This document shows positions 1 to 64,000 of a DNA stretch of 64,000 nucleotides, piece by piece (position 1 is the first letter of the stretch; every line of letters begins with the position of its first letter). The stretch is from a virus, in the IMG/VR virus record IMGVR_UViG_3300024239_000132, positions 9,250 to 73,249 of that record; one strand, 5' to 3'. Both the position numbers and the translations under genes were made by a program. Below the pieces are notes generated by a model that saw only the letters and a list, made by a program, of their open reading frames with translations, was not told where the DNA came from and did not search any database.

Positions 1-19
1 TGCCTAAGGATTCACGGTA

Positions 20-1210
20 ATGCTTAACTACAACGCACCTCCGGGTACCAAGTCGGACATCGACGTCGGCGGTAACTCGAGCCAGATGAACACCTTCTTC
101 TATCTGAAAAAGGCTCTCATCACTGCTCGCAAGGACCAGTACTTCATGCAGCTGGCGCCGACGATCAACATGCCGAAGAACTTTGGCAAGACGATCAAGG
201 TGTACGAGTACATCCCGATGCTCGACGACCGCAACATCAACGACATGGGTCTTGATGCTGCTGGTGCTGTCATCGCCAACGGTAACCTGTACGGCTCGAG
301 CCGTGATATCGGTACGATCACCGGCAAGCTGCCGACTCTGACCGAAAACGGCGGCCGTGTGAACCGTGTCGGCTTCACGCGTATCCAGCGTGAAGGCTCC
401 CTGTTCAAGTTCGGTTTCTTCACCGAATTTACCCAGGAAGCGATGGACTTCGATTCCGACGAAGACCTGATGGATCACCTGTCGCGTGAGCTGATGAACG
501 GTGCTGTCCAGCTGACTGAAGCTGTCCTCCAGAAGGACCTTCTGACTGCTGCCAGCGTCATCGTCTATGCAGGCGCTGCAACCTCGAACGCTACGGTTAC
601 GGCCGAAGGCGCTGGCGCTGCCATCGTCAGCTACGCCAACCTGATGCGTCTCGACCAGATCCTGACGGACAACCGTACCCCGAAGCAGACCACGGTCATC
701 ACTGGTTCGCGCCTCGTCGACACCAAGACGATTGCTGCTGCCCGTGTCATGTACGTCGGCTCGCCGCTGGTTCCGACCCTGCGTGCGATGAAGGACCTGC
801 ACAACAATCCGGCCTTCATTCCGGTCCAGCACTACGCTGATGCCGGCAATGTCCTGAACGGTGAAATCGGTACCATTGATGCTTTCCGCATCATCCTGGT
901 TCCGGAAATGCTTCACTGGGCAGGCGTTGGCGCCAACGTCGGCACCAACCCGGGCTACCGTGCAACCTCGGGCAAGTACAACGTCTATCCGATGCTCGTC
1001 GTCGGTGATGACAGCTTTGCCACCATCGGTTTCCAGACCGACGGCAAGACGGTGAAGTTCTCGGTCACCACCAAGATGCCGGGCAAGGAAACCGCGGATC
1101 GCAACGATCCTTACGGGGAGACCGGCTTCAGCTCGATCAAGTGGTACTATGGCTTCCTGGCCAAGCGTCCGGAACGTATCGGCATGATCCGCTGCGTAGC
1201 ACCGCTCTAA
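20..1210 (+). CDS. Major capsid protein (N4 gp56-like)
   Basis: 396 aa; motifs [27 protein letters not shown] and [17 protein letters not shown] typical of N4-like capsids; RBS AAGGA upstream. Confidence 0.95.
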
Positions 1211-1223
1211 GCTGAGCAACGAG

Positions 1224-1258
1224 AACTGGGAGAGCATTTGGCTCTCCCAGTTTTTCTT
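1224..1258 (+). terminator. Intrinsic terminator after capsid gene
   Basis: AACTGGGAGAGC-ATTTG-GCTCTCCCAGTT followed by T-rich tail. Confidence 0.85.
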
Positions 1259-1280
1259 CCCCTGAATTTAGGAATTTTCC

Positions 1281-1934
1281 GTGACTGACCAGACGAACCA
1301 GGACCAGGAACAGCAGACTGACGCCGCTGACGAGCTGGCCCTTCTCAAGGCCCGTGCTACCCAGATGGGCATCAGCTTCTCGAACAACATCAAGGTCGAG
1401 ACGCTTCGCACCAAGATCCAGGAAAAGCTGAACGCTGAGGATGCCGAGCTTGCCCAGGATACGGACGAAGACGAGCAGGATGGTCCTGCTGAATCTGTCC
1501 AGCCCAACGAAGCTCCCAAGGCTGCACGCAAGAAGACTCTGCGTGAGGAGCTTCTTGAATCGCAGATGAAGCTCGTGCGTTGCCGTATCTCGAATATGGA
1601 TCCGAAGAAGCGCGATCTTCCCGGCGAGATTTTCACGATCGCCAACGAGTACATCGGTACCGTTCGCAAGTTCGTGCCCTACGGTGAAGCCACCGATGAG
1701 GGTTATCACATTCCGTTTTGTATCTACACGGACCTCGAGAGCCGCCGCTTCCAGAACATTCGTGTGACCCGTGATCGTCGTACCGGTCAGACCAAGACCG
1801 AGACTTCGTTCGTCAAGGAGTTCGCCATCGAGATCCTGCCCGATCTGACGGCCGAAGAACTTGCTGCTCTGGCTCAGGCACAGCAGGCAGCCGGCAGCAT
1901 CGAGAGCGCCTCGAACACGGACTACATGGTCTGA
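1281..1934 (+). CDS. N4 gp55-like protein
   Basis: LKARATQMGISFSNNI and LVRCRISNMDPKKRDLPGEIFT motifs; synteny after capsid. Confidence 0.8.
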   Translation: MTDQTNQDQEQQTDAADELALLKARATQMGISFSNNIKVETLRTKIQEKLNAEDAELAQDTDEDEQDGPAESVQPNEAPKAARKKTLREELLESQMKLVRCRISNMDPKKRDLPGEIFTIANEYIGTVRKFVPYGEATDEGYHIPFCIYTDLESRRFQNIRVTRDRRTGQTKTETSFVKEFAIEILPDLTAEELAALAQAQQAAGSIESASNTDYMV

Positions 1935-1972
1935 TTTCAGACCTGATCTGAATTGATCCAAGGATACCATCA

Positions 1973-2638
1973 ATGACCATTATCGGTGACGACCTCGAAA
2001 TTCGTTTGAGCAACGATGCCCTTACCGAGAAGGTCGTTGATGGTGCCGGGATCTTTGACGTTCTCATGAGGAGCGTCTCGGTCCACCTCAGGGCCGAGTA
2101 TGATGCAAGCCGCATCACTGGAGCCGAGTACTCCAAGACTTATGCCGCCTTGGTAGAAGCGACACTGGCCAACTCGGTCCAGTTCCTCCTGGGGCGTGAC
2201 AAGACCTATTGGGAAGCCAAGGCTTCCCGCTATCAGGTCGAAACCCTGTTGCCTGCCCAGCTGGCTCAGATCACCACCGAAACTGCTCGTGCTTCTGTCG
2301 AAAAGGACAAGGCAACCTACGAGCTCACTTACATCCTTCCTGAGCAGAAGAAGATCGTTAGCGAACAGGCTGAAGCCCAACGAGCTCAGACACTCAATAC
2401 CCGCTTTGACGGCACAACTGTTGCAGGTGTCCTGGGTCAGCAGAAAGCCCTCTACACCCAGCAGATCACCTCGTATCAGCGTGATGCCGAGGTCAAGGCA
2501 GCCAAACTGTTTACTGATGCCTGGACCGTGCAGAAGACGATCGATGAAGGTTTGCTGGCTCCGACCAACTTCCAGAATGCTACGGTCGATACCGTGCTCA
2601 ATGCCATCAAGGCCAACAATGGATTGGCCACTACCTAA
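1973..2638 (+). CDS. N4 gp54-like virion protein
   Basis: GAGIFDVLM and QQKALYTQQITSYQRDAEVK motifs; synteny. Confidence 0.75.
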   Translation: MTIIGDDLEIRLSNDALTEKVVDGAGIFDVLMRSVSVHLRAEYDASRITGAEYSKTYAALVEATLANSVQFLLGRDKTYWEAKASRYQVETLLPAQLAQITTETARASVEKDKATYELTYILPEQKKIVSEQAEAQRAQTLNTRFDGTTVAGVLGQQKALYTQQITSYQRDAEVKAAKLFTDAWTVQKTIDEGLLAPTNFQNATVDTVLNAIKANNGLATT

Positions 2639-4773
2639 TGTCTAGACTTGTTGGCAGTCTCTCTGGGACCAACCTTGGTAATTCCAAACAGAAGCGCCAC
2701 AAGTTTCTTCCTTTGGTGGTCCTTTCGCATATTCTTCAGGAGCGAAAGCAGACCATCAGTCAAAGCATTGTCGACGCTCTCAAGCTGAGCCCTCTGGTTC
2801 AGGCAGAACGGGCTCGGAAGTGGTGGCGGACACCCGGTAATGCAAGCTACCTTGGTGACGTTTACGAAGCGATAGACCGCAGCCCCGAAATAGTCACATC
2901 CGATGGGGTGAGTACGGTACAACTCGACCGTGAAGGCATGACCTTCAATTACAACTACCCCATCAGGGTAAGTGCCGAGCTGGAGTGGCTCTGGTTCGAT
3001 AGCTGGCTTCGTCCCAGACAAGATTTTGTGTGGCGAGAAGGGTACGACTTTGCTCGCTTTCAGACCGAGCGAGCTGCCAGCAATCTGAGTTCGTTTTACC
3101 CCAGAGTGGGACCGGCCGTCTGGACATACTGGGCCAAGACCTATTGGCACGCTACGACACCAACTGATCCGTTTTCTCGTGAGAAGTCCTGGTACGCTAC
3201 CTATGATTCCGCAACAGGAACCATCACGCTGACCAGTGACGGGAATTGGACTCGATCGTTCAATCCAAGCATCGATATGAATGCCCAGTATCTTTATACC
3301 GGGTGGGACCTTGGGTTCTACCCGTACAAAGTGGGCGGCACAGACACGATTCTGAACCAGATTGTGGATGCATGCACAGCAACGCCTGAACCGGACTATG
3401 GTGCTTATCCGTTCATCCCGGTGCGCTTGAACAATGAGGCAGTGAATCAGAGTGGGCCTGAGATCAGTGCCCAAGCCAAGAAGCTCTTCAAGAAGGCTAC
3501 CGGAAGCAAGTTGACCAAGCTCCTCGAAACTCTCGAGGATAATCCTGATGTCGAGGAGATCGACCTTGGGATGATCATGTTTGGCATCGAGGCCAACAAT
3601 ACGAAGGCTTATGCCAAGCGATATATCTACCGGTATTTCCAAGGTCTTCGAACCAGAGCAGGAAATCCTAGTGGTGCATTCACGCTCAAGCTTGCCTCAA
3701 ACGTACCTTACCCAGGTGGTTGGGCCAGTAATGCTGGTTATGCAGTCACATTCAAGGGACTGTCCGAAACGACAGGCACAGGTCTCAGGATCCCTGGTTC
3801 GCAAGTGGGATCTCTTGTTTGGGAGGTTGTAGGCGAGGTAGCCAAGCTACATTGGCAGGTTACCGCGGACGAATGGCGAACCATGTCGATCGACTGTGCC
3901 ATTGCCCGCTGGATGGGTTTGCCTGGCGACAGTGTTATCAAGCTCTGGGAAGTAGTACTGACCACCACGGATACAGGGTTCCTGATTCCGTTTCACGCGC
4001 CAACACTCAAGGCCATGCGTAAGACTGACGGCATCGAGGTAGCTCAGGAAGGGCTTAATCTGATGGTTGGTACGTACACCTTGATCGACACATCAAGCAT
4101 TACAGCCGGCATCATCTTCTTCATTGCTGGCGTGCTGCTTGTGGCTTTCCCCCCGGGTGCTCCGGGGGCTATTGGTCTGCTCGGTGCCAACGCAGCTGTA
4201 GGTGCAGCCATTGGTCTTGCCGGCACAGCTGCTGCTGTTGCCGGTGCAGTCATTAATGCTGTTGCAGCAATCATCGTGATGAAGCTGATCCAGAAAGGGG
4301 CCATGCTTGTCTTTGGTGAGAAGATTGGAGCAATCATTGGTGCGGTGGTTGGCTTCGTTGCTGTGACCGTCGGCACGGGTCTCATGAATGGCCAGAGCAT
4401 TTCCCAGATATGGGGAACCATGGGCTCAGCTCAGAACCTGTTGGCTCTAACCAATGCAGTGGGCTCAGGCATATCAGGTTACATCTCAGCATCGATTGCC
4501 GATCTTCAGGCCGAAATGCAGGAGTATTCAGATCGCTACACTCAAAAGATGAGTGAGCTAGACGCTGCCTATGCAAAGGAATTTGCATATGGTAATCGCG
4601 TCATTGATCCAATGAGTTTAACCGGTACGCAGTCCGGAAACTTCCTGGAAACTCCCTCACAATTTCTCTCCAGGACTCTGCTCACGGGGACGGATATTGC
4701 GGACATCTCTACGAGCATGATCAGCAGTTTCACCGATCTCACACTGACGAGCGAGCTTCCCGGCACTACCTAA
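2638..4773 (+). CDS. N4 gp53-like virion protein with C-terminal hydrophobic helices
   Basis: 711 aa; YPFIPVR motif, Ala/Gly-rich hydrophobic block, C-terminal ETPSQFLSRTL; synteny. Confidence 0.7.
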   Translation: MSRLVGSLSGTNLGNSKQKRHKFLPLVVLSHILQERKQTISQSIVDALKLSPLVQAERARKWWRTPGNASYLGDVYEAIDRSPEIVTSDGVSTVQLDREGMTFNYNYPIRVSAELEWLWFDSWLRPRQDFVWREGYDFARFQTERAASNLSSFYPRVGPAVWTYWAKTYWHATTPTDPFSREKSWYATYDSATGTITLTSDGNWTRSFNPSIDMNAQYLYTGWDLGFYPYKVGGTDTILNQIVDACTATPEPDYGAYPFIPVRLNNEAVNQSGPEISAQAKKLFKKATGSKLTKLLETLEDNPDVEEIDLGMIMFGIEANNTKAYAKRYIYRYFQGLRTRAGNPSGAFTLKLASNVPYPGGWASNAGYAVTFKGLSETTGTGLRIPGSQVGSLVWEVVGEVAKLHWQVTADEWRTMSIDCAIARWMGLPGDSVIKLWEVVLTTTDTGFLIPFHAPTLKAMRKTDGIEVAQEGLNLMVGTYTLIDTSSITAGIIFFIAGVLLVAFPPGAPGAIGLLGANAAVGAAIGLAGTAAAVAGAVINAVAAIIVMKLIQKGAMLVFGEKIGAIIGAVVGFVAVTVGTGLMNGQSISQIWGTMGSAQNLLALTNAVGSGISGYISASIADLQAEMQEYSDRYTQKMSELDAAYAKEFAYGNRVIDPMSLTGTQSGNFLETPSQFLSRTLLTGTDIADISTSMISSFTDLTLTSELPGTT

Positions 4774-4783
4774 GGAGCCTGCT

Positions 4784-5191
4784 GTGTCCGACTTCAACAT
4801 TCTTGCTGGGCAGCCTGGGTACACTCAGGCTCTTCGTGCATATACGACCGAAAACATCCCGAGCTTTTCCGGCACGACCATTGCACCAAATATCGGTATG
4901 CCGGGTATTCCCGGTGGAATCGGTTCTCTGGATTTCAGTCAGAAGGTTGGTCTCGGTCTGCAAGGTCTAGGCACTGTCGCCAATCTCGTGCTTGGTCTCA
5001 AGCAGCTCAGCCTCGCCAACAAGCAGTACGGACTCCAGAAGCGAGCATTCGAGACCAACCTGACCAATCAGGTTCGCTCTTATAATGATGCTTTGGGTGA
5101 CAGGCTTCGTGCTCGAGCCATGACCGAGACTGGCAATACCAACGGGGTCGATCAACAGATCAAGGAACGCAGCCTGACCACGGGCATGTGA
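4784..5191 (+). CDS. N4 gp52-like small internal virion protein
   Basis: 135 aa; GLKQLSLANKQY...NLTNQVRSYN; RBS AAGGAG; synteny. Confidence 0.7.
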   Translation: MSDFNILAGQPGYTQALRAYTTENIPSFSGTTIAPNIGMPGIPGGIGSLDFSQKVGLGLQGLGTVANLVLGLKQLSLANKQYGLQKRAFETNLTNQVRSYNDALGDRLRARAMTETGNTNGVDQQIKERSLTTGM

Positions 5192-5218
5192 TCTCTCTGG
5201 TTCCCGAAAGGATTTATA

Positions 5219-7531
5219 ATGGCACAGCTCCAATGGCGCGATGTAGCCGCACCCAATTTCTCCGGAGCCATGGAAGGTGTTGATGCGGCCAGTCGGCTGA
5301 TCAACAGTGCCTTGAACCAGGCTCAAGGCGGTGTGCGTGAATACCAGAAGATCCAGGATGATGCCCTCAACAGCAGGCTCATGGCTCAGCTTGTGGGTAT
5401 GGATTCCGCTGACGATGCAGCAGCTATTCCTGGCATGATTGCTGGGGTCAAGGATCCAAGCCGTATCAGCTCGGATGTCTTTTCGCTGATGATGGGCCGA
5501 AAAGGTCAACTCACTCAGCAAGAGCTAGGTGATCTGAACTTGCGGGATACCCGCAATACCTCAGATCGTAACATGGCATTCCAGCACCTGTTGGATGCAG
5601 CAACGCCTGAAATCCAGGCTTATAATGCCGCGGTAGCTGCCAACGACCCGAAGGCCATTGCAGCCACTAGGGCCGCTGTATTCAACAAGGTTCAGGGCGG
5701 TCCTGCCGAGAAGTTCCTGGCTCTATCAGGTCAGCTCAGCGGTATGGAGAGTAGTGCTCTGGGGATCGTTGGGTCTCGTCAGCGTATTGGAATTGACGCT
5801 GAGAACCAGGGATGGACCCGGGAAGACCGTGTGTTTGATCAAAAGGCAGCTGAAATCGCCGGGCAAATTCAGCTTGGCGGTGCTCTCACACGTGATGATT
5901 ACGAGGCAATGGCCCGCAACATGGGGCTGGACGGCCGACTGTTTGAAGCCGTTATGCGTCGTGCTCCGCAGTTCTCTGACTTTGGTGGGTATGCTCCACC
6001 GGATCTGTTGGGTGGTGGTGGTGCTGACTCGAATGCTCTTCGTGCCATCACCGGCGGTGGCGAGGGCAATCTTGGGATTGGCTCTGTACCTGCCAATGTG
6101 ACCACGCTCGGTCAGGCCGTACAGTTCGGCAAGAGTCTGAACAATCGTGGTCAGGCTTCCAGTGCCATGGGTCTCTTCCAGATTACCCAGAGCACGATGG
6201 AAGAGTTCGCACCAAAAGCATTTGGCGCCAATTGGCAGAATCAACGTTTTGACGATCCCCGGGTCCAGGATGCTGTTGCTCGTAAGATCTTCGAGGATGC
6301 GATAAGCAAACGCAATCCTGGTGAGGCTCTGCGAGGTCGTTGGGTATCACTCTCCCCACAGGATGCTGCCCGTGTCGCTCGCATGCCTTGGGAACAGGCA
6401 CGAGAGATCATTTCTCAGAAGGAGTCCAGCAGCTCTGTCGGTGCTCTGATTGCACAGGCAGCAGGGCAGGCCGTGGATAATACCCAGCGTCGATCTGCAT
6501 TCGTGGAAACCAATGCAGGCGACAATCTGGCACTGAACTTTGCCAATCTTGCAGGCAGCACGGAGACCCCGGCACAGGTAGCTCGTCGTATTGCCAAGGA
6601 GCTCCCCGGAGCCAATCCCGCCTGGGTCGAAGAACGGATCATCTCACTTCAAAGCAAGATTGCCGGTGCCGGCGGTTCACGCCGTAAGGTCAACGCTGCA
6701 ATGGTGGGTCAGGCTCTGCTCGATAATGCCGGGGCGCAGTCTGCCCGTGAGGGTTGGTACAATCCCAAGCGTTGGCTGCCGGATTCTTTCCGTGGGAACA
6801 CCCTCGGAGAAGACATCACGGTCGATATGGATGCAGCCTACAATTCGCTTGATGGCTACGCCAAGGGTCGGATGGACGATCGCATTGCTGCGAACACAGC
6901 AATGGCTGCAACTGCTGGTGTACAGGCAAATGCTCAGCAGCAGTACCAGGCTGCCAAAGCTCGGTACGATGCCAAGGTTCGTGCAGCTCAGACAAAGGGT
7001 ATCAGGAACCCTAATCTGAACCGAGAGCTGGCAGATCTGCGTATCGCAGAGAGCAACTATATGGGTGCCATGGGTCAGCCCTCAGGAGGTCTGCCAGGAC
7101 GTGATGAGAGCAGGCAGGCTCCAAGTGCTCCTGCTCCACAAAGGCAAGCACAGCGTCCTGCTCCGGCCCCGGCACCCAAGCCTGCTCCAAGGCAGGTTGC
7201 CCCACAGGCTCCAAGGCAACAAGTGGCAGAGCGTCCCTGGATCAAGCCGGAACAGCGTCGAGCCATGGAAGCTGCTGCAAACCGTGATTCCAAAGATGCA
7301 GGTGGCTGGGGTGTTCAGCGTGCTTTTTGGGGCAAAGCCGGTGAAGCTATTGCCAATGCTTTGACGCCATCGAAGGTGACAAGTCCTCGAGGTGGTAATG
7401 GCCAGTCTGGATTGCAGAGGCTGGATAGCATTCTCGACAACGCGTCTTATCCGGTGGGCACTACTAGAAGTCAGGTTTTGGCCCAGCGAAATGAGTTGGC
7501 CAGACAACAAGGTAAGCCTTTAAGGAAGTGA
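5219..7531 (+). CDS. N4 gp51-like ejection protein with lysozyme/transglycosylase-like domain
   Basis: N-terminal LQWRDVAAPNF; internal GEG...SSAMGLFQITQST...FDDPRVQD resembles lambda-type lysozyme motifs; directly upstream of vRNAP. Confidence 0.7.
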   Translation: MAQLQWRDVAAPNFSGAMEGVDAASRLINSALNQAQGGVREYQKIQDDALNSRLMAQLVGMDSADDAAAIPGMIAGVKDPSRISSDVFSLMMGRKGQLTQQELGDLNLRDTRNTSDRNMAFQHLLDAATPEIQAYNAAVAANDPKAIAATRAAVFNKVQGGPAEKFLALSGQLSGMESSALGIVGSRQRIGIDAENQGWTREDRVFDQKAAEIAGQIQLGGALTRDDYEAMARNMGLDGRLFEAVMRRAPQFSDFGGYAPPDLLGGGGADSNALRAITGGGEGNLGIGSVPANVTTLGQAVQFGKSLNNRGQASSAMGLFQITQSTMEEFAPKAFGANWQNQRFDDPRVQDAVARKIFEDAISKRNPGEALRGRWVSLSPQDAARVARMPWEQAREIISQKESSSSVGALIAQAAGQAVDNTQRRSAFVETNAGDNLALNFANLAGSTETPAQVARRIAKELPGANPAWVEERIISLQSKIAGAGGSRRKVNAAMVGQALLDNAGAQSAREGWYNPKRWLPDSFRGNTLGEDITVDMDAAYNSLDGYAKGRMDDRIAANTAMAATAGVQANAQQQYQAAKARYDAKVRAAQTKGIRNPNLNRELADLRIAESNYMGAMGQPSGGLPGRDESRQAPSAPAPQRQAQRPAPAPAPKPAPRQVAPQAPRQQVAERPWIKPEQRRAMEAAANRDSKDAGGWGVQRAFWGKAGEAIANALTPSKVTSPRGGNGQSGLQRLDSILDNASYPVGTTRSQVLAQRNELARQQGKPLRK

Positions 7532-7535
7532 AGTT

Positions 7536-7570
7536 GAAAAGGCCCAGGTGATTCTGGGCCTTTTCTCTTC
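7536..7570 (+). terminator. Intrinsic terminator between gp51 and vRNAP (possibly bidirectional)
   Basis: GAAAAGGCCCAG-GTGATT-CTGGGCCTTTTC then TCTTC. Confidence 0.8.
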
Positions 7571-7626
7571 TAATTTTCAAGTCTGGCTGATAACTCACTT
7601 GAGACTTTTCAACTCAAGGGGCTGCC

Positions 7627-10600
7627 ATGTCTGGCTACACCGACTTTCTCAAGCGCTTCACCGTAGCAAACGTAGGCCCTGTCCCTGTTCAGCAACCTAA
7701 TGCTGACACATTCTATAAGATTGCCGCTGCTCGTCAGAATGGCACTGGCCAGTCTAATTCAGATCCAGTGGAACAGGATCTCCAGAGCTTGAGCACAAGC
7801 GAGATCATCGCCAAGTATGGTCCTGTCGGCCTCACCATGGTTCAACAAAGAGCCATGGGTGATGCCCGTTATACGCGAGATCGTTACGATCCAGCTGGCA
7901 GCACTCTGACCGATACAGCAATGTCTGTCGGTAAGGGCTTTGCCAATAGCGTCGGCGGTCTGGTCAACCTCGGTGTTGGCCTGGTCAATGATGATGCCGG
8001 AGCTTGGACTGCCGAGAAACTCGGAGACTTCAATAGCTGGGTTCAGTCCAAACAATCTGATGGCCTGAATGCACATCGGCGTGCAAACAAGGTTACGAAC
8101 GAAATTTCGTTCGCAGATAATAAGGCTATCTATGAAAACGAGCGCAAGTCCGAAGGTGATTTTCTTGCAAGCTTGCGCCGTATTGGCCGGGATGCAATGT
8201 CTGCCGTCGGTAATGCGAGTTCGGATGGAACCATACTGACAGACGGCATTGCCGATGCTGGTGGCTCACTGTTGAGTGGTGGCCTGATATCCAAGGGTGC
8301 CCGTGTTCTCGGCAGTAAACTGGTACAGGGTCTTTTGGCCAGAGGTGTCCTGTCCGAAGGTGCTGCACTAAAAGCAGCTGATGTCGGCGGTCGAGTTTCC
8401 ATGCCTGGTACTATCGGCGGTATGGAAGCCGGTGGAGCTTACCAACAGACCGTTCAGCAAGTGATGGCCATGAGCCATGATGATCTTGTTGCTGGATCGC
8501 CAGAATATGTGAAACTTCTTCAGGAAGGTTGGGATCCGGAGGATGCCCAGGTAGAACTGGCTACGAGTGCCGGCCTTACAGCAGCTGCTATCCAGTTTCC
8601 TGTTGCAGCTGCCGCTGGTACTCTGGTCTCCAAGTTCGAGGCTAATCCATTCAAGGGTGCTTTCTCTGGTCTGGGTATTGTCAAGAATGGCGCCAACGAA
8701 GCCATCGAAGAAGCAGTACAGTCTGGTTTTGGACAGCTCGCCGGAAATGTCGGTACCCGGGCATTTGCCGATCAGAACCAAGACCTCACAGATGGTGTAG
8801 GTGAGCAGGCTGGCCTTGGTGCCCTTTATGGCTTCGGCTCGGCAGCAGCAGTTCAGGTCCCTGGTTCAGCAGCTTCGGCTGCCATTGCTGGAACTGTTGC
8901 AGCTGCCAAGGGAGCTAAGGTTCTAGGCAACAAGGCCGTTGACGCATTCGACAAGCGCCTGACTTCGGTGAAGGAAGGCATTGATCAGCTCAATCCTGTC
9001 TCCAAGGATAACATCAATACTGCGGTCGAGCAGACCCTTACTGAAGCTCCTGCTGTTGCTCAGCAGGTTCAGGCTGATGTCGAAGCTGGCACACTGACCC
9101 CTGAACAGGGGGATGCAATCAAGCAGCGTCTGGATACGCTCCAGCAATCGATCGCATTTGATCCAGTAGAGATCGAGGACCGGAATCTGTCTCCCGCCGT
9201 CAAGTCTGTGATTGGTTCGGCTACAAACAAGTTCGATGCATTGCAGAAGGCTGCTCAGCTGGCAGGCAGCAAGCAAGTCGATGTTCCGAGCAGGATCGAA
9301 GCTGCCCTCTACATCAATGACACTTTGAACAAGTTCGGCGCCCAGCTGATCGGTGATTTCACCAGTGCGATTGATATCGTTCCGGACGATCATGCCAGCC
9401 TGCCCAAGCTGCGTGAGTTCGAAGATGTTCTTATAAACTTCCAGCAGAACCCGGAGCTTCAGCAGGCTCGTCAGGCTGCCCAGCAATACGTAGAACGTAT
9501 GCAGGCAGAAGCTCTGTCAGAGCAAGCTGTTGCCACCCCTAAAGGTCAGCAGGCTGTCCGTGGTGTGGTCAGCGTTGCCGAGAGCAACCCTGAATCAGTC
9601 AGCGAGGATCTGGCCAACCTGGTTCTCGAGCATGCTCGTATGGGCCGTGTGAAGCTGACGCCTCAGCAGACCCGAGTTCTGACCAATGCGGCCGTGCTCT
9701 CCAAGACGGGCAACACTTACAAGCTGGAAGCCAAGAAGCGTGAGCTGAAGCCTACTGATATTGTCCGTGCTCAGGTTCTGACTGACGAGATGAAGGCTAC
9801 CCCTGAAGCCAAAGGTGAAGCTCTGTCCCTGGCTCAACATGTCCGCGGCATCAATGATGCTTATCGGGCCAGCAATCTGGAGCTTGCTGCCCAGCGTCTC
9901 AAGAGACTGTCGGACTTTGCCCAGCATTTCCAGAACAAGGTAGCTGCACTCAACACCGCATATGAGACCGGAGCCAACTCCGATCGTAATGCTGTCGAGT
10001 TCGAGGGTCTGAGCCTCAAGGGTGCATGGGGAGCCAAGGGTCGAGCATGGATTAGTCCCACCAAGGTTGGTTCGATCAAGCTGGCTCAGTCGGTGGCTCT
10101 TGAAGCCAAGGCTCTGGCTGACATGGCCAATGGTATGGCCCAGTCCATGCCTGAGCTTGGCATTGGTCCTGTAACACCTGTCGAGCTCAATCCGGATTTG
10201 GTTGGTCCGTCGACCAAGGTTGCCCAGCGTTTCCAGAATGCTCCTGAAAAAGCTCCTACCAAGCTCATCGAGCTTGAGGAGACAGCGAAGGTCGAGCCGG
10301 CACAGGCGGAGCCGAGCAAGGCTCAGACCGAGAGCGTGGCTCCGAAAGCGGAAGTGACTGAAAATGTCACCCCCTCTCCCACCAAAACTGTTGAGGCTGA
10401 GCCTGTCGACAAGCCTGTGGATGAAGTTTCCACAGAGCCTGTTGAAACTTCTCCGGCAGTCGAACCGGTCGAAGCACCGGAGAGTTCTGATCGCGCCAGC
10501 GATCAGGAATCGACAAAGGCTGAGACCCAGACTGAAGAAGCAAAAGCCGATCCAGAACAGGAAGCAAAACCTGTTACAGTAGAGCAGGCATACCCGAATC

Positions 10601-13600
10601 TGTTCGAGACCGAGAAGGTCAAGAACTGGTTTCGTCGTGCCTACAAGTTCCCCAAGGAAGTTCGCTCTCGCTTGGTTGGCAAGGACAGTCCGCTATCGTT
10701 CATCAACGAAGCGGTGCAGTCGAATGATACTTACTCGAAGCTGCTCGAAGGCAAGTCGACCAAGACCCTGACGGCTGATGTCGCCAAGGCTTATGCTGAC
10801 TTTCTGGCCGTTGGCAGTGATGTCTTTGTCGAAATGGACAAGAGCCTCGAGAAGTTCTTGGACAGTGCCCAGAACAAGAAAGAAGGCACCACTTTCCGTG
10901 ATGCCCTGACCAATGGTCTGAGCCTTGATAGCGGCAATCAGGTCAATGGCTTTCCTCGCGGTAAAGCCCTGAACATTGTTGAGCAGAACGAAGATGGTTC
11001 GTTCTCTTACAATGAGCAGTTGGCTGAGGCTGCAATCCTCGCCGGCCTTCAGTGGATGGTCACTGCCAAGGATCGCATGCGTGAGCTCGATGCCGAGGAA
11101 ATTGCCAAGATCACTGGCCTCACCGAAGCCGAAGCAACCGAGCATGTGAACTTCTTTAATGATGGTCTGTGGCGTGTTGCTGCAAAGCGTGATCTCGCCA
11201 ATCTCATCACACGCTACTGGGGTGTGCAAGGCAACCGTGAAGCTCCTGAGGGCTATGTCCGTGGTATTGCTGAAGGTGTGGCGTCTGAGGTTCTGCGTGG
11301 CTTGCAGGCTTCTGGTATGCTCATTGAGGATGGCCGCAAGATCGATGGTAAAGATCATGTGCTGTTCCGCTTTACGGACGAAGCCCAAGACCACTTTGAC
11401 AGGATCGCTGCCTTCCCGTCAGCAATCGAAGAGGCAGTGCTCGTCGAACCGGAGAACGTGAACTACATTGGTTCGGCTCCGGGTGAGGTCGCAACCAATC
11501 AACTGCACGGATCTCCTGTTCCTCTGCTGGATCAGCAGAAGCAAGCACTGGAAGCTGCCCAGAATACACCATTCACGCTCAACCTGAATATGCTGAGCTT
11601 TCTTGAGATGCTCGGTGAGGAAGGTGTGTTGGCTCTGTTCGGAAAGGGTGATCCCACTGGCCGTGGTCTCCTCAAGAAGACTGCCGAGACGATCAAAGGC
11701 TACAACCAGACAGTGCTGTCCGGCTATAAGCACCTGACCAATCTTGTCCGTGAGATGGACAACGTGGCCGACACTACCGGAACCAAGGTAGAAGAGCTGC
11801 CTGTGTTCTTCCGTTACGGTATCTCGTCGGTTGGCCGTATGCAGATGCAGGGCCGTGCTTCGCCCCAGGCAAGCAAGCTGGTTCGTGAGGTTCTGCTGCC
11901 TACGTGGAGCACCTTGGATCTGAGCCAGGTTGGTTCGGAACAGCATAATGCTTTCCTGCTGGCTGTGGGCCAACACATTGGGGTCAAGGTTCACAAGCTG
12001 AAGCCTGGCCAGGCCATCGAAAAGACCATGGATGAGCTCGGCACTAAGTATGCTGGCATCGTCGAAATGATGTCGCAGTGGCTTGCTACCGAAGGCGCCG
12101 AAACTTGGGGTCAGGCAGAGATCGACCGGATCAAGTCGGTCTTGGGGAACAAGGTCGCTCCCGGTGCCGTGCATGCTTTAATGGAGTATGCCCGTTACCT
12201 CAACGACCTCGATGGTCGTAAGGCTCTCCGCACTGGCCTGTATCTTGAAGCTGACGGTGTGACCGATGGTCCAGTCAATGCCCTGATGAATCTGGTGGCT
12301 GGCAAGTTCACACCAGGGTGGCTGGATCTCATGAACCGTGGTGGCATGTACCTTGGATCTAATCCGGTATCTCTTGCCGATTATGTCACCCGGTCAAAGG
12401 ACAGCTCTGAGGATCTGTACCAGAAGACCACCAACTTCCTCTACGAGCACCTGTCTTCGTTGTGGGACAAGCTCTCGTCGAGCTCGCGTGCAAGCGAGAT
12501 GAGCAACATGATGGGTGATCTGTTCATCGATCTGCTGCCTGATGTTCGGGTAGAAGATGGTCAGGTCAAGTTCGAGCGCGGCATTGCCAAGAATCCCCTG
12601 ACCGTGACGGTATATGGTTCTGGTGTCCGCGGTATTGCATCGAAGCTGACCGCTGGTCTGTTGGAAGAGCTCTACGATAGGCTGTCCACCGGTGAGCAGC
12701 TGCTGCCTCAGACAGAGCGTGCTCTGCGTGTTTTGACCACTACCAAGCTGACACGCAAGTTCGGCAAGTACAATGCTGTCCGGGTTGAAGGGATCAATCT
12801 CAACACCGGTTCTGGTGTCGACTTCGAGCTGACCAAGGACATGATCAAGATCCTTGAAGATAACGTGATGCAGCTGTTTGCTCGGCCGCTGACCGGAGCT
12901 GTTCGAGAGATCATGGATGACGCTCTTGAGACTGCCACCACGCTACGGATGGCAACTCAGGCTCAGTCTATTTTCTTCAAGTATGCCTACCGTCAGGCCA
13001 TCGCTGATGCGATTGCCAACAAGGACGGATCAGATGGCACTCTTGGTTCGGACTTCCTGTCCCAGGCTGAACTGGATCAGATATTCAAGGATCTTCAGAA
13101 AAAGTTTCCGATGATCAATACCGGTACTCAGATGATCTGGGTAGGTGGCTCGGCTGAGGCCGATATCGAGCAAGCTGAATTCGGCGGTGCTCTGGATGGC
13201 AGTCTGCGTTCGCCGGGCTATACCTATGGTCCAGAGAACTCTGGTGTTTCGGGTATCCCATTCATTGTCATCTCGACGGGTGATGGTCAGATGATCCTGA
13301 ATGCACTGACCGGAGAACAAGCGCCTCAAGGCACTCTGCCGGTGTTCGATGGCATCAACATGAAGCTCGACACGATCAAGTCTGACAGCGAGCAAATCAA
13401 CAAGGCTGTCTATGATGGCTGGGCCAAGAATCCTGTTCGTGCTGTTCAGCAGAGCTTTGCCCGGTTCATGGCCAACCTCGATACCAGCAATGTCTCTGAT
13501 GAGATGAATGCTGAACTTGAGCAGGCTTTCAGGGATGGACCTGATTTCACTTACGTCGACCCGGCTTTCCATCTTGGAGAGGTAGCCTATCAACTCGATA

Positions 13601-16600
13601 AGGCTGCCAATGAGCTAGATGCTCGCAAGGCAGTGTTGGCCAAGGTCAACATGTCGGTTGATCACATGGCATCGGCTGCTGCACCGTTCACCAAAAGTGA
13701 TGGTGTAGGGCTGCCAGCTGATCCGACTGAGGCCGCCAAGGTCCTCAACGAGATGTATGCTGAGGAACTGGCCAAGGTTACTAAGAAGAAGCCCGAACCA
13801 AGGGCAGAAGTGTCCGAAGATATCTCCGCTGCTCTTGGTTCAATCGGTACGCTCCACTCCAGTGGTGCCAGAATCATTAGCCGGGACGCTATCCGACAAA
13901 TTGTCGGTGAGCTCAACATCCCTCTGGATCAGCGGGGCCTGTTGCGTTCGTCGGTCAATGCTCTGGCAACCAAGGGCTGGACAGTGCTCCATGGCACGCC
14001 TGAGCAGCTCATCGAGTATGCCCGTGAGAATGGCCTTAAGGTTCCTTACGGCTTCAACGACAGCAACGGCATGGTCTTGCCAGCAGACAAGGTGATGTTC
14101 CTCACCTCTGCCAATAGCGAGACCATGACCCATGAATTCCTGCATGCTGCTACCGTGCAGCTGATCCACGCCCACTACTCGGGCAATGGTCAGGTAGCCA
14201 AGGCAGTGCCTGATGCTGTTAAGCGTCTCGAACTGCTGATGGCAGACTTCCTGGCGATCGATCCAAGCACGATTGAAGATCAGGAAACTCGTGCAGAATT
14301 TAAATTTGTTAAAGAGCAGATCGACAAGTTCGATGAGAGCTCAATGAGCGATGCCAATATCAAAACCGGCAAGCTCTCCGAGTTCATGGCTTGGACCCTT
14401 GCGAACCAGAAGCTGTCGGATCTCGCTCGCAAGACCAAGGTCAAGAGCAAACTGGCTCTGATTGCTGACAAAGTTCTCGAGACGCTCAAGAAGCTATGGC
14501 GCCAGACTGGTCTGGCTCCCACCCCTCGAGATGATATCTACAGCAACGTCCGTTTCAACACTCTGTTGCTGATGGAGAACAAGCAGAAGTCGGTGCTGGA
14601 TCCTGCATCGGTCACCAGCATGGCCCAGTTCCAGGCTCGCAACTACGGTGGCAGTGATCGGCTGATCGAGCTAGAGAAGTCGTTTGCTCGCAAGATGTTG
14701 GCTGCGCTTCCTACTGAACCAACACGACGATTCCGTATCGATCAGAAGTATGAAGCGATGCACCGCATGGCTGGTCAGGTTCGCAAGACTTTCCAGTCCA
14801 ATGGCTTTGCCATGAACCAGAAAGAAGCATCGTTCTTCGAGACCTTGGTCATGGCTCTGGCCGTCGACAAGTCGCTCAACGCCAATGCTCAGTCTCGGGC
14901 TGAAGAAGTCTTCCGTGAGGTTCTGTCGAAGCTCAAGGTCGAAGATTTCATGGAAGATCCTGATAGCCAGGATCAGTACGATCGTGATCAAGCGAACCTC
15001 AAGTTCAACACCGTGGTGGGCAATGCTTTCGTCGGACGGGATCTGTCTAGCCGTACCATGCTCATGCCTGCGTTCCTGGCTCTGGCAATGGTACATGAGC
15101 CCTTCCGCAATGCCCTTTCCAAGATGGATCTGCCCAAGTTTCAGAAGAGCTCTGAGGGCACTCTGGATGCATTGCTCAGTAACCTTGGCAATGAAGGTCT
15201 CGATCGCCTTGGCCGTACCCTCTCCGGTGAAGGCAAGTCGGATAATGTGCTCGATGCTGTCGAAGCCCTAACCCGCAAGCTGGCTGAGGTCCAGTCTGAG
15301 CGGGAAGCTGTTATCGAGACGCATATCGATGCCGTCGGCAATACGATCGACAAGACGAATAACTTCGTGGTCGATCAGATGAATCGCTTGAGCCGTGAAG
15401 GGTACGATCGGCTTCAGGATGTTGTTGAAAACTCCGACAACAAGTATGCCCGGGGTGCAGCTCGTGCAGCAGCTGCCGTGGTGAGCTTCTTCAATGAGGA
15501 CATCTCCGGCGCCAATGCCGAGTTCGCTCTGAAGCTGTCGGACAAGTCCACTGTCTGGAAGCCTTTGCGTGAGCTTCTGGTGGAAGTGATCGGCCGTACT
15601 GACGAGAATGCTCCGATCTACGATATGATCAAGGCTGTCCGGTCCTACATCCAGCAGACCCGTCAGATCTATCGTGAGCGTCTGCCCAAGTTTCTGTCGG
15701 AGAAGTTTTCGAGGAAGCTCTCGAAGCAGGAATGGTCTGGCATGTACCATGTCATGGCCAAGACTGATCTGGCTGCCGTTGCTTCCCTTGGTTCAAAGCG
15801 TGTTCTGGATATGCTCCGGGATGCTGGCAAGCTGCGTCAGGAGACTGCTGCTCTGGAGCGTCAGATTGACAAGCTGGATTCGGTGCATTCGACCAAACTC
15901 AAGACTAAAGCCCGAGAGCTGGCTGAATACATGATGCTGCGTAAGGTAAGCAGCAATTTGCTGACCAATGCTGAAAGTGTGGCCAACCTTTATGGTGAGC
16001 TCACGGCTCAGCAGCGCAATAGCCGTGGTGTACCTAAGAAGGCTCTGATCCAGGCAGTCGATCAGCTGGCTACGCTGTACGCTCTGGATCTTAGCGGAGC
16101 CAAGAATCGTCAGGTTGTGGCTGAGCTTGCTGCCAAGGAAACCGGCGGCGTGGAGTTCATGTTGAATTACCTGAAGGGTCAGCGTCAGAATGAACAGGGC
16201 AAGGCTCGTAGTGGCCGGGCACAGGTCAACCACATCAAGGGCTACGTCCCGACGGAAATCCGTTCAGGTGCAAGCCTGATTGTCGCTCCGGATTTGCAGC
16301 ACAACGATCTGGCGGCTCGTGGTTATACCCGGGTTGCTCCTTACAAGGGCTCGGCTGCCGAGGGTCCTTCTGGTTCGCAGAGCTATTATTTTGCTCCGCT
16401 GTCTGCCCGGGCACAGTTCAATCAGGGCATTGCCCAGAACGTTCGCTCGACCTTTTCTGGCGTTGATCCGGCATCGGGCTTCAGCATTGAAAATTATGGC
16501 CTTGGTCGAATTACGAACCAGGAAGCTGTTCGCAAGATCACTAGCCGCATTCGGATGAACCGCGGATCTGAGGCTCTCATACCCATTCGTGACGAGTTCG

Positions 16601-17985
16601 GTGATGTTGTGGCTTACGAACGCACGCTGGATCCTGCTCAGCTGGCCAAGCTGGAACGTGAAGAAGATCTGTCCAAAGTTTTGGGTATCTGGCGTGGTAG
16701 GCAGCTGGAAGAAGCTTCTGCTGACCAGTTCAATCAGATTCTGGTCGAGCGTCTTCACGATATGTGGGACAAGCGCTCGGTCGGTGACGAGGAAGCGTTC
16801 GTCGACTTGTTCGATCCCAAGTCCCACAAGGATCCGGTGGTAAGTGATGCCGTGAAGCTGTTCACTCCCCAGATGCGTCGACACATCGAGAACGCTTTTG
16901 GTGGTGAAGGCTTCATGGTTCGCAAGAGCATGATCAACGATGTCGTCGGGTATCGCTCGGCTTCGATCGGTGATCTGTGGACTGGTGTGACGAGGGTACC
17001 GCCTGAGACTGCCAAGGTGGCTGCCAATGTACTGACCGCGGTAATGGGCAAGGATGCCTACAAGTACCTCGTTACTGGCGAGAAGCTATGGCAGAACTTT
17101 GTGTCTGATGCTCGTACTACGATCGTGGTTCGCTCGGTAATCGTTCCTGCCTCGAACATCATCAGCAACGTCTATCAGCTGGCTTCTCGAGGTGTACCGC
17201 TCAAGGATATTCTTCGTGGCATGCCCAAGAAGCTTGCTGAGATTCAGGCATATCACGAGAACCACCAGAAGGAGATCAAGCTGGAAGCAGAGCTCCTCTC
17301 GGTGCAGAATGATCCTACCAAGAGCCGCGCTCTGAAAGCTCAGATCCAGTCCCTCAAAGATGGACACCGGCGCCTGAGCATTTGGCCTCTGATTGCCGCC
17401 GGTGAGTTCTCGTCGGTTTCGGAAGCTACCGTGATGCGGGAAGAGTCGACGTTGTTTGAAGGCAAGGTGACCCAGTACATGGAGAGCCTGGTCGACAAGC
17501 TGCCTGACTTGGTTCGCACTGCTGGACGTTATGCGATTATCTCGCGGGATACTGCCCTGTTCCAGGGTCTCCAGCGTGCTGTCGAGTACGGGGACTTCCT
17601 GGCCAAGGCAGTTCTCTATGATGATCTGACCAAGCGTCAGGGCTTGGATAAGGACAAGGCTCGAGCCAAGGTTAGTGAAGAGTTCGTGAACTACGATCGT
17701 CTGCCTGGCCGTTTCCGCGGTACCTTGGAAAATATGGGTCTGATCTGGTTCTGGCACTTCAAGCTTCGGGCCATCAAGATTGCCATGTCGACGCTCCGGA
17801 ACAATCCGTTGCATTTCCTCATGGCAGCTGCTGTCCCGGCTCCTGACTTCTTCGGATCGGTGGGTCTGCCGGTTACGGATAACGCTCTGGCAGTGGCAGC
17901 TGAGGGCAAGCTGAACTATTCCATCGGACCATTGCAGGGCCTTCATGCCCATGCACTTAATCCTTGGATGAATCTGTTGGGATAA
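7627..17985 (+). CDS. Virion-encapsidated RNA polymerase (N4 gp50)
   Basis: 3452 aa; T7-like motifs SSVGRMQM, LEADGVTDGP, RGIAKNPLTVTVYGSG and VFDG; no Cys noticed, as in N4 vRNAP. Confidence 0.97.
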   Translation: MSGYTDFLKRFTVANVGPVPVQQPNADTFYKIAAARQNGTGQSNSDPVEQDLQSLSTSEIIAKYGPVGLTMVQQRAMGDARYTRDRYDPAGSTLTDTAMSVGKGFANSVGGLVNLGVGLVNDDAGAWTAEKLGDFNSWVQSKQSDGLNAHRRANKVTNEISFADNKAIYENERKSEGDFLASLRRIGRDAMSAVGNASSDGTILTDGIADAGGSLLSGGLISKGARVLGSKLVQGLLARGVLSEGAALKAADVGGRVSMPGTIGGMEAGGAYQQTVQQVMAMSHDDLVAGSPEYVKLLQEGWDPEDAQVELATSAGLTAAAIQFPVAAAAGTLVSKFEANPFKGAFSGLGIVKNGANEAIEEAVQSGFGQLAGNVGTRAFADQNQDLTDGVGEQAGLGALYGFGSAAAVQVPGSAASAAIAGTVAAAKGAKVLGNKAVDAFDKRLTSVKEGIDQLNPVSKDNINTAVEQTLTEAPAVAQQVQADVEAGTLTPEQGDAIKQRLDTLQQSIAFDPVEIEDRNLSPAVKSVIGSATNKFDALQKAAQLAGSKQVDVPSRIEAALYINDTLNKFGAQLIGDFTSAIDIVPDDHASLPKLREFEDVLINFQQNPELQQARQAAQQYVERMQAEALSEQAVATPKGQQAVRGVVSVAESNPESVSEDLANLVLEHARMGRVKLTPQQTRVLTNAAVLSKTGNTYKLEAKKRELKPTDIVRAQVLTDEMKATPEAKGEALSLAQHVRGINDAYRASNLELAAQRLKRLSDFAQHFQNKVAALNTAYETGANSDRNAVEFEGLSLKGAWGAKGRAWISPTKVGSIKLAQSVALEAKALADMANGMAQSMPELGIGPVTPVELNPDLVGPSTKVAQRFQNAPEKAPTKLIELEETAKVEPAQAEPSKAQTESVAPKAEVTENVTPSPTKTVEAEPVDKPVDEVSTEPVETSPAVEPVEAPESSDRASDQESTKAETQTEEAKADPEQEAKPVTVEQAYPNLFETEKVKNWFRRAYKFPKEVRSRLVGKDSPLSFINEAVQSNDTYSKLLEGKSTKTLTADVAKAYADFLAVGSDVFVEMDKSLEKFLDSAQNKKEGTTFRDALTNGLSLDSGNQVNGFPRGKALNIVEQNEDGSFSYNEQLAEAAILAGLQWMVTAKDRMRELDAEEIAKITGLTEAEATEHVNFFNDGLWRVAAKRDLANLITRYWGVQGNREAPEGYVRGIAEGVASEVLRGLQASGMLIEDGRKIDGKDHVLFRFTDEAQDHFDRIAAFPSAIEEAVLVEPENVNYIGSAPGEVATNQLHGSPVPLLDQQKQALEAAQNTPFTLNLNMLSFLEMLGEEGVLALFGKGDPTGRGLLKKTAETIKGYNQTVLSGYKHLTNLVREMDNVADTTGTKVEELPVFFRYGISSVGRMQMQGRASPQASKLVREVLLPTWSTLDLSQVGSEQHNAFLLAVGQHIGVKVHKLKPGQAIEKTMDELGTKYAGIVEMMSQWLATEGAETWGQAEIDRIKSVLGNKVAPGAVHALMEYARYLNDLDGRKALRTGLYLEADGVTDGPVNALMNLVAGKFTPGWLDLMNRGGMYLGSNPVSLADYVTRSKDSSEDLYQKTTNFLYEHLSSLWDKLSSSSRASEMSNMMGDLFIDLLPDVRVEDGQVKFERGIAKNPLTVTVYGSGVRGIASKLTAGLLEELYDRLSTGEQLLPQTERALRVLTTTKLTRKFGKYNAVRVEGINLNTGSGVDFELTKDMIKILEDNVMQLFARPLTGAVREIMDDALETATTLRMATQAQSIFFKYAYRQAIADAIANKDGSDGTLGSDFLSQAELDQIFKDLQKKFPMINTGTQMIWVGGSAEADIEQAEFGGALDGSLRSPGYTYGPENSGVSGIPFIVISTGDGQMILNALTGEQAPQGTLPVFDGINMKLDTIKSDSEQINKAVYDGWAKNPVRAVQQSFARFMANLDTSNVSDEMNAELEQAFRDGPDFTYVDPAFHLGEVAYQLDKAANELDARKAVLAKVNMSVDHMASAAAPFTKSDGVGLPADPTEAAKVLNEMYAEELAKVTKKKPEPRAEVSEDISAALGSIGTLHSSGARIISRDAIRQIVGELNIPLDQRGLLRSSVNALATKGWTVLHGTPEQLIEYARENGLKVPYGFNDSNGMVLPADKVMFLTSANSETMTHEFLHAATVQLIHAHYSGNGQVAKAVPDAVKRLELLMADFLAIDPSTIEDQETRAEFKFVKEQIDKFDESSMSDANIKTGKLSEFMAWTLANQKLSDLARKTKVKSKLALIADKVLETLKKLWRQTGLAPTPRDDIYSNVRFNTLLLMENKQKSVLDPASVTSMAQFQARNYGGSDRLIELEKSFARKMLAALPTEPTRRFRIDQKYEAMHRMAGQVRKTFQSNGFAMNQKEASFFETLVMALAVDKSLNANAQSRAEEVFREVLSKLKVEDFMEDPDSQDQYDRDQANLKFNTVVGNAFVGRDLSSRTMLMPAFLALAMVHEPFRNALSKMDLPKFQKSSEGTLDALLSNLGNEGLDRLGRTLSGEGKSDNVLDAVEALTRKLAEVQSEREAVIETHIDAVGNTIDKTNNFVVDQMNRLSREGYDRLQDVVENSDNKYARGAARAAAAVVSFFNEDISGANAEFALKLSDKSTVWKPLRELLVEVIGRTDENAPIYDMIKAVRSYIQQTRQIYRERLPKFLSEKFSRKLSKQEWSGMYHVMAKTDLAAVASLGSKRVLDMLRDAGKLRQETAALERQIDKLDSVHSTKLKTKARELAEYMMLRKVSSNLLTNAESVANLYGELTAQQRNSRGVPKKALIQAVDQLATLYALDLSGAKNRQVVAELAAKETGGVEFMLNYLKGQRQNEQGKARSGRAQVNHIKGYVPTEIRSGASLIVAPDLQHNDLAARGYTRVAPYKGSAAEGPSGSQSYYFAPLSARAQFNQGIAQNVRSTFSGVDPASGFSIENYGLGRITNQEAVRKITSRIRMNRGSEALIPIRDEFGDVVAYERTLDPAQLAKLEREEDLSKVLGIWRGRQLEEASADQFNQILVERLHDMWDKRSVGDEEAFVDLFDPKSHKDPVVSDAVKLFTPQMRRHIENAFGGEGFMVRKSMINDVVGYRSASIGDLWTGVTRVPPETAKVAANVLTAVMGKDAYKYLVTGEKLWQNFVSDARTTIVVRSVIVPASNIISNVYQLASRGVPLKDILRGMPKKLAEIQAYHENHQKEIKLEAELLSVQNDPTKSRALKAQIQSLKDGHRRLSIWPLIAAGEFSSVSEATVMREESTLFEGKVTQYMESLVDKLPDLVRTAGRYAIISRDTALFQGLQRAVEYGDFLAKAVLYDDLTKRQGLDKDKARAKVSEEFVNYDRLPGRFRGTLENMGLIWFWHFKLRAIKIAMSTLRNNPLHFLMAAAVPAPDFFGSVGLPVTDNALAVAAEGKLNYSIGPLQGLHAHALNPWMNLLG

Positions 17986-18023
17986 TAAAAAAGACCCCTA
18001 CCAGGGCAAGTGGTAGGGGTCTT
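17986..18023. terminator. Terminator between convergent late and middle transcription
   Basis: AAGACCCCTACCA-GGGCAAG-TGGTAGGGGTCTT preceded by an A run, giving a U tail on the - strand. Confidence 0.8.
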
Positions 18024-18036
18024 CGTTCCTCTTGAC

Positions 18037-18194
18037 GGCGGGGCCCGACTCATCTGGCAGGGAGCTTTCCTGACCGGAGCTTTCCGAGCAAGTCGATTAC
18101 CGGCTACTTGACTTGCAAGTTTGATCCCGTCTCGTGGGATCAGGCCGCTGGTTCCTCCACATTCGGATGCCGTTGCAGGGACCAGAAACCCGCC
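18037..18194. ncRNA. Candidate multibranch structured RNA
   Basis: Closing stem GGCGGG/CCCGCC around five hairpins; GGAGCTTTCC occurs twice. Confidence 0.45.
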
Positions 18195-18200
18195 CAGCAT

Positions 18201-18365
18201 TCAGTCTGGCTGTTTATCCATCCAGTGCATCAGCCATTTGCCAATGAGCCAGAGCACAATGATGGCAGCCAAATAAGGTGCTGCGAATGCAATAGCGGCT
18301 CCCAGTAGGGATACCGTGGCAAGAGCCAGGATCCCTACCAGAAGGATCCTGGCCAGGTATATCAC
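18201..18365 (-). CDS. Small membrane protein (54 aa; not in the ORF track)
   Basis: GTG start overlaps upstream stop (GTGA); MIYLARILLVGILALATVSLLGAAIAFAAPYLAAIIVLWLIGKW..., two hydrophobic segments. Confidence 0.65.
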   Translation of the reverse strand: MIYLARILLVGILALATVSLLGAAIAFAAPYLAAIIVLWLIGKWLMHWMDKQPD

Positions 18366-18889
18366 GCCGCTTCAGGCTTCGCATTTACCGGCTTGCTGAG
18401 ACCACCGAAGATCTTCTTCACAGCCGGCTTGGGATCGGCATCGAACGGAACATTGTCCTGTCCTTCAGCTGCCTGCACTTCCGGTTCCTTGACCGAATCA
18501 GCCTTCTTGCCGAAGACTGCACGCAGAGGCTTGGTTGCCGGAGCTTCTTCAGCAACAGGCTCATCTGCTACTGGTTCAGCCTCAGGCTCTGTCTCTGCCA
18601 CTTCGACGACAGGCTCCTCGACCTTAACTTCAGCTTTGGGGGCTTCTGCCTTGGTCTCGGTCTTCTCAGCCTTGATGGCTGCCTTCACTTCCGCCTTGCT
18701 GACTTCCTCAGGCTTACCGCCCTTGGGTCCATCTTGCGGAGTGATGTCGATGACAGCCGTAAAGCCTTCGGTGCCACGGGTGGCCTTGAGATCGATATCG
18801 ACCCGCATATTTTCCCGCACTGCAATGAGTGCAAGAACGTGGTTGCGGATAGCCGTTTCGATCTCGGTCTGAGTGATGGTGATCTGCAT
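18362..18889 (-). CDS. Conserved N4-like hypothetical protein
   Basis: MQITITQTEIETAIR N-terminus, low-complexity E/A/P/K tail; position after resolvase. Confidence 0.7.
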   Translation of the reverse strand: MQITITQTEIETAIRNHVLALIAVRENMRVDIDLKATRGTEGFTAVIDITPQDGPKGGKPEEVSKAEVKAAIKAEKTETKAEAPKAEVKVEEPVVEVAETEPEAEPVADEPVAEEAPATKPLRAVFGKKADSVKEPEVQAAEGQDNVPFDADPKPAVKKIFGGLSKPVNAKPEAA

Positions 18890-18892
18890 CTG

Positions 18893-19450
18893 CTAAATCC
18901 CTGTAAAGAGTCTCATGAGGTTCTGGAACATTGGCGTCCTTACCCCAGCATGGATTGCTCCTATGGCATCTGCCATATGTTCTGCCTTCTCGGCACTGAG
19001 CTTTCCATGATGGTATGGAAAGTTTGCCTCCGGATACCAGGACATTGCACTCTGAATCATTTGGTTCTTTGTGGCACTCTTGGTTCCTGCCAATGCGAGT
19101 TTGACCTCGATCGGTGTCACCTCGATCAGAGGAATTCCCTCTGATCTTATTACCCCCAATATACCAACACACATGCCATAGCTAGCCATTGCACGCGCAG
19201 ATTGAGATCCAACCGGCACTTCGACAAAAACTACCTTAGCTTTCCTGGCCTCTTCCAGAGCAATCTTGGACAATTGCTCCGCTTGCTCGAGGTCCTTGGA
19301 ATTCTGTCTGACCTGTTTTGAAACAGTCTTGACCGGAGTGACGGTCTGTAAATGCGGTGTGTCAAGCACCCCCGCAGTCAGATCAAGAATTCCTGAGGCG
19401 ATGCCCCAGTTGGACATGCTCGGATCCATTCCGACTACGGGGATACGCAT
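18893..19450 (-). CDS. RuvC-like Holliday junction resolvase (N4 gp46-like)
   Basis: VVGMDPS, FVEVPVGSQ and EHMADAI catalytic motifs. Confidence 0.85.
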   Translation of the reverse strand: MRIPVVGMDPSMSNWGIASGILDLTAGVLDTPHLQTVTPVKTVSKQVRQNSKDLEQAEQLSKIALEEARKAKVVFVEVPVGSQSARAMASYGMCVGILGVIRSEGIPLIEVTPIEVKLALAGTKSATKNQMIQSAMSWYPEANFPYHHGKLSAEKAEHMADAIGAIHAGVRTPMFQNLMRLFTGI

Positions 19451-19466
19451 GAGACTCTACGCTCCC

Positions 19467-20222
19467 TTAGGCCGCGTTCTTGTTGCCGAAGAGACGCTTG
19501 GTCTCGGGCTTGGCGCCAGCCTGTGGAGCTGCACCCGAACCAGGACGGCCGGACTTGCCTGCCTGATTGTCATTCTTGGCAGTCTTGTCACGGGTCTGGC
19601 CCTTGTTGCGTTCGGTCCAGGCATCGATGAACACGCCGGTCTCGAGACCCTTACGGGCTTCTGCGACAGTCAGCTTCGAGTCGAGGTCATAGACCTTCTC
19701 GATGGTGTTCTCGTCACGGGTCTTGCCCGTCGGGATGTAGTTGCCGGCATCGTCCTTCTTGCTGACGTCGACGGTCGACTTGACGATGGCCACACCGACT
19801 TCCTTGCCGATGAGCTCGACGAGAACATGGGCTGCCTTGGGCAGTTCCTTCTTCTCTTCGTAATCCCACTGCTTGACGAGCTTTTCCTCGGTGGGCTGGT
19901 TCTCGAGCGATTCCCCAGTTGCCACGAGGCAGAGGTCATCGATCGTGGTGAAGCCTGGCAGAGGGACTTTCTTGGTCTTGTCTTCCTTGTTCAGGAAGTA
20001 GTTCTCACCCTTCTTGTTGGTGATGTAGATCGTCTCGCTGTAGTCAGCGCCATTGATCTTGCCCTGAACGGTCACGTTGCGAGCACCGCCTGCCGACTGG
20101 CCGGCATATGCCATGGTGATCTTCATGGTATAAACGTCGGTATCCAGTGCCGGAGTGCCGCCGCCCAGACGATCTTCCGATTCCTCGAGACCGTCGCTGT
20201 TCAGATTTTTGAAAATGCTCAT
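19467..20222 (-). CDS. Single-stranded DNA-binding protein / late activator (N4 gp45-like)
   Basis: Likely start MSIFKNL; DRLGGG and KVPLPGF motifs; C-terminal KRLFG like the N4SSB activation tail. Confidence 0.85.
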   Translation of the reverse strand: MSIFKNLNSDGLEESEDRLGGGTPALDTDVYTMKITMAYAGQSAGGARNVTVQGKINGADYSETIYITNKKGENYFLNKEDKTKKVPLPGFTTIDDLCLVATGESLENQPTEEKLVKQWDYEEKKELPKAAHVLVELIGKEVGVAIVKSTVDVSKKDDAGNYIPTGKTRDENTIEKVYDLDSKLTVAEARKGLETGVFIDAWTERNKGQTRDKTAKNDNQAGKSGRPGSGAAPQAGAKPETKRLFGNKNAA

Positions 20223-20308
20223 TGTACTCTTTGTCTTTCTTTTTGTGCTGTCTTGACGATCAGTTGCCGTAGAAGGCAGCGAGGTGATCCAGCAGAAGCT
20301 GGACATCG

Positions 20309-20767
20309 TTATGCGGCGCGATAAATTCTGTTTATCGTTGAGATACTCACACCATACTCGGATGCAAGATATCGCGTCTTTTCACCGCTCTGTTTCCGGC
20401 GAATTATTTCGTCTGCTTGTGCAGTTGTGATTTTCAGTTTGCAAGTGATCCTGCCACTGGATCTTCCAACAACAGCAATCATGTTTGCACGCCGAGTTAC
20501 CACTAAGCATGTATCAGGCGAGTAAAGCTTGCTGCCAGGGACCTTGATGTCCTTGTCAACTTGCATTCCCGGCTTCCACCCCTGGGCTAAGCACCAGTTG
20601 ATGTAGGCTACGGGATCTTCTCGCCATTCATCACAGACGGTGACACCTTTGGCGCCGTACCAAGGGTATCGGCTATCGCTGGGCACATGGCACCTACGCA
20701 CCATGTCCTGCCAGCGGCTGTACAGGGGATGCTTTGACATCCCATGTTCAACTCGTTGCTTACGCAC
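20309..20767 (-). CDS. HNH-type homing endonuclease with C-terminal HTH
   Basis: HGMSKHPLYSRWQDMVRRC...YGAKGVTVCDEW...YSPDTC; inserted between ATPase and SSB genes. Confidence 0.7.
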   Translation of the reverse strand: MRKQRVEHGMSKHPLYSRWQDMVRRCHVPSDSRYPWYGAKGVTVCDEWREDPVAYINWCLAQGWKPGMQVDKDIKVPGSKLYSPDTCLVVTRRANMIAVVGRSSGRITCKLKITTAQADEIIRRKQSGEKTRYLASEYGVSISTINRIYRAA

Positions 20768-21506
20768 GGTAGAACTCGGTCAAGTGATCGAGCAGCAGCT
20801 GTACGCAGTTGTCCATGTAGGTCTGGCTCTTGGAGAACATTCCCATCGGAGAACGAATACGGGTTCCGATTGTCTTTTCAGTCAACCGGGTCTGGAAGAC
20901 GTACTTGAACCCAAGATCCTGCTCATCTTCGGAGACATGAAGCAGTGTTTCGTCGTACTTGGGCAGATCTTTTACAGGGATCTTCGTAGCTTCCACCACG
21001 GTGGAGAAGTAAGCTTCCACACCCTGGTTCTTGAGGGCACCCTTGATAGGTACCGAACGCTTCATTTCCATGGCTTTTTCATCATACACATCGAGAACGT
21101 GTGCAATGATGACCACAGGCTTGCCGAACTTGACCAGCTTGACCTGGATCAGTTCTTTCCAGAACTGGGCGTAGTTGCTCCAGCCCTTCATGGTGTCAGC
21201 AGTGCCGAGAACGTACTGGCTCTCGAACATGTCCATCATGAAGGTCGAGCTATCGATGATGATGCCATCGAGATCATCTCGGTTCTCGATGGCTTGGTCC
21301 ACGTACTCATGAACTTGCCATGGGTCGGTGATCCGAACATTCATGAAGCTGTTCCGGAAAGGCAGACGCTTGCCTGCCTCAGTATTGATGTAGAGCCAGC
21401 GATCCTGGTTCCGGATGTTGCGGAGCGATGCCGACTTACCTGCACCTGATACTCCGCCAACCAGTACCAGCTGATCGTTGACTTCAATGTCCTGTTCGTC
21501 GCTCAT
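20760..21506 (-). CDS. AAA ATPase (N4 gp44-like, Sak4-like)
   Basis: Walker A GVSGAGKS, Walker B IIIDS, RIRSPMGMF. Confidence 0.85.
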   Translation of the reverse strand: MSDEQDIEVNDQLVLVGGVSGAGKSASLRNIRNQDRWLYINTEAGKRLPFRNSFMNVRITDPWQVHEYVDQAIENRDDLDGIIIDSSTFMMDMFESQYVLGTADTMKGWSNYAQFWKELIQVKLVKFGKPVVIIAHVLDVYDEKAMEMKRSVPIKGALKNQGVEAYFSTVVEATKIPVKDLPKYDETLLHVSEDEQDLGFKYVFQTRLTEKTIGTRIRSPMGMFSKSQTYMDNCVQLLLDHLTEFYRA

Positions 21507-21597
21507 GGCGATTGTAATTCCTTAATTTGCGACAGCTTCGGCCAGCATTCCTGAACCCCAAGAAAGGGCTGACCGAAGCTGTTGCGGGGGTGACCGG

Positions 21598-23790
21598 TTA
21601 GGCCGCTGCCTTCGAATACCGCTTGGCCACGGTGACCATGACGGTGCTGTCCAGTTCCTCTTCCGTCAGGGGAGTGTTCAGCTTGGCATTGAAGGCATGC
21701 ACTTGCTTCTGGACCGTGATGAGGTCCATGCCGCTATCAACCAGAGCCAAGGCGAACTTGATCATCTGGTTGTTGCGGTTGCCTTGAGCGATGCTCTGGG
21801 CGAACCAGCGCTCAAGGTTATCGAGGCTTCCCAGCTCCTGGTTCTTCTTGAGGTACTCCTCATTCCCCTTTGTCTTGGGAATGAAGGGCAGAGCATCGAG
21901 GAGCTTGCCATCATTGTAGTGATAGGCACAGTTGGGATTGGTAAGCCACTTCTTCGAACGCTGCTTGGCAGCTTCGTCCGTCTTGAATGGCAACCATTCG
22001 AGCACGGAATCCATGAATTCCTTGTACTCGGTCTTGTCCATTTCGAGCCGGTAGTTGATCGGCAATACGAGACGGAAGCGATCGACAGCAGGCGTAGGAT
22101 TGCCATCCTTGTCCTTGCCGGCGATCTGGTGACGCTTCGTGGTATAGGTGAAGAACTTGTAGTCCTTCAGCAGGTCGTGGACCATTGCCATGGTGATCCC
22201 GTCCTCACCGTCGCAATCAACGACGATGGTATCGAAGCCGGGAATGACGTTATCATCGGAACGGTGACCACCCTTGAAGTGGTGGTTGGCCCAATGCATA
22301 TCATCCTGCTGAGCCAGGATGTGAAGCTTGTCGAACGGTGCTCTCTCGGCCTCATAGCCATAGGCAAAGTTGTCCGAGTAGCTGACCGTGAGGCTGTCGA
22401 TATCAGTTTCCTTGAGGGTCTCCCCCTTGAAGAACTCGATACCGTCGACGAACGTCTTCTTGATGATGATGTGGTTCTTGTGTCCCCATGCTGTTGCCAG
22501 CGTCATCATCTCATTCCGTCGGGCATTGGAGCCAGAATAGAACGGAAGCGTCTCCACGAGATCCGACTGTGTGACCTCAGTGCCTACCTCGGCAATGTAC
22601 CGAGCCAGGCGAACATAGGACTTCTCACGGTTGAGAATTCGCTGGAAGCCTCTGCCAGACTCCTCGACCAGAAGAATGGCCGAAAGCAGATGCTCCATCT
22701 CGACTTCACTGGATTCATCGACGAACGCCAGAGCCCCAGCAATCTTGAGCACCTTGAAATAGCGGTGGCTCATCTCTGCCTTACGGATTTCGTCGTGCTG
22801 ACCCATCTTCTCAGCTTCACGTTCGCACTGAAGCTTGTAGGTGATCAGCTTGATGGCAACGTCATCCTCGACGGTCATTCGCCAGGCAAACTTGGCTGGA
22901 TCAGCCAGCTTGTGGAAATGGGCTGACCACTTGTTGATGGAAGCGTCGTTAGAGGGCTGGATCAGCTTGGCATAGATCAGTGCCGGATCTGTCTCTTCTG
23001 TTGCAGTGGCACGGCTTTCACCATGGCCGAACAGGCAGCGACGAGCATAACCGGTCTCCATGAATGACCAGAATTGGTCCTCGGTGGAGCCACCGTCGAG
23101 CAGCTTTGAAGGGGCGCCGAACAGCAGCATGTTGGCTGGCGTCTTGCCATCCACATCTTCGCCACGCTGGTTCTCAGCGTTCTGCTTGGTGAGCTTGAGC
23201 TTGGTCTTGCCCTGATCGAACAGTTCCAGGAACACGGTCAGGACCTCGGTCGAGTTAATCAGGTTGAGTCCGATCTCATCGACTTGGAAGTTGATGGCCC
23301 CTGCACCGCTCATAAGCAGCTTCTGACGCAGCTGCTTGACGGCCGGAGTTGTGCCGGAGTCGAACGTGAACGGATAAGGCCCCAGTCCCTGATAGGACTT
23401 CTCAGCCTTATTGAACTCTTCCTGTGGATCAGTTCCATTGTGGCCGGCACGGCGATTGGCAATCTTCCACAGCTCGTTTTCCGTGATGTGAGGAAGCGTG
23501 TTATCCATGAACCGACGGCGGAATGGGGCGAGGAATTCCTCTTCCATGATGCCGATCGAATGACCCTTGCCGAAGCCTGAGGTGGCCAGCAGTAGAGCAT
23601 AGAGATTGACCGGGATTTCACCGCGGTCTTTCGTAGCGATGACAGCCCGCATCGAGGCAGCCATCTTGGCAAGGAAATAGGCGACCTCAACACGAAAGAA
23701 GCTGAGGTCCTTGTTCTGGGTCTTGTTTGCGAGGACTTCTGAAATTTCCTCAATGGCCGGGTGATGGGTCACCCCCGTTAAATCGATCAT
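21598..23790 (-). CDS. DNA primase-related protein (N4 gp43-like)
   Basis: SGFGKG P-loop-like motif, DEIG, DCD, YTTKRH, C-terminal GNRNNQM (PriCT-like); likely start MIDLTG. Confidence 0.85.
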   Translation of the reverse strand: MIDLTGVTHHPAIEEISEVLANKTQNKDLSFFRVEVAYFLAKMAASMRAVIATKDRGEIPVNLYALLLATSGFGKGHSIGIMEEEFLAPFRRRFMDNTLPHITENELWKIANRRAGHNGTDPQEEFNKAEKSYQGLGPYPFTFDSGTTPAVKQLRQKLLMSGAGAINFQVDEIGLNLINSTEVLTVFLELFDQGKTKLKLTKQNAENQRGEDVDGKTPANMLLFGAPSKLLDGGSTEDQFWSFMETGYARRCLFGHGESRATATEETDPALIYAKLIQPSNDASINKWSAHFHKLADPAKFAWRMTVEDDVAIKLITYKLQCEREAEKMGQHDEIRKAEMSHRYFKVLKIAGALAFVDESSEVEMEHLLSAILLVEESGRGFQRILNREKSYVRLARYIAEVGTEVTQSDLVETLPFYSGSNARRNEMMTLATAWGHKNHIIIKKTFVDGIEFFKGETLKETDIDSLTVSYSDNFAYGYEAERAPFDKLHILAQQDDMHWANHHFKGGHRSDDNVIPGFDTIVVDCDGEDGITMAMVHDLLKDYKFFTYTTKRHQIAGKDKDGNPTPAVDRFRLVLPINYRLEMDKTEYKEFMDSVLEWLPFKTDEAAKQRSKKWLTNPNCAYHYNDGKLLDALPFIPKTKGNEEYLKKNQELGSLDNLERWFAQSIAQGNRNNQMIKFALALVDSGMDLITVQKQVHAFNAKLNTPLTEEELDSTVMVTVAKRYSKAAA

Positions 23791-23859
23791 GCTCACCCCC
23801 GTGAGATGTTGATGGGAAAGCAGCTGGGAGTATTTCATCCCAGCCACCAATGGCTCAGA

Positions 23860-24903
23860 TCAGGAGCTGAAGATGGCACCCAGCAAATCGTTGCTGAGTT
23901 CCGTTGCTCCTGGTTCAAGACCGAGCCTGTCTTTCTGCGTGCAAGCGTGAAAAGCGGGGCAATAAGCACACGCCTTGGGCTCACCTGGAACGGTGACGAT
24001 CACGCCCTTACCGCCCTTTTCGGCCTGGAACTTGCGAGCCTCGTTGAGATCATCGAAGTTCTTGGTCGAACGGGCATTGGGATCCTTGGCTTTCGCTGGA
24101 TCGGAGAAGAACTTGAATTTGGGCAATGAGCGCCAGAGTTCTTCGTCTGTGCATTCCGGTATCTCGGATTCCGGTGCATCCTTGTAGCGTTCGATCAGGA
24201 GCAGCCGGCTACGAATCCAGCTCTCTGTCTCCTTCTCGGAAGTTAGAGGAATGTCCTTGTACTCTACACGCTTCTGAGGATAGGCCGGGTTCGTCTTCAC
24301 CATAGACTTCTGCCAGTCAGTGAAGATGAAATTGATCCGGATGTAATCCTCTTCGATCTTGTCCTTGTGGAGCCAGCGGTAGATGCTTCCCTGACGGGAA
24401 TAATCATCATCTTTGGTTCCCTTGATCCAGGACCAGACAGAGGTAGACTTGAAGTCCTGAACGATGCCTTCGGCAACCATGTCGAACTTGCCACCGATGG
24501 TGTAGGTGGTGCCGTTCACATCAACTTCCCGGAAACCTCGTTGCTCGAAGTAAACCGGGATGATGTCGTTGCTGGCTCGAAGCTGTTCAGGAGACGGATT
24601 GACGACGATCCGCTCGATGATCTCCTTGGAATACCCCAGGAGCTTGAGCGGTGTTTCCTTGCCGTTGACCCAGGCATGCTCAATAGCCGTGTGGATGGCA
24701 TGTCCCAGTGCCCGAGCAATATACTCGGACACATCTGGAGCCTGCTTTTCCTTGGGTACCCGCTTTGACAGGATGAGCTGTCGAACAGGTTTCATCAGCG
24801 AGGTAGCCGAGACGTAGTTCGGCTTGTCGACGTAATCGTATTCGTCGTGCAGAAGCCAAACTGCGATCGGCAAGCTGATGTCAAGATTATTGGAGACTCT
24901 CAT
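23860..24903 (-). CDS. PD-(D/E)XK exonuclease (N4 gp42-like)
   Basis: SATSL, GHAIH, GKFD, DFKSTS and C-terminal CxYCxxxxxC. Confidence 0.8.
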   Translation of the reverse strand: MRVSNNLDISLPIAVWLLHDEYDYVDKPNYVSATSLMKPVRQLILSKRVPKEKQAPDVSEYIARALGHAIHTAIEHAWVNGKETPLKLLGYSKEIIERIVVNPSPEQLRASNDIIPVYFEQRGFREVDVNGTTYTIGGKFDMVAEGIVQDFKSTSVWSWIKGTKDDDYSRQGSIYRWLHKDKIEEDYIRINFIFTDWQKSMVKTNPAYPQKRVEYKDIPLTSEKETESWIRSRLLLIERYKDAPESEIPECTDEELWRSLPKFKFFSDPAKAKDPNARSTKNFDDLNEARKFQAEKGGKGVIVTVPGEPKACAYCPAFHACTQKDRLGLEPGATELSNDLLGAIFSS

Positions 24904-25331
24904 TTGAGTTTGGCTCCTCTCCAGACGACACGCTGACCTTCGATGAGTTCCTTTGCCGACTGTTGGAGCTCTTCGAGAAGCTCGGGGTCGGTGAGAATGG
25001 TAGCTCCAGTTGACGGGAGTCCTCCTGTCGGGAGACCGGGGAGTGATTGTGATTCATGTTCCTGATCCTTCAGGATCCGGTCAGCCACGAGTTTGGTGTA
25101 GCCAACAATGTCGTGCCAGCTGTCGTGGTAGTTTGGATCCCCATTGAGGATGCGGCCCATCTTGTGAGCCAGCATTCCCAGGGATTCCTTCATATCGTCT
25201 GCGAGAGAATCCCAGTTGCGACCAAGCATCATCGCACGCTTGATAGCCTGCGTGATCTTTGCATGGTCGGTGAACTCACCGTAACGGGTTCCCCGTTCAG
25301 CGAGAGTGGCGTCAATATCAGCCGGCTGCAT
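24900..25331 (-). CDS. DUF6378-like protein (nucleotide-modification-associated / dNTP hydrolase-like)
   Basis: TLAERGTRYGEF...KMGRILNGDPNYHDSWHDIVGY. Confidence 0.7.
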   Translation of the reverse strand: MQPADIDATLAERGTRYGEFTDHAKITQAIKRAMMLGRNWDSLADDMKESLGMLAHKMGRILNGDPNYHDSWHDIVGYTKLVADRILKDQEHESQSLPGLPTGGLPSTGATILTDPELLEELQQSAKELIEGQRVVWRGAKLK

Positions 25332-25623
25332 TCTGGAGTTCCCCAACGCCTTCCATGAACTTGGCCTGGGTCATGACACCAAGGTAGCTCACCGAGATGA
25401 TGAAGACATCGTGGACCTGGGTGTTGGGGTTGCCGATACGCTCGAACAGACGCATCTGGATACCCTGCTGAGCCATGCCGATGTGCTTGGCCGTGACGTT
25501 GCGACCATCACCAGTAAGCGTGGTGTTGATGTTCATCTGCTCGATCTCTTCGGATCCCTCACGGGTGAAGATGACCATGCCCGACACCAGATGATAGTGC
25601 TGGGGCTTGTTTGTTTTGGACAT
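25318..25623 (-). CDS. Conserved hypothetical protein
   Basis: RBS AGGAG; DVFIISVSYLGVMT motif; follows DNA polymerase. Confidence 0.65.
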   Translation of the reverse strand: MSKTNKPQHYHLVSGMVIFTREGSEEIEQMNINTTLTGDGRNVTAKHIGMAQQGIQMRLFERIGNPNTQVHDVFIISVSYLGVMTQAKFMEGVGELQNAAG

Positions 25624-25709
25624 GCATGTCTCCTGTGCCGGAAGACAGAGGTCAACCGGGGTATTGGAACCAGAAAAAGGAATGACAGTGGGTGGCTGCT
25701 AACCTTAGG

Positions 25710-28439
25710 TCAGGCAGCCAATCCCGTCTGCTTGGTTACGTGGTCTTCGATGACATTGAGAATGTCTGCCTCTGTTGCTCCGTTGGGGAGCGTTATCTCT
25801 GTCGTCCAGTTGGGGTAGAAGAGACCCAAACTTCCCCCGAGTTTCACCTGTGGGTGGTAAATCTCAGGATGGTTTTGCCATTTGACGGCATCAACTAGAT
25901 GAGTGTTGGCATAGACAATAACTTTAATGTCGTCCTTCATCAAGAAATATCCTGCGTCATGAATTTGAGCACAGGGTTTTATCGACAGTCTGTGAACACT
26001 CTTTCGAACTTTGCCCATAAACTCTGAGCCAGCACGGGAATTGAGCAGACACCAGCTTTGTCCAAGGGCATTGCCAGCAGTCCTCCCCTCAGCTTCAGCA
26101 GCTTGTGGGGTGGCCTTGGCTCCACGGATAACCTGAGCCAGCAGAGGTGTGCGAAGTCTCAGACCAAAAGCGATGGTGATGTATCCATCCTTGGTGGCCT
26201 GATCGAGCTTGTCCGAGACCCATTGATCACTGACTGCGTAAAGCTCGTGATACCTCGCCTCGATGGTTTTGGCCTTTTCTTCCGAGAAACCACAATTCTT
26301 GACGAGTGTGGACCACGTTCCCTGATAGGTCAGGGCAAAGGTTGGTGCCTTTGAATCCTGACGTTCAGCAGGATATTTGGATGCGATCGAGTTGACGCTT
26401 TCGACAGAGTTAGGGTCGATACCCGTCATGCTCTCACCGAAGTAGGATAAAGCACGAAGGCAATGGCCGTCGAACCCGTCAGTATAGACACGTAATTTGG
26501 CAGGATCCTTGGTGGTCAGGGCCGAGATACGATCCTCAAGAGAATCGAAATCGAGTCCTGCAAAGATCCAGCCATCGGGTGCCTCGAAACAGCTCTTGAT
26601 GAGCTTGCCCAGGCTGAGCTTGTTGCCTTTCATGTATGGCGCCAGAACGGTTCCATAGAGCTTCATGAGGTACTCGGAGATGACCATCATTACATTGGCC
26701 GGCAAGTTCTGGAGATTGGGTCCAGACGAGCTTAGACGGCCACTCTTAGTTCCCCCAAGATTGAAGTTACCAAAGAGGTAATGCCAACCATCTCTTCCCT
26801 GTTGAGCATTCTTCAGGGATGGGATGAAGTCGGTGATGATCTTGTTGACCGCCTTGAAGTCGATCAGTGCTCCAAGGAATTCCAAGGTATCTGCGTCTTT
26901 GGTGTGGTTCCTCAGATTCTTCAGGGTGTCGCCGTCTGTCGACGGCTGCCCCGCATCGGTCAGACCCAGGACAGGCAATTCCAGCACCTCGAACAAGAGT
27001 TCTTGTAGCTGGGGGTTGGAGTTCGGATTGAACTCTACGGCCTGGGTCTCATCATCCTCGAAAGAGATCTGCTTCTTTTTCAGAGCCTCGTTACGCTTGG
27101 CTACGTGCTTGTGGCGCAGCAGATGGTTGTAGTGCTGGATGACCTTGGAATGACCCAAGGTCTGGAGTGCTGAACCCTCGATGGCATTGAGGATCTGTTC
27201 GACCTTCAGGACCTGGTTCATGTTCACCGGCATGCCAGTGAGCTGCATCTGGATGATATCCACCATGGCAGGCTGAAACAGGTCCCGGTAAACCGGGAGC
27301 TGCTGGTCTGCTACGAGAGTGTCCCAGTGCTTTTCATAGACGTGCCAGGTGCATAGGCTGTCGACTAGATTGTACTTGAGCAGCTCAGGTTGCGGAATCC
27401 GACGGATGTCCTTGATTTCATCCTGAGCATAGTTGCCCGCAAAGTCCTGAGCCTGATCTTTCAGGCTCAGCTTATTGCCAGCACATGAGTTGGTTGCGAG
27501 GTAGGTTATGAGCTTGGTGCAATCCCAGCCACCACTCTCGCCCAACATGATGTCCATGCCATAGAGCAGACCTTCCTGATCCAGGAGATGCTCCATAAAA
27601 AGCTGATAGATCAGGACGTAAACGTCATAGCCGATGTTGTGCCACTTGAACTCAATGCCGAGCTCACGGGCCACGATGAAGAATTCCTTCAACATTGCCC
27701 GACGGTAAGCATGGGGGACCTGAATGCCGTATAGGCCCAGCCCATTCTTCTGGTTCGGATCAGCGGGATCGATCGGCAAATAATCTACCGGAAAAGCAAT
27801 GCCTTCATGCTTGGACCAGGCAAACGAGATGGTGCCGATGCCAGCATCATAGTGCTTGAGGCTGAATGCCTCGATATCCGCGGTCAGGGGCTTGCCCTGT
27901 TCTAACAGCTTGCGAAGCCACTGTTCGATGCCTTTGTCTGTAGTGGGGTAGGCAGCGAACTTGATGATGTTCTGGCCAGGTACCTTGTAACCACCGGCAA
28001 TGTGATCGATCAGGGCATTCATTCCTGCGGCGATCTTGGCTGTCCCTGCCTCGGGATCATAGAATACCGCGGCATAGTTGGGCACATAGACAACCTTGAA
28101 GTCACCCAGAGCACAATCCACGACGTAGCCGAGATTGGCTTCCACTTTGGGAAGCTTGGTTAGGACCTTGAAATAGTCAGCGTCTGCAACCAGCAGGTAT
28201 TTGGTGCCCAGATCCGTCAGGGTTGGTTCGAGCTCTTCGGCAAACCATGCCTTGATTTCTCCGGCCGACGGCTTCTTTTTACCTTCGGACTTGAAGGTCT
28301 CCACCACGAGAAGGTCATTCTCATTAAATGGGTATGGATCGGTGTAGTGCTTGCGAATGTCGTCCTTGCGAATCTTGGGAACCAGTAGGACCACAGGATA
28401 GTGGGTGAGTTCGGGATCTGCGAACGACAGGTAACGCAT
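25710..28439 (-). CDS. Family A DNA polymerase (N4 gp39-like)
   Basis: Exonuclease DIE, GTKSGRLSSSGPNLQN, DFDSLE, RQDSKAPTFALTYQG and QIHDA. Confidence 0.95.
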   Translation of the reverse strand: MRYLSFADPELTHYPVVLLVPKIRKDDIRKHYTDPYPFNENDLLVVETFKSEGKKKPSAGEIKAWFAEELEPTLTDLGTKYLLVADADYFKVLTKLPKVEANLGYVVDCALGDFKVVYVPNYAAVFYDPEAGTAKIAAGMNALIDHIAGGYKVPGQNIIKFAAYPTTDKGIEQWLRKLLEQGKPLTADIEAFSLKHYDAGIGTISFAWSKHEGIAFPVDYLPIDPADPNQKNGLGLYGIQVPHAYRRAMLKEFFIVARELGIEFKWHNIGYDVYVLIYQLFMEHLLDQEGLLYGMDIMLGESGGWDCTKLITYLATNSCAGNKLSLKDQAQDFAGNYAQDEIKDIRRIPQPELLKYNLVDSLCTWHVYEKHWDTLVADQQLPVYRDLFQPAMVDIIQMQLTGMPVNMNQVLKVEQILNAIEGSALQTLGHSKVIQHYNHLLRHKHVAKRNEALKKKQISFEDDETQAVEFNPNSNPQLQELLFEVLELPVLGLTDAGQPSTDGDTLKNLRNHTKDADTLEFLGALIDFKAVNKIITDFIPSLKNAQQGRDGWHYLFGNFNLGGTKSGRLSSSGPNLQNLPANVMMVISEYLMKLYGTVLAPYMKGNKLSLGKLIKSCFEAPDGWIFAGLDFDSLEDRISALTTKDPAKLRVYTDGFDGHCLRALSYFGESMTGIDPNSVESVNSIASKYPAERQDSKAPTFALTYQGTWSTLVKNCGFSEEKAKTIEARYHELYAVSDQWVSDKLDQATKDGYITIAFGLRLRTPLLAQVIRGAKATPQAAEAEGRTAGNALGQSWCLLNSRAGSEFMGKVRKSVHRLSIKPCAQIHDAGYFLMKDDIKVIVYANTHLVDAVKWQNHPEIYHPQVKLGGSLGLFYPNWTTEITLPNGATEADILNVIEDHVTKQTGLAA

Positions 28440-28774
28440 CAGTCTTGGGCCTTTTTAATGCGATCAATTACGAGGGCAGCTTCAAACAACGCAGTATCTA
28501 AAGCTATCAGGTGACGGTCTTTGCCGTGCTCTAAAAAGTTAACGGCAGCCGTGTGTAATGCCTCTAACAGTGCGATTAGAACTGGAGCCTCAGCCATCAT
28601 TGCTGCGAGTTTTTGAGGATCGTACCCAGCACTTATGCAGCCGTGAAAATTGGTGATTGCCACACACATTGTGGGCTGGGTTTCAGGTACACGGGCGGAA
28701 GCACCAACAGCCCAGTCCCACCTTCCATGAGCTACATCCCCATATTTGTAGGGGAAGAGTGGCTTCTGCTTCAT
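28439..28774 (-). CDS. Hypothetical protein
   Basis: Stop and start overlaps with both neighbours. Confidence 0.6.
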   Translation of the reverse strand: MKQKPLFPYKYGDVAHGRWDWAVGASARVPETQPTMCVAITNFHGCISAGYDPQKLAAMMAEAPVLIALLEALHTAAVNFLEHGKDRHLIALDTALFEAALVIDRIKKAQD

Positions 28775-29256
28775 CAGTAAATCAGCCTTACTGCTGTGAA
28801 GAATTCCAGCTTGGGAATGATCTTCAGATATTGGCGGTATGCCCTGCTTCCTGGTTCGATATTCCAGGCTTCAGGGCGAGTTCTTGGCAGCTTGATCCAA
28901 TCATAATCGACACATTGGATCAGGCATTCTGGCAGGGCGTCTCTCAGGTCTTGAGTGGTCTGACTGTTCTGAACCAGTGGCAGGAGACCCTGCTTGATCA
29001 GTTGAATGTCATCAGACACCTGCTTGTGGCTGAGCCTGAGGGCCTCACCTTCCTCTTCGAGTGAGGGGTCCAAGGCAGGCCAGAGACTTCTTTTGGGTGC
29101 CTGAGAGTGCTTGAGCAGATATCCTCTGTGCAGCACTCCCAGAGCAGTGTTGTTGGCAGTCTTTTGGTTGAGGATAACCAAACGATCTATCGCGGCTTGA
29201 ATCCTTCGGGCTTCGCCTCGAGAAATGGATTCGAGCATGGCATCGAGAAGAACCAT
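28774..29256 (-). CDS. N4 gp38-like protein
   Basis: QDLRDALPECL...LPRTRPEAW; between helicase and polymerase. Confidence 0.65.
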   Translation of the reverse strand: MVLLDAMLESISRGEARRIQAAIDRLVILNQKTANNTALGVLHRGYLLKHSQAPKRSLWPALDPSLEEEGEALRLSHKQVSDDIQLIKQGLLPLVQNSQTTQDLRDALPECLIQCVDYDWIKLPRTRPEAWNIEPGSRAYRQYLKIIPKLEFFTAVRLIY

Positions 29257-29265
29257 GACGGTCTC

Positions 29266-30561
29266 CTAAAAGTGAAGACCTCCGTATTTGTCAGCGAGAT
29301 GCCCGTAGAGGAATATACGATGTCTTGGCCGGCTGAGAGCCACGTACAACATACGGGCTACCATGTTCGGATTGGGGCATGTGCTGATGTTTCCGAGATC
29401 CACAAACACGGAATCGTAGGTAGAACCTTGCGACTTGTGGACCGTGCTGGAATCCAGTGGGCGGAGATCGGGGAATGTCCCCTTGAGGTTGAAATATTCG
29501 GGCCACTGCTTCTTGCGCTGATAGTGCTTGACCAGCTTGTTGAAGTGGTCCCGGTCGACAGGGATAGGAACTTTTTCGACGTAACCACCACTGCTCATAC
29601 CGAGTGTGGCATAAACAACTTCGAGTTTGGTTCCTGCCGTATCGACTTCGATGAAGGTTGACCTGGGTGCCAGCTCAATGACCTCGAGCTCTTGCTCGAT
29701 CGAGATCCTTTTCTTGCCGATGTTGACCATGGAGTTGCTGACCAGCAGCTCTCCGACGGTGTACTCATCGGGCAGGTGACGCAGGCTACGAATGTGATCG
29801 TTGAACTGGTTCACCCGGGCGTTGGTATATGAAAGGATCTTGGACGCCTTGGTTTGCTGGGCAAAGGTCTGATCGATCATGCTCTGCATCTGATCATCGT
29901 CGAGCCAGTCGATGACACCAGGCTTGATCTCGATCGGATAGAATTCGTGGTTCTCAACCTGATACCGGAGCTGTTCGTGCAGAGCCTTGAACTCAGGAAC
30001 ACTGGTTCGCATCTGTTCGGTCAGCTCATAGGTGCGGATATTGAGCTTATCGACTGGACAGATAGCTTCGGTGACCGGGCTGAGCTGGCAATGATCTCCG
30101 ACGTAGATAATCTTGCAGTCGATGGCAGCATCACGGACAGCATTGAGCATGCCGGTATCCATCATGGTGTACTCGTCGACGAAGATGATCTTCTTCTCGT
30201 GAGGCTTCCAGTCGTTGCGACGGGTAAGCTTGGTTTCGCCCGTGCTGTAATCTTCTGTGACCTTGAGACACAGCAGAGAAGCGAGAGTCGAGGTAGGACG
30301 TTGAGTAGCAATAGCCAGTACCTCGGCTGCCTTGTTGGTTGTGGCAGTCATGTGGACGCCATCGTACTTGGGCTCGATGCCCATGATGCCACAGAGCTCG
30401 AAGTACCGCGGCATGATCTTATCGATCATGTTGCTCATGAGATGGGTCTTACCGGTGCCACCGGGACCCGAGACTTTCATCTCTCTCTCATTGTCAGCCA
30501 GCAGGAATTCCAGAAACCCTTCAGCCGCAGCGGTTTGTCCCTGGTTCAGGGTTGATGTCAT
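29266..30561 (-). CDS. Dda/RecD-like SF1 helicase (N4 gp37-like)
   Basis: GPGGTGKT, FVDE, GDHCQL, TVHKSQGSTY, YVALSR. Confidence 0.92.
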   Translation of the reverse strand: MTSTLNQGQTAAAEGFLEFLLADNEREMKVSGPGGTGKTHLMSNMIDKIMPRYFELCGIMGIEPKYDGVHMTATTNKAAEVLAIATQRPTSTLASLLCLKVTEDYSTGETKLTRRNDWKPHEKKIIFVDEYTMMDTGMLNAVRDAAIDCKIIYVGDHCQLSPVTEAICPVDKLNIRTYELTEQMRTSVPEFKALHEQLRYQVENHEFYPIEIKPGVIDWLDDDQMQSMIDQTFAQQTKASKILSYTNARVNQFNDHIRSLRHLPDEYTVGELLVSNSMVNIGKKRISIEQELEVIELAPRSTFIEVDTAGTKLEVVYATLGMSSGGYVEKVPIPVDRDHFNKLVKHYQRKKQWPEYFNLKGTFPDLRPLDSSTVHKSQGSTYDSVFVDLGNISTCPNPNMVARMLYVALSRPRHRIFLYGHLADKYGGLHF

Positions 30562-30587
30562 TTAGATTTCCTCAGGGATGGTTGTGG

Positions 30588-30621
30588 GAGCCAGGGAAAG
30601 AAGGAGGACTTTCCCTGGCTC
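30588..30621. other. Perfect 13-bp inverted repeat upstream of helicase
   Basis: GAGCCAGGGAAAG-AAGGAGGA-CTTTCCCTGGCTC. Confidence 0.7.
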
Positions 30622-30627
30622 GACCAC

Positions 30628-31077
30628 TCAAACGAACGGTGTCAGGTCAGGCGGGGAATAGTCTTTCCCCTTGCCGATCTTGCCGTTCGGAAGCAGGACG
30701 GGCTTGCCGTCTTCGAACTTGGAGTAGTTGGAGCGATTGACCTCGGCCAGACCACCGGGAGCATCCATGCCAGCAAGGACAGCAGTACCGGTAGCCGTCA
30801 CGAGCTGATCGCAGATGGCATCGAAGAACTGAGGACGATCATTCTCATGCAGAATGAGGAACGGCTCAGCGCCCTTGTTCTTGAAGTGATTGGCAAGGTT
30901 GGTGATTGCCGATCGAGCAGCTTCCTTGAGACGATCGCCAGTGTAATTGACGGGCGTGAGCTCATCGATCATTTCACCAACTTCTTCGAAGTGTACACCC
31001 ATCTGGACGTAGAAGTTGGCCAGGGTAGGCTCAGGCTTGGCAGCCTTGAACCAGTTGGCGGTGTCTTCAAGCGGCAA
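30628..31077 (-). CDS. MazG-like NTP pyrophosphohydrolase
   Basis: EEVGE, DAICD, EVNRSNYSKF and GKIGKGKDY. Confidence 0.85.
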   Translation of the reverse strand: MPLEDTANWFKAAKPEPTLANFYVQMGVHFEEVGEMIDELTPVNYTGDRLKEAARSAITNLANHFKNKGAEPFLILHENDRPQFFDAICDQLVTATGTAVLAGMDAPGGLAEVNRSNYSKFEDGKPVLLPNGKIGKGKDYSPPDLTPFV

Positions 31078-31387
31078 GGGACTTCTCCTGTTCAGCGAGG
31101 TATCGCTCCATCAAGAGATTCTTGATGTAGGTTTTGATGGGAGTGTGGGCACCTAGCTGGGATTCCAACCAGGTCTTTTGGTCTTGGCTCATGGACAGAT
31201 AAATATCTTCCATAAAAGCCCGCCGAGTGTCAGCAGGTTGAACACCAAGGGCATGAAGCCTCTGGGTAACCGTAGAAGTGTGGCAGCCAAGTGTCTCAGC
31301 AATGGTGGCGAGTGACAGTCCGACGCTGTTCAAACGAACCAAGTCGGAATCTGTCACCCTTCTGTTTGAACGGTAAACGTCAGTCAT
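31067..31387 (-). CDS. HTH DNA-binding protein (conserved N4-like)
   Basis: GLSLATIAETLGCHTSTVTQRL; ADTRRAFME. Confidence 0.75.
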   Translation of the reverse strand: MTDVYRSNRRVTDSDLVRLNSVGLSLATIAETLGCHTSTVTQRLHALGVQPADTRRAFMEDIYLSMSQDQKTWLESQLGAHTPIKTYIKNLLMERYLAEQEKSLAA

Positions 31388-31458
31388 GCGATAAACCCTG
31401 TGCAATTATCAACTCTGTCTTAGTTGAGTTTGCACAGAATGCCTAGAGTTTTGAAGAT

Positions 31459-32019
31459 TCACCCGGCAAAGTTATCGATGACCCGACGAACCACATGAAC
31501 TGATACCCCGAGTTGCCGAGCAATCTCGGCTTTGGAGTGACCCAGACCGCGGAGTCTTGCGACCTCAAGGTCACGGCTCTTACGGATCTTGTCAGCATCT
31601 GAGATAGTCTCTGCAAAGCTGCTGGCCTTGTCTGCGTGCAGCATCTTGGACAGGCTCTGGGCCTTGCGTGAGACCTTCACTTTGGGCTCATCACCGATGA
31701 TGTCGAGCATCATGCGGACTTCAGCTTGGGATACGCCAAGGACTTCCCAGCTGACCTTGTGCTTTTTCTTGAGCGCACGAAGATCATAGGCGGCAGTTCG
31801 GCGGATATCGCCGGGAGTTTCAAGACCCATCAGATCATTGCAGATCTCACGGGCTTGCTCCTTGCGGGTGGGAACGACATAGGGGTTCAGCACAGGCTTG
31901 GTTTCCTCAGCTGGTTCAGCGGGAGCTACTTCGAGCTCTGGTTCAATGGTTGGTTGTGGGGCTGGCAGGCGCCTTGAAAGCAAGCGCATGAAATTGGGTA
32001 GTCTGTGGCGGAATCGCAT
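31459..32019 (-). CDS. Hypothetical protein with C-terminal HTH
   Basis: GHSKAEIARQLGVSVHVVRR. Confidence 0.6.
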   Translation of the reverse strand: MRFRHRLPNFMRLLSRRLPAPQPTIEPELEVAPAEPAEETKPVLNPYVVPTRKEQAREICNDLMGLETPGDIRRTAAYDLRALKKKHKVSWEVLGVSQAEVRMMLDIIGDEPKVKVSRKAQSLSKMLHADKASSFAETISDADKIRKSRDLEVARLRGLGHSKAEIARQLGVSVHVVRRVIDNFAG

Positions 32020-32107
32020 TTGAATTTCCTTCAGCAAGACCGCAGCACAGAGCCCAAGGAAAACCGTAGGTTTTCCTGACAGGCTCGGATGTGCGTAGGT
32101 CTTGCGG

Positions 32108-32368
32108 TTATGCTGCCTTGGGCGTGGTAACAGGAACCATGGAAGGGTCTTCGATGGTCACCTTGAAAGTGCGGCCGTCGGCAAAGATGATGTCACGTTC
32201 GATGGCACGAACACACTTGTCTTCGATAAGGTCGGCAACCAGACCGAGCATGACCTGATCGGTCACCTCAGCGACCTTGCGGAAACGCTGGCCAGGCTTC
32301 TTGATAACGATCCAGAACGTACCGTCCTTGGGGTCGATCTGGACGGTGAACTGCTTGCTGGGATTCAT
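32108..32368 (-). CDS. Hypothetical protein
   Basis: 86-aa ORF with backbone-like codon usage. Confidence 0.6.
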   Translation of the reverse strand: MNPSKQFTVQIDPKDGTFWIVIKKPGQRFRKVAEVTDQVMLGLVADLIEDKCVRAIERDIIFADGRTFKVTIEDPSMVPVTTPKAA

Positions 32369-32423
32369 GGGAGGATTTCTCTCTAATGGTCAGGAACGAA
32401 GCCAAGAAAAAGCTTAGCTTTCC

Positions 32424-32759
32424 TCAGATGCCTCGGACGTTCTGGAGATGATCGTGCTGCTCTCTGAAGCAACGATAGGACCCGTTCCAGCGATGCCGGC
32501 CCACGATCCGGTAGATCTGTGTGGTAGGGTCCTGAGATTTTTTGCGACCATCGAGACGGATGTCGAAACCACATTCGTACTCAAGGCGTTGCATATACTT
32601 CAGGAGTGTCTGTTGGTCTGGGATAAGCTGCTGTTGAATGGCAACCGAGGCTGATAACCCACGGGGAGCCAGAGCAAGCAGAACTAGCCTTCTTGCTCTG
32701 GTTCCCTTAGGTGGACTGACGAATCCATATCTAACGATATAGTGCCGACGATCTCTCAT
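32424..32759 (-). CDS. Hypothetical protein
   Basis: ATGA overlap with thyX stop. Confidence 0.55.
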   Translation of the reverse strand: MRDRRHYIVRYGFVSPPKGTRARRLVLLALAPRGLSASVAIQQQLIPDQQTLLKYMQRLEYECGFDIRLDGRKKSQDPTTQIYRIVGRHRWNGSYRCFREQHDHLQNVRGI

Positions 32760-33664
32760 CCGGCGACGAACTCGTTAGGCAATTGCTTACGAAGCTGTCG
32801 CCAGCCTACGAGGTTGCCGTGCTCTTCAGGATACATCCAAGATGAATCTCCTCGTGGGTCTGAGGTAGACCAATCTGGTGTTGCCTGATGCTCGGCAGGG
32901 CTAGCATGGAGAGGCTGGCTGACGACGAGCTTCTCATAGAGAGCAATGTCCTCCTCGACAGTGGTCTGCCGGCCATCATGGGTCAGGTAGCTGACACGAG
33001 CACAACGAGCGACGGAGACCTTCTTAATGGGCTCTACCAGTTCATCATACATGGGCTCATCACGAGTGATGCGGCCCTTCTTGGCCAGATAACGAGCAGT
33101 GCTCCAATCTTCCTTGGTGATGTAGGGCAGATGCCACTCACCGGGTTGCAGGAAGTGGGGATCACTCTGAGCCATGGCAGCCATCATGGCTTCTGCCAAT
33201 ACCTTGATCTCCGGCTGTGCATCAGGGTGAGCACGAAGAGCGAAGAAGTTCGCCCATTCGGTTCCGGAACACACGACATTGATGTGTGCCCACGGCTCAA
33301 GAATGCGATTGGCAATTTGCTTGTGCAAGCCATTGCTGACCAACCATTCAGCCTTACTGATCATCTGTTCCATGGCGTCGAGCCAGATGGACTGGCAGAC
33401 GCCGATGGCTTCTGGATCAAGCTCTGCTCCGGCCTGCATACCAGGCTTATTGGAGCCCCAGTAAACTGGCATTGCTGGATCACGGCGAAGATCTGCGATC
33501 ATCCGTTCCACCGGTATTGCACGGGAGCTGGAAGCGTTTCGGCTGAAGACCCTATGGGTCATAAATTCCGAATGCACCATACGAGGATAGCGCAATTGAA
33601 ATGTGGTGAGGCGCTTTCCCTCAGGGGAAACGCTGTCTGCGATCACGATTGCTGAGATTGTCAT
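32756..33664 (-). CDS. thyX: Flavin-dependent thymidylate synthase
   Basis: EFMTHRVFSRNASSSRAIP and HASPAEHQA; likely start MTISA. Confidence 0.93.
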   Translation of the reverse strand: MTISAIVIADSVSPEGKRLTTFQLRYPRMVHSEFMTHRVFSRNASSSRAIPVERMIADLRRDPAMPVYWGSNKPGMQAGAELDPEAIGVCQSIWLDAMEQMISKAEWLVSNGLHKQIANRILEPWAHINVVCSGTEWANFFALRAHPDAQPEIKVLAEAMMAAMAQSDPHFLQPGEWHLPYITKEDWSTARYLAKKGRITRDEPMYDELVEPIKKVSVARCARVSYLTHDGRQTTVEEDIALYEKLVVSQPLHASPAEHQATPDWSTSDPRGDSSWMYPEEHGNLVGWRQLRKQLPNEFVAG

Positions 33665-33750
33665 GTCTGTTCCATACGAAGAGACCGGAGAGTCGCCTCC
33701 CCGGTCTGATATTTTCAAACAAATGTCTAGTCTGTTTGAGGTGAGCTCCC

Positions 33751-33767
33751 ACAATCTTTGAGATTGT
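33751..33767. promoter_or_regulatory. 17-bp palindrome, copy 1 (operator candidate)
   Basis: ACAATCT-TTG-AGATTGT, identical to 59152-59168. Confidence 0.5.
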
Positions 33768-33777
33768 CAGGCTTGAG

Positions 33778-34074
33778 CTACCACTTATATCCCAGACACT
33801 CGAACTCTGTCTCGCTGTATGGGCGATCACAGAGCACCCTGCCAACGTAATTTACCGTGGCAAAGCCTGGGACGATGTAGAGCTTTCCTTCACAGTCCAC
33901 GACTGTCCAGACATAGCGGGGATCAACGTCTGAACCGATCGTGCTGTGATCACGGATGATGGACCCGTCGGGTGCGGAGATAGGTTTGTAGCGTCTCTCG
34001 AAGACAAAATAGCCGCCGGCTCTGGACCGCTTGCGAATGCGGATAGGCGCCTTGATGACCTTAGGCTGCTGCAT
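33778..34074 (-). CDS. Hypothetical protein
   Basis: VWTVVD...YIVPGFATVN motif. Confidence 0.6.
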   Translation of the reverse strand: MQQPKVIKAPIRIRKRSRAGGYFVFERRYKPISAPDGSIIRDHSTIGSDVDPRYVWTVVDCEGKLYIVPGFATVNYVGRVLCDRPYSETEFECLGYKW

Positions 34075-34285
34075 TGCTCAGATCCTGATTCAGTTCATCA
34101 AAGCCACCGACCACCTTGAGAACCAAGGGAAGCGTCTGGCGTCCGATCGATGCAGGTAGGGCACCGAGCTCAGGCACATTCATGATGTTGTGCTCGGCAT
34201 AAGTCAGTCCCTTCTGGTTCAGAAGTTCCTTGGCCTTGTCGCAATAAGGACAGTTGTCCATAGTAACGATGATGTAGTCTTTCAC
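34061..34285 (-). CDS. Glutaredoxin
   Basis: CPYC active site, TLP cis-Pro motif, GGFDEL; GTG start with GGAG RBS. Confidence 0.88.
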   Translation of the reverse strand: MKDYIIVTMDNCPYCDKAKELLNQKGLTYAEHNIMNVPELGALPASIGRQTLPLVLKVVGGFDELNQDLSNAAA

Positions 34286-34365
34286 TCGTGAACTCCGTGA
34301 TAAGTCTGTGTGGAGAGATTTAAGCTTTATATGTAGGAAGTCTCCAAACTTCTGGAGATTCCCCC

Positions 34366-34638
34366 ATGTCAAGTGCAAAAGTCAGGGTAGCTGTTCCAGC
34401 TGTTTGGACTGATATCTCAGGTGCGGCTGCCAATGTGGCCGGTATGTCGTGGTATAACGACCCACGTTTCAGCTTCGGTCCAGTTGCTTTGGCATTTCAG
34501 GCCAGCAGTCCTGTCGCTGGTGATCCTTTTGTCACGCTTCAGCGTGGGGATTCCTGGTATGACAAGGCTGGGTCAGCAAAGATCTGGGCGATGAAGCTCA
34601 GCGATCAGCCTGTTCTTCTCACTGGCATGGCGGACTGA
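34366..34638 (+). CDS. Small beta-rich protein, probably structural
   Basis: 90 aa; co-oriented with the downstream spike gene, opposite to flanking middle genes. Confidence 0.6.
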   Translation: MSSAKVRVAVPAVWTDISGAAANVAGMSWYNDPRFSFGPVALAFQASSPVAGDPFVTLQRGDSWYDKAGSAKIWAMKLSDQPVLLTGMAD

Positions 34639-34643
34639 ACCAA

Positions 34644-37205
34644 ATGGGCCACTCTCGCACGCTCAATCGACCCGTGACAGGTGACGGTGGCCTGTTTTCA
34701 TATGGCTTTGCAGGCGCTCGTGGTAGAGTTGGAGGTGGTACTCCTACGCCTACCCCGACGCCTACGCCTACTCCCGATCCGTCATGGGCGATCGGACTAG
34801 CCCGCACACCCGCGTATGTGCCTTCTTGGACGCGACCAGCCTCGTTTATACAGGGGACGATCACTGGCAGCATTCCGGTCGATGCGATTGATTACGCAAC
34901 TGGAAATGGCGGCGGAGCATTCTCCGACCTGTTCGCATGGATCGATGCCTGCAACGCGGCCAACAAACCCGGCGCGCTCGGGCAGGACATCACGATCACC
35001 ACGACGGAAGCATCGCTTGGTCGGCGCTATCTCTATCGTGGCATTTACGGCTACGGAGCGGCAAATCCGAAGATCACATGGACAGGCCGCACGACCGGTT
35101 CGGGTTCGCAAAAGGCGCTGTTCCACGCCTATCTTGAAGACATCACCATTCGCGGCGTCGAGTTTGTGGATTGGGGTTGTGTTCTGGCCGTTGGTCAAAA
35201 GACGCTTCCACTGATCGAAACCGCCACCTTCACCGCTTCGTTCAGCGGCACGGCGATGACTGTTTCGTCGGGCAGCGTCAGCACTGGCATGAGCATTTAT
35301 GTTCCGGGATCGGTGCCTTACGGGACAACTGTTGTTAGTGGCTCAGCTCCGAATTGGGTCATCTCTGCCAACGTCGGCACGGTTGCGTCCACCACGGTAA
35401 ACGTTGTCGATCCACAGCCTTACCACACCAGCACGCAGCCACTTACCCGCATTGCCGATCCCGTTGTCGGTTCTGCTTCGGGCCTGCACTGCCCGCGCCT
35501 TGGCAAGATCGTCACATCGGGCACGTTCAATATCAGCCAGATCGCCATCAAGCGGCAGATCGAAGGCACTACCGCGATGGGGCAAGCCAGCGGCGGGGCA
35601 AACAACAACTATTATTTCAGCGATGCGGCATGGGCTGCGGTGCTTGAAACGGTCAATCTCTTCACCGGGGCGAGCTGCACAACGAATGCCCAGATTGTTT
35701 CGGCCATCAATGCCAACACTACGGCGGGCTTTGCGCACGGCTATGCAGCCGTCCTGTCCCTGTCTGGCGACGTGCTGATTACGGCAAACACGGTCAACAC
35801 CAAGTCGTTTGTCGATATGGTCATCACACAGACCGGCACGGCGGCGACGTTCGATGTCAAGACGCCAGCGGTCACGATCACGCATTGCACCTTTACAGAC
35901 TGCAACATGACCTACGCCGCCTTGCTCGATGTTTCGGAGCTTGGTGCGGTCGAGTTCCACAAGAACAGCCTGCCGGGTACTTGGTCCGCCATTTATGCGC
36001 AGGTCACGCGATGGGGGCATCTGCGCGCGGCAAACAACGAATGGTATGATTGCCTTCGGCTTCGCCATAGTCTGCGCCGTGCGCAAACTGGCCGAGGCCA
36101 TACTGCGGACAGTGGGGCAACCACTACCTACGCGGGAATGCCCGCTGGTTCCTCCCTATCGGAGTTCAACACTTTCATTTATGCGGGCACCGATAGCCCG
36201 CTGATGATGCGCTACATGACGGCCGGAACAACCTGCCTGATCGAAAACAACTATGCCCACGATGTCGAGAGCTACAACTCCACCAACACCGTGAACGCCG
36301 CTGTCTTTGCTGATATCCGCAACTGCTGGCAGCGCACGTCCAACGGCAAGGTCAACCGGATTGCCTACAACCGGATTGTCTCGGTCAAGGGCGTGCGCGG
36401 GGCCGAGGATGCCAACGCGTTCTATGCTAAGCCTCGCGGGCTCGATGTGATCGCGAACTATATCGAGGACGTTGGCGCGGCATATTACGGGCCTATCTCA
36501 CAAGATGGCTCCGAGTTCAGCAACGGGTTCAAGAACCCCGGCCCATGGAACCAGGAATACACCTCCACCTGGGGAACCAACGAAATCGGGGAGCCGTTCC
36601 GCTTCCTCGGCAACGAGCTTGTCAACATGCCTCCCGGCATCCCGCCCTTCAAGATCGATGAGGTTTACACCTCTGGCACGATCATCGAAGACAACATCAT
36701 TCGGAACTGGCGGAACTACAAGAATGGCGTCGAGCAAACGTCCGGATCTGTGGCGGGCGGCTTCCGTATCACGGATGGCCATCGCTTCGTATCGTTCAAG
36801 CGCAACCGCTTCATCAACTGCGATCCGGGACCGACCGATCCCGGCCTTTTGATAAATCTGCACAACATAAAAGAGGCCAACAACACGACCTTTACGACGG
36901 CTGATTTCCAGATCGACAACAACTCAATCCACAACGATGGCAGCGCTCATGCTGATGGCAGCTACCCGGTATATGGTGCGAACACGATTTTGGTCCGCTT
37001 TGACTTCGGATCAAACAACCCTGCGACGGGCTTTGCTGCCGGATTGGCAACTGGCTCCAATCGCATCTTGACGGCGTTGGGAGCAGACAGCGGCTATCGG
37101 TTTGTCATGAACCACACCGATCGCACAGAAACCAGTGTTGGGACTAACGCAGTGCCACAGGCGTCGGTGGTCAACTACCTGTCGAGCTATGGGGCTAATT
37201 TGTGA
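34644..37205 (+). CDS. Putative tail spike / depolymerase (beta-helix)
   Basis: 853 aa, Thr/Gly/Asn-rich; (TP)n linker; repeated IENN, IAYNRI, IANYI, FLGNEL, IEDNII and FKRNRF strands. Confidence 0.7.
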   Translation: MGHSRTLNRPVTGDGGLFSYGFAGARGRVGGGTPTPTPTPTPTPDPSWAIGLARTPAYVPSWTRPASFIQGTITGSIPVDAIDYATGNGGGAFSDLFAWIDACNAANKPGALGQDITITTTEASLGRRYLYRGIYGYGAANPKITWTGRTTGSGSQKALFHAYLEDITIRGVEFVDWGCVLAVGQKTLPLIETATFTASFSGTAMTVSSGSVSTGMSIYVPGSVPYGTTVVSGSAPNWVISANVGTVASTTVNVVDPQPYHTSTQPLTRIADPVVGSASGLHCPRLGKIVTSGTFNISQIAIKRQIEGTTAMGQASGGANNNYYFSDAAWAAVLETVNLFTGASCTTNAQIVSAINANTTAGFAHGYAAVLSLSGDVLITANTVNTKSFVDMVITQTGTAATFDVKTPAVTITHCTFTDCNMTYAALLDVSELGAVEFHKNSLPGTWSAIYAQVTRWGHLRAANNEWYDCLRLRHSLRRAQTGRGHTADSGATTTYAGMPAGSSLSEFNTFIYAGTDSPLMMRYMTAGTTCLIENNYAHDVESYNSTNTVNAAVFADIRNCWQRTSNGKVNRIAYNRIVSVKGVRGAEDANAFYAKPRGLDVIANYIEDVGAAYYGPISQDGSEFSNGFKNPGPWNQEYTSTWGTNEIGEPFRFLGNELVNMPPGIPPFKIDEVYTSGTIIEDNIIRNWRNYKNGVEQTSGSVAGGFRITDGHRFVSFKRNRFINCDPGPTDPGLLINLHNIKEANNTTFTTADFQIDNNSIHNDGSAHADGSYPVYGANTILVRFDFGSNNPATGFAAGLATGSNRILTALGADSGYRFVMNHTDRTETSVGTNAVPQASVVNYLSSYGANL
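34739..34775 (+). repeat. Thr-Pro linker repeat
   Basis: ACNCCN repeated six times, encoding TPTPTPTPTPTP. Confidence 0.85.
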
Positions 37206-37324
37206 GAGAGTTTATCCTCTTGATTGGCCCTTTGGTGCTGGCTTGGATCAGTGGCTACCTCTTTGGCTTCCATGAGGCTAAGAGGAAGATCACTGGCATT
37301 ATAGTGAGGCATTTTCGCTTGTAA
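37202..37324 (+). CDS. Small membrane peptide (40 aa)
   Basis: GTGA overlap with spike stop; MREFILLIGPLVLAWISGYLFGFHEAKRK... Confidence 0.4.
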   Translation: MREFILLIGPLVLAWISGYLFGFHEAKRKITGIIVRHFRL

Positions 37325-37389
37325 CGGCCAAGGATAGCGCGGGCGGCAATCGTTGAGAGGCCGTTCCCGCGCAAATCTGGTGAACGAGG

Positions 37390-37520
37390 TGGTGTAGCTG
37401 CGGGCCGGATTGTTTACCGGCTCAGTTTACTAAGCAGTTGCGCACTGCTGTTCTCGTCTCGTCGCGCACCCTCTTTTTTCGGAGGGGTCCTTGCCGTGTG
37501 TCCATCCACACCGCCGCAGC
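37390..37520 (-). ncRNA. tRNA-like RNA with acceptor, D and T arms but an expanded anticodon region
   Basis: GCTGCGG/CCGCAGC 7-bp stem; GTGT-GGATGG-ACAC; GCCGG-TAAACAAT-CCGGC; 3' TACACCA. Confidence 0.6.
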
Positions 37521-37747
37521 CCGCACACTCTATCACATTCCAGCGCTATGTGAATCCCTGAAACGACTAAGGGCGGCGCGACCGGGAACCCCCAATCCTT
37601 CGCCGCCCTCGAATGCTCGCACTACGCATGGCAGCCGAGACTAAGCCCGAATATCGTTGCTGCGGCCCCCGGCTCTTGATCCACGCATAAAGCGCTGCCA
37701 CCCGTCGGCAACCCAGAGTTGTTCCGGCGCTTGCCGCAGCCCATCCC

Positions 37748-38137
37748 CTATACCACAGGCGGGGGTGAAGGGGAATCCCCTGTTTCGAGTGCGGCCAGTT
37801 CTGACAATGCCTGCGACCTTGCAACACGTCGCGCCTCTGCCTGCTCCGCCATTGCTGGTGAATAGAACGGGTCTGCACTTTCCGGCACTTGGCCCATCGG
37901 ACGGCGGATTGCGTCATGCAGGGCAATCGTGATGGCCTTCACCCGCCCCTCTGCCTCTGCAAGCGAGGTTTCGAGGGCCTGGATGCGGGCGGCGGCGCGA
38001 TTGATCCGAACGCTGGCAAGGCTGAATTGAGCGTCGTCTTGACCATTGGTGGCTTTGACGGTGCGAAGGAACTCTGCGCTTTCCCTGAGGGCCACCAGAT
38101 CATCCATCACCGTTCTCCCTAGCCTTGCGGCAGGCAC
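37748..38137 (-). CDS. Hypothetical phage protein (foreign block)
   Basis: Coiled-coil RAAARIQALE; LHDAIRRPMGQVP; true start probably at MDDLV. Confidence 0.6.
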   Translation of the reverse strand: MPAARLGRTVMDDLVALRESAEFLRTVKATNGQDDAQFSLASVRINRAAARIQALETSLAEAEGRVKAITIALHDAIRRPMGQVPESADPFYSPAMAEQAEARRVARSQALSELAALETGDSPSPPPVV

Positions 38138-38243
38138 TGAAGCCGTCGCGGTGTCCCTGCCAGTAGCCTTTGCTGAAACCGATTATTGCGCCGGTGATCA
38201 AGGGCAATCCAAATAGAGCTGCAATGCCGAGGAGGTCGCTCAT
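38100..38243 (-). CDS. Small membrane protein
   Basis: MSDLLGIAALFGLPLITGAIIGFSKGYWQG; ATGA overlap. Confidence 0.55.
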   Translation of the reverse strand: MSDLLGIAALFGLPLITGAIIGFSKGYWQGHRDGFSACRKARENGDG

Positions 38244-38608
38244 TGCTTCCCCCTTACCGCGTCCAAGGCGGCGATTGCTGCGGTGGCTTGGTCCCATGCT
38301 AGCGCAACGTGCGGATTGTCCCGACGCTCAATTGCCCAATCCCTCACAAAGCAAGCGCCGTTCATCACCATGATAGCCCGCGCCACCGCCTCCACCTCAT
38401 CCTCGCTCGGCTGCGCGCGTGGGCATCCGTGTTCCGCGCAATAGCCACAGTCGCTGGATGATGGGCACGTCTCACTCGGCACAGCATGGATAAGCTGGCC
38501 GGTGCGGTAGGCATCGAATAGCGCGTTCACGAAAGCCGCGTATTCCTCAGGCCCCTGCGTTGCCTTCTTGCTCAACGCCTCAAGCGCTTCTGGTGTTATC
38601 TCAGTCAT
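38240..38608 (-). CDS. Hypothetical phage protein
   Basis: EDEVEAVARAI...ATAAIAAL module typical of temperate-phage accessory genes. Confidence 0.6.
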   Translation of the reverse strand: MTEITPEALEALSKKATQGPEEYAAFVNALFDAYRTGQLIHAVPSETCPSSSDCGYCAEHGCPRAQPSEDEVEAVARAIMVMNGACFVRDWAIERRDNPHVALAWDQATAAIAALDAVRGKQ

Positions 38609-39068
38609 GGGTGGCCTCGGGTTTGTAGGCGATGATCTGGTCGCACTCAGGCACTCTATTATCCCAAATCAGGGATGCGGCAGTCCCGAGTTGGCTCCGG
38701 TCGATCACGCCATCTCGCATCATGTAGATCGGCCTGCTGTCTAGCGGTACCGGACACGGCCCGCCATCATGCTCGATCCACCCTTCCGCCTTCATCGCTT
38801 CATTGAGCATCGGGGTCTCCTTGAGGGATTGGCGTGCGAAGTAACAGGCCCTGCACTTTTCGACACACCATCCGTGTCGGGTTTCAATCCCCTTCAGCGC
38901 CTCCCGCAGCTTCCGCTCCCGTTCCTCGAAAGCGCGTTGGATCAGGACTGCGGCATGGCCACAGCCGTAGTTTCCGAGAACAATCGTGCTGGCGAGGCTA
39001 AATGCCCAATCCGGCGCTCCTTCGATGTCGGCTTCGGTCACCGCCCACTGTTCCGGTTCAGTCTGCAT
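38601..39068 (-). CDS. Hypothetical phage protein
   Basis: C-terminal WIEHDGGPCPV...W...IIAYK module; start at MQTE inferred. Confidence 0.6.
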   Translation of the reverse strand: MQTEPEQWAVTEADIEGAPDWAFSLASTIVLGNYGCGHAAVLIQRAFEERERKLREALKGIETRHGWCVEKCRACYFARQSLKETPMLNEAMKAEGWIEHDGGPCPVPLDSRPIYMMRDGVIDRSQLGTAASLIWDNRVPECDQIIAYKPEATHD

Positions 39069-39291
39069 GGCTGCTTCCTTCAACAATAGAGCGGACCTGC
39101 ATTCCAATGGCGGTTGCCCATGAGGGGATCATTGAGGATGTTGCCAAGCCCTTCTTGTGCAATCCCGGCAACGCGCGCCATAAATTGCCGTGATACGGGA
39201 AGCTAAGTTCTCCGCTGATCGTCTTCTGTGCTGCTAGCATCATCTGCTTCTGCGCAGGCGTCAGTCCCGCCGCTATCTCTTCCGCAGTCAT
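39058..39291 (-). CDS. Hypothetical protein
   Basis: MTAEEIAAGLTPAQK; overlapping starts and stops. Confidence 0.55.
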   Translation of the reverse strand: MTAEEIAAGLTPAQKQMMLAAQKTISGELSFPYHGNLWRALPGLHKKGLATSSMIPSWATAIGMQVRSIVEGSSHAD

Positions 39292-39563
39292 GGATACGGC
39301 CTCCCCCAAGGATTGACTGTCGCGCGCAAACCGCAAGTGCATGGCGCATGGTCAAGTGGATCTAGGTCATTCGCCTTGCAGGTGACGGAGTGCTCAGGAT
39401 CATCGAACATGGCAGGCGGGGCTGTCTCCGGAATACTGCCGTCGCTTAAGCGGCAATCAGGCTCGTCGTCCCGCATCCACCACTTGCCAGAGGGGCCGTA
39501 TCCACCATTCCACATATCGCGTTCAAAGTCGGTCATTCCGCGCATTTCACCAAAGCCGCTCAT
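39288..39563 (-). CDS. Hypothetical protein
   Basis: MSGFGEM; H...C...CTCG motif. Confidence 0.5.
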   Translation of the reverse strand: MSGFGEMRGMTDFERDMWNGGYGPSGKWWMRDDEPDCRLSDGSIPETAPPAMFDDPEHSVTCKANDLDPLDHAPCTCGLRATVNPWGRPYP

Positions 39564-40303
39564 TATCCTGCCTCCGGTGGTGTGGTTGGCCGCCATGCGG
39601 TCGGTTGCAGGCTCATGGCCTCATTTTCATTTGAGGCCCAGCAAGCTCCACCAGACCAGCACGGCGGATGTTCGCCGTCGATCTCTGCCTGCCATTGGTC
39701 GCAAGTCTCATCGAGCGAGGACATCGAGGCATCGGGCAAAAGGCGAGCAAGGAAGGTCATGCTTCCGACCTTGACCTCAACCGGCGTGTCATACGGAGCC
39801 GTCTCTATCGGCCTCCAAGCCTCGGCAGGTGGTGCGGGGAGGGTGGTGCGCCGCACGTCTGTGAGGATAGCACCGCCATTGATAAGGCGCAGAAGCTCAT
39901 CGACGCTTTCGATTGTCTTGGTCTGGCGGCGAATACCTACAGTCGCGGTGAATGCAGTTGCCACCGGTGGTGTGGGGAGGGCGTAGAGGGGCATTGTCGC
40001 CATGCCCGATGGACGGGAATGCAGCACAATTCCGTTCGCTTCGAACTCGCTCTTGCGGTTCAACATCTCCGGAATGATGTAGCCCACCACCTCCCCGCGC
40101 TCGGCAGACTGGCGGTGACGGGCGAAGGCTTGGACAAGATAGTGATCGTCATACTTTCCCGCCCGCACCTCACCGATAAAGAGGGCTGGTTCCTCATCCT
40201 TTCTCACATAGAGGTGGCACAGTATTGGAAGCGCCGCATCGCGATCCGCCTGAGTGACCGTCACTTCCGCTTCCCGCGCCTCTTGGCTTACTGTGGTGGT
40301 CAT
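39563..40303 (-). CDS. Mosaic hypothetical protein (DUF551-like C-terminus)
   Basis: VTQADRDAA...QAFARHR module followed by WRPIETAP...PTAWRP. Confidence 0.65.
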   Translation of the reverse strand: MTTTVSQEAREAEVTVTQADRDAALPILCHLYVRKDEEPALFIGEVRAGKYDDHYLVQAFARHRQSAERGEVVGYIIPEMLNRKSEFEANGIVLHSRPSGMATMPLYALPTPPVATAFTATVGIRRQTKTIESVDELLRLINGGAILTDVRRTTLPAPPAEAWRPIETAPYDTPVEVKVGSMTFLARLLPDASMSSLDETCDQWQAEIDGEHPPCWSGGACWASNENEAMSLQPTAWRPTTPPEAG

Positions 40304-40500
40304 CGGGTGGGTTCCTTGGGTTCACAACGCCAATACGTGGTGGTGGTCACTTCCATGGCGAATATCTTGTCGCATGCCTCGCAGGCGTATTCGATCAGGT
40401 CTTCATTGTAGAAGAAGCCCCCATCGTGCTGATGGACGTGGCCGCAGTATGGACATTCCGGCGCGGCATCACTGAGCGTAGTTCCACAGGTCTTATCCAC
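40300..40500 (-). CDS. Zinc-ribbon protein
   Basis: CPYC...CEAC. Confidence 0.6.
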   Translation of the reverse strand: MDKTCGTTLSDAAPECPYCGHVHQHDGGFFYNEDLIEYACEACDKIFAMEVTTTTYWRCEPKEPTR

Positions 40501-40798
40501 GGCTTGGTTCCTTGGGTTGGTGGGCCGCGACGATCTCCTTCACCACGTCCACAATGATTGCGTCCTGCTCGGTGTTGATACCGCAGGGCATTCTGCTGGT
40601 TGCCTTGCAGACAGGGCACTTGCCTGGGGAAAAGGTGTGATCCCTGCGGATCGGGCACTTCAGAAGCGCTGCCTTGCGGGCATTCAGTGCCTCAGCGAGT
40701 TGGCTGACGGTCTTATCCACGGCCTGCCTCCTCAATAGCATCGGCAGCTTCAATCTCGGTGTGGTGCAGTGACTGGACGACGCACTTGCAACCACCAT
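40493..40798 (-). CDS. Hypothetical Cys-rich protein (true start probably downstream, at VDKTV)
   Basis: KCP...H...CPVC...PC. Confidence 0.45.
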   Translation of the reverse strand: MVVASASSSHCTTPRLKLPMLLRRQAVDKTVSQLAEALNARKAALLKCPIRRDHTFSPGKCPVCKATSRMPCGINTEQDAIIVDVVKEIVAAHQPKEPSRG

Positions 40799-40898
40799 CG
40801 ACGCGCTTGCTTGGATCTATCGCGATGACGGCAAATCTTTCTCCGTTGACGCCCTTATAGGCTTCATCAAGAGTGGCTATTGCGAGGTAAGGCTTCAT
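40713..40898 (-). CDS. Hypothetical protein
   Basis: ATGA overlap; ends EAGRG like its neighbours. Confidence 0.55.
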   Translation of the reverse strand: MKPYLAIATLDEAYKGVNGERFAVIAIDPSKRVDGGCKCVVQSLHHTEIEAADAIEEAGRG

Positions 40899-41095
40899 CG
40901 GCCTGCCTCCGGTCCATACAGCGGGTCTGGTTCGCTACCGTCTTCCGCAATCCAATGTTCTGCGCTGCGGTCTCCATCATCACAGAGATTGCACTTGTCG
41001 TGCTCAATGCGGGCGACCCAATCGGGCACGTCGGGGAAACTGGAGCGCTGAAACTCAACAGACCGTTTACACTTGCGGCAATGTAGGGAGATCAT
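40895..41095 (-). CDS. Zinc-binding hypothetical protein
   Basis: CRKC...CNLC; ATGA overlap. Confidence 0.55.
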   Translation of the reverse strand: MISLHCRKCKRSVEFQRSSFPDVPDWVARIEHDKCNLCDDGDRSAEHWIAEDGSEPDPLYGPEAGR

Positions 41096-41466
41096 CGGCC
41101 TGCCTCCTTGAGTGCTGCGAGAAGGTCGCGGGCGCGTTCAAAGTCCTCGTATGAGAACCAGTCCTGCACCCTGTCGCGGTAGATCATTTCCCAGACGGCT
41201 TGCGTGTCTTTCGGGTCATCCTCGCCGACGAACGCAAACGCCTCCAGCGCCTCAACAAGCCGGTGATGGCTGTTCACTGCATGGACGATGAAGGCGGCGT
41301 TGGCTTCGACACGCGAGTATTCACCGGCGTCAATTTCGGTCGGCCAAGGCAGTGCTGCGCAAACAAGCCCGCCAAGGTTACTGCCAACAATATACACGCC
41401 GGGGTCATTTTCGGTTTCCAGCACCTGCGCTTCCCAAGGCAAAGGCGTATGTGCAGTCTCAGTCAT
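41092..41466 (-). CDS. Hypothetical phage protein (HTPxPW family)
   Basis: MTETAHTPLPW...EANAAFIVHAVNSHHRLVEALE. Confidence 0.65.
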   Translation of the reverse strand: MTETAHTPLPWEAQVLETENDPGVYIVGSNLGGLVCAALPWPTEIDAGEYSRVEANAAFIVHAVNSHHRLVEALEAFAFVGEDDPKDTQAVWEMIYRDRVQDWFSYEDFERARDLLAALKEAGR

Positions 41467-41809
41467 GGCGGGCATCCCCAAAGCAAATCTCACCGGCCCG
41501 TGAAATGTCCTTGCCGCAGACCTTGCATCGCAGCGTGTGCAGTTCGCCGTTGCGGGCTTTGATCTCGGGCGGGCAGTCTGGATCACCCGGCCCCCACGAG
41601 ACGTGCTTGCGGCTGATGGCGCGGTCAAAGGCTTCCGCGATCTGCACAGCCAGCCATGCAATGCGCGGTTCCTCGGTGTTGCTTTCCAGCCAAAGCGCGA
41701 TGTGGCCCGCGTTGGTGATGTCGAGTTCGGCACAGTAGCGCTCGACTGCATTGCTTGCCTTTTCCATCGCCTCGGGGGTGAATGGTGATTGCTTCTGGTT
41801 CTCACTCAT
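41459..41809 (-). CDS. Hypothetical protein
   Basis: 116 aa; NGE...RCKVCG; ATGA overlap. Confidence 0.6.
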   Translation of the reverse strand: MSENQKQSPFTPEAMEKASNAVERYCAELDITNAGHIALWLESNTEEPRIAWLAVQIAEAFDRAISRKHVSWGPGDPDCPPEIKARNGELHTLRCKVCGKDISRAGEICFGDARHD

Positions 41810-41952
41810 TTCGCTTCACTCCAATGCGGCACACCCCGCCCCGCCAGCGTGAATTGATCCATCATCTTGTTCCATTGAATCCTGGCCCAGATCGCTAGTC
41901 CAACCAGACAAAGAAAGACGAACGTGGCAGGAATCATTATGACAAAGAGCAT
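41806..41952 (-). CDS. Small membrane protein
   Basis: MLFVIMIPATFVFLCLVGLAIWARIQW; RBS AAGGGA. Confidence 0.5.
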   Translation of the reverse strand: MLFVIMIPATFVFLCLVGLAIWARIQWNKMMDQFTLAGRGVPHWSEAK

Positions 41953-42003
41953 GCTGTGTTCCCTTTCTGGTTCGCAGCTAGCGGAGCCGGGTGTAATTGC
42001 CAA

Positions 42004-42234
42004 TCCATACAAAGCCCATACAGTAGCTTTTTAAGATGAGCATTTTATCACATAAATTTAGTATCTTAGTGGAATTCGCCTTGTCCCTTCACACGGGTGG
42101 GGTCACAGGTTCAATCCCTGTCGCGCCCACCACTTAAACCCCTGAAATTACTAGGTTTTAAGTGGCTTGGTTGACCGAACCAAGAAAGCCAAAATACGGC
42201 AAAACACGTCAAATTTCATACAAATCCATACAAA
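42004..42234 (+). repeat. Integrase arm-type direct repeats flanking the att core
   Basis: TCCATACAAA 42004, CCCATACAG 42015, TTCATACAAA 42215, TCCATACAAA 42225. Confidence 0.7.
42085..42132 (+). mobile_element. attP core: 3' part of tRNA-Val(CAC)
   Basis: CCC-TTCACAC-GGGTG-GGGTC-ACAGG-TTCAATC-CCTGT-CGCGCCC-A-CCA; anticodon loop through CCA present, 5' half absent; 0.8 kb from an integrase. Confidence 0.88.
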
Positions 42235-42324
42235 ACGCATGCAGAGCCCAGACGGTGCAGCAGATAACTTCAGCACTAGGCGTTGCATGATTCGTTTGGC
42301 ATAAGCCTCTCACACTTATGAGGA

Positions 42325-42651
42325 ATGCTTATGCGGACGATGATTGTGTTGGGTCTGAGCCTGGCTTTGGGAGCATGCTCTTCGACAATGACCCAGGAAC
42401 AGGCCATGGCTCGATACGGTACTACTGATCCTGCTACGATCGCTGCGATTCAGCAGAGGAATTACAACCAGACCATGAACAATCTGACTGCCATGAACAG
42501 CCAGATGCAACAGAACGTAGCCACGGGATGGGTTACCTTGAGCCAAGGGCAACAGCCCCCAGCTGTAGGCAATTACCAGTACCAGGGATCCGATGGATCA
42601 TGGATCTACTGTGTTCGTGTAAGCGCCAGTGTCGTTAACTGCCGCCAATGA
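42325..42651 (+). CDS. Lipoprotein (moron / exclusion candidate)
   Basis: Signal peptide with lipobox LGAC; RBS GAGGA; opposite strand to neighbours. Confidence 0.75.
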   Translation: MLMRTMIVLGLSLALGACSSTMTQEQAMARYGTTDPATIAAIQQRNYNQTMNNLTAMNSQMQQNVATGWVTLSQGQQPPAVGNYQYQGSDGSWIYCVRVSASVVNCRQ

Positions 42652-42870
42652 GTTGTGGGCAATCTCAGGATAGAGGGCGTCCGACCAGGGTTTCCCGGAA
42701 GCAACCCAACCAGCATAGAAAGCTGGGAGGTCAGCTTCCGGGAGAGATGCTTCCAAGGCTGCATTCTCATAGGTTCCCGCGGTGAACAGAAGACCTGTCA
42801 CCTCCAGCTCTGGATGGGCAACAGCAACTTCATCGAAGTCTTCGAGTAGGATGCTTTTAAGGGATTGCAT
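42598..42870 (-). CDS. Hypothetical protein
   Basis: RBS GGAG; 90 aa downstream of integrase. Confidence 0.5.
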   Translation of the reverse strand: MQSLKSILLEDFDEVAVAHPELEVTGLLFTAGTYENAALEASLPEADLPAFYAGWVASGKPWSDALYPEIAHNSLAAVNDTGAYTNTVDP

Positions 42871-42917
42871 GGCAAGGCTCCGTGAAAATTTACACGTTGA
42901 GTCTTGCTACCCTCAAG

Positions 42918-44024
42918 TCAAGCCTTCCTCAGTTTGATCTTGGTCTTGGCCTCGGCTCTAGCAATGCCTGCGAGCTGGGCTTCATGGACCTTGTTGGCGA
43001 TCTCTTCTGCGTGGGTGTAGGTACGCTTCATCAAATTGACGTCAGCCCACCCACCAAAGGCAGCAGCTGCCTTCTCGTCGATAGAGTGCCTGACGTTCAG
43101 TTCCTGACCGAAGCCATGTCTGCCGGCGGCATGGAACGGGATGAATTCTATCTTGGCTTTCTCGATAGCCTTGTTCCAAGCCTTGCGAGGAGAAGATCTT
43201 TCGGCATAGCCGAATAGGCGCCGGTTACGATCGGTATGTTCCCAGCCTCTGGGATAGAGTTCAGGTGGCAGCTCTCTGAGTTCGGCCGCCAGCCATTCAG
43301 GGATATCGAGCCAGCGATCTCCCATTCCCTTGGCTCCAGGAATGCACAGCCTTGATCCGGCAGAATCGAAATGGCTGGGGTGCATTTCCATAGCCTGAGA
43401 AATTCGAGCACCGGTAGCGAACATGGTCAGAGCCAGAGCTCTCACTCTTGGTTCGGCATGCTCGCAGAATTGGAGGATCCATTCCCATGAGCCAGGAGGA
43501 TAATGCTTTCGGCCAGATGAGCCTCGTCTCTTGTCCTGCCTGGTTCGCTCCTGACGATCATAGCCCTTGATTTTAATGGGGGCACATTTGCCCAGATCAT
43601 GGGCATTGTTGATGACAGATCGGACAGGAGTCAGAACCTGACGGGTCCATGTGACGGTACCAGCATCAGGGTAGATTTCTCGAGCGAGTTCTCTCACCAT
43701 TTTGGGGGTGATCTCGATCAGAGGCTTTTCACCCCATTCCTCGAGTATCGGTATAAGATAGCCGGCAGTCTTGGCATTGGCCTCGTACAGCAGACAGGCT
43801 TCGGCAAAGGTGAATGCCTTTTCCTCTTCCTTGTCTGCTGTTTCAGGACCAAGCAGAAAGCGTCGGACTATCCTTGCTTCTTCCTGCCTGCACCACTCCC
43901 ACGCACCTTGCTCTGATAGAGCTCCAGTGCTTTTCTGGTAGTAGTCTGAGATGGGCCGGCCTTCGTGCGTGACTCGACCTTTGGCCCACCATTTGGTGCC
44001 TCTGAGGTACGGTTCGAGCGGCAC
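42918..44024 (-). CDS. int: Tyrosine recombinase / integrase
   Basis: Catalytic set R (TGARISQ), K (GAKG), H..R (FHAAGRH), W (GGW), Y (RTYTH); N-terminal arm-binding-like beta domain. Confidence 0.92.
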   Translation of the reverse strand: MPLEPYLRGTKWWAKGRVTHEGRPISDYYQKSTGALSEQGAWEWCRQEEARIVRRFLLGPETADKEEEKAFTFAEACLLYEANAKTAGYLIPILEEWGEKPLIEITPKMVRELAREIYPDAGTVTWTRQVLTPVRSVINNAHDLGKCAPIKIKGYDRQERTRQDKRRGSSGRKHYPPGSWEWILQFCEHAEPRVRALALTMFATGARISQAMEMHPSHFDSAGSRLCIPGAKGMGDRWLDIPEWLAAELRELPPELYPRGWEHTDRNRRLFGYAERSSPRKAWNKAIEKAKIEFIPFHAAGRHGFGQELNVRHSIDEKAAAAFGGWADVNLMKRTYTHAEEIANKVHEAQLAGIARAEAKTKIKLRKA

Positions 44025-44263
44025 TTCTCACCTTCCTTGAGTATCAGTTCCATGTGACCCACGGTGATCAGCATGGTTCGTCCGAGCTTTATCCGAGCAC
44101 CGAGCTTGTTGGCCTTCTCTCTGAGACTCCGTTCAGAGATGGTAATGCCCTTCTCGGCCAGCAACTCCACCCATTCGGATGGTTGCTTTCCGTGTTCGAT
44201 GACATGGGGAACAGACGGGTTCAAGGGAATGAAAGAGCGACCGATGAAGTCATGCACAGCCAT
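43868..44263 (-). CDS. Excisionase-like winged-helix protein overlapping int
   Basis: PSEWVELL...ISERSLREKANKLGARIKLGRTMLIT; 3' end overlaps int 5' end by 157 nt. Confidence 0.65.
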   Translation of the reverse strand: MAVHDFIGRSFIPLNPSVPHVIEHGKQPSEWVELLAEKGITISERSLREKANKLGARIKLGRTMLITVGHMELILKEGEKCRSNRTSEAPNGGPKVESRTKAGPSQTTTRKALELYQSKVRGSGAGRKKQG

Positions 44264-44274
44264 GGGTCAGCCTT

Positions 44275-44793
44275 TCACTCAAAGATCGATGCCACCGGCT
44301 CGTCAGCTTGGTTGGCGTACTTGCCAGTGTAAGCAGCTGGATGAGCGATCTGGTGGAATATCACTTGTGCGATTCCCGAACCAGCAGGGACGTGAATGAG
44401 TTCCGGCCCATTGAAGGTCAGTTCCAGGGTCAAGTGGCCCGACCATCCCGGTTCAAGGTTGGTAGTCCTACTGGCGTCGAGACCTACCCTCGCCCAGGTG
44501 GATTTGTTGAGCACATGGCCCATCAGGTCATTGGGAAGGTCGAAGCATTCTAGAGATGATGCCAGAACGAATGAACCGTAGGTTCTCGGACCATCATCTA
44601 CACGATACATCGGTGGTCGATGCATTTCCCCGCTGAAGTGATACAGTGGGGGGTAGAATGTGACGCTCTGCTTGATCCGAATATCGTAGCCACATTCCGT
44701 CAGGCCATGGCTAACGCCATTATGTTTGACCTTGCGAGCGAGCATGTCCTTGATCGGAGCTGCCTTGAGCAAGCTGGGTCCGTTGATGACCAT
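44275..44793 (-). CDS. dcd: dCTP deaminase
   Basis: GYDIRI, KSTWARVG, EPGWSGHLTLEL, IAQVIF, YTGKY. Confidence 0.9.
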   Translation of the reverse strand: MVINGPSLLKAAPIKDMLARKVKHNGVSHGLTECGYDIRIKQSVTFYPPLYHFSGEMHRPPMYRVDDGPRTYGSFVLASSLECFDLPNDLMGHVLNKSTWARVGLDASRTTNLEPGWSGHLTLELTFNGPELIHVPAGSGIAQVIFHQIAHPAAYTGKYANQADEPVASIFE

Positions 44794-44960
44794 TAGATCA
44801 CTCCTGTGAGTACGGACAGCAGCCGGGTATGTTCGAAATCGAGCCTACCCTGTGCCTTGTTCCGCTCATTTGCATCACGGTGCCCGGCACTTACATGTTC
44901 ACGGACAGCGTATTCGAAGTCAGCGATCAGCTTGAAAGCTGCACGCTTGGAAGTGGCCAT
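44793..44960 (-). CDS. Small hypothetical protein (55 aa)
   Basis: MATSKRAAFKLIADFEYAVREH...; coupled at both ends (TGATG, TAATG). Confidence 0.55.
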   Translation of the reverse strand: MATSKRAAFKLIADFEYAVREHVSAGHRDANERNKAQGRLDFEHTRLLSVLTGVI

Positions 44961-45379
44961 CAGCCTCGATCCTCCCGAAGCATCTCACCGATGCGGCAGC
45001 CGATAGCGTTGTAGATCCGTTCGATCTCACGCTGGTCTGCATCTTCGATGAGCCAGTTCTGGATGTACTCGACAGTCAGGATCTTGCTGAGCTGAGGCGT
45101 CATCGGAGCAGGCTTGGGATCAGCCCTCACTTCTTCCACTGGTTCAGCCGGAATGCTGTCCGACAGGTCGACCGCGGTATCCGTGACCTCGATGTTCTCA
45201 GGCGCCTGAGGCTGGCTGTTAAGCAGTTCGTCGAGCATCTGCTGGACCCATGCCATGAGACCAGACTTGTCGGTCGGGATATCGATCTGGGAATAGTCCT
45301 TGTTGACCTTCCCTGCATCAGCCTGGGTACCAAGTATCCTGGTATGGCCCGCTACATCGACGGCGAGATAGAAAATCAT
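44960..45379 (-). CDS. Hypothetical protein
   Basis: GTQADA...IDIPTDKSGLMAW. Confidence 0.6.
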   Translation of the reverse strand: MIFYLAVDVAGHTRILGTQADAGKVNKDYSQIDIPTDKSGLMAWVQQMLDELLNSQPQAPENIEVTDTAVDLSDSIPAEPVEEVRADPKPAPMTPQLSKILTVEYIQNWLIEDADQREIERIYNAIGCRIGEMLREDRG

Positions 45380-45475
45380 CTAAATCTCTTTCTTTTTGAT
45401 TGACAATGTGAAGTATAGTCGCAATAACGGCTACGCCGTTATTGGCGACACTCCAACATTATTGAGGAAATACTA

Positions 45476-45538
45476 ATGGAACTCAGCACTATTGCTTGGA
45501 TAGCACTGGACGTTGCCATCTGGTTGTTCGGAGACTGA
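45476..45538 (+). CDS. 20-aa hydrophobic peptide
   Basis: MELSTIAWIALDVAIWLFGD; RBS GAGGA; upstream TTGACA; own + strand terminator. Confidence 0.55.
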   Translation: MELSTIAWIALDVAIWLFGD

Positions 45539-45545
45539 CTCAACC

Positions 45546-45572
45546 ACCCCCGGAGTGATCCGGGGGTTTTTT
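45546..45572 (+). terminator. Intrinsic terminator oriented for + strand
   Basis: ACCCCCGGA-GTGA-TCCGGGGGT-TTTTT. Confidence 0.8.
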
Positions 45573-46765
45573 CATGCGTTGATGCAAATGAGCTGGCCAA
45601 ACGGAACCTTGGCTTCTCTGCCATTGATGGCGATCCAGATGGTGGGACACTTGGGTCCCGGCTGCATCGGTGTGACGTACATATCGGAGAAGATGATGGC
45701 TGCCGTCGGATTGACATCCATCATGTGCTGACGGATTTCCTTGAAGCAGGTGCCACCACGACCTTGAACATCGATCCCATCGAAGGGATCATCTTCGGTC
45801 AGCTCGACAATCTTCTGAATCTTGGTGTCAAACATGACGATGGTCATCTTCTCAGGATTGTACTTGGTCTTGATGGCCTTCACTTCGGAGTTCATCCGGT
45901 CGGTGACTGGTCCTCTGGTGGAACCAGAAACGTCCCAGTAGAATGCCAGATGAGTAAGGCGTTCATCGCTTTCCAGGGAGGGCATGTAGATGTCCGGATA
46001 CCGACGGTTTGGACGCCGGTAGGTATAGTCATCCGAGCACCTCTCATCGAGAAAGCGATCGAGCAGCACATCCCAAGCAACCTTAGGGGTAAGGAACTTG
46101 TTGATGTGCTCAACAACAGATCCAGGAACAGCGCCAGGCTTGCCGGCCGCTACTGCTGTGTGAGCAGCCTGGATCACATTGTTGATGGCCCTCTGGGTAT
46201 CTTCCATGGACATTTGAGGAGCCATATCCTGCCCATTGGTTCCACCTGTAGGCATATTCCCTTGTGGACCAGACGATGGATCTCCATCAGCTGAACCAGG
46301 ACCACGAGGGGCACATGGGGGGTCTGGCAGATCGGCATAGATATCTTCTACTGCCCATCCCCGGTACTTTTCGTCCCAAATGAAGTAAGGACTCTCAACG
46401 GCATAGCCGTCTTTCTTGAGGTTGTTGTTGATGTCGATATCGCAGGCGATGTTCCATTTCTTCGGATCCCTGTCGCCCATACGAGCGAAGTGAAGATTGG
46501 CGGGATGCCAGATCTCGTGAAGCAGAGTGGATTTCCTGAGCTCAGGGGTGAGCTCAAGGAAATCATTGGGATTCCACCAGACATGGATGCCGTCAGTCGC
46601 AGCTGTCTGCACATCCAATGTCCAGATGAATTCCATACCGCACATCAGGGGACCCAGGAATGCTCCATTGTCCCCCAGAAATGCTGCTGTCTTGGCTCGA
46701 TCGAACTCCTGATTAAGGGAGTCCATATCGAAGCCAGAATCGCTGGAAAGCGGTCGGAAGCTCAT
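45572..46765 (-). CDS. Metallopeptidase-vWA protein (N4 gp25-like)
   Basis: TAATDG, HEIWH, NIACDIDIN, MIDAS DVSGS, GRGGT, FSD. Confidence 0.88.
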   Translation of the reverse strand: MSFRPLSSDSGFDMDSLNQEFDRAKTAAFLGDNGAFLGPLMCGMEFIWTLDVQTAATDGIHVWWNPNDFLELTPELRKSTLLHEIWHPANLHFARMGDRDPKKWNIACDIDINNNLKKDGYAVESPYFIWDEKYRGWAVEDIYADLPDPPCAPRGPGSADGDPSSGPQGNMPTGGTNGQDMAPQMSMEDTQRAINNVIQAAHTAVAAGKPGAVPGSVVEHINKFLTPKVAWDVLLDRFLDERCSDDYTYRRPNRRYPDIYMPSLESDERLTHLAFYWDVSGSTRGPVTDRMNSEVKAIKTKYNPEKMTIVMFDTKIQKIVELTEDDPFDGIDVQGRGGTCFKEIRQHMMDVNPTAAIIFSDMYVTPMQPGPKCPTIWIAINGREAKVPFGQLICINA

Positions 46766-46923
46766 CGATCCCACCTTTTGAAAGTAAGCCGGTGTGCCCA
46801 TTCCCTTCCTAGATCGTAAGCGTAATCCAGATGGGTGTATGGGCACTCTTCGGTGCGGTTGGGGTCAGCCCAGGTAAAGCCCAAGCGAAACTCGAACATG
46901 CCCAGTAGAAAGGCTCGAAGCAT
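46762..46923 (-). CDS. Small hypothetical protein (53 aa)
   Basis: MLRAFLLGMFEFR...AYDLGREWAHRLT; RBS GGAGG. Confidence 0.55.
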   Translation of the reverse strand: MLRAFLLGMFEFRLGFTWADPNRTEECPYTHLDYAYDLGREWAHRLTFKRWDR

Positions 46924-46938
46924 AATTGCCTCCCTGGT

Positions 46939-48018
46939 TCAGGCAGCGTTCTTGAGCTGGCGATCCTGAGGATTAAGATACTGCGACAGTGCCACCATTG
47001 CCTTGATGAAAGTCGGATGGCTGTGCAGCTTAGCGTTGCCGGCAATCGCAGTGCGATAGAACAGGATACGGTTCTCGATACCGAAGCGGTCCATGTACTG
47101 AGCCAGAGGACCAAAGGTCTTGTCGTCAGCTTCAGTGGCCAGCTTCATCGTCACTGCCCAACGGGTAGCCGTATCCCCAGGGATGTTGGCTGACATTGGG
47201 TCATTGATGATGGCCCGGATATCCGGAAGCGAAGCGTAGACCTTGGTGAACTGCACGAAGTCGACAGCTACGCCTGGGCTGATGGTGCCGACATAGAGAG
47301 GAGTCTTGGCATCAGTGATCTCCTGATCTTTGATTAAGCGATTCATGAACTCCCAGGTACGTTGGCAGCAGAACGTATCGTTCTTGTGATCCGGCTTGAA
47401 GTCGTTGAGCGAGCTGGGCTTCCAGTTGAGGTAAGCAATGATCCGCGGATCATACTTCTGGGGCGTAGCTACGTCTTCGAGCCACTCCTTGAAGTCCGTC
47501 CGCATCTTGATGTGAACCACACGGCTCTGGAGTGCAGTGCCGATACGGGTAGTGATGGCGCCGTCGGTATCATGGTTGCCGGCCATGGTTGGGGCAACGA
47601 ATTCATGCAGACGGTGCTGGCCTACCATGCGATCGAGAATCAGCTTGTAGGAAGCTGCCTGGACTGCCTTGGTGGCCGAGTTGGCCTCATCAAGGAATAG
47701 CATCCAGCCCTGCTTGTTCTTGGGCAGAGGAATGCCTTCCAGTGGGAAGAGCTCCTCGAATGGCATGAAGGCAGCCTTACCATCTTCAGTGAAGCGGGGC
47801 AGACCATTCATGTCCGTCGGTTCAGAGGTGCTGAGACGATGATCGATCAGCTGGAGTTCCAGCTTGTCAGCGACCTGACGCATGATCGAGCTCTTGCCCA
47901 TCCCGGGCGAGCTTTTCACGAAAGGAACCAGACCAGCATAGATACAGTCTTCGACGAACTGTGCGGTCTGGCGGGGAGTGCATTCGTAAATGGAATCGAG
48001 AGTTGCCTGGTTCGACAT
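46939..48018 (-). CDS. MoxR-like AAA ATPase (N4 gp24-like)
   Basis: SSPGMGKS, LFLDE, AGN, QRTWE; partner of the vWA gene. Confidence 0.88.
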   Translation of the reverse strand: MSNQATLDSIYECTPRQTAQFVEDCIYAGLVPFVKSSPGMGKSSIMRQVADKLELQLIDHRLSTSEPTDMNGLPRFTEDGKAAFMPFEELFPLEGIPLPKNKQGWMLFLDEANSATKAVQAASYKLILDRMVGQHRLHEFVAPTMAGNHDTDGAITTRIGTALQSRVVHIKMRTDFKEWLEDVATPQKYDPRIIAYLNWKPSSLNDFKPDHKNDTFCCQRTWEFMNRLIKDQEITDAKTPLYVGTISPGVAVDFVQFTKVYASLPDIRAIINDPMSANIPGDTATRWAVTMKLATEADDKTFGPLAQYMDRFGIENRILFYRTAIAGNAKLHSHPTFIKAMVALSQYLNPQDRQLKNAA

Positions 48019-48040
48019 GGGGTATTCCTCTATTGAGAGC

Positions 48041-48487
48041 TTAAAAAGGGAAGATTGGTTCGATGCTGTCACCTAAAGGAACCGCATCTAAGTTGATCTC
48101 TGGAGTCGGAACAGTAAGTAAACAGCTGTCGTCTGCCGAGGTACGACGTTCCACGTCGCCATCTTCTTCTCCGCAGCGATAGAACTCGTAAGAGAGATCG
48201 AATGCCTCTTCAGCCGTTTCTAGGAGCTGGTTCCATGCTCTGACGCAAGTGTAGTCGTCGTACCACTTCCATCCGGATACTTCTAATTCCAGCATACCGA
48301 ATACGGTCGGCAGATACTGTTCAGCCTTGGCGTCCCAAGTTTTGGTTTCGAAGAGATAGCGCTTTAGGGCGCCATCAAACTCCTTGAGACCCATGTCTTC
48401 TCCGGAGAGCTGCTTTGAAGCAAGCAGAGCAGTGATCTTGTCATTGTCGCCATAAATGATTGAGCGGACGTTTGAGCGGTAGCCCAT
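48041..48487 (-). CDS. Hypothetical protein (paralog A)
   Basis: MGYRSNV...WKWY...YEFYRCGEE. Confidence 0.65.
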   Translation of the reverse strand: MGYRSNVRSIIYGDNDKITALLASKQLSGEDMGLKEFDGALKRYLFETKTWDAKAEQYLPTVFGMLELEVSGWKWYDDYTCVRAWNQLLETAEEAFDLSYEFYRCGEEDGDVERRTSADDSCLLTVPTPEINLDAVPLGDSIEPIFPF

Positions 48488-48513
48488 GGTTTTCCTCGGT
48501 GAGTTGATGGGTC

Positions 48514-48945
48514 TCAGAGAGCCAAGAAAGGTCTCTCAGTATCGGGGATTGGGAGAGCGTCGCTATCTAGTTCATAGCGAAGTCTAAGCATGTTCAGATT
48601 TCTCTCGGACCGGTGAGATATGATTTTACCTCTGCCGGTTTCAGGATTGAATTCAAGATGCTCATATTGGAGCAAGAATAATTGGTCACAATGAACTAGG
48701 AAGTCTTTCCAAAGGGAGCCATTCCATGGAACTTGGCTGTCGAAAAGATCATGAACATTTAAATCGATGACGCCAAGGTTGTCCTCCTTTCCTGAAGTGT
48801 AGGTAGGTAATGAGAGCCTGTAACGCTTCAGGTAAGGAGTGATGTGGTCGAACAGCCCATTGCCTTTGATCAACTGCCATGATGCTATCGCAGCAGTGAT
48901 CGTATCATCAGGGCCATAAATTAGACCCTTGATCCGGAAACTCAT
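48514..48945 (-). CDS. Hypothetical protein (paralog B)
   Basis: LIYGPDDTITAAIASWQL resembles the adjacent gene. Confidence 0.6.
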   Translation of the reverse strand: MSFRIKGLIYGPDDTITAAIASWQLIKGNGLFDHITPYLKRYRLSLPTYTSGKEDNLGVIDLNVHDLFDSQVPWNGSLWKDFLVHCDQLFLLQYEHLEFNPETGRGKIISHRSERNLNMLRLRYELDSDALPIPDTERPFLAL

Positions 48946-49196
48946 TTTTGCAGGGTCTTGGAAAATTGCCGATTGAAGTACCCGGTCATCCACTCTGCCT
49001 GGATCAGGAGAGCTCGCTGTACTGGTGTTGGCTCGATGAACTGGATGACGGGGATAGCTTCTTGCTCCTGTCTATCAGGAGCATTGGGACATTCATTGCC
49101 CAGAGCAAAGCGGATCTCGGTGTCGAGAGCCTTGCAGTGCTTGCACTGTAAGTGAAAGCCCTCGACCTCCGACGGCACCATTTCGTGGTCTGCCAT
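48942..49196 (-). CDS. Hypothetical protein
   Basis: CKHC...CP; RBS GGAGG. Confidence 0.55.
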   Translation of the reverse strand: MADHEMVPSEVEGFHLQCKHCKALDTEIRFALGNECPNAPDRQEQEAIPVIQFIEPTPVQRALLIQAEWMTGYFNRQFSKTLQK

Positions 49197-49198
49197 GG

Positions 49199-49432
49199 TC
49201 AGTCCTCCGGATCATCAACTTCGGAGGATTCGATGGTCCATCCGGTGGCTTCATTGATCGCACTGGTGGCGCCTTCTTCGGATTGAACCGTGTTCCAGGC
49301 TTCGACTTCATCTTCCTCAGGGCTGAGGCTGATCGATACGTAATCCTGAGCTGCCTGAAGTGCTTCGGATTCCGAATCAGCTTCGACGATTACGGAGATT
49401 GAGGCTGTGATGCCTACGGTGAAATTCGCCAT
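49199..49432 (-). CDS. Small acidic protein
   Basis: MANFTVG...VEADSESEA; RBS AGGAG. Confidence 0.6.
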   Translation of the reverse strand: MANFTVGITASISVIVEADSESEALQAAQDYVSISLSPEEDEVEAWNTVQSEEGATSAINEATGWTIESSEVDDPED

Positions 49433-49494
49433 TGTGGTGCTCCTAGAGCTGTAGTTTTCCTCTTGGTTCCCGGATTCGTTGACCGAAAGCCGAG

Positions 49495-49527
49495 AAAAAA
49501 GAGGACCACCCCTTGTGAGGGTGGTCC
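49495..49527 (-). terminator. Terminator downstream of RNAP2
   Basis: GGACCACCC/GGGTGGTCC stem; A run on the left gives a U tail on the - strand. Confidence 0.75.
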
Positions 49528-49638
49528 GATAGTCAAGGGAGAGTGCCTGAAGGCATTTTCTGTTTAGCCAGACGCAAAGTTTGCGCAAGCTATTTTTGGG
49601 ATTGTTCCGTCATTAGACGTAGAAACCCGCAGATTGTA

Positions 49639-50844
49639 TCAGGAAAGTGAGTAGTTGGACGCCGCAATGTCCGCGGCAAGCGTCGGATCGAGCTTACCAA
49701 TCTGGACTTTGCGTCCAATCAGCTGGCTGATGATGCTGGAGAGCAGCTCTGATTCTGCAATCATCTGGAGCTGGAGATTGTACTGCCGGCGCAGATCGTT
49801 GGCGTAGTGGGGCAGACAGCGGAAGCAGTCATGGATGGGCATGACGCTGAACGGCTTGTTCGGGAGGCTGTTGAGCAGCTTGCGAATTACCGCGGCATCG
49901 ACATGACCAAGGTTGTCCTCATTGAGGTGATCCAGGATGCGAGCCGAGAGGTATCCCGTTTCGAGGTAGTTGGTCCACAAGGTGCAGACCATCTTGTCAT
50001 CCTTGGTTCGGTTGAATGTGCCACGAGGCCCTGAGTGAATGGCATCAGCGATCATGTCGACCTTACGCTGGTCATAAGAGCAGCGACGGACGATCTCACG
50101 CACGATCATGCCATCAATGGAGTGAACCATGTTGGCGCCGAGAGCCCTGCCCTCTGGCATGGGCTGGTTCACCTTGTAGCTGATCTCGATCGGCTGCTCG
50201 TCGAAGTGAATCGTCTCATAGACGGTATCCATGACCTTGGTTCGAACGTGGAAATTGTCCGGGAGAACCCAGTCATGGCTAAGTGTTGTGGGATTCCACA
50301 GATCTCGCATGGTCTCATTGAGTTCCCAGGCAGCTGGGCAGAATTCCTTGAGGATATCGTAGAAGAGCTCGAGGAGCTCACCTTCTCCGAAGATCTTCTT
50401 GGGCATGGCAGTGGAGCTATAGAGCGAGGTCATAATCGCTTGCTTGGTATCGCTCCGCTTGATCTTGGCATTGCCACCTGAGCGCTGGAGCATCAGGTCA
50501 TAGATATTGGTGTAAGCGTCCTCACGGTGGCCAGTGTCGACGACATTGCAGAGCTCGGCAGCTGAGCGATCACCGGTAAGGCAAGCAAGAATCTGAAGCC
50601 CACTGGAAGTGGCATCGAGACCCACGCAGTAGCCAATAGGCAGACCCTTCTGAACCTCCCTGTACGCCTTTACAGCGGCGAAATAGAGGGCAGGTTCTTC
50701 TGCCTGGGTCATCAGGCTCTCGAGGTGAGGCTCATTGGCCTCGAACCAGGCAAGGCGATCGTCCCAGTCGAGCTTGTCGTGGCCCATGTGGTTGGCGATA
50801 TCGATCTGAAGGTACTGCTTTCCGGTGAAGAGTTGCATGGTCAT
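49639..50844 (-). CDS. RNA polymerase II subunit 2 (N4 gp16-like)
   Basis: YLQIDIAN, DATSSGLQ, RSDTKQAIMTSLYSS, NMVHSIDG, IHDCF. Confidence 0.93.
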   Translation of the reverse strand: MTMQLFTGKQYLQIDIANHMGHDKLDWDDRLAWFEANEPHLESLMTQAEEPALYFAAVKAYREVQKGLPIGYCVGLDATSSGLQILACLTGDRSAAELCNVVDTGHREDAYTNIYDLMLQRSGGNAKIKRSDTKQAIMTSLYSSTAMPKKIFGEGELLELFYDILKEFCPAAWELNETMRDLWNPTTLSHDWVLPDNFHVRTKVMDTVYETIHFDEQPIEISYKVNQPMPEGRALGANMVHSIDGMIVREIVRRCSYDQRKVDMIADAIHSGPRGTFNRTKDDKMVCTLWTNYLETGYLSARILDHLNEDNLGHVDAAVIRKLLNSLPNKPFSVMPIHDCFRCLPHYANDLRRQYNLQLQMIAESELLSSIISQLIGRKVQIGKLDPTLAADIAASNYSLS

Positions 50845-50857
50845 GGTTCGGTTTCCT

Positions 50858-51049
50858 TCAGTGTTCGACTTCAGCAGATATAAAAGAGGTGACGCCAGCT
50901 GGCGGCTGTATTCCGAGACCTCGAATGAGATGGTATCCGCTGCCCTGATGCTTGAGCACGATGCCGTACCTGTCCCAGACACCTGGGAAGACGACACGCT
51001 GACCCGGTTGGGCAGTGGTGCGGAGCTGGTAGAGAAATCCGTGAGCCAA
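50858..51049 (-). CDS. Hypothetical protein
   Basis: TTG start with AGGAG RBS. Confidence 0.5.
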   Translation of the reverse strand: MAHGFLYQLRTTAQPGQRVVFPGVWDRYGIVLKHQGSGYHLIRGLGIQPPAGVTSFISAEVEH

Positions 51050-51185
51050 GGTGGACTCCTGTTGGCAATAAAAAGCCGACCGTCAGGGGGACTGGCGGCC
51101 GGCGTGTGTGGCTATGATGTGTGGTTTGATTAACGCATGATCAGTCTCCTGGGTTTGAGCGAGTGCCGAACCAAGAAAAGGACTA

Positions 51186-51434
51186 TCACTGAACCTCGGG
51201 CAATTCGTCGGTCCACCAAGCTAAGAGATGAGGTCCTTTCAGAATGACATCCAGAGGTGGTACAGCAGGTATGTGGAATATCCTTTCGGGAATTCTGTCC
51301 GCTTCTTCCTCGATGTCATCTATTACCCAGTCAGCTTGCTTCCATAAGTACGCAGCCTCATTCGGAGTATTGGCCCAGACTAGGCCATCGTAGTTTTCCC
51401 GCCCTACTTGTTTCATTACAATGTAAAGGTTCAT
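51186..51434 (-). CDS. Hypothetical protein
   Basis: TGATG coupling. Confidence 0.55.
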   Translation of the reverse strand: MNLYIVMKQVGRENYDGLVWANTPNEAAYLWKQADWVIDDIEEEADRIPERIFHIPAVPPLDVILKGPHLLAWWTDELPEVQ

Positions 51435-51655
51435 CAGCTGTCCTTGCGTCCGAGGATCTCATAGACATGATCCCACAGGGCTCGATCGACGATCCGTCGG
51501 TCCCCGAAGAACCAGACTGAGACAACATCCTGGCGCCATATGCCATCATCTCCCATTACGAGAGCAGGAGCTCCCGGAACACCGAATACGGGCTCGGAGA
51601 TGATGTGACCTTCACAGGTCAAGGGCGAGTCATTGGTGTTGAGTTGAGTAGCCAT
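51434..51655 (-). CDS. Hypothetical protein
   Basis: Coupled ORF in the early operon. Confidence 0.55.
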   Translation of the reverse strand: MATQLNTNDSPLTCEGHIISEPVFGVPGAPALVMGDDGIWRQDVVSVWFFGDRRIVDRALWDHVYEILGRKDS

Positions 51656-51657
51656 GA

Positions 51658-51906
51658 TTAATCTCGCTTAGGTGGGAGATAGCTGATCAGATTCTCGATC
51701 TGATCCAGGCGAGTACGCAGCATTTGCAGGTTCTCAGGGGTGGCTTCACCCAAAGGAACCAGGGCCTCTACAGAGTCACCATTCATGTGTTTGATTGAGA
51801 GCTGTCGATCAGCGTCGACGACGAGGTAGCTGGCTTGCCTACCCTTCAGAAAGAATCTGAAGGAGGCTGAACCAGGCTCCTGCTTGAGGAGTCGGAGAGC
51901 GACCAT
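51658..51906 (-). CDS. Hypothetical protein
   Basis: 82-aa ORF. Confidence 0.5.
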   Translation of the reverse strand: MVALRLLKQEPGSASFRFFLKGRQASYLVVDADRQLSIKHMNGDSVEALVPLGEATPENLQMLRTRLDQIENLISYLPPKRD

Positions 51907-52110
51907 AATTCATGCTCGGTGTCTGGTATTCATGGGTATGGGCTTCGGTTGAGCCCTGATTGGTCTGGCCCTTAGGGCATCAGACTTGAACTTTGAAGGT
52001 TTAATTCTCCTTTGTGATCCTGCTCCACGTTCAGTGAGTATGATCTGAACCAGAAAGTGAAGCAGGATATCGGTGGTCAAGGTGGATCACTCCTGAGAAT
52101 TGTCAGGAGT

Positions 52111-52956
52111 TTATTCCACTAGCTCCTTGTCAGCAAGCTGGACTACGGCCTTGTTCCAGCTCGTGCCCATGTACGAAATGAAATAGCCCTGACAGTACGT
52201 CCGACCTCGCTTGTCGTACTTGTGGGTGAGGTAGAAGCTGTTGCCTAAGGACAGGATCTTGCCGATCACTTCCTTGGCTCCGCGGTCGTATTTTTCAAAC
52301 GCACGGACACGCTTTTGGAAGTCGGTCTTGGACTCGCCTTCCTTGGGCTTGTCGAGGTTACGCCACTCATTGCGAACCAGGAATGCCGTACCCTCGTCGA
52401 TCGAGAAGCGGATCTTGTTCATGCGATTGATGTGGTCGAGGCACACATCGTCATCATGATGGTTCTGCTTCAGGATGATCGAGCCACGGGCAGTGAGGTA
52501 GCCGGTCTCACGGTTGTTGGTTACCGGCTCTGGTTCGATGACCATAGGCAGTGGGAACTGGTACTTGGCAATCTCTTCGTGGACTTCAGGCCCTACGTCG
52601 AACTCCATGATGAACTTGCCGGTGATCTCGTCATAAGTGACCAGATCAACCTCGGCACACTTGTAGAGCATGTCAGCAGCCAGCTGGCTGGCATTGTGAA
52701 GAGGCTCGAAGTGCTTACGCAGGATGCCCACCAGAGTGCTGACATCAGCACGCTTGTGCAGGACCATCTGAACCAGAAGTTCGATACCGAACTCTGGCAG
52801 GATCGAGTGCTCCTTCATGTGGGCTACGAAATCTTCCTCCTCGCACTCAAGGAATTCCTTGCGAATGCGTGGGAGGAGCTGGTTCTTCGAATAAAGGTGC
52901 TCCAGCTCCATCTGGAGATCCAGACGAGCAGCGTCGATGTCGGTTCTAGCGAGCAA
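52111..52956 (-). CDS. RNA polymerase II subunit 1 (N4 gp15-like)
   Basis: YQFPLPMV, DVCLDHIN, YDKRGRTY (DxRGR motif). Confidence 0.93.
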   Translation of the reverse strand: MLARTDIDAARLDLQMELEHLYSKNQLLPRIRKEFLECEEEDFVAHMKEHSILPEFGIELLVQMVLHKRADVSTLVGILRKHFEPLHNASQLAADMLYKCAEVDLVTYDEITGKFIMEFDVGPEVHEEIAKYQFPLPMVIEPEPVTNNRETGYLTARGSIILKQNHHDDDVCLDHINRMNKIRFSIDEGTAFLVRNEWRNLDKPKEGESKTDFQKRVRAFEKYDRGAKEVIGKILSLGNSFYLTHKYDKRGRTYCQGYFISYMGTSWNKAVVQLADKELVE

Positions 52957-53188
52957 TGATACTCTCCTTCAGCTTATCTCGTAGGGATGCTTTGAGGTAG
53001 CGACGCTTGAAACCCATGAGTTCACGGGTGGCATCTGCTGCATCGATGGCTTCTTTGGTCTCAGCTGAGCCAAATTCGCCTATCATCATTTTTCGATGAC
53101 TGACCCGTCTCTCGAAATCCTCGATAGACACATGCTCCCAAGCGACCTCCTCGACAGTCTTCGAGGCCATGTCTGATCGGACGGTCAT
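52946..53188 (-). CDS. Early mini-protein family member 5
   Basis: VEEVAWEH...MIGEFGSAETKEAI...ELMG. Confidence 0.6.
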   Translation of the reverse strand: MTVRSDMASKTVEEVAWEHVSIEDFERRVSHRKMMIGEFGSAETKEAIDAADATRELMGFKRRYLKASLRDKLKESIIAR

Positions 53189-53487
53189 GGATCTGTCCCT
53201 TCAGCGTACATGTTGAACCCTGCCCAGTAGCCTTCTGGTTCTCCTTTCGAATATGAAATGGACACAACATCTCGGTGAGCTCTGGCAAGTTTGCCGGCTC
53301 TGCTGATGATGTCTTTGGTCTTGTTGTTGAGCGGTCGATCCCCGATCCATAAATGGATGTTCACACCGTCAGGACCTGCAAGCTCAGTATCGTAGGGGAT
53401 TGGATCTTCCCCTTTGAGCCAGATGGTTCCTTCAGCTTTGGTGTTGGGATTGGGGATCTGGATGGGACTGCGAGAAGCCCGTCTCAT
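53185..53487 (-). CDS. Hypothetical protein
   Basis: ATGA overlaps on both sides. Confidence 0.5.
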   Translation of the reverse strand: MRRASRSPIQIPNPNTKAEGTIWLKGEDPIPYDTELAGPDGVNIHLWIGDRPLNNKTKDIISRAGKLARAHRDVVSISYSKGEPEGYWAGFNMYAEGTDP

Positions 53488-53669
53488 GCTGCATGTCCGC
53501 GGATAAGGGCATCGACGATCAGCTGTCGACGGCGCTTCTCTGCTGCCACTTTGGAGATGAGACCAGGATTGCATTGAACCAGGTAGGGATAGCTCCCTTG
53601 GGTCGTGTGTCCTGCTTTCAGGGTGATGAGGTCATCACTGCGAAAGGTGAATGGAAAGATGTTGGTCAT
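53484..53669 (-). CDS. Hypothetical protein
   Basis: ATGA overlap. Confidence 0.55.
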   Translation of the reverse strand: MTNIFPFTFRSDDLITLKAGHTTQGSYPYLVQCNPGLISKVAAEKRRRQLIVDALIRGHAA

Positions 53670-53857
53670 GCTTCACCTGATTCGACTACGTCGACCCACT
53701 CAATACGGCATTCTCCGTCATGAGCTTCGCAGTAACTGCCTTTGTCGAAGGTAGTGGAAAGTTCCCATTGATTGGTCTCGAGGTTCCAGGATGCATAAGC
53801 ATCAGCGAGTACCTCATCGCTCCCACACGAGGAGCATACAGGTTTTTGTTTGGTCAT
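53666..53857 (-). CDS. Zinc-ribbon protein
   Basis: CSSCGSDEVLADA...W...YCEAH; first gene after a vRNAP promoter. Confidence 0.65.
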   Translation of the reverse strand: MTKQKPVCSSCGSDEVLADAYASWNLETNQWELSTTFDKGSYCEAHDGECRIEWVDVVESGEA

Positions 53858-53878
53858 GATCTTATCCTTGGTTCAGAG

Positions 53879-53898
53879 CCCAAGAGGCGCGAAGCGCC
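53879..53898 (-). promoter_or_regulatory. vRNAP hairpin promoter
   Basis: Template (+) strand CCC-AAGA-GGCGC-GAA-GCGCC matches the N4 pattern xCC-N4-stem-GNA-stem. Confidence 0.85.
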
Positions 53899-53904
53899 AG
53901 GGCA

Positions 53905-54099
53905 TTAGGGAACCAGAAGCCGAACTGTATCGATCGCTCTGCCTAAGGCATCGAACACGGCATCTTCAGGAAAGCGTCTGAGCATCTCCTGAAACATGTT
54001 CCATCTTATATCCTGGGCTGCCCTGTTATCCAGCCAGTCGGGGAACAGGTAGGGATAATGCTCGTATTCCAGAGCGAGTTCATCGAGGCTTTTGGTCAT
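53905..54099 (-). CDS. Early mini-protein family member 4
   Basis: LDELALEY...MLRRFPEDAVFDALGR. Confidence 0.6.
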   Translation of the reverse strand: MTKSLDELALEYEHYPYLFPDWLDNRAAQDIRWNMFQEMLRRFPEDAVFDALGRAIDTVRLLVP

Positions 54100-54290
54100 T
54101 GACCCATCAAGGCTTTGATCTCGTACCATCGCTCGATCGCTCTCTTGGTGGCCTTCTTCCCATGAAGCCGGATCATCTTAAGATAGATCTGGTCACGGGT
54201 GTTGTGGCTTTCCAACCATTTCCAGTCGGCCACTGGTTTTGTGAATACGAAGCGTTTCGCCAAGAGCTCAAGGTCTTTGTTGGCTTTCAT
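54096..54290 (-). CDS. Early mini-protein family member 3
   Basis: LELLAKRF...MIRLHGKKATKRAIER...LMG. Confidence 0.6.
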   Translation of the reverse strand: MKANKDLELLAKRFVFTKPVADWKWLESHNTRDQIYLKMIRLHGKKATKRAIERWYEIKALMGQ

Positions 54291-54451
54291 AGTCCCATCA
54301 GCTTTCTGATTACTTGAGCTCTACGAATGGCGTCTGCGGCTGCTTGGCTGCCATAAAGGACATCCATTCTTTGGCGTCGGTTCCATTTTTCAGTGACGCT
54401 CTTGGAGCAGCAATATTCAGCAGCCAGTTGATCAAGATCAGGCTTGCTCAT
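54287..54451 (-). CDS. Early mini-protein family member 2
   Basis: LDQLAAEY...MDVLYGSQAAADAIRR...LMG. Confidence 0.6.
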   Translation of the reverse strand: MSKPDLDQLAAEYCCSKSVTEKWNRRQRMDVLYGSQAAADAIRRAQVIRKLMGL

Positions 54452-54630
54452 TGCTTGGCTCCGATGAGCTCGAAAACATGACGCATCCTTCTGATGGCCC
54501 TGTCTGTCTCGACACCACCGAATACACCGCACATCTGTGCATAGAGGGTGATACTATGGTGTACCGAGATCGATGGATCGAGGTACTTGGCAGCCAGTTC
54601 TTCGAGGGATTCTCGCTTAGCTTTTGCCAT
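54448..54630 (-). CDS. Early mini-protein family member 1
   Basis: LEELAAKY...MCGVFGGVETDRAIRR...LIG. Confidence 0.6.
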   Translation of the reverse strand: MAKAKRESLEELAAKYLDPSISVHHSITLYAQMCGVFGGVETDRAIRRMRHVFELIGAKQ

Positions 54631-54871
54631 GGTGAGATAACCTTGCCATCAGCTGCCGACCGCTCTCGCTACGCTTCGCGATCTGGCAGCTTGAATGCCT
54701 GGTGAAGAGGGATGTGTAGTAGGCAACAGTTTTGCCTGTCACATCCTTCCTGGCTCGCTCCGCTGCCGATGGGACAAGCACAATAGGCTTGCCGCATATG
54801 GTGCAGTTAGAGGCCACGGTCTTTGATCTCGTTCTGACGAGCAAGTTCAGCCTTACCACTGGCCCACTCAT
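54617..54871 (-). CDS. Zinc-binding hypothetical protein (start uncertain)
   Basis: CTICGKPIVLVPSAAERA...HSSC. Confidence 0.55.
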   Translation of the reverse strand: MSGPVVRLNLLVRTRSKTVASNCTICGKPIVLVPSAAERARKDVTGKTVAYYTSLFTRHSSCQIAKRSESGRQLMARLSHHGKS

Positions 54872-55079
54872 CGTAGTCCTCTTCTCCGCCTCGGATGAAC
54901 ATCTCGTCGATCTCGTTATCAGTGAGCCTGATGCGATTGCCGAAGTCTGTCTCTATTTCCCACAAGGGTCTGCCCTTGAGATAGTCGAGCATGGACTGAC
55001 AGATATCTTCGTCAGGGATCTGCCGGCGAACGATGGCATTGCCCATTCGTCTGGGCTCTTTGGTGTAGAGGATCAGCAT
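54807..55079 (-). CDS. Hypothetical protein
   Basis: RBS AAGG; 90 aa. Confidence 0.55.
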   Translation of the reverse strand: MLILYTKEPRRMGNAIVRRQIPDEDICQSMLDYLKGRPLWEIETDFGNRIRLTDNEIDEMFIRGGEEDYDEWASGKAELARQNEIKDRGL

Positions 55080-55162
55080 ATCATTTGCCTTTCAGGCACA
55101 AGAGAAAGAGCAGCCGATCGAATGACCGGCTGCCTCTCAAGGATGATGATGACGCTTGTTGC

Positions 55163-55582
55163 TTACGCTGCGAGCTTGAAGCTCTGGACTCGGCCGAGCT
55201 TCTTGTCAGCCCAGTCAAGACGTTGACGATAGTTCATGCCTGCAAGCATTAGCAGGACATTGGCATGATCAGTGCTGTGACACAGCAAGTTCATGCCTTG
55301 GAGGTGATCGATCTCTTCGAGAATCGTATCTGTGTGTGCGAGCAGGATCTCATAGCGTTCCAGGCACTCTTCAGGTGTGCCATCTACGCCAGCTCGAAAT
55401 GGGTTTGCCCAGACCGATCCCTGGTCAACATATACGGTATTGGCCGGCAGGATACTTGAGGGAATATCCTTGCTATTCAGCACCTTACCCGTCCGCGGTG
55501 CTTGGCCCGTCGTCGACTGCATTTCACTCGTTCCTTGAATCATTGTTGTCTTTCCAAGGGGCAAGAGCCCCAGGAAAAACAA
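55163..55582 (-). CDS. DUF4326-like protein (start probably at MQSTT)
   Basis: VYV..GSVWANPF...DGT...LQGMNLLC...HANVL. Confidence 0.7.
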   Translation of the reverse strand: MFFLGLLPLGKTTMIQGTSEMQSTTGQAPRTGKVLNSKDIPSSILPANTVYVDQGSVWANPFRAGVDGTPEECLERYEILLAHTDTILEEIDHLQGMNLLCHSTDHANVLLMLAGMNYRQRLDWADKKLGRVQSFKLAA

Positions 55583-55610
55583 AGCGGTTACGAACCGCCA
55601 CCAGACTTAC

Positions 55611-55836
55611 TCCACCTTTAGTTGGATACCGGAATTGGCTTTCCGGTTTTGTTCCCGTCCGACCCCACAATTAACACAGGTTTAACCTTGTGCAAGTGGG
55701 TTGCGATGAGAATCTATCGACAGAATTTTTAGGTCTGTTGGTGTTCTAGCTCACTTTTGCGGAAAAGTGCTGATTCTGAACTTTTAGCATATCGCCGGTT
55801 GAATCGAGTCTGAACTATCCTCGACATAAAGTTGGA
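55611..55836. ncRNA. Candidate structured RNA downstream of gp2
   Basis: Closing TCCACCTTTA/TAAAGTTGGA and at least six internal hairpins; no ORF. Confidence 0.4.
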
Positions 55837-55871
55837 AGGCCCCCTACTTTCGTAGAGGGCCCCCGGTAGCG

Positions 55872-56312
55872 TTAAGCTGCCTCTGGCATGGCCAGAGAGA
55901 ACTTCGGAGCGAATCGATCGCTCACGGCGACAGGTGCTTCGGTTTCGGATTCACGACGACGCATCTGGATCACCAGACCACCTTCCGAACCAGGCATGCT
56001 GAGGATGATCTCTTCGCCTGGTGCCAGCGATTCCGCCATCTTCTGGAGGTCGGCCAGCAGTGCGTTCTTGGCTGCAACGAATGCAGCATAGTCGGTGTCA
56101 CCACGACGAGGCGTCTGTGCCTGCTGCATGGTATCAAGACCGATGCCAAAGGGCAGCGATACGAACGGATAGTCCGCATCACCGGTCTCGTAACCGATGT
56201 TGAGGTAGACGTCCGAACGGATCTTCTCTTCAGCCTGGGCGTGATGTCCAAGGACAGCCTGGCCGAACGTCTTCTTGGCAGGAGCAGCGGCAGTGTTGTT
56301 ACGACGGATCAT
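55872..56312 (-). CDS. ssDNA-binding RNAPII coactivator (N4 gp2-like)
   Basis: YLNIGY...FVSLPFGIGLD...LAPGEE...IQMRR; directly after a vRNAP promoter. Confidence 0.85.
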   Translation of the reverse strand: MIRRNNTAAAPAKKTFGQAVLGHHAQAEEKIRSDVYLNIGYETGDADYPFVSLPFGIGLDTMQQAQTPRRGDTDYAAFVAAKNALLADLQKMAESLAPGEEIILSMPGSEGGLVIQMRRRESETEAPVAVSDRFAPKFSLAMPEAA

Positions 56313-56370
56313 GAGTATTTCCTTACGTTGGGGTTCAAGATGGTCGGCCCGTTGACGGATGAGCCGAACC

Positions 56371-56390
56371 ACCAAAAGACGCGAAGCGTC
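56371..56390 (-). promoter_or_regulatory. vRNAP hairpin promoter
   Basis: ACC-AAAA-GACGC-GAA-GCGTC, near-identical in layout to N4 P2. Confidence 0.9.
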
Positions 56391-56403
56391 CAGCTAGGGT
56401 TGA

Positions 56404-56598
56404 TTAAGCCTTAGGCTTGCGGAGCATCCACAAGTTGATCGCTGCGTTGAACAGCAGGATCCACATGGCAATGCCGAGGCCATGCCAGTCGAACATGAGC
56501 GGAGTACCGTCTGTGTTCTCCTGTGCAGCAATGAGCAGAGCCACTGCTGCGAACATGAGTGCGTTGCATATGTACACGTTTTGTTCTCCTTTATGCAC
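56404..56598 (-). CDS. Small membrane protein
   Basis: Two hydrophobic segments; true start probably GTG at about 56577. Confidence 0.5.
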   Translation of the reverse strand: MHKGEQNVYICNALMFAAVALLIAAQENTDGTPLMFDWHGLGIAMWILLFNAAINLWMLRKPKA

Positions 56599-57043
56599 CG
56601 ATGATGTGGTTGATGAAGCTCATGCCGTAGAGGTAGATCAGCACCCAGAGGAGCAGTGACAGACCAAGGCAGAGGAGCATCCTGACGGGAATGGAAAGCA
56701 TAGCTTCAGGCCCTTAGATTCAGGAGTTTATGGTATTGCCTGGTGACCCGAATGTAATCGAGCCACGCAGCAATATGAGCGAAGTGGTAGCCGTCGAAGT
56801 ACGAGGCTTCACTGTAGTTGAGCAGGTTCATCACGGCCCTATGAATTGGGGAACCAGTGAGAGATGATCCCACTGGTTCAGGTGATTAGATGTCCTCGAT
56901 CGAGCCAATGCTGATGAGGTGATTATAAGCCTCAGATATGGAGCCAAGCTCACATACAATGAGACGATCAGCTTCCTGCTCGCCTACTGCATCCTCGATG
57001 AGTTCGAGCATGAGTGCTTCGGACATGAGATGATCTCCTTGGT

Positions 57044-57400
57044 TCAGTAGTTGAATATCCACACAGGCTTGTTCAGCTTCTGCATGGTCTCGATCATGTG
57101 CTTGGTGCCCTTGGACTGACCGTCCCAGAAGGCTATGAGAGCGTCAGCAACAGCTGCCATTTCAGCATTGCGACGGTAGCCGGCTGAGCGGCCATAACGG
57201 CCCCAGTCAGCAGGCATTTCGATCGTTGGCCACTGGTTCCAGGACCAGATTTCATAGGCCGTAAGATCAGCACCACGAGCCATACCGCAGATGAGCGTTG
57301 GAGCTTCCTTGAGCTCACTAAGCTCAGTGATTGAGCTGATGCCTTGATACATGAAGTTCAGGTCTGTGAAGTCACGGCCACCAGCAATGATGAGGTTCAT
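57044..57400 (-). CDS. SLOG-family (DUF2493/YspA-like) protein
   Basis: IIAGGRDF, GMARGAD, AGYRRNAEM, FWDGQSKGTKHMI. Confidence 0.85.
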   Translation of the reverse strand: MNLIIAGGRDFTDLNFMYQGISSITELSELKEAPTLICGMARGADLTAYEIWSWNQWPTIEMPADWGRYGRSAGYRRNAEMAAVADALIAFWDGQSKGTKHMIETMQKLNKPVWIFNY

Positions 57401-57424
57401 GAGAGTTCTCCTGAGAGGGTTAAT

Positions 57425-57444
57425 TCCATCAGAAGCGAAGCTCT
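57425..57444 (-). promoter_or_regulatory. vRNAP hairpin promoter (imperfect stem)
   Basis: TCC-ATCA-GAAGC-GAA-GCTCT. Confidence 0.7.
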
Positions 57445-57712
57445 TCAGGAATGTTCAGCAGTCCGACTGTTCATAGGAACAGGATGCTGGTGAGTTCAGC
57501 ATGTAGAGGCATGCTGAGGCGATGATGATGCCTATGGTGAGGGCATCGAGATGTGCTCGTAGAGCACGAATGAAGTTGAGCATGGAGTTGACTCCACTTA
57601 ACTGATGCCCAACTGCGTTGAGCATCGTCTGCGCCTTCGGCTTGACTATCCCGTGAGTGTTATCCCAAGGATAAGTTTACCGGTGAGAGCCGAAGCTCCC
57701 ACCGATAGGGTT

Positions 57713-58042
57713 TCAGGCCGCTTTCGCAGCCTGAGGATTGACGATGGATTGAAGTTTGGAGAAGGTTTCATTGTAATACTTTTCCAATGCAGGATCTTTA
57801 CAATGATCTTCGATCTTTTTCTTGCGTTCAGCAGTCTCGAGAGAGATTTCCTCGAGCTTACGCTCTTGGTGCAAGTATAGATCTACCTTCTGATCGAAGC
57901 GTTGCTTCTCCTGTTGGTGACGGACAAAGGCATTGGCCATGTCCAGTGAGTTGGATACTGTGTTTACAATACCAGATACTGCATTTGCAGTGTCGGATAC
58001 TGTGCTGAGGATAGAGCCTACAGCGATACGTGCATTAGCCAT
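57713..58042 (-). CDS. N4 gp1-like first early protein
   Basis: MANARIAVGSILSTVSDTANAV...; first gene after the outermost vRNAP promoter. Confidence 0.7.
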   Translation of the reverse strand: MANARIAVGSILSTVSDTANAVSGIVNTVSNSLDMANAFVRHQQEKQRFDQKVDLYLHQERKLEEISLETAERKKKIEDHCKDPALEKYYNETFSKLQSIVNPQAAKAA

Positions 58043-58065
58043 GATATGATCTCCGATGGAACAAT

Positions 58066-58085
58066 TCCATGAGATGCGAAGCATC
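58066..58085 (-). promoter_or_regulatory. vRNAP hairpin promoter (P1-like)
   Basis: TCC-ATGA-GATGC-GAA-GCATC. Confidence 0.88.
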
Positions 58086-58321
58086 AGAACCATGATGAAC
58101 CATGGGGTAGGGTCATATGTGTTAGTGTTATGACCGGGGGGAGTGTTTAGTGTTGAAGGTGTTAGAACACCAATACTGTAGCTAGACCTACATACGACTT
58201 CCCGAAAAACCCAAAAATATTATAAAATTTCTACATATACGCGGATATGTTTGGGGTAGCTTACTTATACATGAGGGGAGCCAACTCTGCGTGAATTGGC
58301 CCCTCCCCTCTTGGTTCGGCC

Positions 58322-58825
58322 TTAGCCTACGATTACCCAGTCCCCTGCGAGGACATCTGTCTGAGATGCGAGCCAAGGAACTACGTTATCTTGAGCAGAC
58401 TTCATGGCGATGTAAGCTCCATAGGGAACTAGACCATCCTCATGCTTGGCTGCAATTGCATGACCTGCTGGAGTCGTCGGGGGGTAACGGTTCTCTGGAA
58501 CCAGGTAGAGATACATCCCCTTACCGTTCCAGCCTTGACGAGCTACGCGCATACCCTTCTTGAGCATACCCAGTGCATCACTGAAATTCAGGCTAGTGCT
58601 GGAGAATGGTTCGTAAGCTCGATCGAAGACATCCTTAGGTGACCAGCTGATATAGCCTGCATGATCGGGATGATTGGATTTACCTCCGTCAGTGTACTCG
58701 ACGAGGTAGCCCTCATCCTCACCGTTCTCGTCAGCAGGCAGAGTCCATCCTCGGTAGTTATTGTAGCTCAGCCGATCCATTGGCGTAGCCCGAACCAACT
58801 TGGTCCCTAGATACAGTGCAGTCAC
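58322..58825 (-). CDS. DUF2829 (Tad2-like) domain fusion protein
   Basis: N-terminal YLGTK...GYLVEY...SWSPKDVF; C-terminal FSDAL...VARQGWNGKGM...PWLASQTDVLAGDW. Confidence 0.8.
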   Translation of the reverse strand: MTALYLGTKLVRATPMDRLSYNNYRGWTLPADENGEDEGYLVEYTDGGKSNHPDHAGYISWSPKDVFDRAYEPFSSTSLNFSDALGMLKKGMRVARQGWNGKGMYLYLVPENRYPPTTPAGHAIAAKHEDGLVPYGAYIAMKSAQDNVVPWLASQTDVLAGDWVIVG

Positions 58826-59151
58826 TGGTCTTCTCCGTCGTTGTCTATCTGTATGAAAAGAAAACGGGGAGGAGTTGAACCAGGAGAGGCAAGGAACCCC
58901 GGCTTAACTCGACTCCCCATTCCCTAAGGTAAGCCAGATGGGCTGACTTCCTTGGCTCCCCCTGTTGGATTGAACCAGCAGGCCCAGTGAAGCTCACCGG
59001 AAAGCACTGACACAAGACCATACGAGCAAGCTCGGAGGAAAGGCGTCCTTGTCAGTTGTGGCGGTTATCTGCCCCACCGACCACTTGGGTAATGAAACGC
59101 AGTCTTCGTTTCTTGAGATCCAGATATGTCACAAACTTTAAGAGAGCAACA

Positions 59152-59168
59152 ACAATCTTTGAGATTGT
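59152..59168. promoter_or_regulatory. 17-bp palindrome, copy 2
   Basis: (A)ACAATCT-TTG-AGATTGT(T), in the divergent intergenic region. Confidence 0.5.
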
Positions 59169-59409
59169 TATGAGAGAGTTGAAGTTTCTCCCTCCAAAAT
59201 GTAGGTGAGAAAGGGGGTTTATCCCCTTTCGACAATATCTCCCTCCTTCCCTCCCCCTAGAATTAAAGGAGTGATGAACCCGAAGGAGTGGATCAACTTT
59301 TAAGGTGGTTTCTTAAAAGTCTTCTCTAAGCTGTTGAAAAGCTATATATCCCCTGAAACCTATCCTGTCTAGGGGGGTTTAGAGACAGGCCAACAGGGAG
59401 CCTAAGACT

Positions 59410-60180
59410 ATGGAAATCAACGAGGATCTGCTGATCAAGAAGGCCGTGGCACCAAGAGTGACACTGGAAGCCCTTGAAGCGAACATCGTCGCAGAACACT
59501 ACTTCACTGCCTACGAAGGCAGGATGGGTTCGATCGTAGAAGGGACCTATGAGACCAAAGGGTCACAAGCAGGCACCGATATCGATCTGGAGAGCATCAA
59601 GCTCCTGACCTTCTGTGTCCTGGTTCTGAAGAATGGCTATACCGTTCATGGTGTCTCAGGCTGTGCCAGCCCGGAGAACTTCAATCGTGACATCGGTATG
59701 AGCATTGCTCGCAACAATGCCGTCAATCAGATCTGGCCACTGATGGGCTACGAGCTGAAGACCAAGCTGATGCATCAGGAAGCCATTGCACAGGATGATG
59801 CCATGGGCCTTGCTCTGACTTCCCTGGTTCAGACCAGTATGGGCAAGCTCGAGATGAAGCCTGAGTATGCCAAGATCCTGCTGGATGAGATGATCCCTCA
59901 GACTGTCGAGAGCAACGAGAGCGTTGCCAAGATCGTACAGGCAGGAATCAAGGCATGGGCAGAGCTCAATGGGGATGAGAATATCCCCGAATGGCATGAG
60001 CTCTCGCAGAGCGACAAGGATATCTGGGCAGCTACGGTCTCTTATTACAGAGCCAACCCTGAGCCAGAGGAGGATGAGGCATTCGACCAGAAGCTGATCC
60101 GCTCACTGGTACTGGCCTCTTCCAACCCCCCTACCCTGCCAGCTTCACAGCGTAGGACGCATCTGAAGTTGGTGGATTGA
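59410..60180 (+). CDS. Phage gp49/66-family protein with additional C-terminal domain
   Basis: APRVT...LTFCVLVLKNGYTV.G.SGCASPENF...IG..IA...IWPLMGYEL. Confidence 0.8.
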   Translation: MEINEDLLIKKAVAPRVTLEALEANIVAEHYFTAYEGRMGSIVEGTYETKGSQAGTDIDLESIKLLTFCVLVLKNGYTVHGVSGCASPENFNRDIGMSIARNNAVNQIWPLMGYELKTKLMHQEAIAQDDAMGLALTSLVQTSMGKLEMKPEYAKILLDEMIPQTVESNESVAKIVQAGIKAWAELNGDENIPEWHELSQSDKDIWAATVSYYRANPEPEEDEAFDQKLIRSLVLASSNPPTLPASQRRTHLKLVD

Positions 60181-60186
60181 TCCGAG

Positions 60187-60370
60187 CCCGTCGTAACCGC
60201 GGTCCCAAGGCAACTGCCGCAGGCACGTTGCCGGCAGGGACTGAAGCGGTGAGGCGGGTGAGGAAGCGGAGTGGGTTGGGCCAGGGACAAGAACTCAACC
60301 CACCCCTTTCCGGCTGAGACCAGGGACACCGGATAAGCAAAGCCTAGATGCGGATCACCCTACCGCAACC
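60187..60370 (+). ncRNA. Candidate structured RNA upstream of the terminase operon
   Basis: 72-nt five-segment hairpin, then two stems with CCAGGGACA loops. Confidence 0.45.
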
Positions 60371-60394
60371 CGAATTAACAAAGGATTCAAGAGA

Positions 60395-61075
60395 ATGCTC
60401 ACCAAGGAAGAGGTTGCCAGAGCGCTGCCAGCAAACCTCAAAGGTGCTGCCACAGACAATCTGGTGAATGCCCTGAACAACATAGCGGCCGATCCGCTGG
60501 TTGCAGAGCAGATCCGCAACAACTTCATCAGCTACACCAGCGTGATGAAGGATGGGAAGTTCAAGACCGAGGATTACGTTTCGGCTGTCACCTATGTCTC
60601 GTACAAGCTGATGGGTTACTCGAACCTCGACAGCTACACCCGGACCTTCCCCAATCGCTACCAGACCCTGCTGGCTGCTGGACGTACCGGACAGGAAATC
60701 GCTGCCTACGTCTCGGCCTATAACCGCGGCAAACTGGTCAACCTGATCTACGAGCAGGTCCTGGTTCCCACTTGGGTGCTCAACCAGGATCTCTTTCAGA
60801 AGGCCATCAACACACAGGCCGAGCTGATGCTCGATCCTACGATCTCACCAAAGGTCAGGTCTGATGCAGCAAACTCTCTGATGACTCACCTCAAGAAACC
60901 TGAAACCAAAGAGTTCCAGATTTCTATGGACGTCAAGGAAAACTCTGGCCTGAATGAGTTGAAGGAAACTTTGAAAGAGCTTGCACAAACTCAGGCTAAC
61001 TTGATACAGAGCGGCGTTGAAACGAAACTCATTGCCGCTGCACCTCTGGTGGAGGGCGAATTCAAGGAAGTCTGA
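60395..61075 (+). CDS. N4 gp69-like protein (terminase small subunit candidate)
   Basis: NFISYTSV..GKFK.EDY, YNRGKLVN and VRSDAANSLMTHLK; upstream of TerL. Confidence 0.8.
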   Translation: MLTKEEVARALPANLKGAATDNLVNALNNIAADPLVAEQIRNNFISYTSVMKDGKFKTEDYVSAVTYVSYKLMGYSNLDSYTRTFPNRYQTLLAAGRTGQEIAAYVSAYNRGKLVNLIYEQVLVPTWVLNQDLFQKAINTQAELMLDPTISPKVRSDAANSLMTHLKKPETKEFQISMDVKENSGLNELKETLKELAQTQANLIQSGVETKLIAAAPLVEGEFKEV

Positions 61076-63655
61076 TTGCTCATAAAGAAGACACTGGACG
61101 AATGGCTCGACAGTGTTTCGTATGAGACATTGAACTCATCGTCGTATGTCCCGACCGAGTTCGCACTGACCTTCATGAATTTCATCAAGCTGGTGAACGG
61201 GAAGGACGGGGAGCAGAACAAGACGCCTCCCGTCCACCTTGCCATGCTCGACAAGATCGTCAGCCCTGTACAGCGAGTGGCCAACTTGTGCTTCCGTGGC
61301 TCGGGTAAGACTACCCTCTTCGGGGAATACTTCTTCCCCTACCTTGGGGTGTTCGGATACCTGCCCAACTTCGGCCGAGTGCCTGCTGCCATCTACGTCT
61401 CGGACTCGATGGACAACGGCGTCAAGTCGCTCCGGAAGAACATGGAGTTCCGCTACAAGAACTCTGAATTCCTTCAGGAGTGGATCCCGAAGGCGACCTT
61501 CACAGACAACTACATCGAGTTCCAGAACCGAGAGGGTGCTCTCTTCGGCCTTAAGATGTTTGGTGCAAAAGCCCTTAGCCTCGACAGTTCGGTCTATACG
61601 GTTGATGGCATCAGCTCGATCGGTGCCTGTCAACCTGGTGATAGGATATTTGGTCCCGACGGGCAGCTCACGACCATCACGGCCAAGAGCGAAGTCTTCT
61701 ACAAGCCGATGTATAGAATCAGGCTTCATGATGGTCGTGAGCTAAAAGTGTCAGAGGACCATCTCAATGTGGTCACCCAACTGCGCCAGCATACGACAGG
61801 CGAGCTCAAGGGCAGGATGTATTTCGAAGATCGTGTGCTCACGGTCCCGGAAATCCTGGAATACAGCCTAAAGAACGGATCCAATTATCGCTTCTGGATC
61901 AAGGCTACAGAGCCCCTTGCTTATCCTGAGCGCGATCTCCCGCTAGATCCATATACCCTAGGTCTTTTACTGGGTGACGGGCGCATCAAGGCAAATGGGA
62001 ATAGTGACCTCATCGCTCACGAGAGCGACTGGCCCGCCTATGAGCAGCATATCCCCTACCAGCTCGGCAAAGTCCAACGGGATAACCGCCGCCCCACTAC
62101 CATCACTCGTTCGGTTCGGGGCCTACAATCCAAGTGTATAGCTCTTGGGATCAACTGCCATGGCCGTAGTAAAGAAGTCCCTGCTGCCTATCTACGTGGA
62201 TCAATTAACCAACGGTTGGCCTTGCTCCAGGGCTTATTGGACACCGACGGCACAATTACCACTAATGGATACGTGAGCTTCTGCTCTCAATCAGAAAACC
62301 TGGCGCTGGGTGTGCTTACTTTAGTTCGCAGTCTTGGTGGCCTTGCGGTGCTTCAGCCCAGGAACGGACACTTCAAAGTTGGCATCAAGATCAACCTTCC
62401 GGTCTTTCGTCTTGCCCGTAAGCTGGAACGCCAGCGGTTCGATCGACGCACGATGGCACGCATTGAAGCTATCGAGCCGATTGAGCTCGAGCCAAGCCAG
62501 TGCATTGCTGTCGATAATGCTGACCGGCAGTTCCTGACGGACGGCTACACTCGCACACACAACACCGGCCTGCGAGGAACCAAGATCTTCGGTAAGCGCC
62601 CTCCGATCGCAGTGCTCGACGATCTCGTCAGCGATGATGATTCCAAGAGCCGGGCTGCCATGATGGCAATCAAGGATACGGTCTATAAGGGCATTGACTA
62701 CGCCCTCGATCCGACCCGTCGGAAGATCATCTTCAACGGTACCCCATTCAACAGCGAGGATATCCTGATCGAAGCTGTCGAGTCAGGCGCCTGGGACGTA
62801 AACGTCTGGCCAGTCTGTGAGACCTTCCCTTGTTCGCGTGAGGAATTCCAGGGAGCCTGGGAAGATCGTTTTACCTACGACTTCGTGAAGAAGCAGTATG
62901 ATGATGCTGTTCTGACCGGGAAGGTTGCAGCCTTCATGCAGGAGCTTATGCTCCGTATTACCTCGGAAGAAGAGCGTCTCGTACAGGATGCAGAGATACG
63001 CTGGTACAAGCGACAGGCCCTGCTCAATGCCAAGGGCACCTTCAATTTCTACATCACCACCGACTTTGCCACCTCGGCAAAGCAAACCGCGGACTTCTCG
63101 GTCATCTCGGTCTGGGCCTACAATGCCAACGGTGATTGGTTCTGGGTCGATGGCATCTGCGAGCGGCAGACCATGGACAAGTCGATCGATGATTTGTTCC
63201 GCCTGGTTCAGGAGTATAAGCCTCAGCAGGTAGGCGTAGAAGTCACCGGACAGCAAGGCGCCTTCATCAACTGGCTTCAGAACGAGATGATCACACGCAA
63301 CGTGTGGTTCAATTTTGCCAGCTCGGAAAAGAGTAATGCCCCGGGCATTCGTCCCGTGGTCGACAAGCTCTCGCGCTTCAACATCGTGGTCCCCTGGTTC
63401 AAGGCTGGCAAGATCTACTGGCCTGAGGAAATGAAACAGAGCCAGATCATGGGGCAGTTCATGAACCAGATCCGACTGGTTACCCAGTCCGGTATCAAGG
63501 GTAAAGACGACTGCATCGATACGATCTCGATGTTGGGTTACCTCAAGCCGTGGAGGCCGTCTGAGTCTATGCCTGTGACAAAACAGGAGATTGATGTCTT
63601 CGAGGAAGAGTACGCTGATATAAATGTAGGGGGACTTTCAACCTACATTGTGTAG
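61076..63655 (+). CDS. Terminase large subunit (N4 gp68-like) with intein
   Basis: FRGSGKTT Walker A, VLDD Walker B, nuclease TDFA and DDCID. Confidence 0.93.
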   Translation: MLIKKTLDEWLDSVSYETLNSSSYVPTEFALTFMNFIKLVNGKDGEQNKTPPVHLAMLDKIVSPVQRVANLCFRGSGKTTLFGEYFFPYLGVFGYLPNFGRVPAAIYVSDSMDNGVKSLRKNMEFRYKNSEFLQEWIPKATFTDNYIEFQNREGALFGLKMFGAKALSLDSSVYTVDGISSIGACQPGDRIFGPDGQLTTITAKSEVFYKPMYRIRLHDGRELKVSEDHLNVVTQLRQHTTGELKGRMYFEDRVLTVPEILEYSLKNGSNYRFWIKATEPLAYPERDLPLDPYTLGLLLGDGRIKANGNSDLIAHESDWPAYEQHIPYQLGKVQRDNRRPTTITRSVRGLQSKCIALGINCHGRSKEVPAAYLRGSINQRLALLQGLLDTDGTITTNGYVSFCSQSENLALGVLTLVRSLGGLAVLQPRNGHFKVGIKINLPVFRLARKLERQRFDRRTMARIEAIEPIELEPSQCIAVDNADRQFLTDGYTRTHNTGLRGTKIFGKRPPIAVLDDLVSDDDSKSRAAMMAIKDTVYKGIDYALDPTRRKIIFNGTPFNSEDILIEAVESGAWDVNVWPVCETFPCSREEFQGAWEDRFTYDFVKKQYDDAVLTGKVAAFMQELMLRITSEEERLVQDAEIRWYKRQALLNAKGTFNFYITTDFATSAKQTADFSVISVWAYNANGDWFWVDGICERQTMDKSIDDLFRLVQEYKPQQVGVEVTGQQGAFINWLQNEMITRNVWFNFASSEKSNAPGIRPVVDKLSRFNIVVPWFKAGKIYWPEEMKQSQIMGQFMNQIRLVTQSGIKGKDDCIDTISMLGYLKPWRPSESMPVTKQEIDVFEEEYADINVGGLSTYIV
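61571..62563 (+). mobile_element. Intein with LAGLIDADG homing endonuclease (331 aa)
   Basis: GAK|ALSLD...VSEDH...LGLLLGDG...LQGLLDTDG...QCIAVD...THN|TGLRG. Confidence 0.92.
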
Positions 63656-63684
63656 ATCCCTGTGAGGTTTTTCATGGGGTTCTC

Positions 63685-64000
63685 ATGCGGGTCAGTGATC
63701 TTTTCCAGAAGCTGTCTTACGGAGTCTTCTCCAATCTCTCCATCGGAATGGATGGAGCCGGCAACATTGCTGAGGACAAGAAGCCCAAGATAGTCTTCTA
63801 CCTGAACAATGCACTGACTCAGCTGCATTCCAGGTTCAATCTGAAGGAAGATACTATCCTGATCCAGCAGGATGGGGGTATCCGTCTTTACAGCCTGACG
63901 GTCGAGCATGCTTTGACGAACGCCACTGTTGCGACCAAGTACATCATCGACAGCGAAGCCAAGCCATTCGTAGGCGACCTCATCAAGGTCCTCGAGGTCC
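63685..64000 (+). CDS. N4 gp67-like virion protein (truncated by window end)
   Basis: MRVSDLFQKLSYGVFSNL...LNNALTQLHSRF...PFVGDLIKVLEV; synteny after TerL. Confidence 0.75.
   Translation, partial: MRVSDLFQKLSYGVFSNLSIGMDGAGNIAEDKKPKIVFYLNNALTQLHSRFNLKEDTILIQQDGGIRLYSLTVEHALTNATVATKYIIDSEAKPFVGDLIKVLEV

Follow-up and report, generated by a model that had tools for sequence, protein, structure and literature searches.

The record IMGVR_UViG_3300024239_000132 presents a complete N4-like (Schitoviridae) phage genome of 73 kb (CheckV completeness 100%), whose last 126 nt repeat bases 6-131, and the window analyzed here is a stretch of 64 kb of this genome, to which the feature coordinates below refer. 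The hallmarks of the Schitoviridae are present. One is the giant gene for the virion RNA polymerase (vRNAP; 7627..17985, + strand), encoding 3452 aa and matching the Pfam families vRNAP_dom (2.4e-41), N4_RNAP_helical (5.9e-34), vRNAP_dom_2 and vRNAP_plug. Another is the two-subunit RNAPII, with a small, RNAP1-like subunit (52111..52956, - strand; phrog_2166, 1.5e-101; 54% identity to the RNAP1-like protein of a Rhizobium phage) and a large, RNAP2-like subunit (49639..50997, - strand; phrog_2051, 1.3e-157; 59.7% identity to Rhizobium phage RHph_X2_28B). A third is the N4-type single-stranded DNA-binding protein (SSB; 19467..20306, - strand; phrog_743, 7.9e-71), and the RNAPII and SSB proteins together are 54-60% identical to those of a Rhizobium N4-like phage. 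[quoted passage not shown] Approximately 40 small ORFs, at 37.7-42.0 kb and 51-59 kb, belong to no family in Pfam, NCBIfam, or PHROGs. The host is likely of the Novosphingobium type.

The likeness to coliphage N4 includes the giant vRNAP gene, the two-subunit RNAPII, the SSB, the placement of early and late genes on opposite strands, and, upstream of the early genes, three hairpin promoters on the template strand that contain a GC-rich heptamer. The core proteins differ, being approximately 50% identical (RNAP2), and N4 as a whole is not known to possess an integrase or an attP. No integrase is annotated in bases 1-8000 of N4 (NC_008720), whereas the phage described here has one.

The integration cassette

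The cassette occupies a variable slot between the dCTP deaminase gene and thyX. It encodes a tyrosine integrase of 368 aa (42918..44024, - strand; Pfam Phage_integrase, 4.9e-11, with a score of 43.1 bits against a cut-off of 27.1; phrog_1, 2.4e-22), in which R207, K232, H298, R302, W326, and Y336, which we take to be the catalytic residues of a tyrosine recombinase, are invariant across 14 homologues. The start of the integrase gene is overlapped by a gene for a winged-helix protein of 131 aa (43868..44263, - strand; Pfam HTH_Tnp_Tc5, 23 bits against a cut-off of 22.2), and this partner gene keeps its upstream position next to the integrase in 26 of the 28 loci. The structure model of the partner, with a core pLDDT of 75-88, has a fold resembling both MerR regulators and excisionases (Z 5-6.4), the Z scores being 5.2 for the Xis of Pukovnik and 5.0 for TorI, with MerR regulators scoring equally. 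A Foldseek search with this model gave a best E-value of 0.38, a homologue search with the protein returned nine relatives, none informatively named, and neither the integrase nor the partner matched any sequence in the PDB. The partner is probably of the excisionase type, a prediction fitted by the occurrence of the same partner/integrase pair in elements that encode their own S24 or HTH_3 repressors.

The attP core of 48 nt (42085..42132, + strand) reproduces the 3' end of tRNA-Val(CAC), beginning in the anticodon arm and running through the CCA, and the agreement is complete (48/48 nt) for the tRNA-Val(CAC) of loci L008, L024, L030, L062, L063, and L003. It is flanked by arm-type repeats, one in the left arm (42002..42023, + strand; AATCCATACAAAGCCCATACAG), a motif that also flanks the core in L077, and two in the right arm (42217..42244, + strand), where CATACAAA occurs twice; repeats of the latter type are found on both attP arms, in common with L077. 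An inverted repeat with 12-nt arms (92% complementary) starts from the CCA end of the tRNA fragment (42130..42165, + strand) and possibly serves as a terminator for the rebuilt tRNA gene. Judged by its sequence features, the evidence supports a full integration module that appears to be in working order.

Two added genes lie between the integrase and attP. One is an ORF of 90 aa (42598..42870, - strand), 92% identical in the sister phage L003, for which ESM Atlas gave no family and a poor model. The other, adjoining attP and oriented opposite to the lytic genes, encodes a protein of 108 aa (42325..42651, + strand; 97% identity in L003) with a signal peptide of the lipoprotein type, MIVLGLSLALGAC, with a putative lipobox assigned by eye. 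This lipoprotein is a candidate for cargo expressed in the lysogen. The only other genes on the opposite strand within the lytic block are a tailspike-like pair. The 853-aa gene among these (34644-37205) was considered as a lysogeny gene and rejected, as it looks like a swappable tailspike, with a TPTP linker, no family match, and a different gene, of 931 aa, in its place in L003.

The closest counterparts of the cassette are in the tRNA-Val(CAC) prophages and islands of Sphingomonadales (loci L004-L031), whose integrases are 56-82% identical to the one described here, whose partner genes likewise overlap the integrase start, and in most of which the tRNA-Val lies approximately 130 nt beyond the integrase. 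The cassette is all that they have in common with the phage, no other of its proteins being found in these loci, which hold instead S24 or HTH_3 repressors, an Ogr/Delta activator, or restriction-modification and Fic genes. Against a phage collection, the integrase gave eight matches, at 26-31% identity, none of them to a genome of 70-80 kb like the N4-like genomes considered here. The cassette, with its winged-helix partner gene, tyrosine integrase, and attP in tRNA-Val, is a capture from resident temperate elements. As none of 15 related N4-like IMG/VR records possesses an integrase, this capture is recent.

Integration in the group

Integration by members of this group is real, since a relative of the phage sits integrated at tRNA-Val. 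In L063, a metagenomic, Novosphingobium-like contig of 427,367 nt, N4-like genes for an ATPase, a vWA protein, dCTP deaminase (dcd), the partner, and the integrase (47-79% identity, the integrase being at 79%) abut a full tRNA-Val, and the bacterial flank is syntenic with Novosphingobium. The prophage is visible for 7.1 kb before the contig ends, and within this stretch the five homologous genes (those for the ATPase, the vWA protein, a 174-aa protein, dCTP deaminase, and the partner) and the integrase gene are all open. The same tRNA-Val junction is present in a second record, L062.

No integrated copy of the phage itself was found. A search for N4-like RNAP2 in 777 genomes (401 of the host order and 376 of the host genus) was negative, with the positive control matched, and the RNAP2 searches together with vRNAP_dom in 401 genomes of the class produced weak matches only (20 bits, and 24.5 bits, the latter under the cut-off). 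Scanning with the vWA protein alone recovered only the sister contig. In the likely source run (Logan contigs, with positions 37000-47000 compared), the phage is represented by a single, circularly permuted contig of unit length (73,148 nt), while in three other runs the contigs break off within the 48-nt core, whose length exceeds the assembler's word, so that neither attP nor attL/attR is bridged and these runs are neutral as regards integration.

An alternative scenario is that the phage is functionally lytic, with a recently captured cassette that allows for transient or rare integration at most during lytic growth, in the absence of stable, regulated dormancy, as has been argued for T7-like podoviruses that bear an integrase. 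The lack of the integrase in the 15 related records, the lack of N4-like RNAP2 in the genomes of the host order and genus, and the unit-length contig in the source run would all agree with this scenario. Precedents among the T7-like phages would agree as well: integration was detected for pelagiphages from which no lysogen was obtained (bioRxiv 10.1101/410191), and no stable lysogens were obtained for LUZ100, according to the corresponding passages on that phage (PMC10134795). We nevertheless consider this scenario quite unlikely. The cassette is intact, the overlap of the partner and integrase genes is conserved, and the arm sites are kept between lineages with different tRNA cores (the window versus L077), which argues for selection on function. 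In addition, the relative in L063 is integrated on a chromosomal contig of 427 kb, with its homologous genes and integrase open, and the cargo genes between the integrase and attP are in the usual place for genes expressed in a lysogen.

Early promoters and the search for a repressor

Exactly three hairpins that combine a stem of 5 bp with a GAA loop of 3 nt and contain the heptamer GCGAAGC are present on the + strand, the template strand of the leftward early genes, and each lies in an intergenic region ahead of early genes. Shuffled sequences contained a mean of 0.21 such hairpins, and three were reached in none of 300 shuffles; when applied to bases 1-8000 of the real N4 (NC_008720), the same rule recovered three hairpins, which closely precede gp1, gp2, and gp15. 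Hairpin 1 (58073..58085, + strand; GATGC-gaa-GCATC on the template strand) precedes, by approximately 30 nt, the ATG (58041) of a gene homologous to the first gene of the Rhizobium phage. Hairpin 2 (56378..56390, + strand; GACGC-gaa-GCGTC) is upstream of the early gene at 55872-56375 and is preceded by CCAAAA, as in N4 P2/P3. Hairpin 3 (53886..53898, + strand; GGCGC-gaa-GCGCC) is upstream of a run of small ORFs leading to the RNAPII genes. A fourth, weaker GCGAAGC site with a 3-bp stem (57435..57441, + strand) is located upstream of the gene starting at 57400, its flank being 90% identical over 20 nt to the flank of hairpin 1. Sigma-70-like sites are depleted in 44001-64000 (one seen, versus 13.3 +/- 3.9 expected). 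The sequence evidence thus supports early promoters of the vRNAP type, with predicted use by vRNAP, in line with a preliminary description of this DNA, in which all recognizable early promoters had been read as vRNAP hairpins.

That description had also placed a terminator before the vRNAP gene, and a terminator-like hairpin is indeed present at 7536..7565 (+ strand), with a 13-pair stem that includes seven GC pairs and is followed by TCTTCTAATT, a loop of four, and a T-rich tail; it sits between a late gene for a 770-aa protein, ending at 7531, and the vRNAP start at 7627. As a class, terminator-like sites are not enriched in 1-20000 (16 seen, 15.5 expected). The stretch from the terminator to the vRNAP start yielded no sigma-70-like site, and the intergenic regions inspected revealed no late-promoter motif in common.

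As to repressors, the same description had noted no CI/Cro switch or S24 repressor in the 64 kb, leaving the rest of the genome as a place where one might reside, and had proposed an HMM search of the full genome. Within the window, no Cro/CI or S24 repressor was recognized by Pfam among 117 ORFs (E<=0.01), nor were repressor families recognized by Pfam at E<=1 among 54 small ORFs, by NCBIfam among 58 ORFs, or by PHROGs. Six-frame searches of the whole 73-kb genome with Peptidase_S24 (PF00717), HTH_3 (PF01381), and MarR_2 found nothing at E<=0.1, although they did match the control genomes, and with these searches empty and the outer 9.2 kb made up of late genes, the earlier caveat is removed. 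The lambda-type CI/Cro switch, i.e., an HTH_3 repressor with or without S24 and a divergent Cro-like gene, is absent from the genome. Weak Pfam HTH matches are limited to four proteins, the winged-helix partner (43868-44263) and those encoded at 31067-31405, 31459-32037, and 20309-20767. The Pfam scan was validated on loci of the donor type, where it recovers repressors: in L005, L008, L012, and L019, i.e., in four of four loci with the partner gene, the homologous integrase has a protein with S24, HTH_3, or HTH_26 no more than 10 kb away, and none was recovered in L009. A canonical repressor is encoded nowhere in the complete genome. Small repressors often escape HMMs, and the approximately 40 ORFs without a family count against a repressor-free reading.

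Some of these ORFs, or the winged-helix protein itself, could in fact represent a dedicated regulator of a kind that escapes recognition, blocking the vRNAP promoters or late transcription, an explanation that we hold possible, if well short of an even chance. The winged-helix protein may regulate as well as, or instead of, acting as an excisionase, in which case it would resemble Cox/Apl of the P2-like phages or the MarR-like protein of LUZ100: its gene is positioned for cotranscription with the integrase, it is maintained in nearly all of the loci (26/28), and its MerR-like fold is common to regulators and excisionases. It is also found, as mentioned above, alongside the integrase in elements that have S24 or HTH_3 repressors of their own, which fits an excisionase, and the PDB sequence searches gave no match. 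An exact 17-nt palindrome, present twice (59152-59168 and 33751-33767; expected 0.13), could be an operator; on the other hand, the three hairpin promoters are free of repeated operator-like motifs. A precedent exists in the T7-like phage LUZ100, for which a MarR-like winged-helix regulator upstream of the integrase is proposed, in the part of the report dealing with lysogeny, as the lysogeny regulator (PMC10134795). In the integrated relative, L063, a protein with a MarR_2 match (33.9 bits, the cut-off being 27) is encoded as well, at a distance of 1.4 kb on the upstream side of the cassette. This protein was considered as the missing repressor and rejected for the phage described here, as it has no homologue in the phage genome (tblastn E 1.3; hhalign probability 0.2 against the ORF at the position of its L045 homologue, just downstream of RNAP2), while homologues are present in the integrase-less N4-like records L045 and L042.

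Dormancy and its relation to known systems

The reading toward which we lean, though with somewhat less than even confidence, is that the prophage would be off by default through a closed polymerase cascade, without a canonical repressor, with rare lysogeny arising from stalled infections, and with exclusion instead of immunity. According to the passages on transcription in the N4 review (PMC4496689), the early hairpin promoters serve the injected virion polymerase alone, and the N4 SSB is the activator of late transcription. By analogy, vRNAP would transcribe the early genes, including those for RNAPII and its cofactors; RNAPII would transcribe the middle genes, including the one for SSB; and host RNAP with SSB would transcribe the late genes, including the one for vRNAP, the SSB dependence of the late promoters being assumed from N4. 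The cascade would thus form a closed loop, and an integrated prophage would be silent, as nothing would start without vRNAP in the cell. Lysogeny could arise at low frequency from infections whose cascade stalls once the integrase is made, protection from superinfection could be provided by exclusion, possibly through the lipoprotein, and leaky host transcription of a late or an early gene could re-close the loop and cause induction. Such silencing would follow logically from the closed cascade of N4, and it is a deduction from the biology of N4, transferred to a phage whose core proteins are only approximately 50-60% identical. The stricter version, that dormancy in N4-like prophages needs no repressor of any kind, the first enzyme being found only in virions, exclusion (possibly by the lipoprotein) replacing immunity, and induction being stochastic or stress-driven via a late gene, appears to us rather unlikely.

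The preliminary description had proposed a repressor-free lysogeny in which an integrated copy goes silent as vRNAP is diluted, with induction through host expression of vRNAP or of gp2/RNAPII. This proposal is supported in part, by the integration module, the integrated relative, the vRNAP-type promoters, and the lack of a canonical repressor. The analysis does not support the further steps, namely that silence is truly repressor-free and that induction takes this route. Entry of the N4 genome itself needs early and middle transcription, as the same part of the review has it (PMC4496689), and so the integrase would be made in cells already holding RNAPII, and dilution of vRNAP alone fails to explain how the lytic cascade is arrested when lysogeny begins. 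Nothing identified in the genome would stop replication and late expression, and entry into lysogeny is not explained by the closed-cascade model.

Integrase-bearing N4-like viruses have already been published, while their control logic has not. Zheng et al. (2023, mSystems, PMC10654107) describe 54 N4-like genomes that encode hallmarks of lysogeny, along with 40 bacterial contigs, most of them from Moraxella, and those viruses resemble the phage described here in having an integrase on an N4-like genome and N4-like regions integrated in bacterial contigs; IMGVR_UViG_3300024239_000132 may be among the 54. The word "repressor" is absent from the text of that article, and its passages on integrase, lysogeny, and prophages give neither an attP nor a control logic. 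Compared with these passages, the present analysis resolves, for a phage of Sphingomonadales, where the cassette came from, which gene accompanies the integrase, how the attP core and its arms are arranged, and where the promoters lie, together with a lack of canonical repressors that was checked against controls.

The temperate-type T7-like phages provide a different comparison. Examples are LUZ100 (PMC10134795) and pelagiphages of the HTVC019P type (bioRxiv 10.1101/410191). In T7-likes, the phage RNAP gene is early and reachable by host RNAP, which is why a repressor (MarR-like) is proposed there. The phage described here, by contrast, starts from a polymerase that is part of the virion and is the product of a late gene, and its genome has no MarR_2 match. 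The gene directly upstream of the integrase, the place of the MarR-like regulator in the MarR-integrase module of the T7-likes, encodes a winged-helix protein of another family, which may or may not have a comparable role.

In textbook lysogeny, dormancy is based on a repressor, while a phage that needs, for its first transcription, a protein absent from the lysogen could stay silent by the logic of its circuit alone. The record presents a defined test case for this idea, with the hairpin promoters and attP mapped, a likely host genus, an integrated relative, and the usual repressors checked and absent. As the ability to integrate can arrive as a small cassette, the practice of calling N4-like phages "strictly lytic" from the absence of a repressor is affected as well.

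Genome layout and the integration cassette

The 73,249-nt virus record, of which the window covers bases 9250-73249, is 100% complete by CheckV, with its terminal 126 nt repeating bases 6-131; the contig assembled for the phage in the likely source run is a single, circularly permuted one, 73,148 nt long. The late genes lie on the + strand, starting at 59410 and running through the terminase, over the record start and through portal and capsid, to end with the gene for the virion RNA polymerase (vRNAP; 3452 aa, 7627-17985, +), and the - strand carries the early and middle genes, reading leftward from about 59.3 kb to 17.9 kb. The nearest cultured relatives are N4-like phages of Rhizobium and Sinorhizobium (59.7% identity in RNAP2, the large subunit of the phage polymerase RNAPII), and, apart from the slot that separates dCTP deaminase from thymidylate synthase, the gene order is that of Rhizobium phage RHph_X2_28B. 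The rIIA and rIIB genes of the Rhizobium relative are missing, a 192-aa protein (31459-32037, -) with an HTH and weak similarity to the rIIB C-terminus being the sole remainder at their position. The large terminase subunit (859 aa, 61076-63655, +) has two terminase-matching parts, with a LAGLIDADG_3 match (residues 379-424) in between that may mark an intein or an inserted homing endonuclease.

The tyrosine integrase (368 aa, 42918-44024, -) has homologues of 56-82% identity in 23 Sphingomonadales genome loci, adjoining tRNA-Val(CAC), which was found in 16 of the 18 loci scanned for tRNAs, mostly about 130 nt past the integrase and convergent with it. Residues R207, K232, H298, R302, W326, and Y336, which we take to be catalytic, are invariant across 14 homologues. 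The attP core (42085-42132) reproduces the 3' end of tRNA-Val(CAC) exactly over 48 nt and in matching orientation, and is flanked by arm repeats of the CATACAAA type (42002-42023 and 42217-42244). In another N4-like contig, L077, with the order integrase (76% identity), attP, thyX, a CATACAAA-type motif flanks a different tRNA fragment; such retention around different cores is expected of sites that would be bound by a conserved arm-binding domain of the integrase. A partner gene (131 aa) overlaps the integrase start and is found there in 26 of 28 loci. The core of its product is modelled as a winged helix (pLDDT 75-88) with no significant Foldseek match, about equally like MerR-type DNA-binding domains and excisionases (Z 5-6.4, too weak to discriminate). 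Two genes between integrase and attP are absent from the bacterial loci: a 90-aa ORF, and an opposite-strand gene whose 108-aa product has a signal peptide of the lipoprotein type.

A pair of genes lies on the late strand inside the middle-gene block (34366-37205, +): a 90-aa ORF and, after it, the gene for an 853-aa protein that has a TPTPTP linker and matches no family. In the near-identical sister contig L003 the small ORF is kept (98% identity) and the large gene is swapped for a different 931-aa gene, so that the pair looks like a swappable tailspike cassette. G+C content at 34001-42000 is 0.56-0.59 versus about 0.52-0.55 elsewhere, coinciding with this pair and the array of unassigned ORFs adjoining attP, which suggests foreign origin. 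An Rfam DUF3800-VII RNA motif (37655-37739, -; 54.2 bits versus a gathering score of 36.2) occupies the non-coding stretch between that array and the tailspike-like gene. An additional gene in L003 (7319-7873 of L003, +) encodes 184 aa with an Nmad5 (nucleotide-modification associated) domain and lies between the vWA gene and a 139-aa gene; the corresponding stretch of the window is no more than a 190-nt spacer, in which a 10-bp-stem hairpin occurs at 45422-45444.

Integration among relatives

An integrase scan of metagenome contigs recovered L063, which consists of the first 17 kb of a contig of 427,367 nt. Its bases 1-7112 are N4-like, encoding an ATPase (59%), a vWA protein (49-50%), a conserved hypothetical protein (47%), dCTP deaminase (54%), the partner (54%), and the integrase (78-79%), followed by a full tRNA-Val containing the exact core and by bacterial genes for a NUDIX protein, an HD-domain protein, and 6-phosphogluconolactonase, syntenic with the tRNA-Val flank of Novosphingobium loci at 80-87% amino-acid identity. 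The same junction is present in a second record, L062. L063 is evidently an integrated N4-like prophage, of which the contig holds 7.1 kb before it ends. Chimeric joining of two sequences at the 48-nt repeat could produce such an arrangement but is unlikely with reads that exceed the core in length. No integrated copy of this phage itself was found, and neither the 401 genomes searched from the order nor the 376 from the genus have RNAP2 (control positive). This phage is very probably able to integrate.

Repressor searches and early promoters

The preliminary description had noted no CI/Cro-like or S24 repressor in the 64 kb, and this holds: no S24 peptidase or Cro/CI-type HTH was detected by Pfam (117 ORFs; 54 small ORFs at E<=1), NCBIfam (58 ORFs), or PHROGs. 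Its reservation that a repressor could lie outside the window is not borne out, as the remaining 9.2 kb, wherever a family could be assigned, carry late genes alone, and PF00717, PF01381, and PF12802 found no match in six-frame searches of the complete genome, with control genomes matching. The HTH protein encoded at 31067-31405 has a 60%-identical counterpart in the lytic Rhizobium phage, and thus belongs to the N4-like core. A MarR_2 protein of L063 was rejected as a candidate regulator, having no homologue in this phage's genome and relatives in integrase-less N4-like records.

The same Pfam scan detected S24, HTH_3, or HTH_26 proteins within 10 kb of the integrase in four donor-type loci with a homologous cassette (L005, which additionally has an Ogr/Delta activator, L008, L012, and L019), and thus finds repressors where they are expected; it found none within that distance in a fifth, L009. 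Bacterial and IMG/VR loci with the cassette share none of the other proteins of this phage. The integrase is 99% identical in L003 and absent from all 15 other related N4-like IMG/VR records (11 at least 90% complete; own record as positive control). The acquisition is recent, and the N4-like phage gained the cassette without a recognisable repressor.

Early promoters were sought as hairpins with a 3-nt loop closed by C...G. Exactly three hairpins in the window combine a 5-bp stem with the heptamer GCGAAGC (58073-58085, 56378-56390, and 53886-53898; +, the template strand for the early genes, which run leftward). Each of them is intergenic and no farther than 5.5 kb from the left end, and the mean number expected by chance is 0.21 (three reached in 0 of 300 dinucleotide shuffles). 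Applied to the first 8 kb of the N4 genome, the rule recovers three hairpins, directly upstream of gp1, gp2, and gp15, one with the identical heptamer, and an A-rich spacer (CCAAAA) is common to the N4 hairpins and our second site. N4 is described in a review as having three early promoters with a GC-rich heptamer and inverted repeats on either side (PMC4496689). Both the earlier assignment of the recognisable early promoters to the vRNAP hairpin type and that of a terminator upstream of the vRNAP gene (a terminator-like hairpin, 7536-7565) are upheld. That the early genes stand behind putative promoters of the type read in N4 only by the injected polymerase is established at the level of sequence. 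Sigma-70-like matches are scarce in 44001-64000 (1 versus 13.3 +/- 3.9 expected), with no depletion outside it. Perfect hairpins with stems of at least 6 bp and 3-nt loops are in excess (36 versus 18.3 +/- 4.0 in shuffles), seven of them intergenic, all within the - strand block; in LUZ7, hairpins of this type make up the early and also the middle promoters.

The left end begins with the gene for a Tad2-like (Thoeris anti-defence) domain protein (58322-58825, -; 8.1e-24), which lies upstream of the first N4-type promoter. Other early-region proteins have a YspA/SLOG-type domain (57044-57400, -; 5.2e-08) and DUF4326 (55163-55582, -; 1.4e-10), the latter annotation also being given to N4 gp12. 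An exact 17-nt palindromic hairpin, ACAATCTCAAAGATTGT (- strand), occurs in the left-end non-coding region (59152-59168) and at the thyX start (33751-33767), with 0.13 expected and no copy in the other 9.4 kb; promoter, operator, and terminator are possible readings.

Proposed control of lysogeny

Integrase-bearing N4-like viruses and N4-like proviruses were published in 2023 (PMC10654107), in a paper whose tables may list this IMG/VR record and whose text does not contain the word 'repressor'; the literature searched yielded no proposal of how lysogeny in N4-like phages is controlled. Temperate-type T7-like phages are the nearest analogues.

In N4, vRNAP leads to RNAPII and cofactors, then to SSB, then to host RNAP acting on late genes including vRNAP (PMC4496689). 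Since this cascade starts from vRNAP, a prophage without vRNAP would be off by default, and a maintenance repressor would be dispensable. N4 DNA entry requires early and middle transcription (PMC4496689), so that integration would occur in cells already running the cascade, and among the features found in this genome none would halt it. Because of this gap our confidence is divided. That there is no stable lysogeny at all is improbable, and control by an unrecognised regulator is a serious, if somewhat doubtful, prospect, about 40 small ORFs having no family assignment. The reading we tentatively place first, while giving it less than an even chance, is that lysogeny in this phage would be maintained without a repressor, entry into it being rare and unregulated.

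Follow-up and report, generated by a model that had tools for sequence, protein, structure and literature searches.

A probable site-specific integration module directed at tRNA-Val(CAC) in an N4-like phage of the Sphingomonadales

The N4-like phages are commonly regarded as strictly lytic, and on that ground isolates have been proposed for therapy and biocontrol. We report a complete, unintegrated N4-like phage that probably carries a working lambda-type site-specific integration module, a reading to which we assign a probability of about 0.8. An earlier reading of the sequence (the original prediction) had proposed an attP-int-helper set in an unintegrated N4-like genome, and this proposal is now supported by an exact match of the attP core to bacterial tRNA genes and by a junction with a rebuilt tRNA gene in a relative of the phage. 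The caution of that prediction about novelty was well placed; N4-like genomes with integrases, as well as N4-like proviruses in the integrated state, had appeared in print in 2023, as set out in the available text of PMC10654107. What is added here is a detailed map of one lineage.

Results

The stretch analyzed (the window, 64,000 nt) makes up most of a 73,249-bp genome whose ends overlap by about 131 bp. The features of the module and its border are as follows.

42002..42023, + strand: candidate arm-type sites of the P arm, two CATACA(A/G) units 11 nt apart (direct repeat)
42085..42132, + strand: attP core, a perfect 48-nt copy of the tRNA-Val(CAC) 3' part
42130..42165, + strand: hairpin CCACTTAAACCC / GGTTTTAAGTGG, starting in the CCA end of the tRNA piece (inverted repeat I6)
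42215..42244, + strand: candidate arm-type sites of the P' arm, tandem CATACAA, CATACAA and CATGCAG at about 10-nt spacing (repeats)
42325..42651, + strand: open reading frame for a 108-aa accessory protein, a candidate lipoprotein to judge from its signal peptide and lipobox-like LGAC
42598..42870, - strand: 90-aa open reading frame between int and attP
42918..44024, - strand: tyrosine integrase, 368 aa (Pfam, PHROG, catalytic residues, AlphaFold model, Foldseek)
43868..44263, - strand: small winged-helix gene, 131 aa, candidate excisionase (directionality factor; model, weak Pfam match, synteny)
44275..44793, - strand: dCTP deaminase, an N4-like backbone gene bordering the module (Pfam DCD 9e-17, phrog_1663 2.5e-46)

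N4-like identity of the genome

The assignment of this phage to the N4-like group was borne out by marker genes and by a genome size within the range of about 70-75 kb typical of the group. An open reading frame of 3452 aa matched phrog_2206 'virion RNA polymerase' from end to end (positions 21-3405 of 3406), and the genome also encodes an N4-gp56 family capsid protein (phrog_1357, PF25209), RNAPII (phrog_2051 RNA polymerase) and an N4 gp49-family protein. Relatives of the integrase (72-74%) and relatives of the capsid protein were both listed on contigs of 72,862 and 71,199 bp, and the 120 closest capsid clusters were all on contigs of at most 82 kb. The position of the dCTP deaminase gene relative to the helper gene and int was the same in the window, in a second N4-like genome (locus L124) and in an inserted relative (L131, described below). 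No CI/Cro-type repressor or other lysogeny regulator was found among the subset of open reading frames scanned with Pfam, an absence that lysogeny without a repressor would fit; many small open reading frames had no family match. Between attP and int, the 108-aa protein and the 90-aa reading frame gave no Pfam or PHROG match; they had counterparts in L124 (97% and 92%, respectively) and no match in L131.

The integrase

The integrase matched the Pfam family Phage_integrase (PF00589) with 43.1 bits (cut-off 27.1) over residues 183-340 and phrog_1 'integrase' at 2.4e-22. The R-K-H-R-W-Y residues by which a tyrosine recombinase had been recognized in the original prediction (R207, K232, H298, R302, W326 and Y336) were invariant across 25 homologues, which together with the family matches confirms that assignment. 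In a profile built from these homologues the catalytic residues lined up with the motifs of the archaeal XerA 4a8e, with one extra residue in the HxxR motif (H298...R302). This profile was required for any match to PDB sequences, the best being an archaeal Xer; phmmer with the integrase itself found none.

The AlphaFold model (pLDDT 80 overall) predicts an N-terminal domain of three strands and a helix (residues 1-58; strands 4-8, 11-16 and 29-32, helix 38-58, pLDDT about 90), a helical core-binding domain and a catalytic domain, of which residues 303-340, including W326 and Y336, are poorly modelled (pLDDT < 50). Foldseek returned 40 PDB matches to the model at E <= 0.001. XerA, Tn1549 Int and full-length lambda Int stood at the top (E 6e-6 to 2e-5), and the alignment with the last of these (1z1b) covered 376-387 columns. 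As modelled, the N terminus answers to the description of a lambda-type arm-binding-type domain. The dN/dS ratio of int was 0.04 relative to L124 and 0.095 relative to L131, and the former value indicates strong purifying selection between two N4-like genomes.

The helper gene

The small winged-helix gene that had been predicted to overlap int does so by 157 nt at the integrase start. Residues 21-80 of its AlphaFold model (pLDDT 78-91) run helix-helix-beta hairpin-helix, which is a winged HTH. The only Pfam match at E <= 0.01 was a weak one to HTH_Tnp_Tc5 (7.6e-5), and a Foldseek search of the PDB with the model gave no match at E <= 0.001. Similarity by VIA-align was middling, with Z 5.0-6.4 for MerR-type winged HTH domains and Z 5.0 for both Pukovnik Xis (rmsd 2.6, 51 aligned) and TorI. 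In two sets of related loci, 30 of 35 and 32 of 34 have a homologue immediately upstream of int, most of the loci without a match starting at or within int, and the gene accompanies int down to 43% identity. In the 157-nt overlap, selection was evident on the int frame (0.17) but not on the tail of the helper gene (1.07).

The attP core, arms and hairpin

The 48-nt core spans 3 bp of the anticodon stem, the anticodon loop, the variable loop, the T arm, the 3' strand of the acceptor stem and CCA. It was matched exactly (48/48 nt) in at least 120 bacterial stretches, mostly from Sphingomonadales; by their titles, 82 of the 120 listed core-matching records bear a Sphingomonadales name. Thus the search of bacterial DNA that had been suggested as a check led to sphingomonad tRNA-Val(CAC) genes, and the predicted 3' fragment ending in CCA held up. 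Since ARAGORN found no whole tRNA in the window or in the whole genome, the core is a tRNA fragment. Rfam at relaxed thresholds gave only chance-level rows for 41900-42400, with no truncated tRNA among them; the fragment was established by alignment, in which the core is an invariant block shared by bacterial tRNA-Val genes and the junction in L131/L130. At many other loci, too, this core is found downstream of a relative of the integrase, which, together with its exactness, makes it more than a chance match.

The core is flanked by repeats on both sides. The 22-nt direct repeat family D1 pairs 42002-42023 with 42223-42244 (86% identical), CATACA(A/G) units stand at 42006, 42017, 42217 and 42227, and all three copies of CATACAAA in the window fall within 42006-42234. 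In the window, in L124 and in a sister contig, L146, the distances from the two P-arm units to the T-loop motif that follows them are 104 and 93 nt. The tandem units of the P' arm are kept in L124, in L146 and in the integrated L131 (there as CATACAA and CATTCAA). A scan of viral_contigs for the arm motifs found only the contig of L124. The repeats are candidate binding sites of the integrase.

The hairpin predicted to follow the core is present. Its arms (42130-42141 and 42154-42165) are 92% complementary, and the 61-nt sequence folds at -18.3 kcal/mol (z -3.2), as well as which only 2 of 200 shuffled sequences folded. In L131 the hairpin (z -3.4) is kept through a compensatory change, and at a native Novosphingobium tRNA-Val locus (L064) an equivalent hairpin (z -4.2) also uses the CCA end. 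Both observations fit the earlier suggestion that the phage hairpin could supply the 3' structure of the restored tRNA, where it may serve as a 3' processing or termination signal. A promoter and terminator scan of 41700-44500 gave results at or below shuffle expectation. With its arm repeats at conserved distances, attP looks functional rather than like debris.

A rebuilt tRNA at the int-proximal junction of a relative

A relative of the phage lies in a bacterial chromosome, and at its int-proximal junction the tRNA gene is restored, as predicted. This locus, L131, occupies the opening 17.1 kb of a Novosphingobium-like metagenome contig of 427,367 bp. Its gene order and orientation match those of the window: N4-type ATPase (59% amino acid identity), DUF2201 (49%), 139-aa gene (47%), dCTP deaminase (54%), helper (54%) and integrase (79%). 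With a backbone only 47-59% identical to that of the window, L131 is a distant relative. The genes adjoining int are all open, and the best phage matches of the ATPase were genomes of 70-77 kb, including isolates that the literature names N4-like.

The L131 integrase gene is followed by about 190 bp homologous to the right arm of the window and then by a complete tRNA-Val(CAC) with its 3' end towards int, so that the order at the junction is bacterial 5' tRNA half, core, phage right arm and int. The 5' half of the tRNA and the DNA upstream of it are bacterial and continue into genes for isochorismatase, a NUDIX protein, an HD-domain protein and 6-phosphogluconolactonase. The identity of this flank to DNA from 8-kb stretches that surround tRNA-Val genes of Novosphingobium is 74-78%, which places it in the same neighbourhood. 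A second record, L130, contains the same 2,280 bp; it is identical to L131, so that the two records represent a single lineage. The contig begins 6 kb inside the element, and one junction of a truncated prophage is seen. Of the attL and attR junctions that were to be sought in genomes, the int-proximal one was therefore found, in a relative, while at the other end the contig starts inside the element.

Parts of the region 41300-43000 were contained in 20 sequencing runs. In run X1, which may be the source, a single Logan contig of 73,148 bp spans the site uninterrupted, and in runs X2-X4 the Logan pieces break within the core, with loose ends that belong to other tRNA genes; the Logan data of these four runs cannot tell free from inserted forms. 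An apparent joint at 42132/43585 in X4 was disregarded, as one side measured only 28 nt.

Related loci and a change of target

A complete tRNA-Val(CAC) adjoins int in 23 of 35 related loci, isolate genomes included, which leaves no doubt that integrases of this clade do integrate. The most similar integrase in a genome (G661:C262, 82%) also stands at tRNA-Val, with neither the helper gene nor N4-like neighbours, showing that the module is mobile and not diagnostic of N4-like phages. We considered whether G661:C262 was itself an N4-like contig and rejected this; it is a 68.5-kb bacterial contig with tmRNA and no N4-like genes.

Temperate elements of 30-48 kb at tRNA-Val(CAC) in Sphingomonadales (L125-L129, L132-L144, L150-L158 and L168-L201) share the integrase family (43-66% identity) and the helper gene with the phage; many of them also agree with it in their target, tRNA-Val(CAC), and in relative orientation. 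They differ in that N4-like neighbour genes were present in none of 31 and none of 34 loci (two sets), and in their location, which is either the end of a predicted provirus or a bacterial chromosome. The module is thus common to ordinary temperate elements of this order and has been captured by, or exchanged among, N4-like phages, which suggests that genes pass between temperate phages and a family that is otherwise lytic.

The sister contig L146 has kept the arms, whereas its core is a 3' piece of tRNA-Thr(GGT). Despite this different core, the arm repeats stand at the same conserved distances as in the window and L124. The sister integrases (74-79% identical) of these N4-like phages have probably been retargeted from tRNA-Val(CAC) to tRNA-Thr(GGT) with identical arm distances, a conclusion that is better supported than the idea of lysogeny without a repressor, which is taken up below.

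Discussion

We propose that integration proceeds much as in lambda. The linear genome would first circularize, and the N-terminal domain of the integrase would bind the CATACA(A/G) repeats on both arms while the core-binding and catalytic domains bind the 48-bp core. Recombination would then take place between the core and its identical counterpart in the 3' portion of a tRNA-Val(CAC) gene of the host; the most likely place of the crossover is the anticodon loop, which is flanked by a CCC/GGG stem. The core copy of the phage would rebuild the tRNA, and the phage hairpin starting from the CCA end would take the place of the native downstream hairpin. As for the winged-helix gene that overlaps int, its product is most likely the excisionase. 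The host belongs to the Sphingomonadales and is probably close to Novosphingobium.

How such a module is used by the phage is a separate matter, and for stable, inducible lysogeny we would put the chances at about even. The module might be intact in a phage that is lytic in practice, with integration infrequent or abortive and with L131 and other inserted copies as dead-end remnants rather than inducible prophages. Searched with the capsid protein, 376 Novosphingobium genomes yielded no N4-type gene and 401 Sphingomonadales genomes no more than three weak matches (26-28% identity), and the nearest 120 capsid clusters were all on phage-sized contigs; these results, the lack of a repressor among the reading frames scanned and the mere 6 kb of the element visible in L131 would all agree with such a life. 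The low dN/dS of int between the two N4-like genomes speaks against it, as do the open genes beside int in L131, and it is hard to explain without regular use how arm sites and helper were kept in three N4-like lineages, one of them retargeted. We regard this reading as unlikely. Lysogeny might instead require no classical repressor, the integration module alone being enough to make an N4-like phage temperate. Early promoters of N4 are, as far as is known, read only by the polymerase that the virion injects, and an inserted N4-like genome would thus be silent by default once that polymerase had been diluted out. We hold this idea to be unlikely.

Two further explanations were weighed. If the L131/L130 junction were a chimera of metagenome assembly formed through the shared 48-bp core, there would be no inserted relative. 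A repeat of 48 bp common to phage and host can mislead short-k-mer assemblers, the Logan unitigs of four runs break within the core, and L130, being the same as L131, is perhaps not independent. Yet the same join is found in two separately named records, the 427-kb contig ends within the element and not at the core, ordinary short reads are usually longer than 48 bp and would span the core, and relatives of the integrase stand at complete tRNA-Val genes in isolate genomes among the 23 of 35 loci; a chimera is very improbable. Least probable of all is that the recombinase serves phage DNA metabolism, for example multimer resolution, and that the tRNA-like piece is inert debris. Xer-type tyrosine recombinases do resolve multimers, and an archaeal Xer was the best PDB sequence match, but the predicted build is that of a lambda-Int-like enzyme of three domains, the N-terminal one of the arm-binding type; the core reproduces a tRNA 3' piece exactly and lies between arm motifs at conserved distances; and relatives are found at tRNA-Val in bacterial chromosomes. 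A working integration module thus remains our preferred reading.

Lambda offers one comparison, through its attP and its Int and Xis proteins. In common with lambda, the module has a three-domain tyrosine integrase (the model aligned to 1z1b over its whole length), repeated arm motifs on both sides of the core and a small DNA-binding gene just upstream of int and overlapping it. Unlike lambda, with its short core, it has 48 bp in common with its target, which is the 3' part of a tRNA gene; Trp takes the place of the third catalytic His, the HxxR motif contains an extra residue, and the helper, a 131-aa reading frame, is modelled as a MerR-type winged HTH.

Integrases are not new to this family. 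According to the available text of a 2023 study in mSystems (PMC10654107), 54 N4-like genomes carry lysogeny hallmark genes, proviral regions occur in 40 bacterial contigs, and the integrases were suggested to have been gained from hosts or from other temperate phages. Those genomes resemble ours in combining N4-like gene content with integrases and in the existence of integrated proviruses. They differ in the hosts named there, mainly Moraxella and Enterococcus faecium, and in that the attachment site is not defined in the same text; for the present lineage the attP core, arm repeats, tRNA-Val(CAC) target, sphingomonad host and one junction (in a relative) are mapped. The T7-like phage LUZ100 and the integrating pelagiphages are likewise reported as integrase-bearing members of podovirus groups regarded as strictly lytic, although they belong to a different phage family.

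For one N4-like lineage there is now a map that comprises a 48-bp core, candidate arm sites, a sphingomonad tRNA-Val(CAC) target and an int-proximal junction in a bacterial chromosome. The Val and Thr cores with the same arms form a natural pair of sister sites for studying how an integrase changes its target. N4-like isolates have been put forward for therapy and biocontrol as strictly lytic phages, and some N4-like members, as already published, carry integrases.

Genome of the source phage

The source virus is represented by a single record of 73,249 bp, of which the window covers bases 9250-73249; the ends of this record have approximately 131 bp in common. As the original prediction had stated, the phage is N4-like, and it is so on several counts. 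Two of the genes concerned are listed here.

20-1210: major capsid protein, N4-gp56-type, by family match
7627-17985: virion RNA polymerase family protein, 3452 aa, with a family match that spans the whole length

The genome also encodes an N4-type RNA polymerase II subunit, a primase, a DNA polymerase, a Dda-like helicase and an N4 gp49-family protein. No tRNA genes were found in the phage genome.

Two other regions were recorded. The large terminase (61076-63655, plus strand, 859 aa) far exceeds what PHROG profiles cover in one piece. Its phrog_38 match is split in two, and residues 379-424 form a LAGLIDADG_3 domain, which suggests an intein or a homing-endonuclease insertion in this gene. 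A 167-aa protein (58322-58825, minus strand) carries a Tad2-like (Thoeris anti-defence 2) domain (8.1e-24), with a YspA/SLOG-family protein (57044-57400) and a DUF4326 protein (55163-55582) encoded nearby.

The integrase and the helper gene

The integration module consists of the following features.

42002-42023 and 42223-42244: 22-nt direct repeat flanking the core, 86% identical
42085-42132: attP core, 48 nt, an exact match to at least 120 bacterial stretches
42918-44024, minus strand: tyrosine integrase, 368 aa (Pfam 43.1 bits against a cut-off of 27.1; phrog_1, 2.4e-22)
43868-44263, minus strand: helper gene, a candidate excisionase gene that overlaps the integrase start by 157 nt

The R-K-H-R-W-Y residues by which a tyrosine recombinase had been recognized are R207, K232, H298, R302, W326 and Y336, all invariant in an alignment of 25 homologues; in a profile of that alignment, the six align with the catalytic motifs of archaeal XerA. 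The AlphaFold model (pLDDT 80) is made up of an N-terminal domain, a helical domain and a catalytic domain, and residues 1-58 at the N-terminus form a three-strand sheet plus a helix with a pLDDT of about 90. The modeled protein aligns end to end with full-length lambda integrase, and XerA and the Tn1549 integrase also match (E 6e-6 to 2e-5). Integrase dN/dS was 0.04 between the window and L124, two N4-like genomes, and 0.095 between the window and L131, a relative inserted in a bacterial contig. Among 8000 candidates scored, 466 database relatives were found at E ≤ 0.001, and the named ones come from Novosphingobium, Croceicoccus, Erythrobacter, Sphingobium and Sphingomonadales MAGs.

The small gene that overlaps the integrase gene had been described as winged-helix and Xis-like, and its confidently modeled middle (residues 21-80) is indeed predicted to form a winged helix-turn-helix. 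The model gave middling Z scores of 5.0-6.4 against MerR-type domains, Xis of mycobacteriophage Pukovnik and TorI each scored 5.0, and Foldseek returned no significant match with it. The position of the gene is stronger evidence than these structure matches: a homologue immediately precedes the integrase gene in 30 of the 35 related loci and in 32 of another 34, and most of the loci that have no match start at or inside the integrase gene. In the overlap, dN/dS was 0.17 in the integrase frame compared to 1.07 in the tail of the helper; it is the integrase frame that is under selection there, and the helper's tail is not. The winged helix is therefore the functional part of the helper.

The attachment site and its free relatives

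The core was predicted to be a 3' fragment of tRNA-Val(CAC) ending in CCA, and alignment with bacterial genes bears this out. It corresponds to the gene from three anticodon-stem base pairs to the CCA end, and identity to the bacterial genes ends at both core edges. In the search of bacteria that had been proposed, 82 of the 120 matches listed bear a Sphingomonadales name, as counted by manual reading of the names, and the remainder are mostly unclassified or from other Alphaproteobacteria. The motif CATACAAA occurs three times in the 64-kb window, always within 42006-42234, and CATACA(A/G) units on both arms are candidate arm-type integrase sites.

Two relatives carry the site in free form. 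L124 is a viral contig of 39.7 kb, 92-97% identical to the window, in which the site is uninterrupted and the DNA further left differs. L146, a contig of 3 kb, encodes an integrase with 76% identity, and its site abuts a thyX homologue of the gene at 32756-33754. The two left-arm units precede the T-loop motif by 104 and 93 nt in all three sequences (window, L124 and L146), and tandem units recur in the right arm as well, L131 included. The hairpin noticed at the CCA end of the tRNA fragment is real: it is retained in L131 through a compensatory change, and a similar hairpin is present at a native Novosphingobium tRNA-Val locus. On these sequence features the attachment site looks functional.

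The arms of L146 are 63% and 61% identical to those of the window; its core differs, with 28 of 48 positions identical.

1124-1170 of L146, minus strand: core of a sister attP, derived from the 3' part of tRNA-Thr(GGT) instead of tRNA-Val(CAC)

This core matches the 3' part of tRNA-Thr(GGT) in four sphingomonad genomes at 92-96%. Because L146 keeps the arms and has a tRNA-Thr(GGT)-type core, sister integrases in N4-like phages target two different tRNA genes while sharing one arm layout.

A relative inserted at tRNA-Val(CAC)

The search for integrated relatives yielded L131, 17.1 kb at the start of a metagenome contig 427,367 bp long, with an integrase 79% identical to that of the window. Upstream of the integrase are homologues of the ATPase, the DUF2201 protein, the 139-aa gene, the dCTP deaminase and the helper gene, in the order and orientation of the window. 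The backbone is only 47-59% identical to that of the window, and the closest phage matches to the ATPase are in 70-77-kb genomes, among them isolates described as N4-like. Downstream of the integrase, about 190 bp homologous to the right arm of the window is followed by a complete tRNA-Val(CAC), oriented with its 3' end toward the integrase. The 5' half of this tRNA and the DNA beyond are bacterial (isochorismatase, NUDIX, HD-domain protein and 6-phosphogluconolactonase genes), and this flank is 74-78% identical to DNA within 8-kb stretches around Novosphingobium tRNA-Val genes. Such a junction is the one that recombination between a phage with the window's attP and the tRNA gene would be expected to leave. 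The element is truncated and only one junction is visible. A second record, L130, has the same 2,280 bp and, being identical, is not an independent lineage.

Between the DUF2201 and 139-aa gene homologues, L131 has a 165-aa MarR/winged-helix gene (4069-4566, plus strand), a candidate regulator; the ORF list of the window shows none of comparable length at the corresponding position. Elsewhere, N4-type ATPase homologues 56% identical to that of L131 (P0356 and P0297) are recorded on two contigs, one of 153 kb labeled as a Mesorhizobium MAG and one of 233 kb; they may belong to further inserted N4-like elements in other Alphaproteobacteria.

Origin of the module and the adjacent variable block

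A complete tRNA-Val(CAC) adjoins the integrase gene in 23 of the 35 related loci, and N4-like neighbors were found in only four of the 35 (L124, L130, L131 and L146). In IMG/VR, this integrase family occurs at 40 loci, the contig of L124 being the sole N4-like one; the other contigs range from 5 to 48 kb, most of them falling at 30-48 kb, and the integrase is usually found at an end. Within Novosphingobium, 25 of 376 genomes have an integrase relative at E ≤ 1e-50. The best genome match (82%; G661:C262 1-7132, locus L159) is 2.1 kb from a complete tRNA-Val(CAC) on a 68.5-kb bacterial contig. Its neighbors are an ADP-ribosylglycohydrolase-like gene and an exonuclease-like gene, no helper-gene homologue is present at the locus and no N4-like genes stand beside the integrase; this may be a different or decayed element. 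The module is therefore a common sphingomonad prophage module that is also carried by N4-like phages.

The module is at the edge of a variable block (about 33800-42000) of approximately 8 kb to the left of attP. Over 34001-42000 the G+C content is 0.56-0.59; from position 42001 it drops to about 0.50-0.55, and elsewhere in the window it is mostly 0.52-0.57. The block is replaced in L124 and absent from L146, where attP abuts thyX. Its plus strand encodes a protein of 853 aa that contains a TP-repeat linker and matches no family, and its minus strand has a series of small genes, hardly any of which match a family. A DUF3800-VII RNA within it (37655-37739, minus strand; 54.2 bits against a gathering score of 36.2) is the sole Rfam family above threshold in the window. 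A ThyX-type thymidylate synthase gene and a glutaredoxin gene (32756-34378, minus strand) adjoin the block.

Integration and lysogeny

The integration module is confirmed, and the original prediction is supported by the identity of the attP core with tRNA-Val(CAC) and by the L131 junction in a relative. We put the probability that the phage carries a functional integration module aimed at the tRNA-Val(CAC) of a Novosphingobium-like host at roughly 80%. Several points speak against full temperance: the single junction of a truncated element, the distant backbone of L131, the capsid searches and the lack of a recognized repressor among the ORFs scanned. With an N4-type capsid query, 401 Sphingomonadales genomes yielded three weak matches and 376 Novosphingobium genomes had no match, and the best 120 capsid clusters were all on contigs of at most 82 kb. 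Logan contigs from public runs were short and broke inside the core. For stable, inducible lysogeny the chances are close to evenly balanced.

Our literature search found no defined attachment site for an N4-like phage and no sphingomonad N4-like prophage. The caution that had been voiced about novelty was warranted: a 2023 survey (PMC10654107) describes 54 N4-like genomes with an integrase, transposase or DGR and N4-like proviral regions in 40 bacterial contigs, mainly Moraxella, and concludes that some N4-like viruses are lysogenic. The present phage is a new, well-mapped case of a kind of phage already in print.
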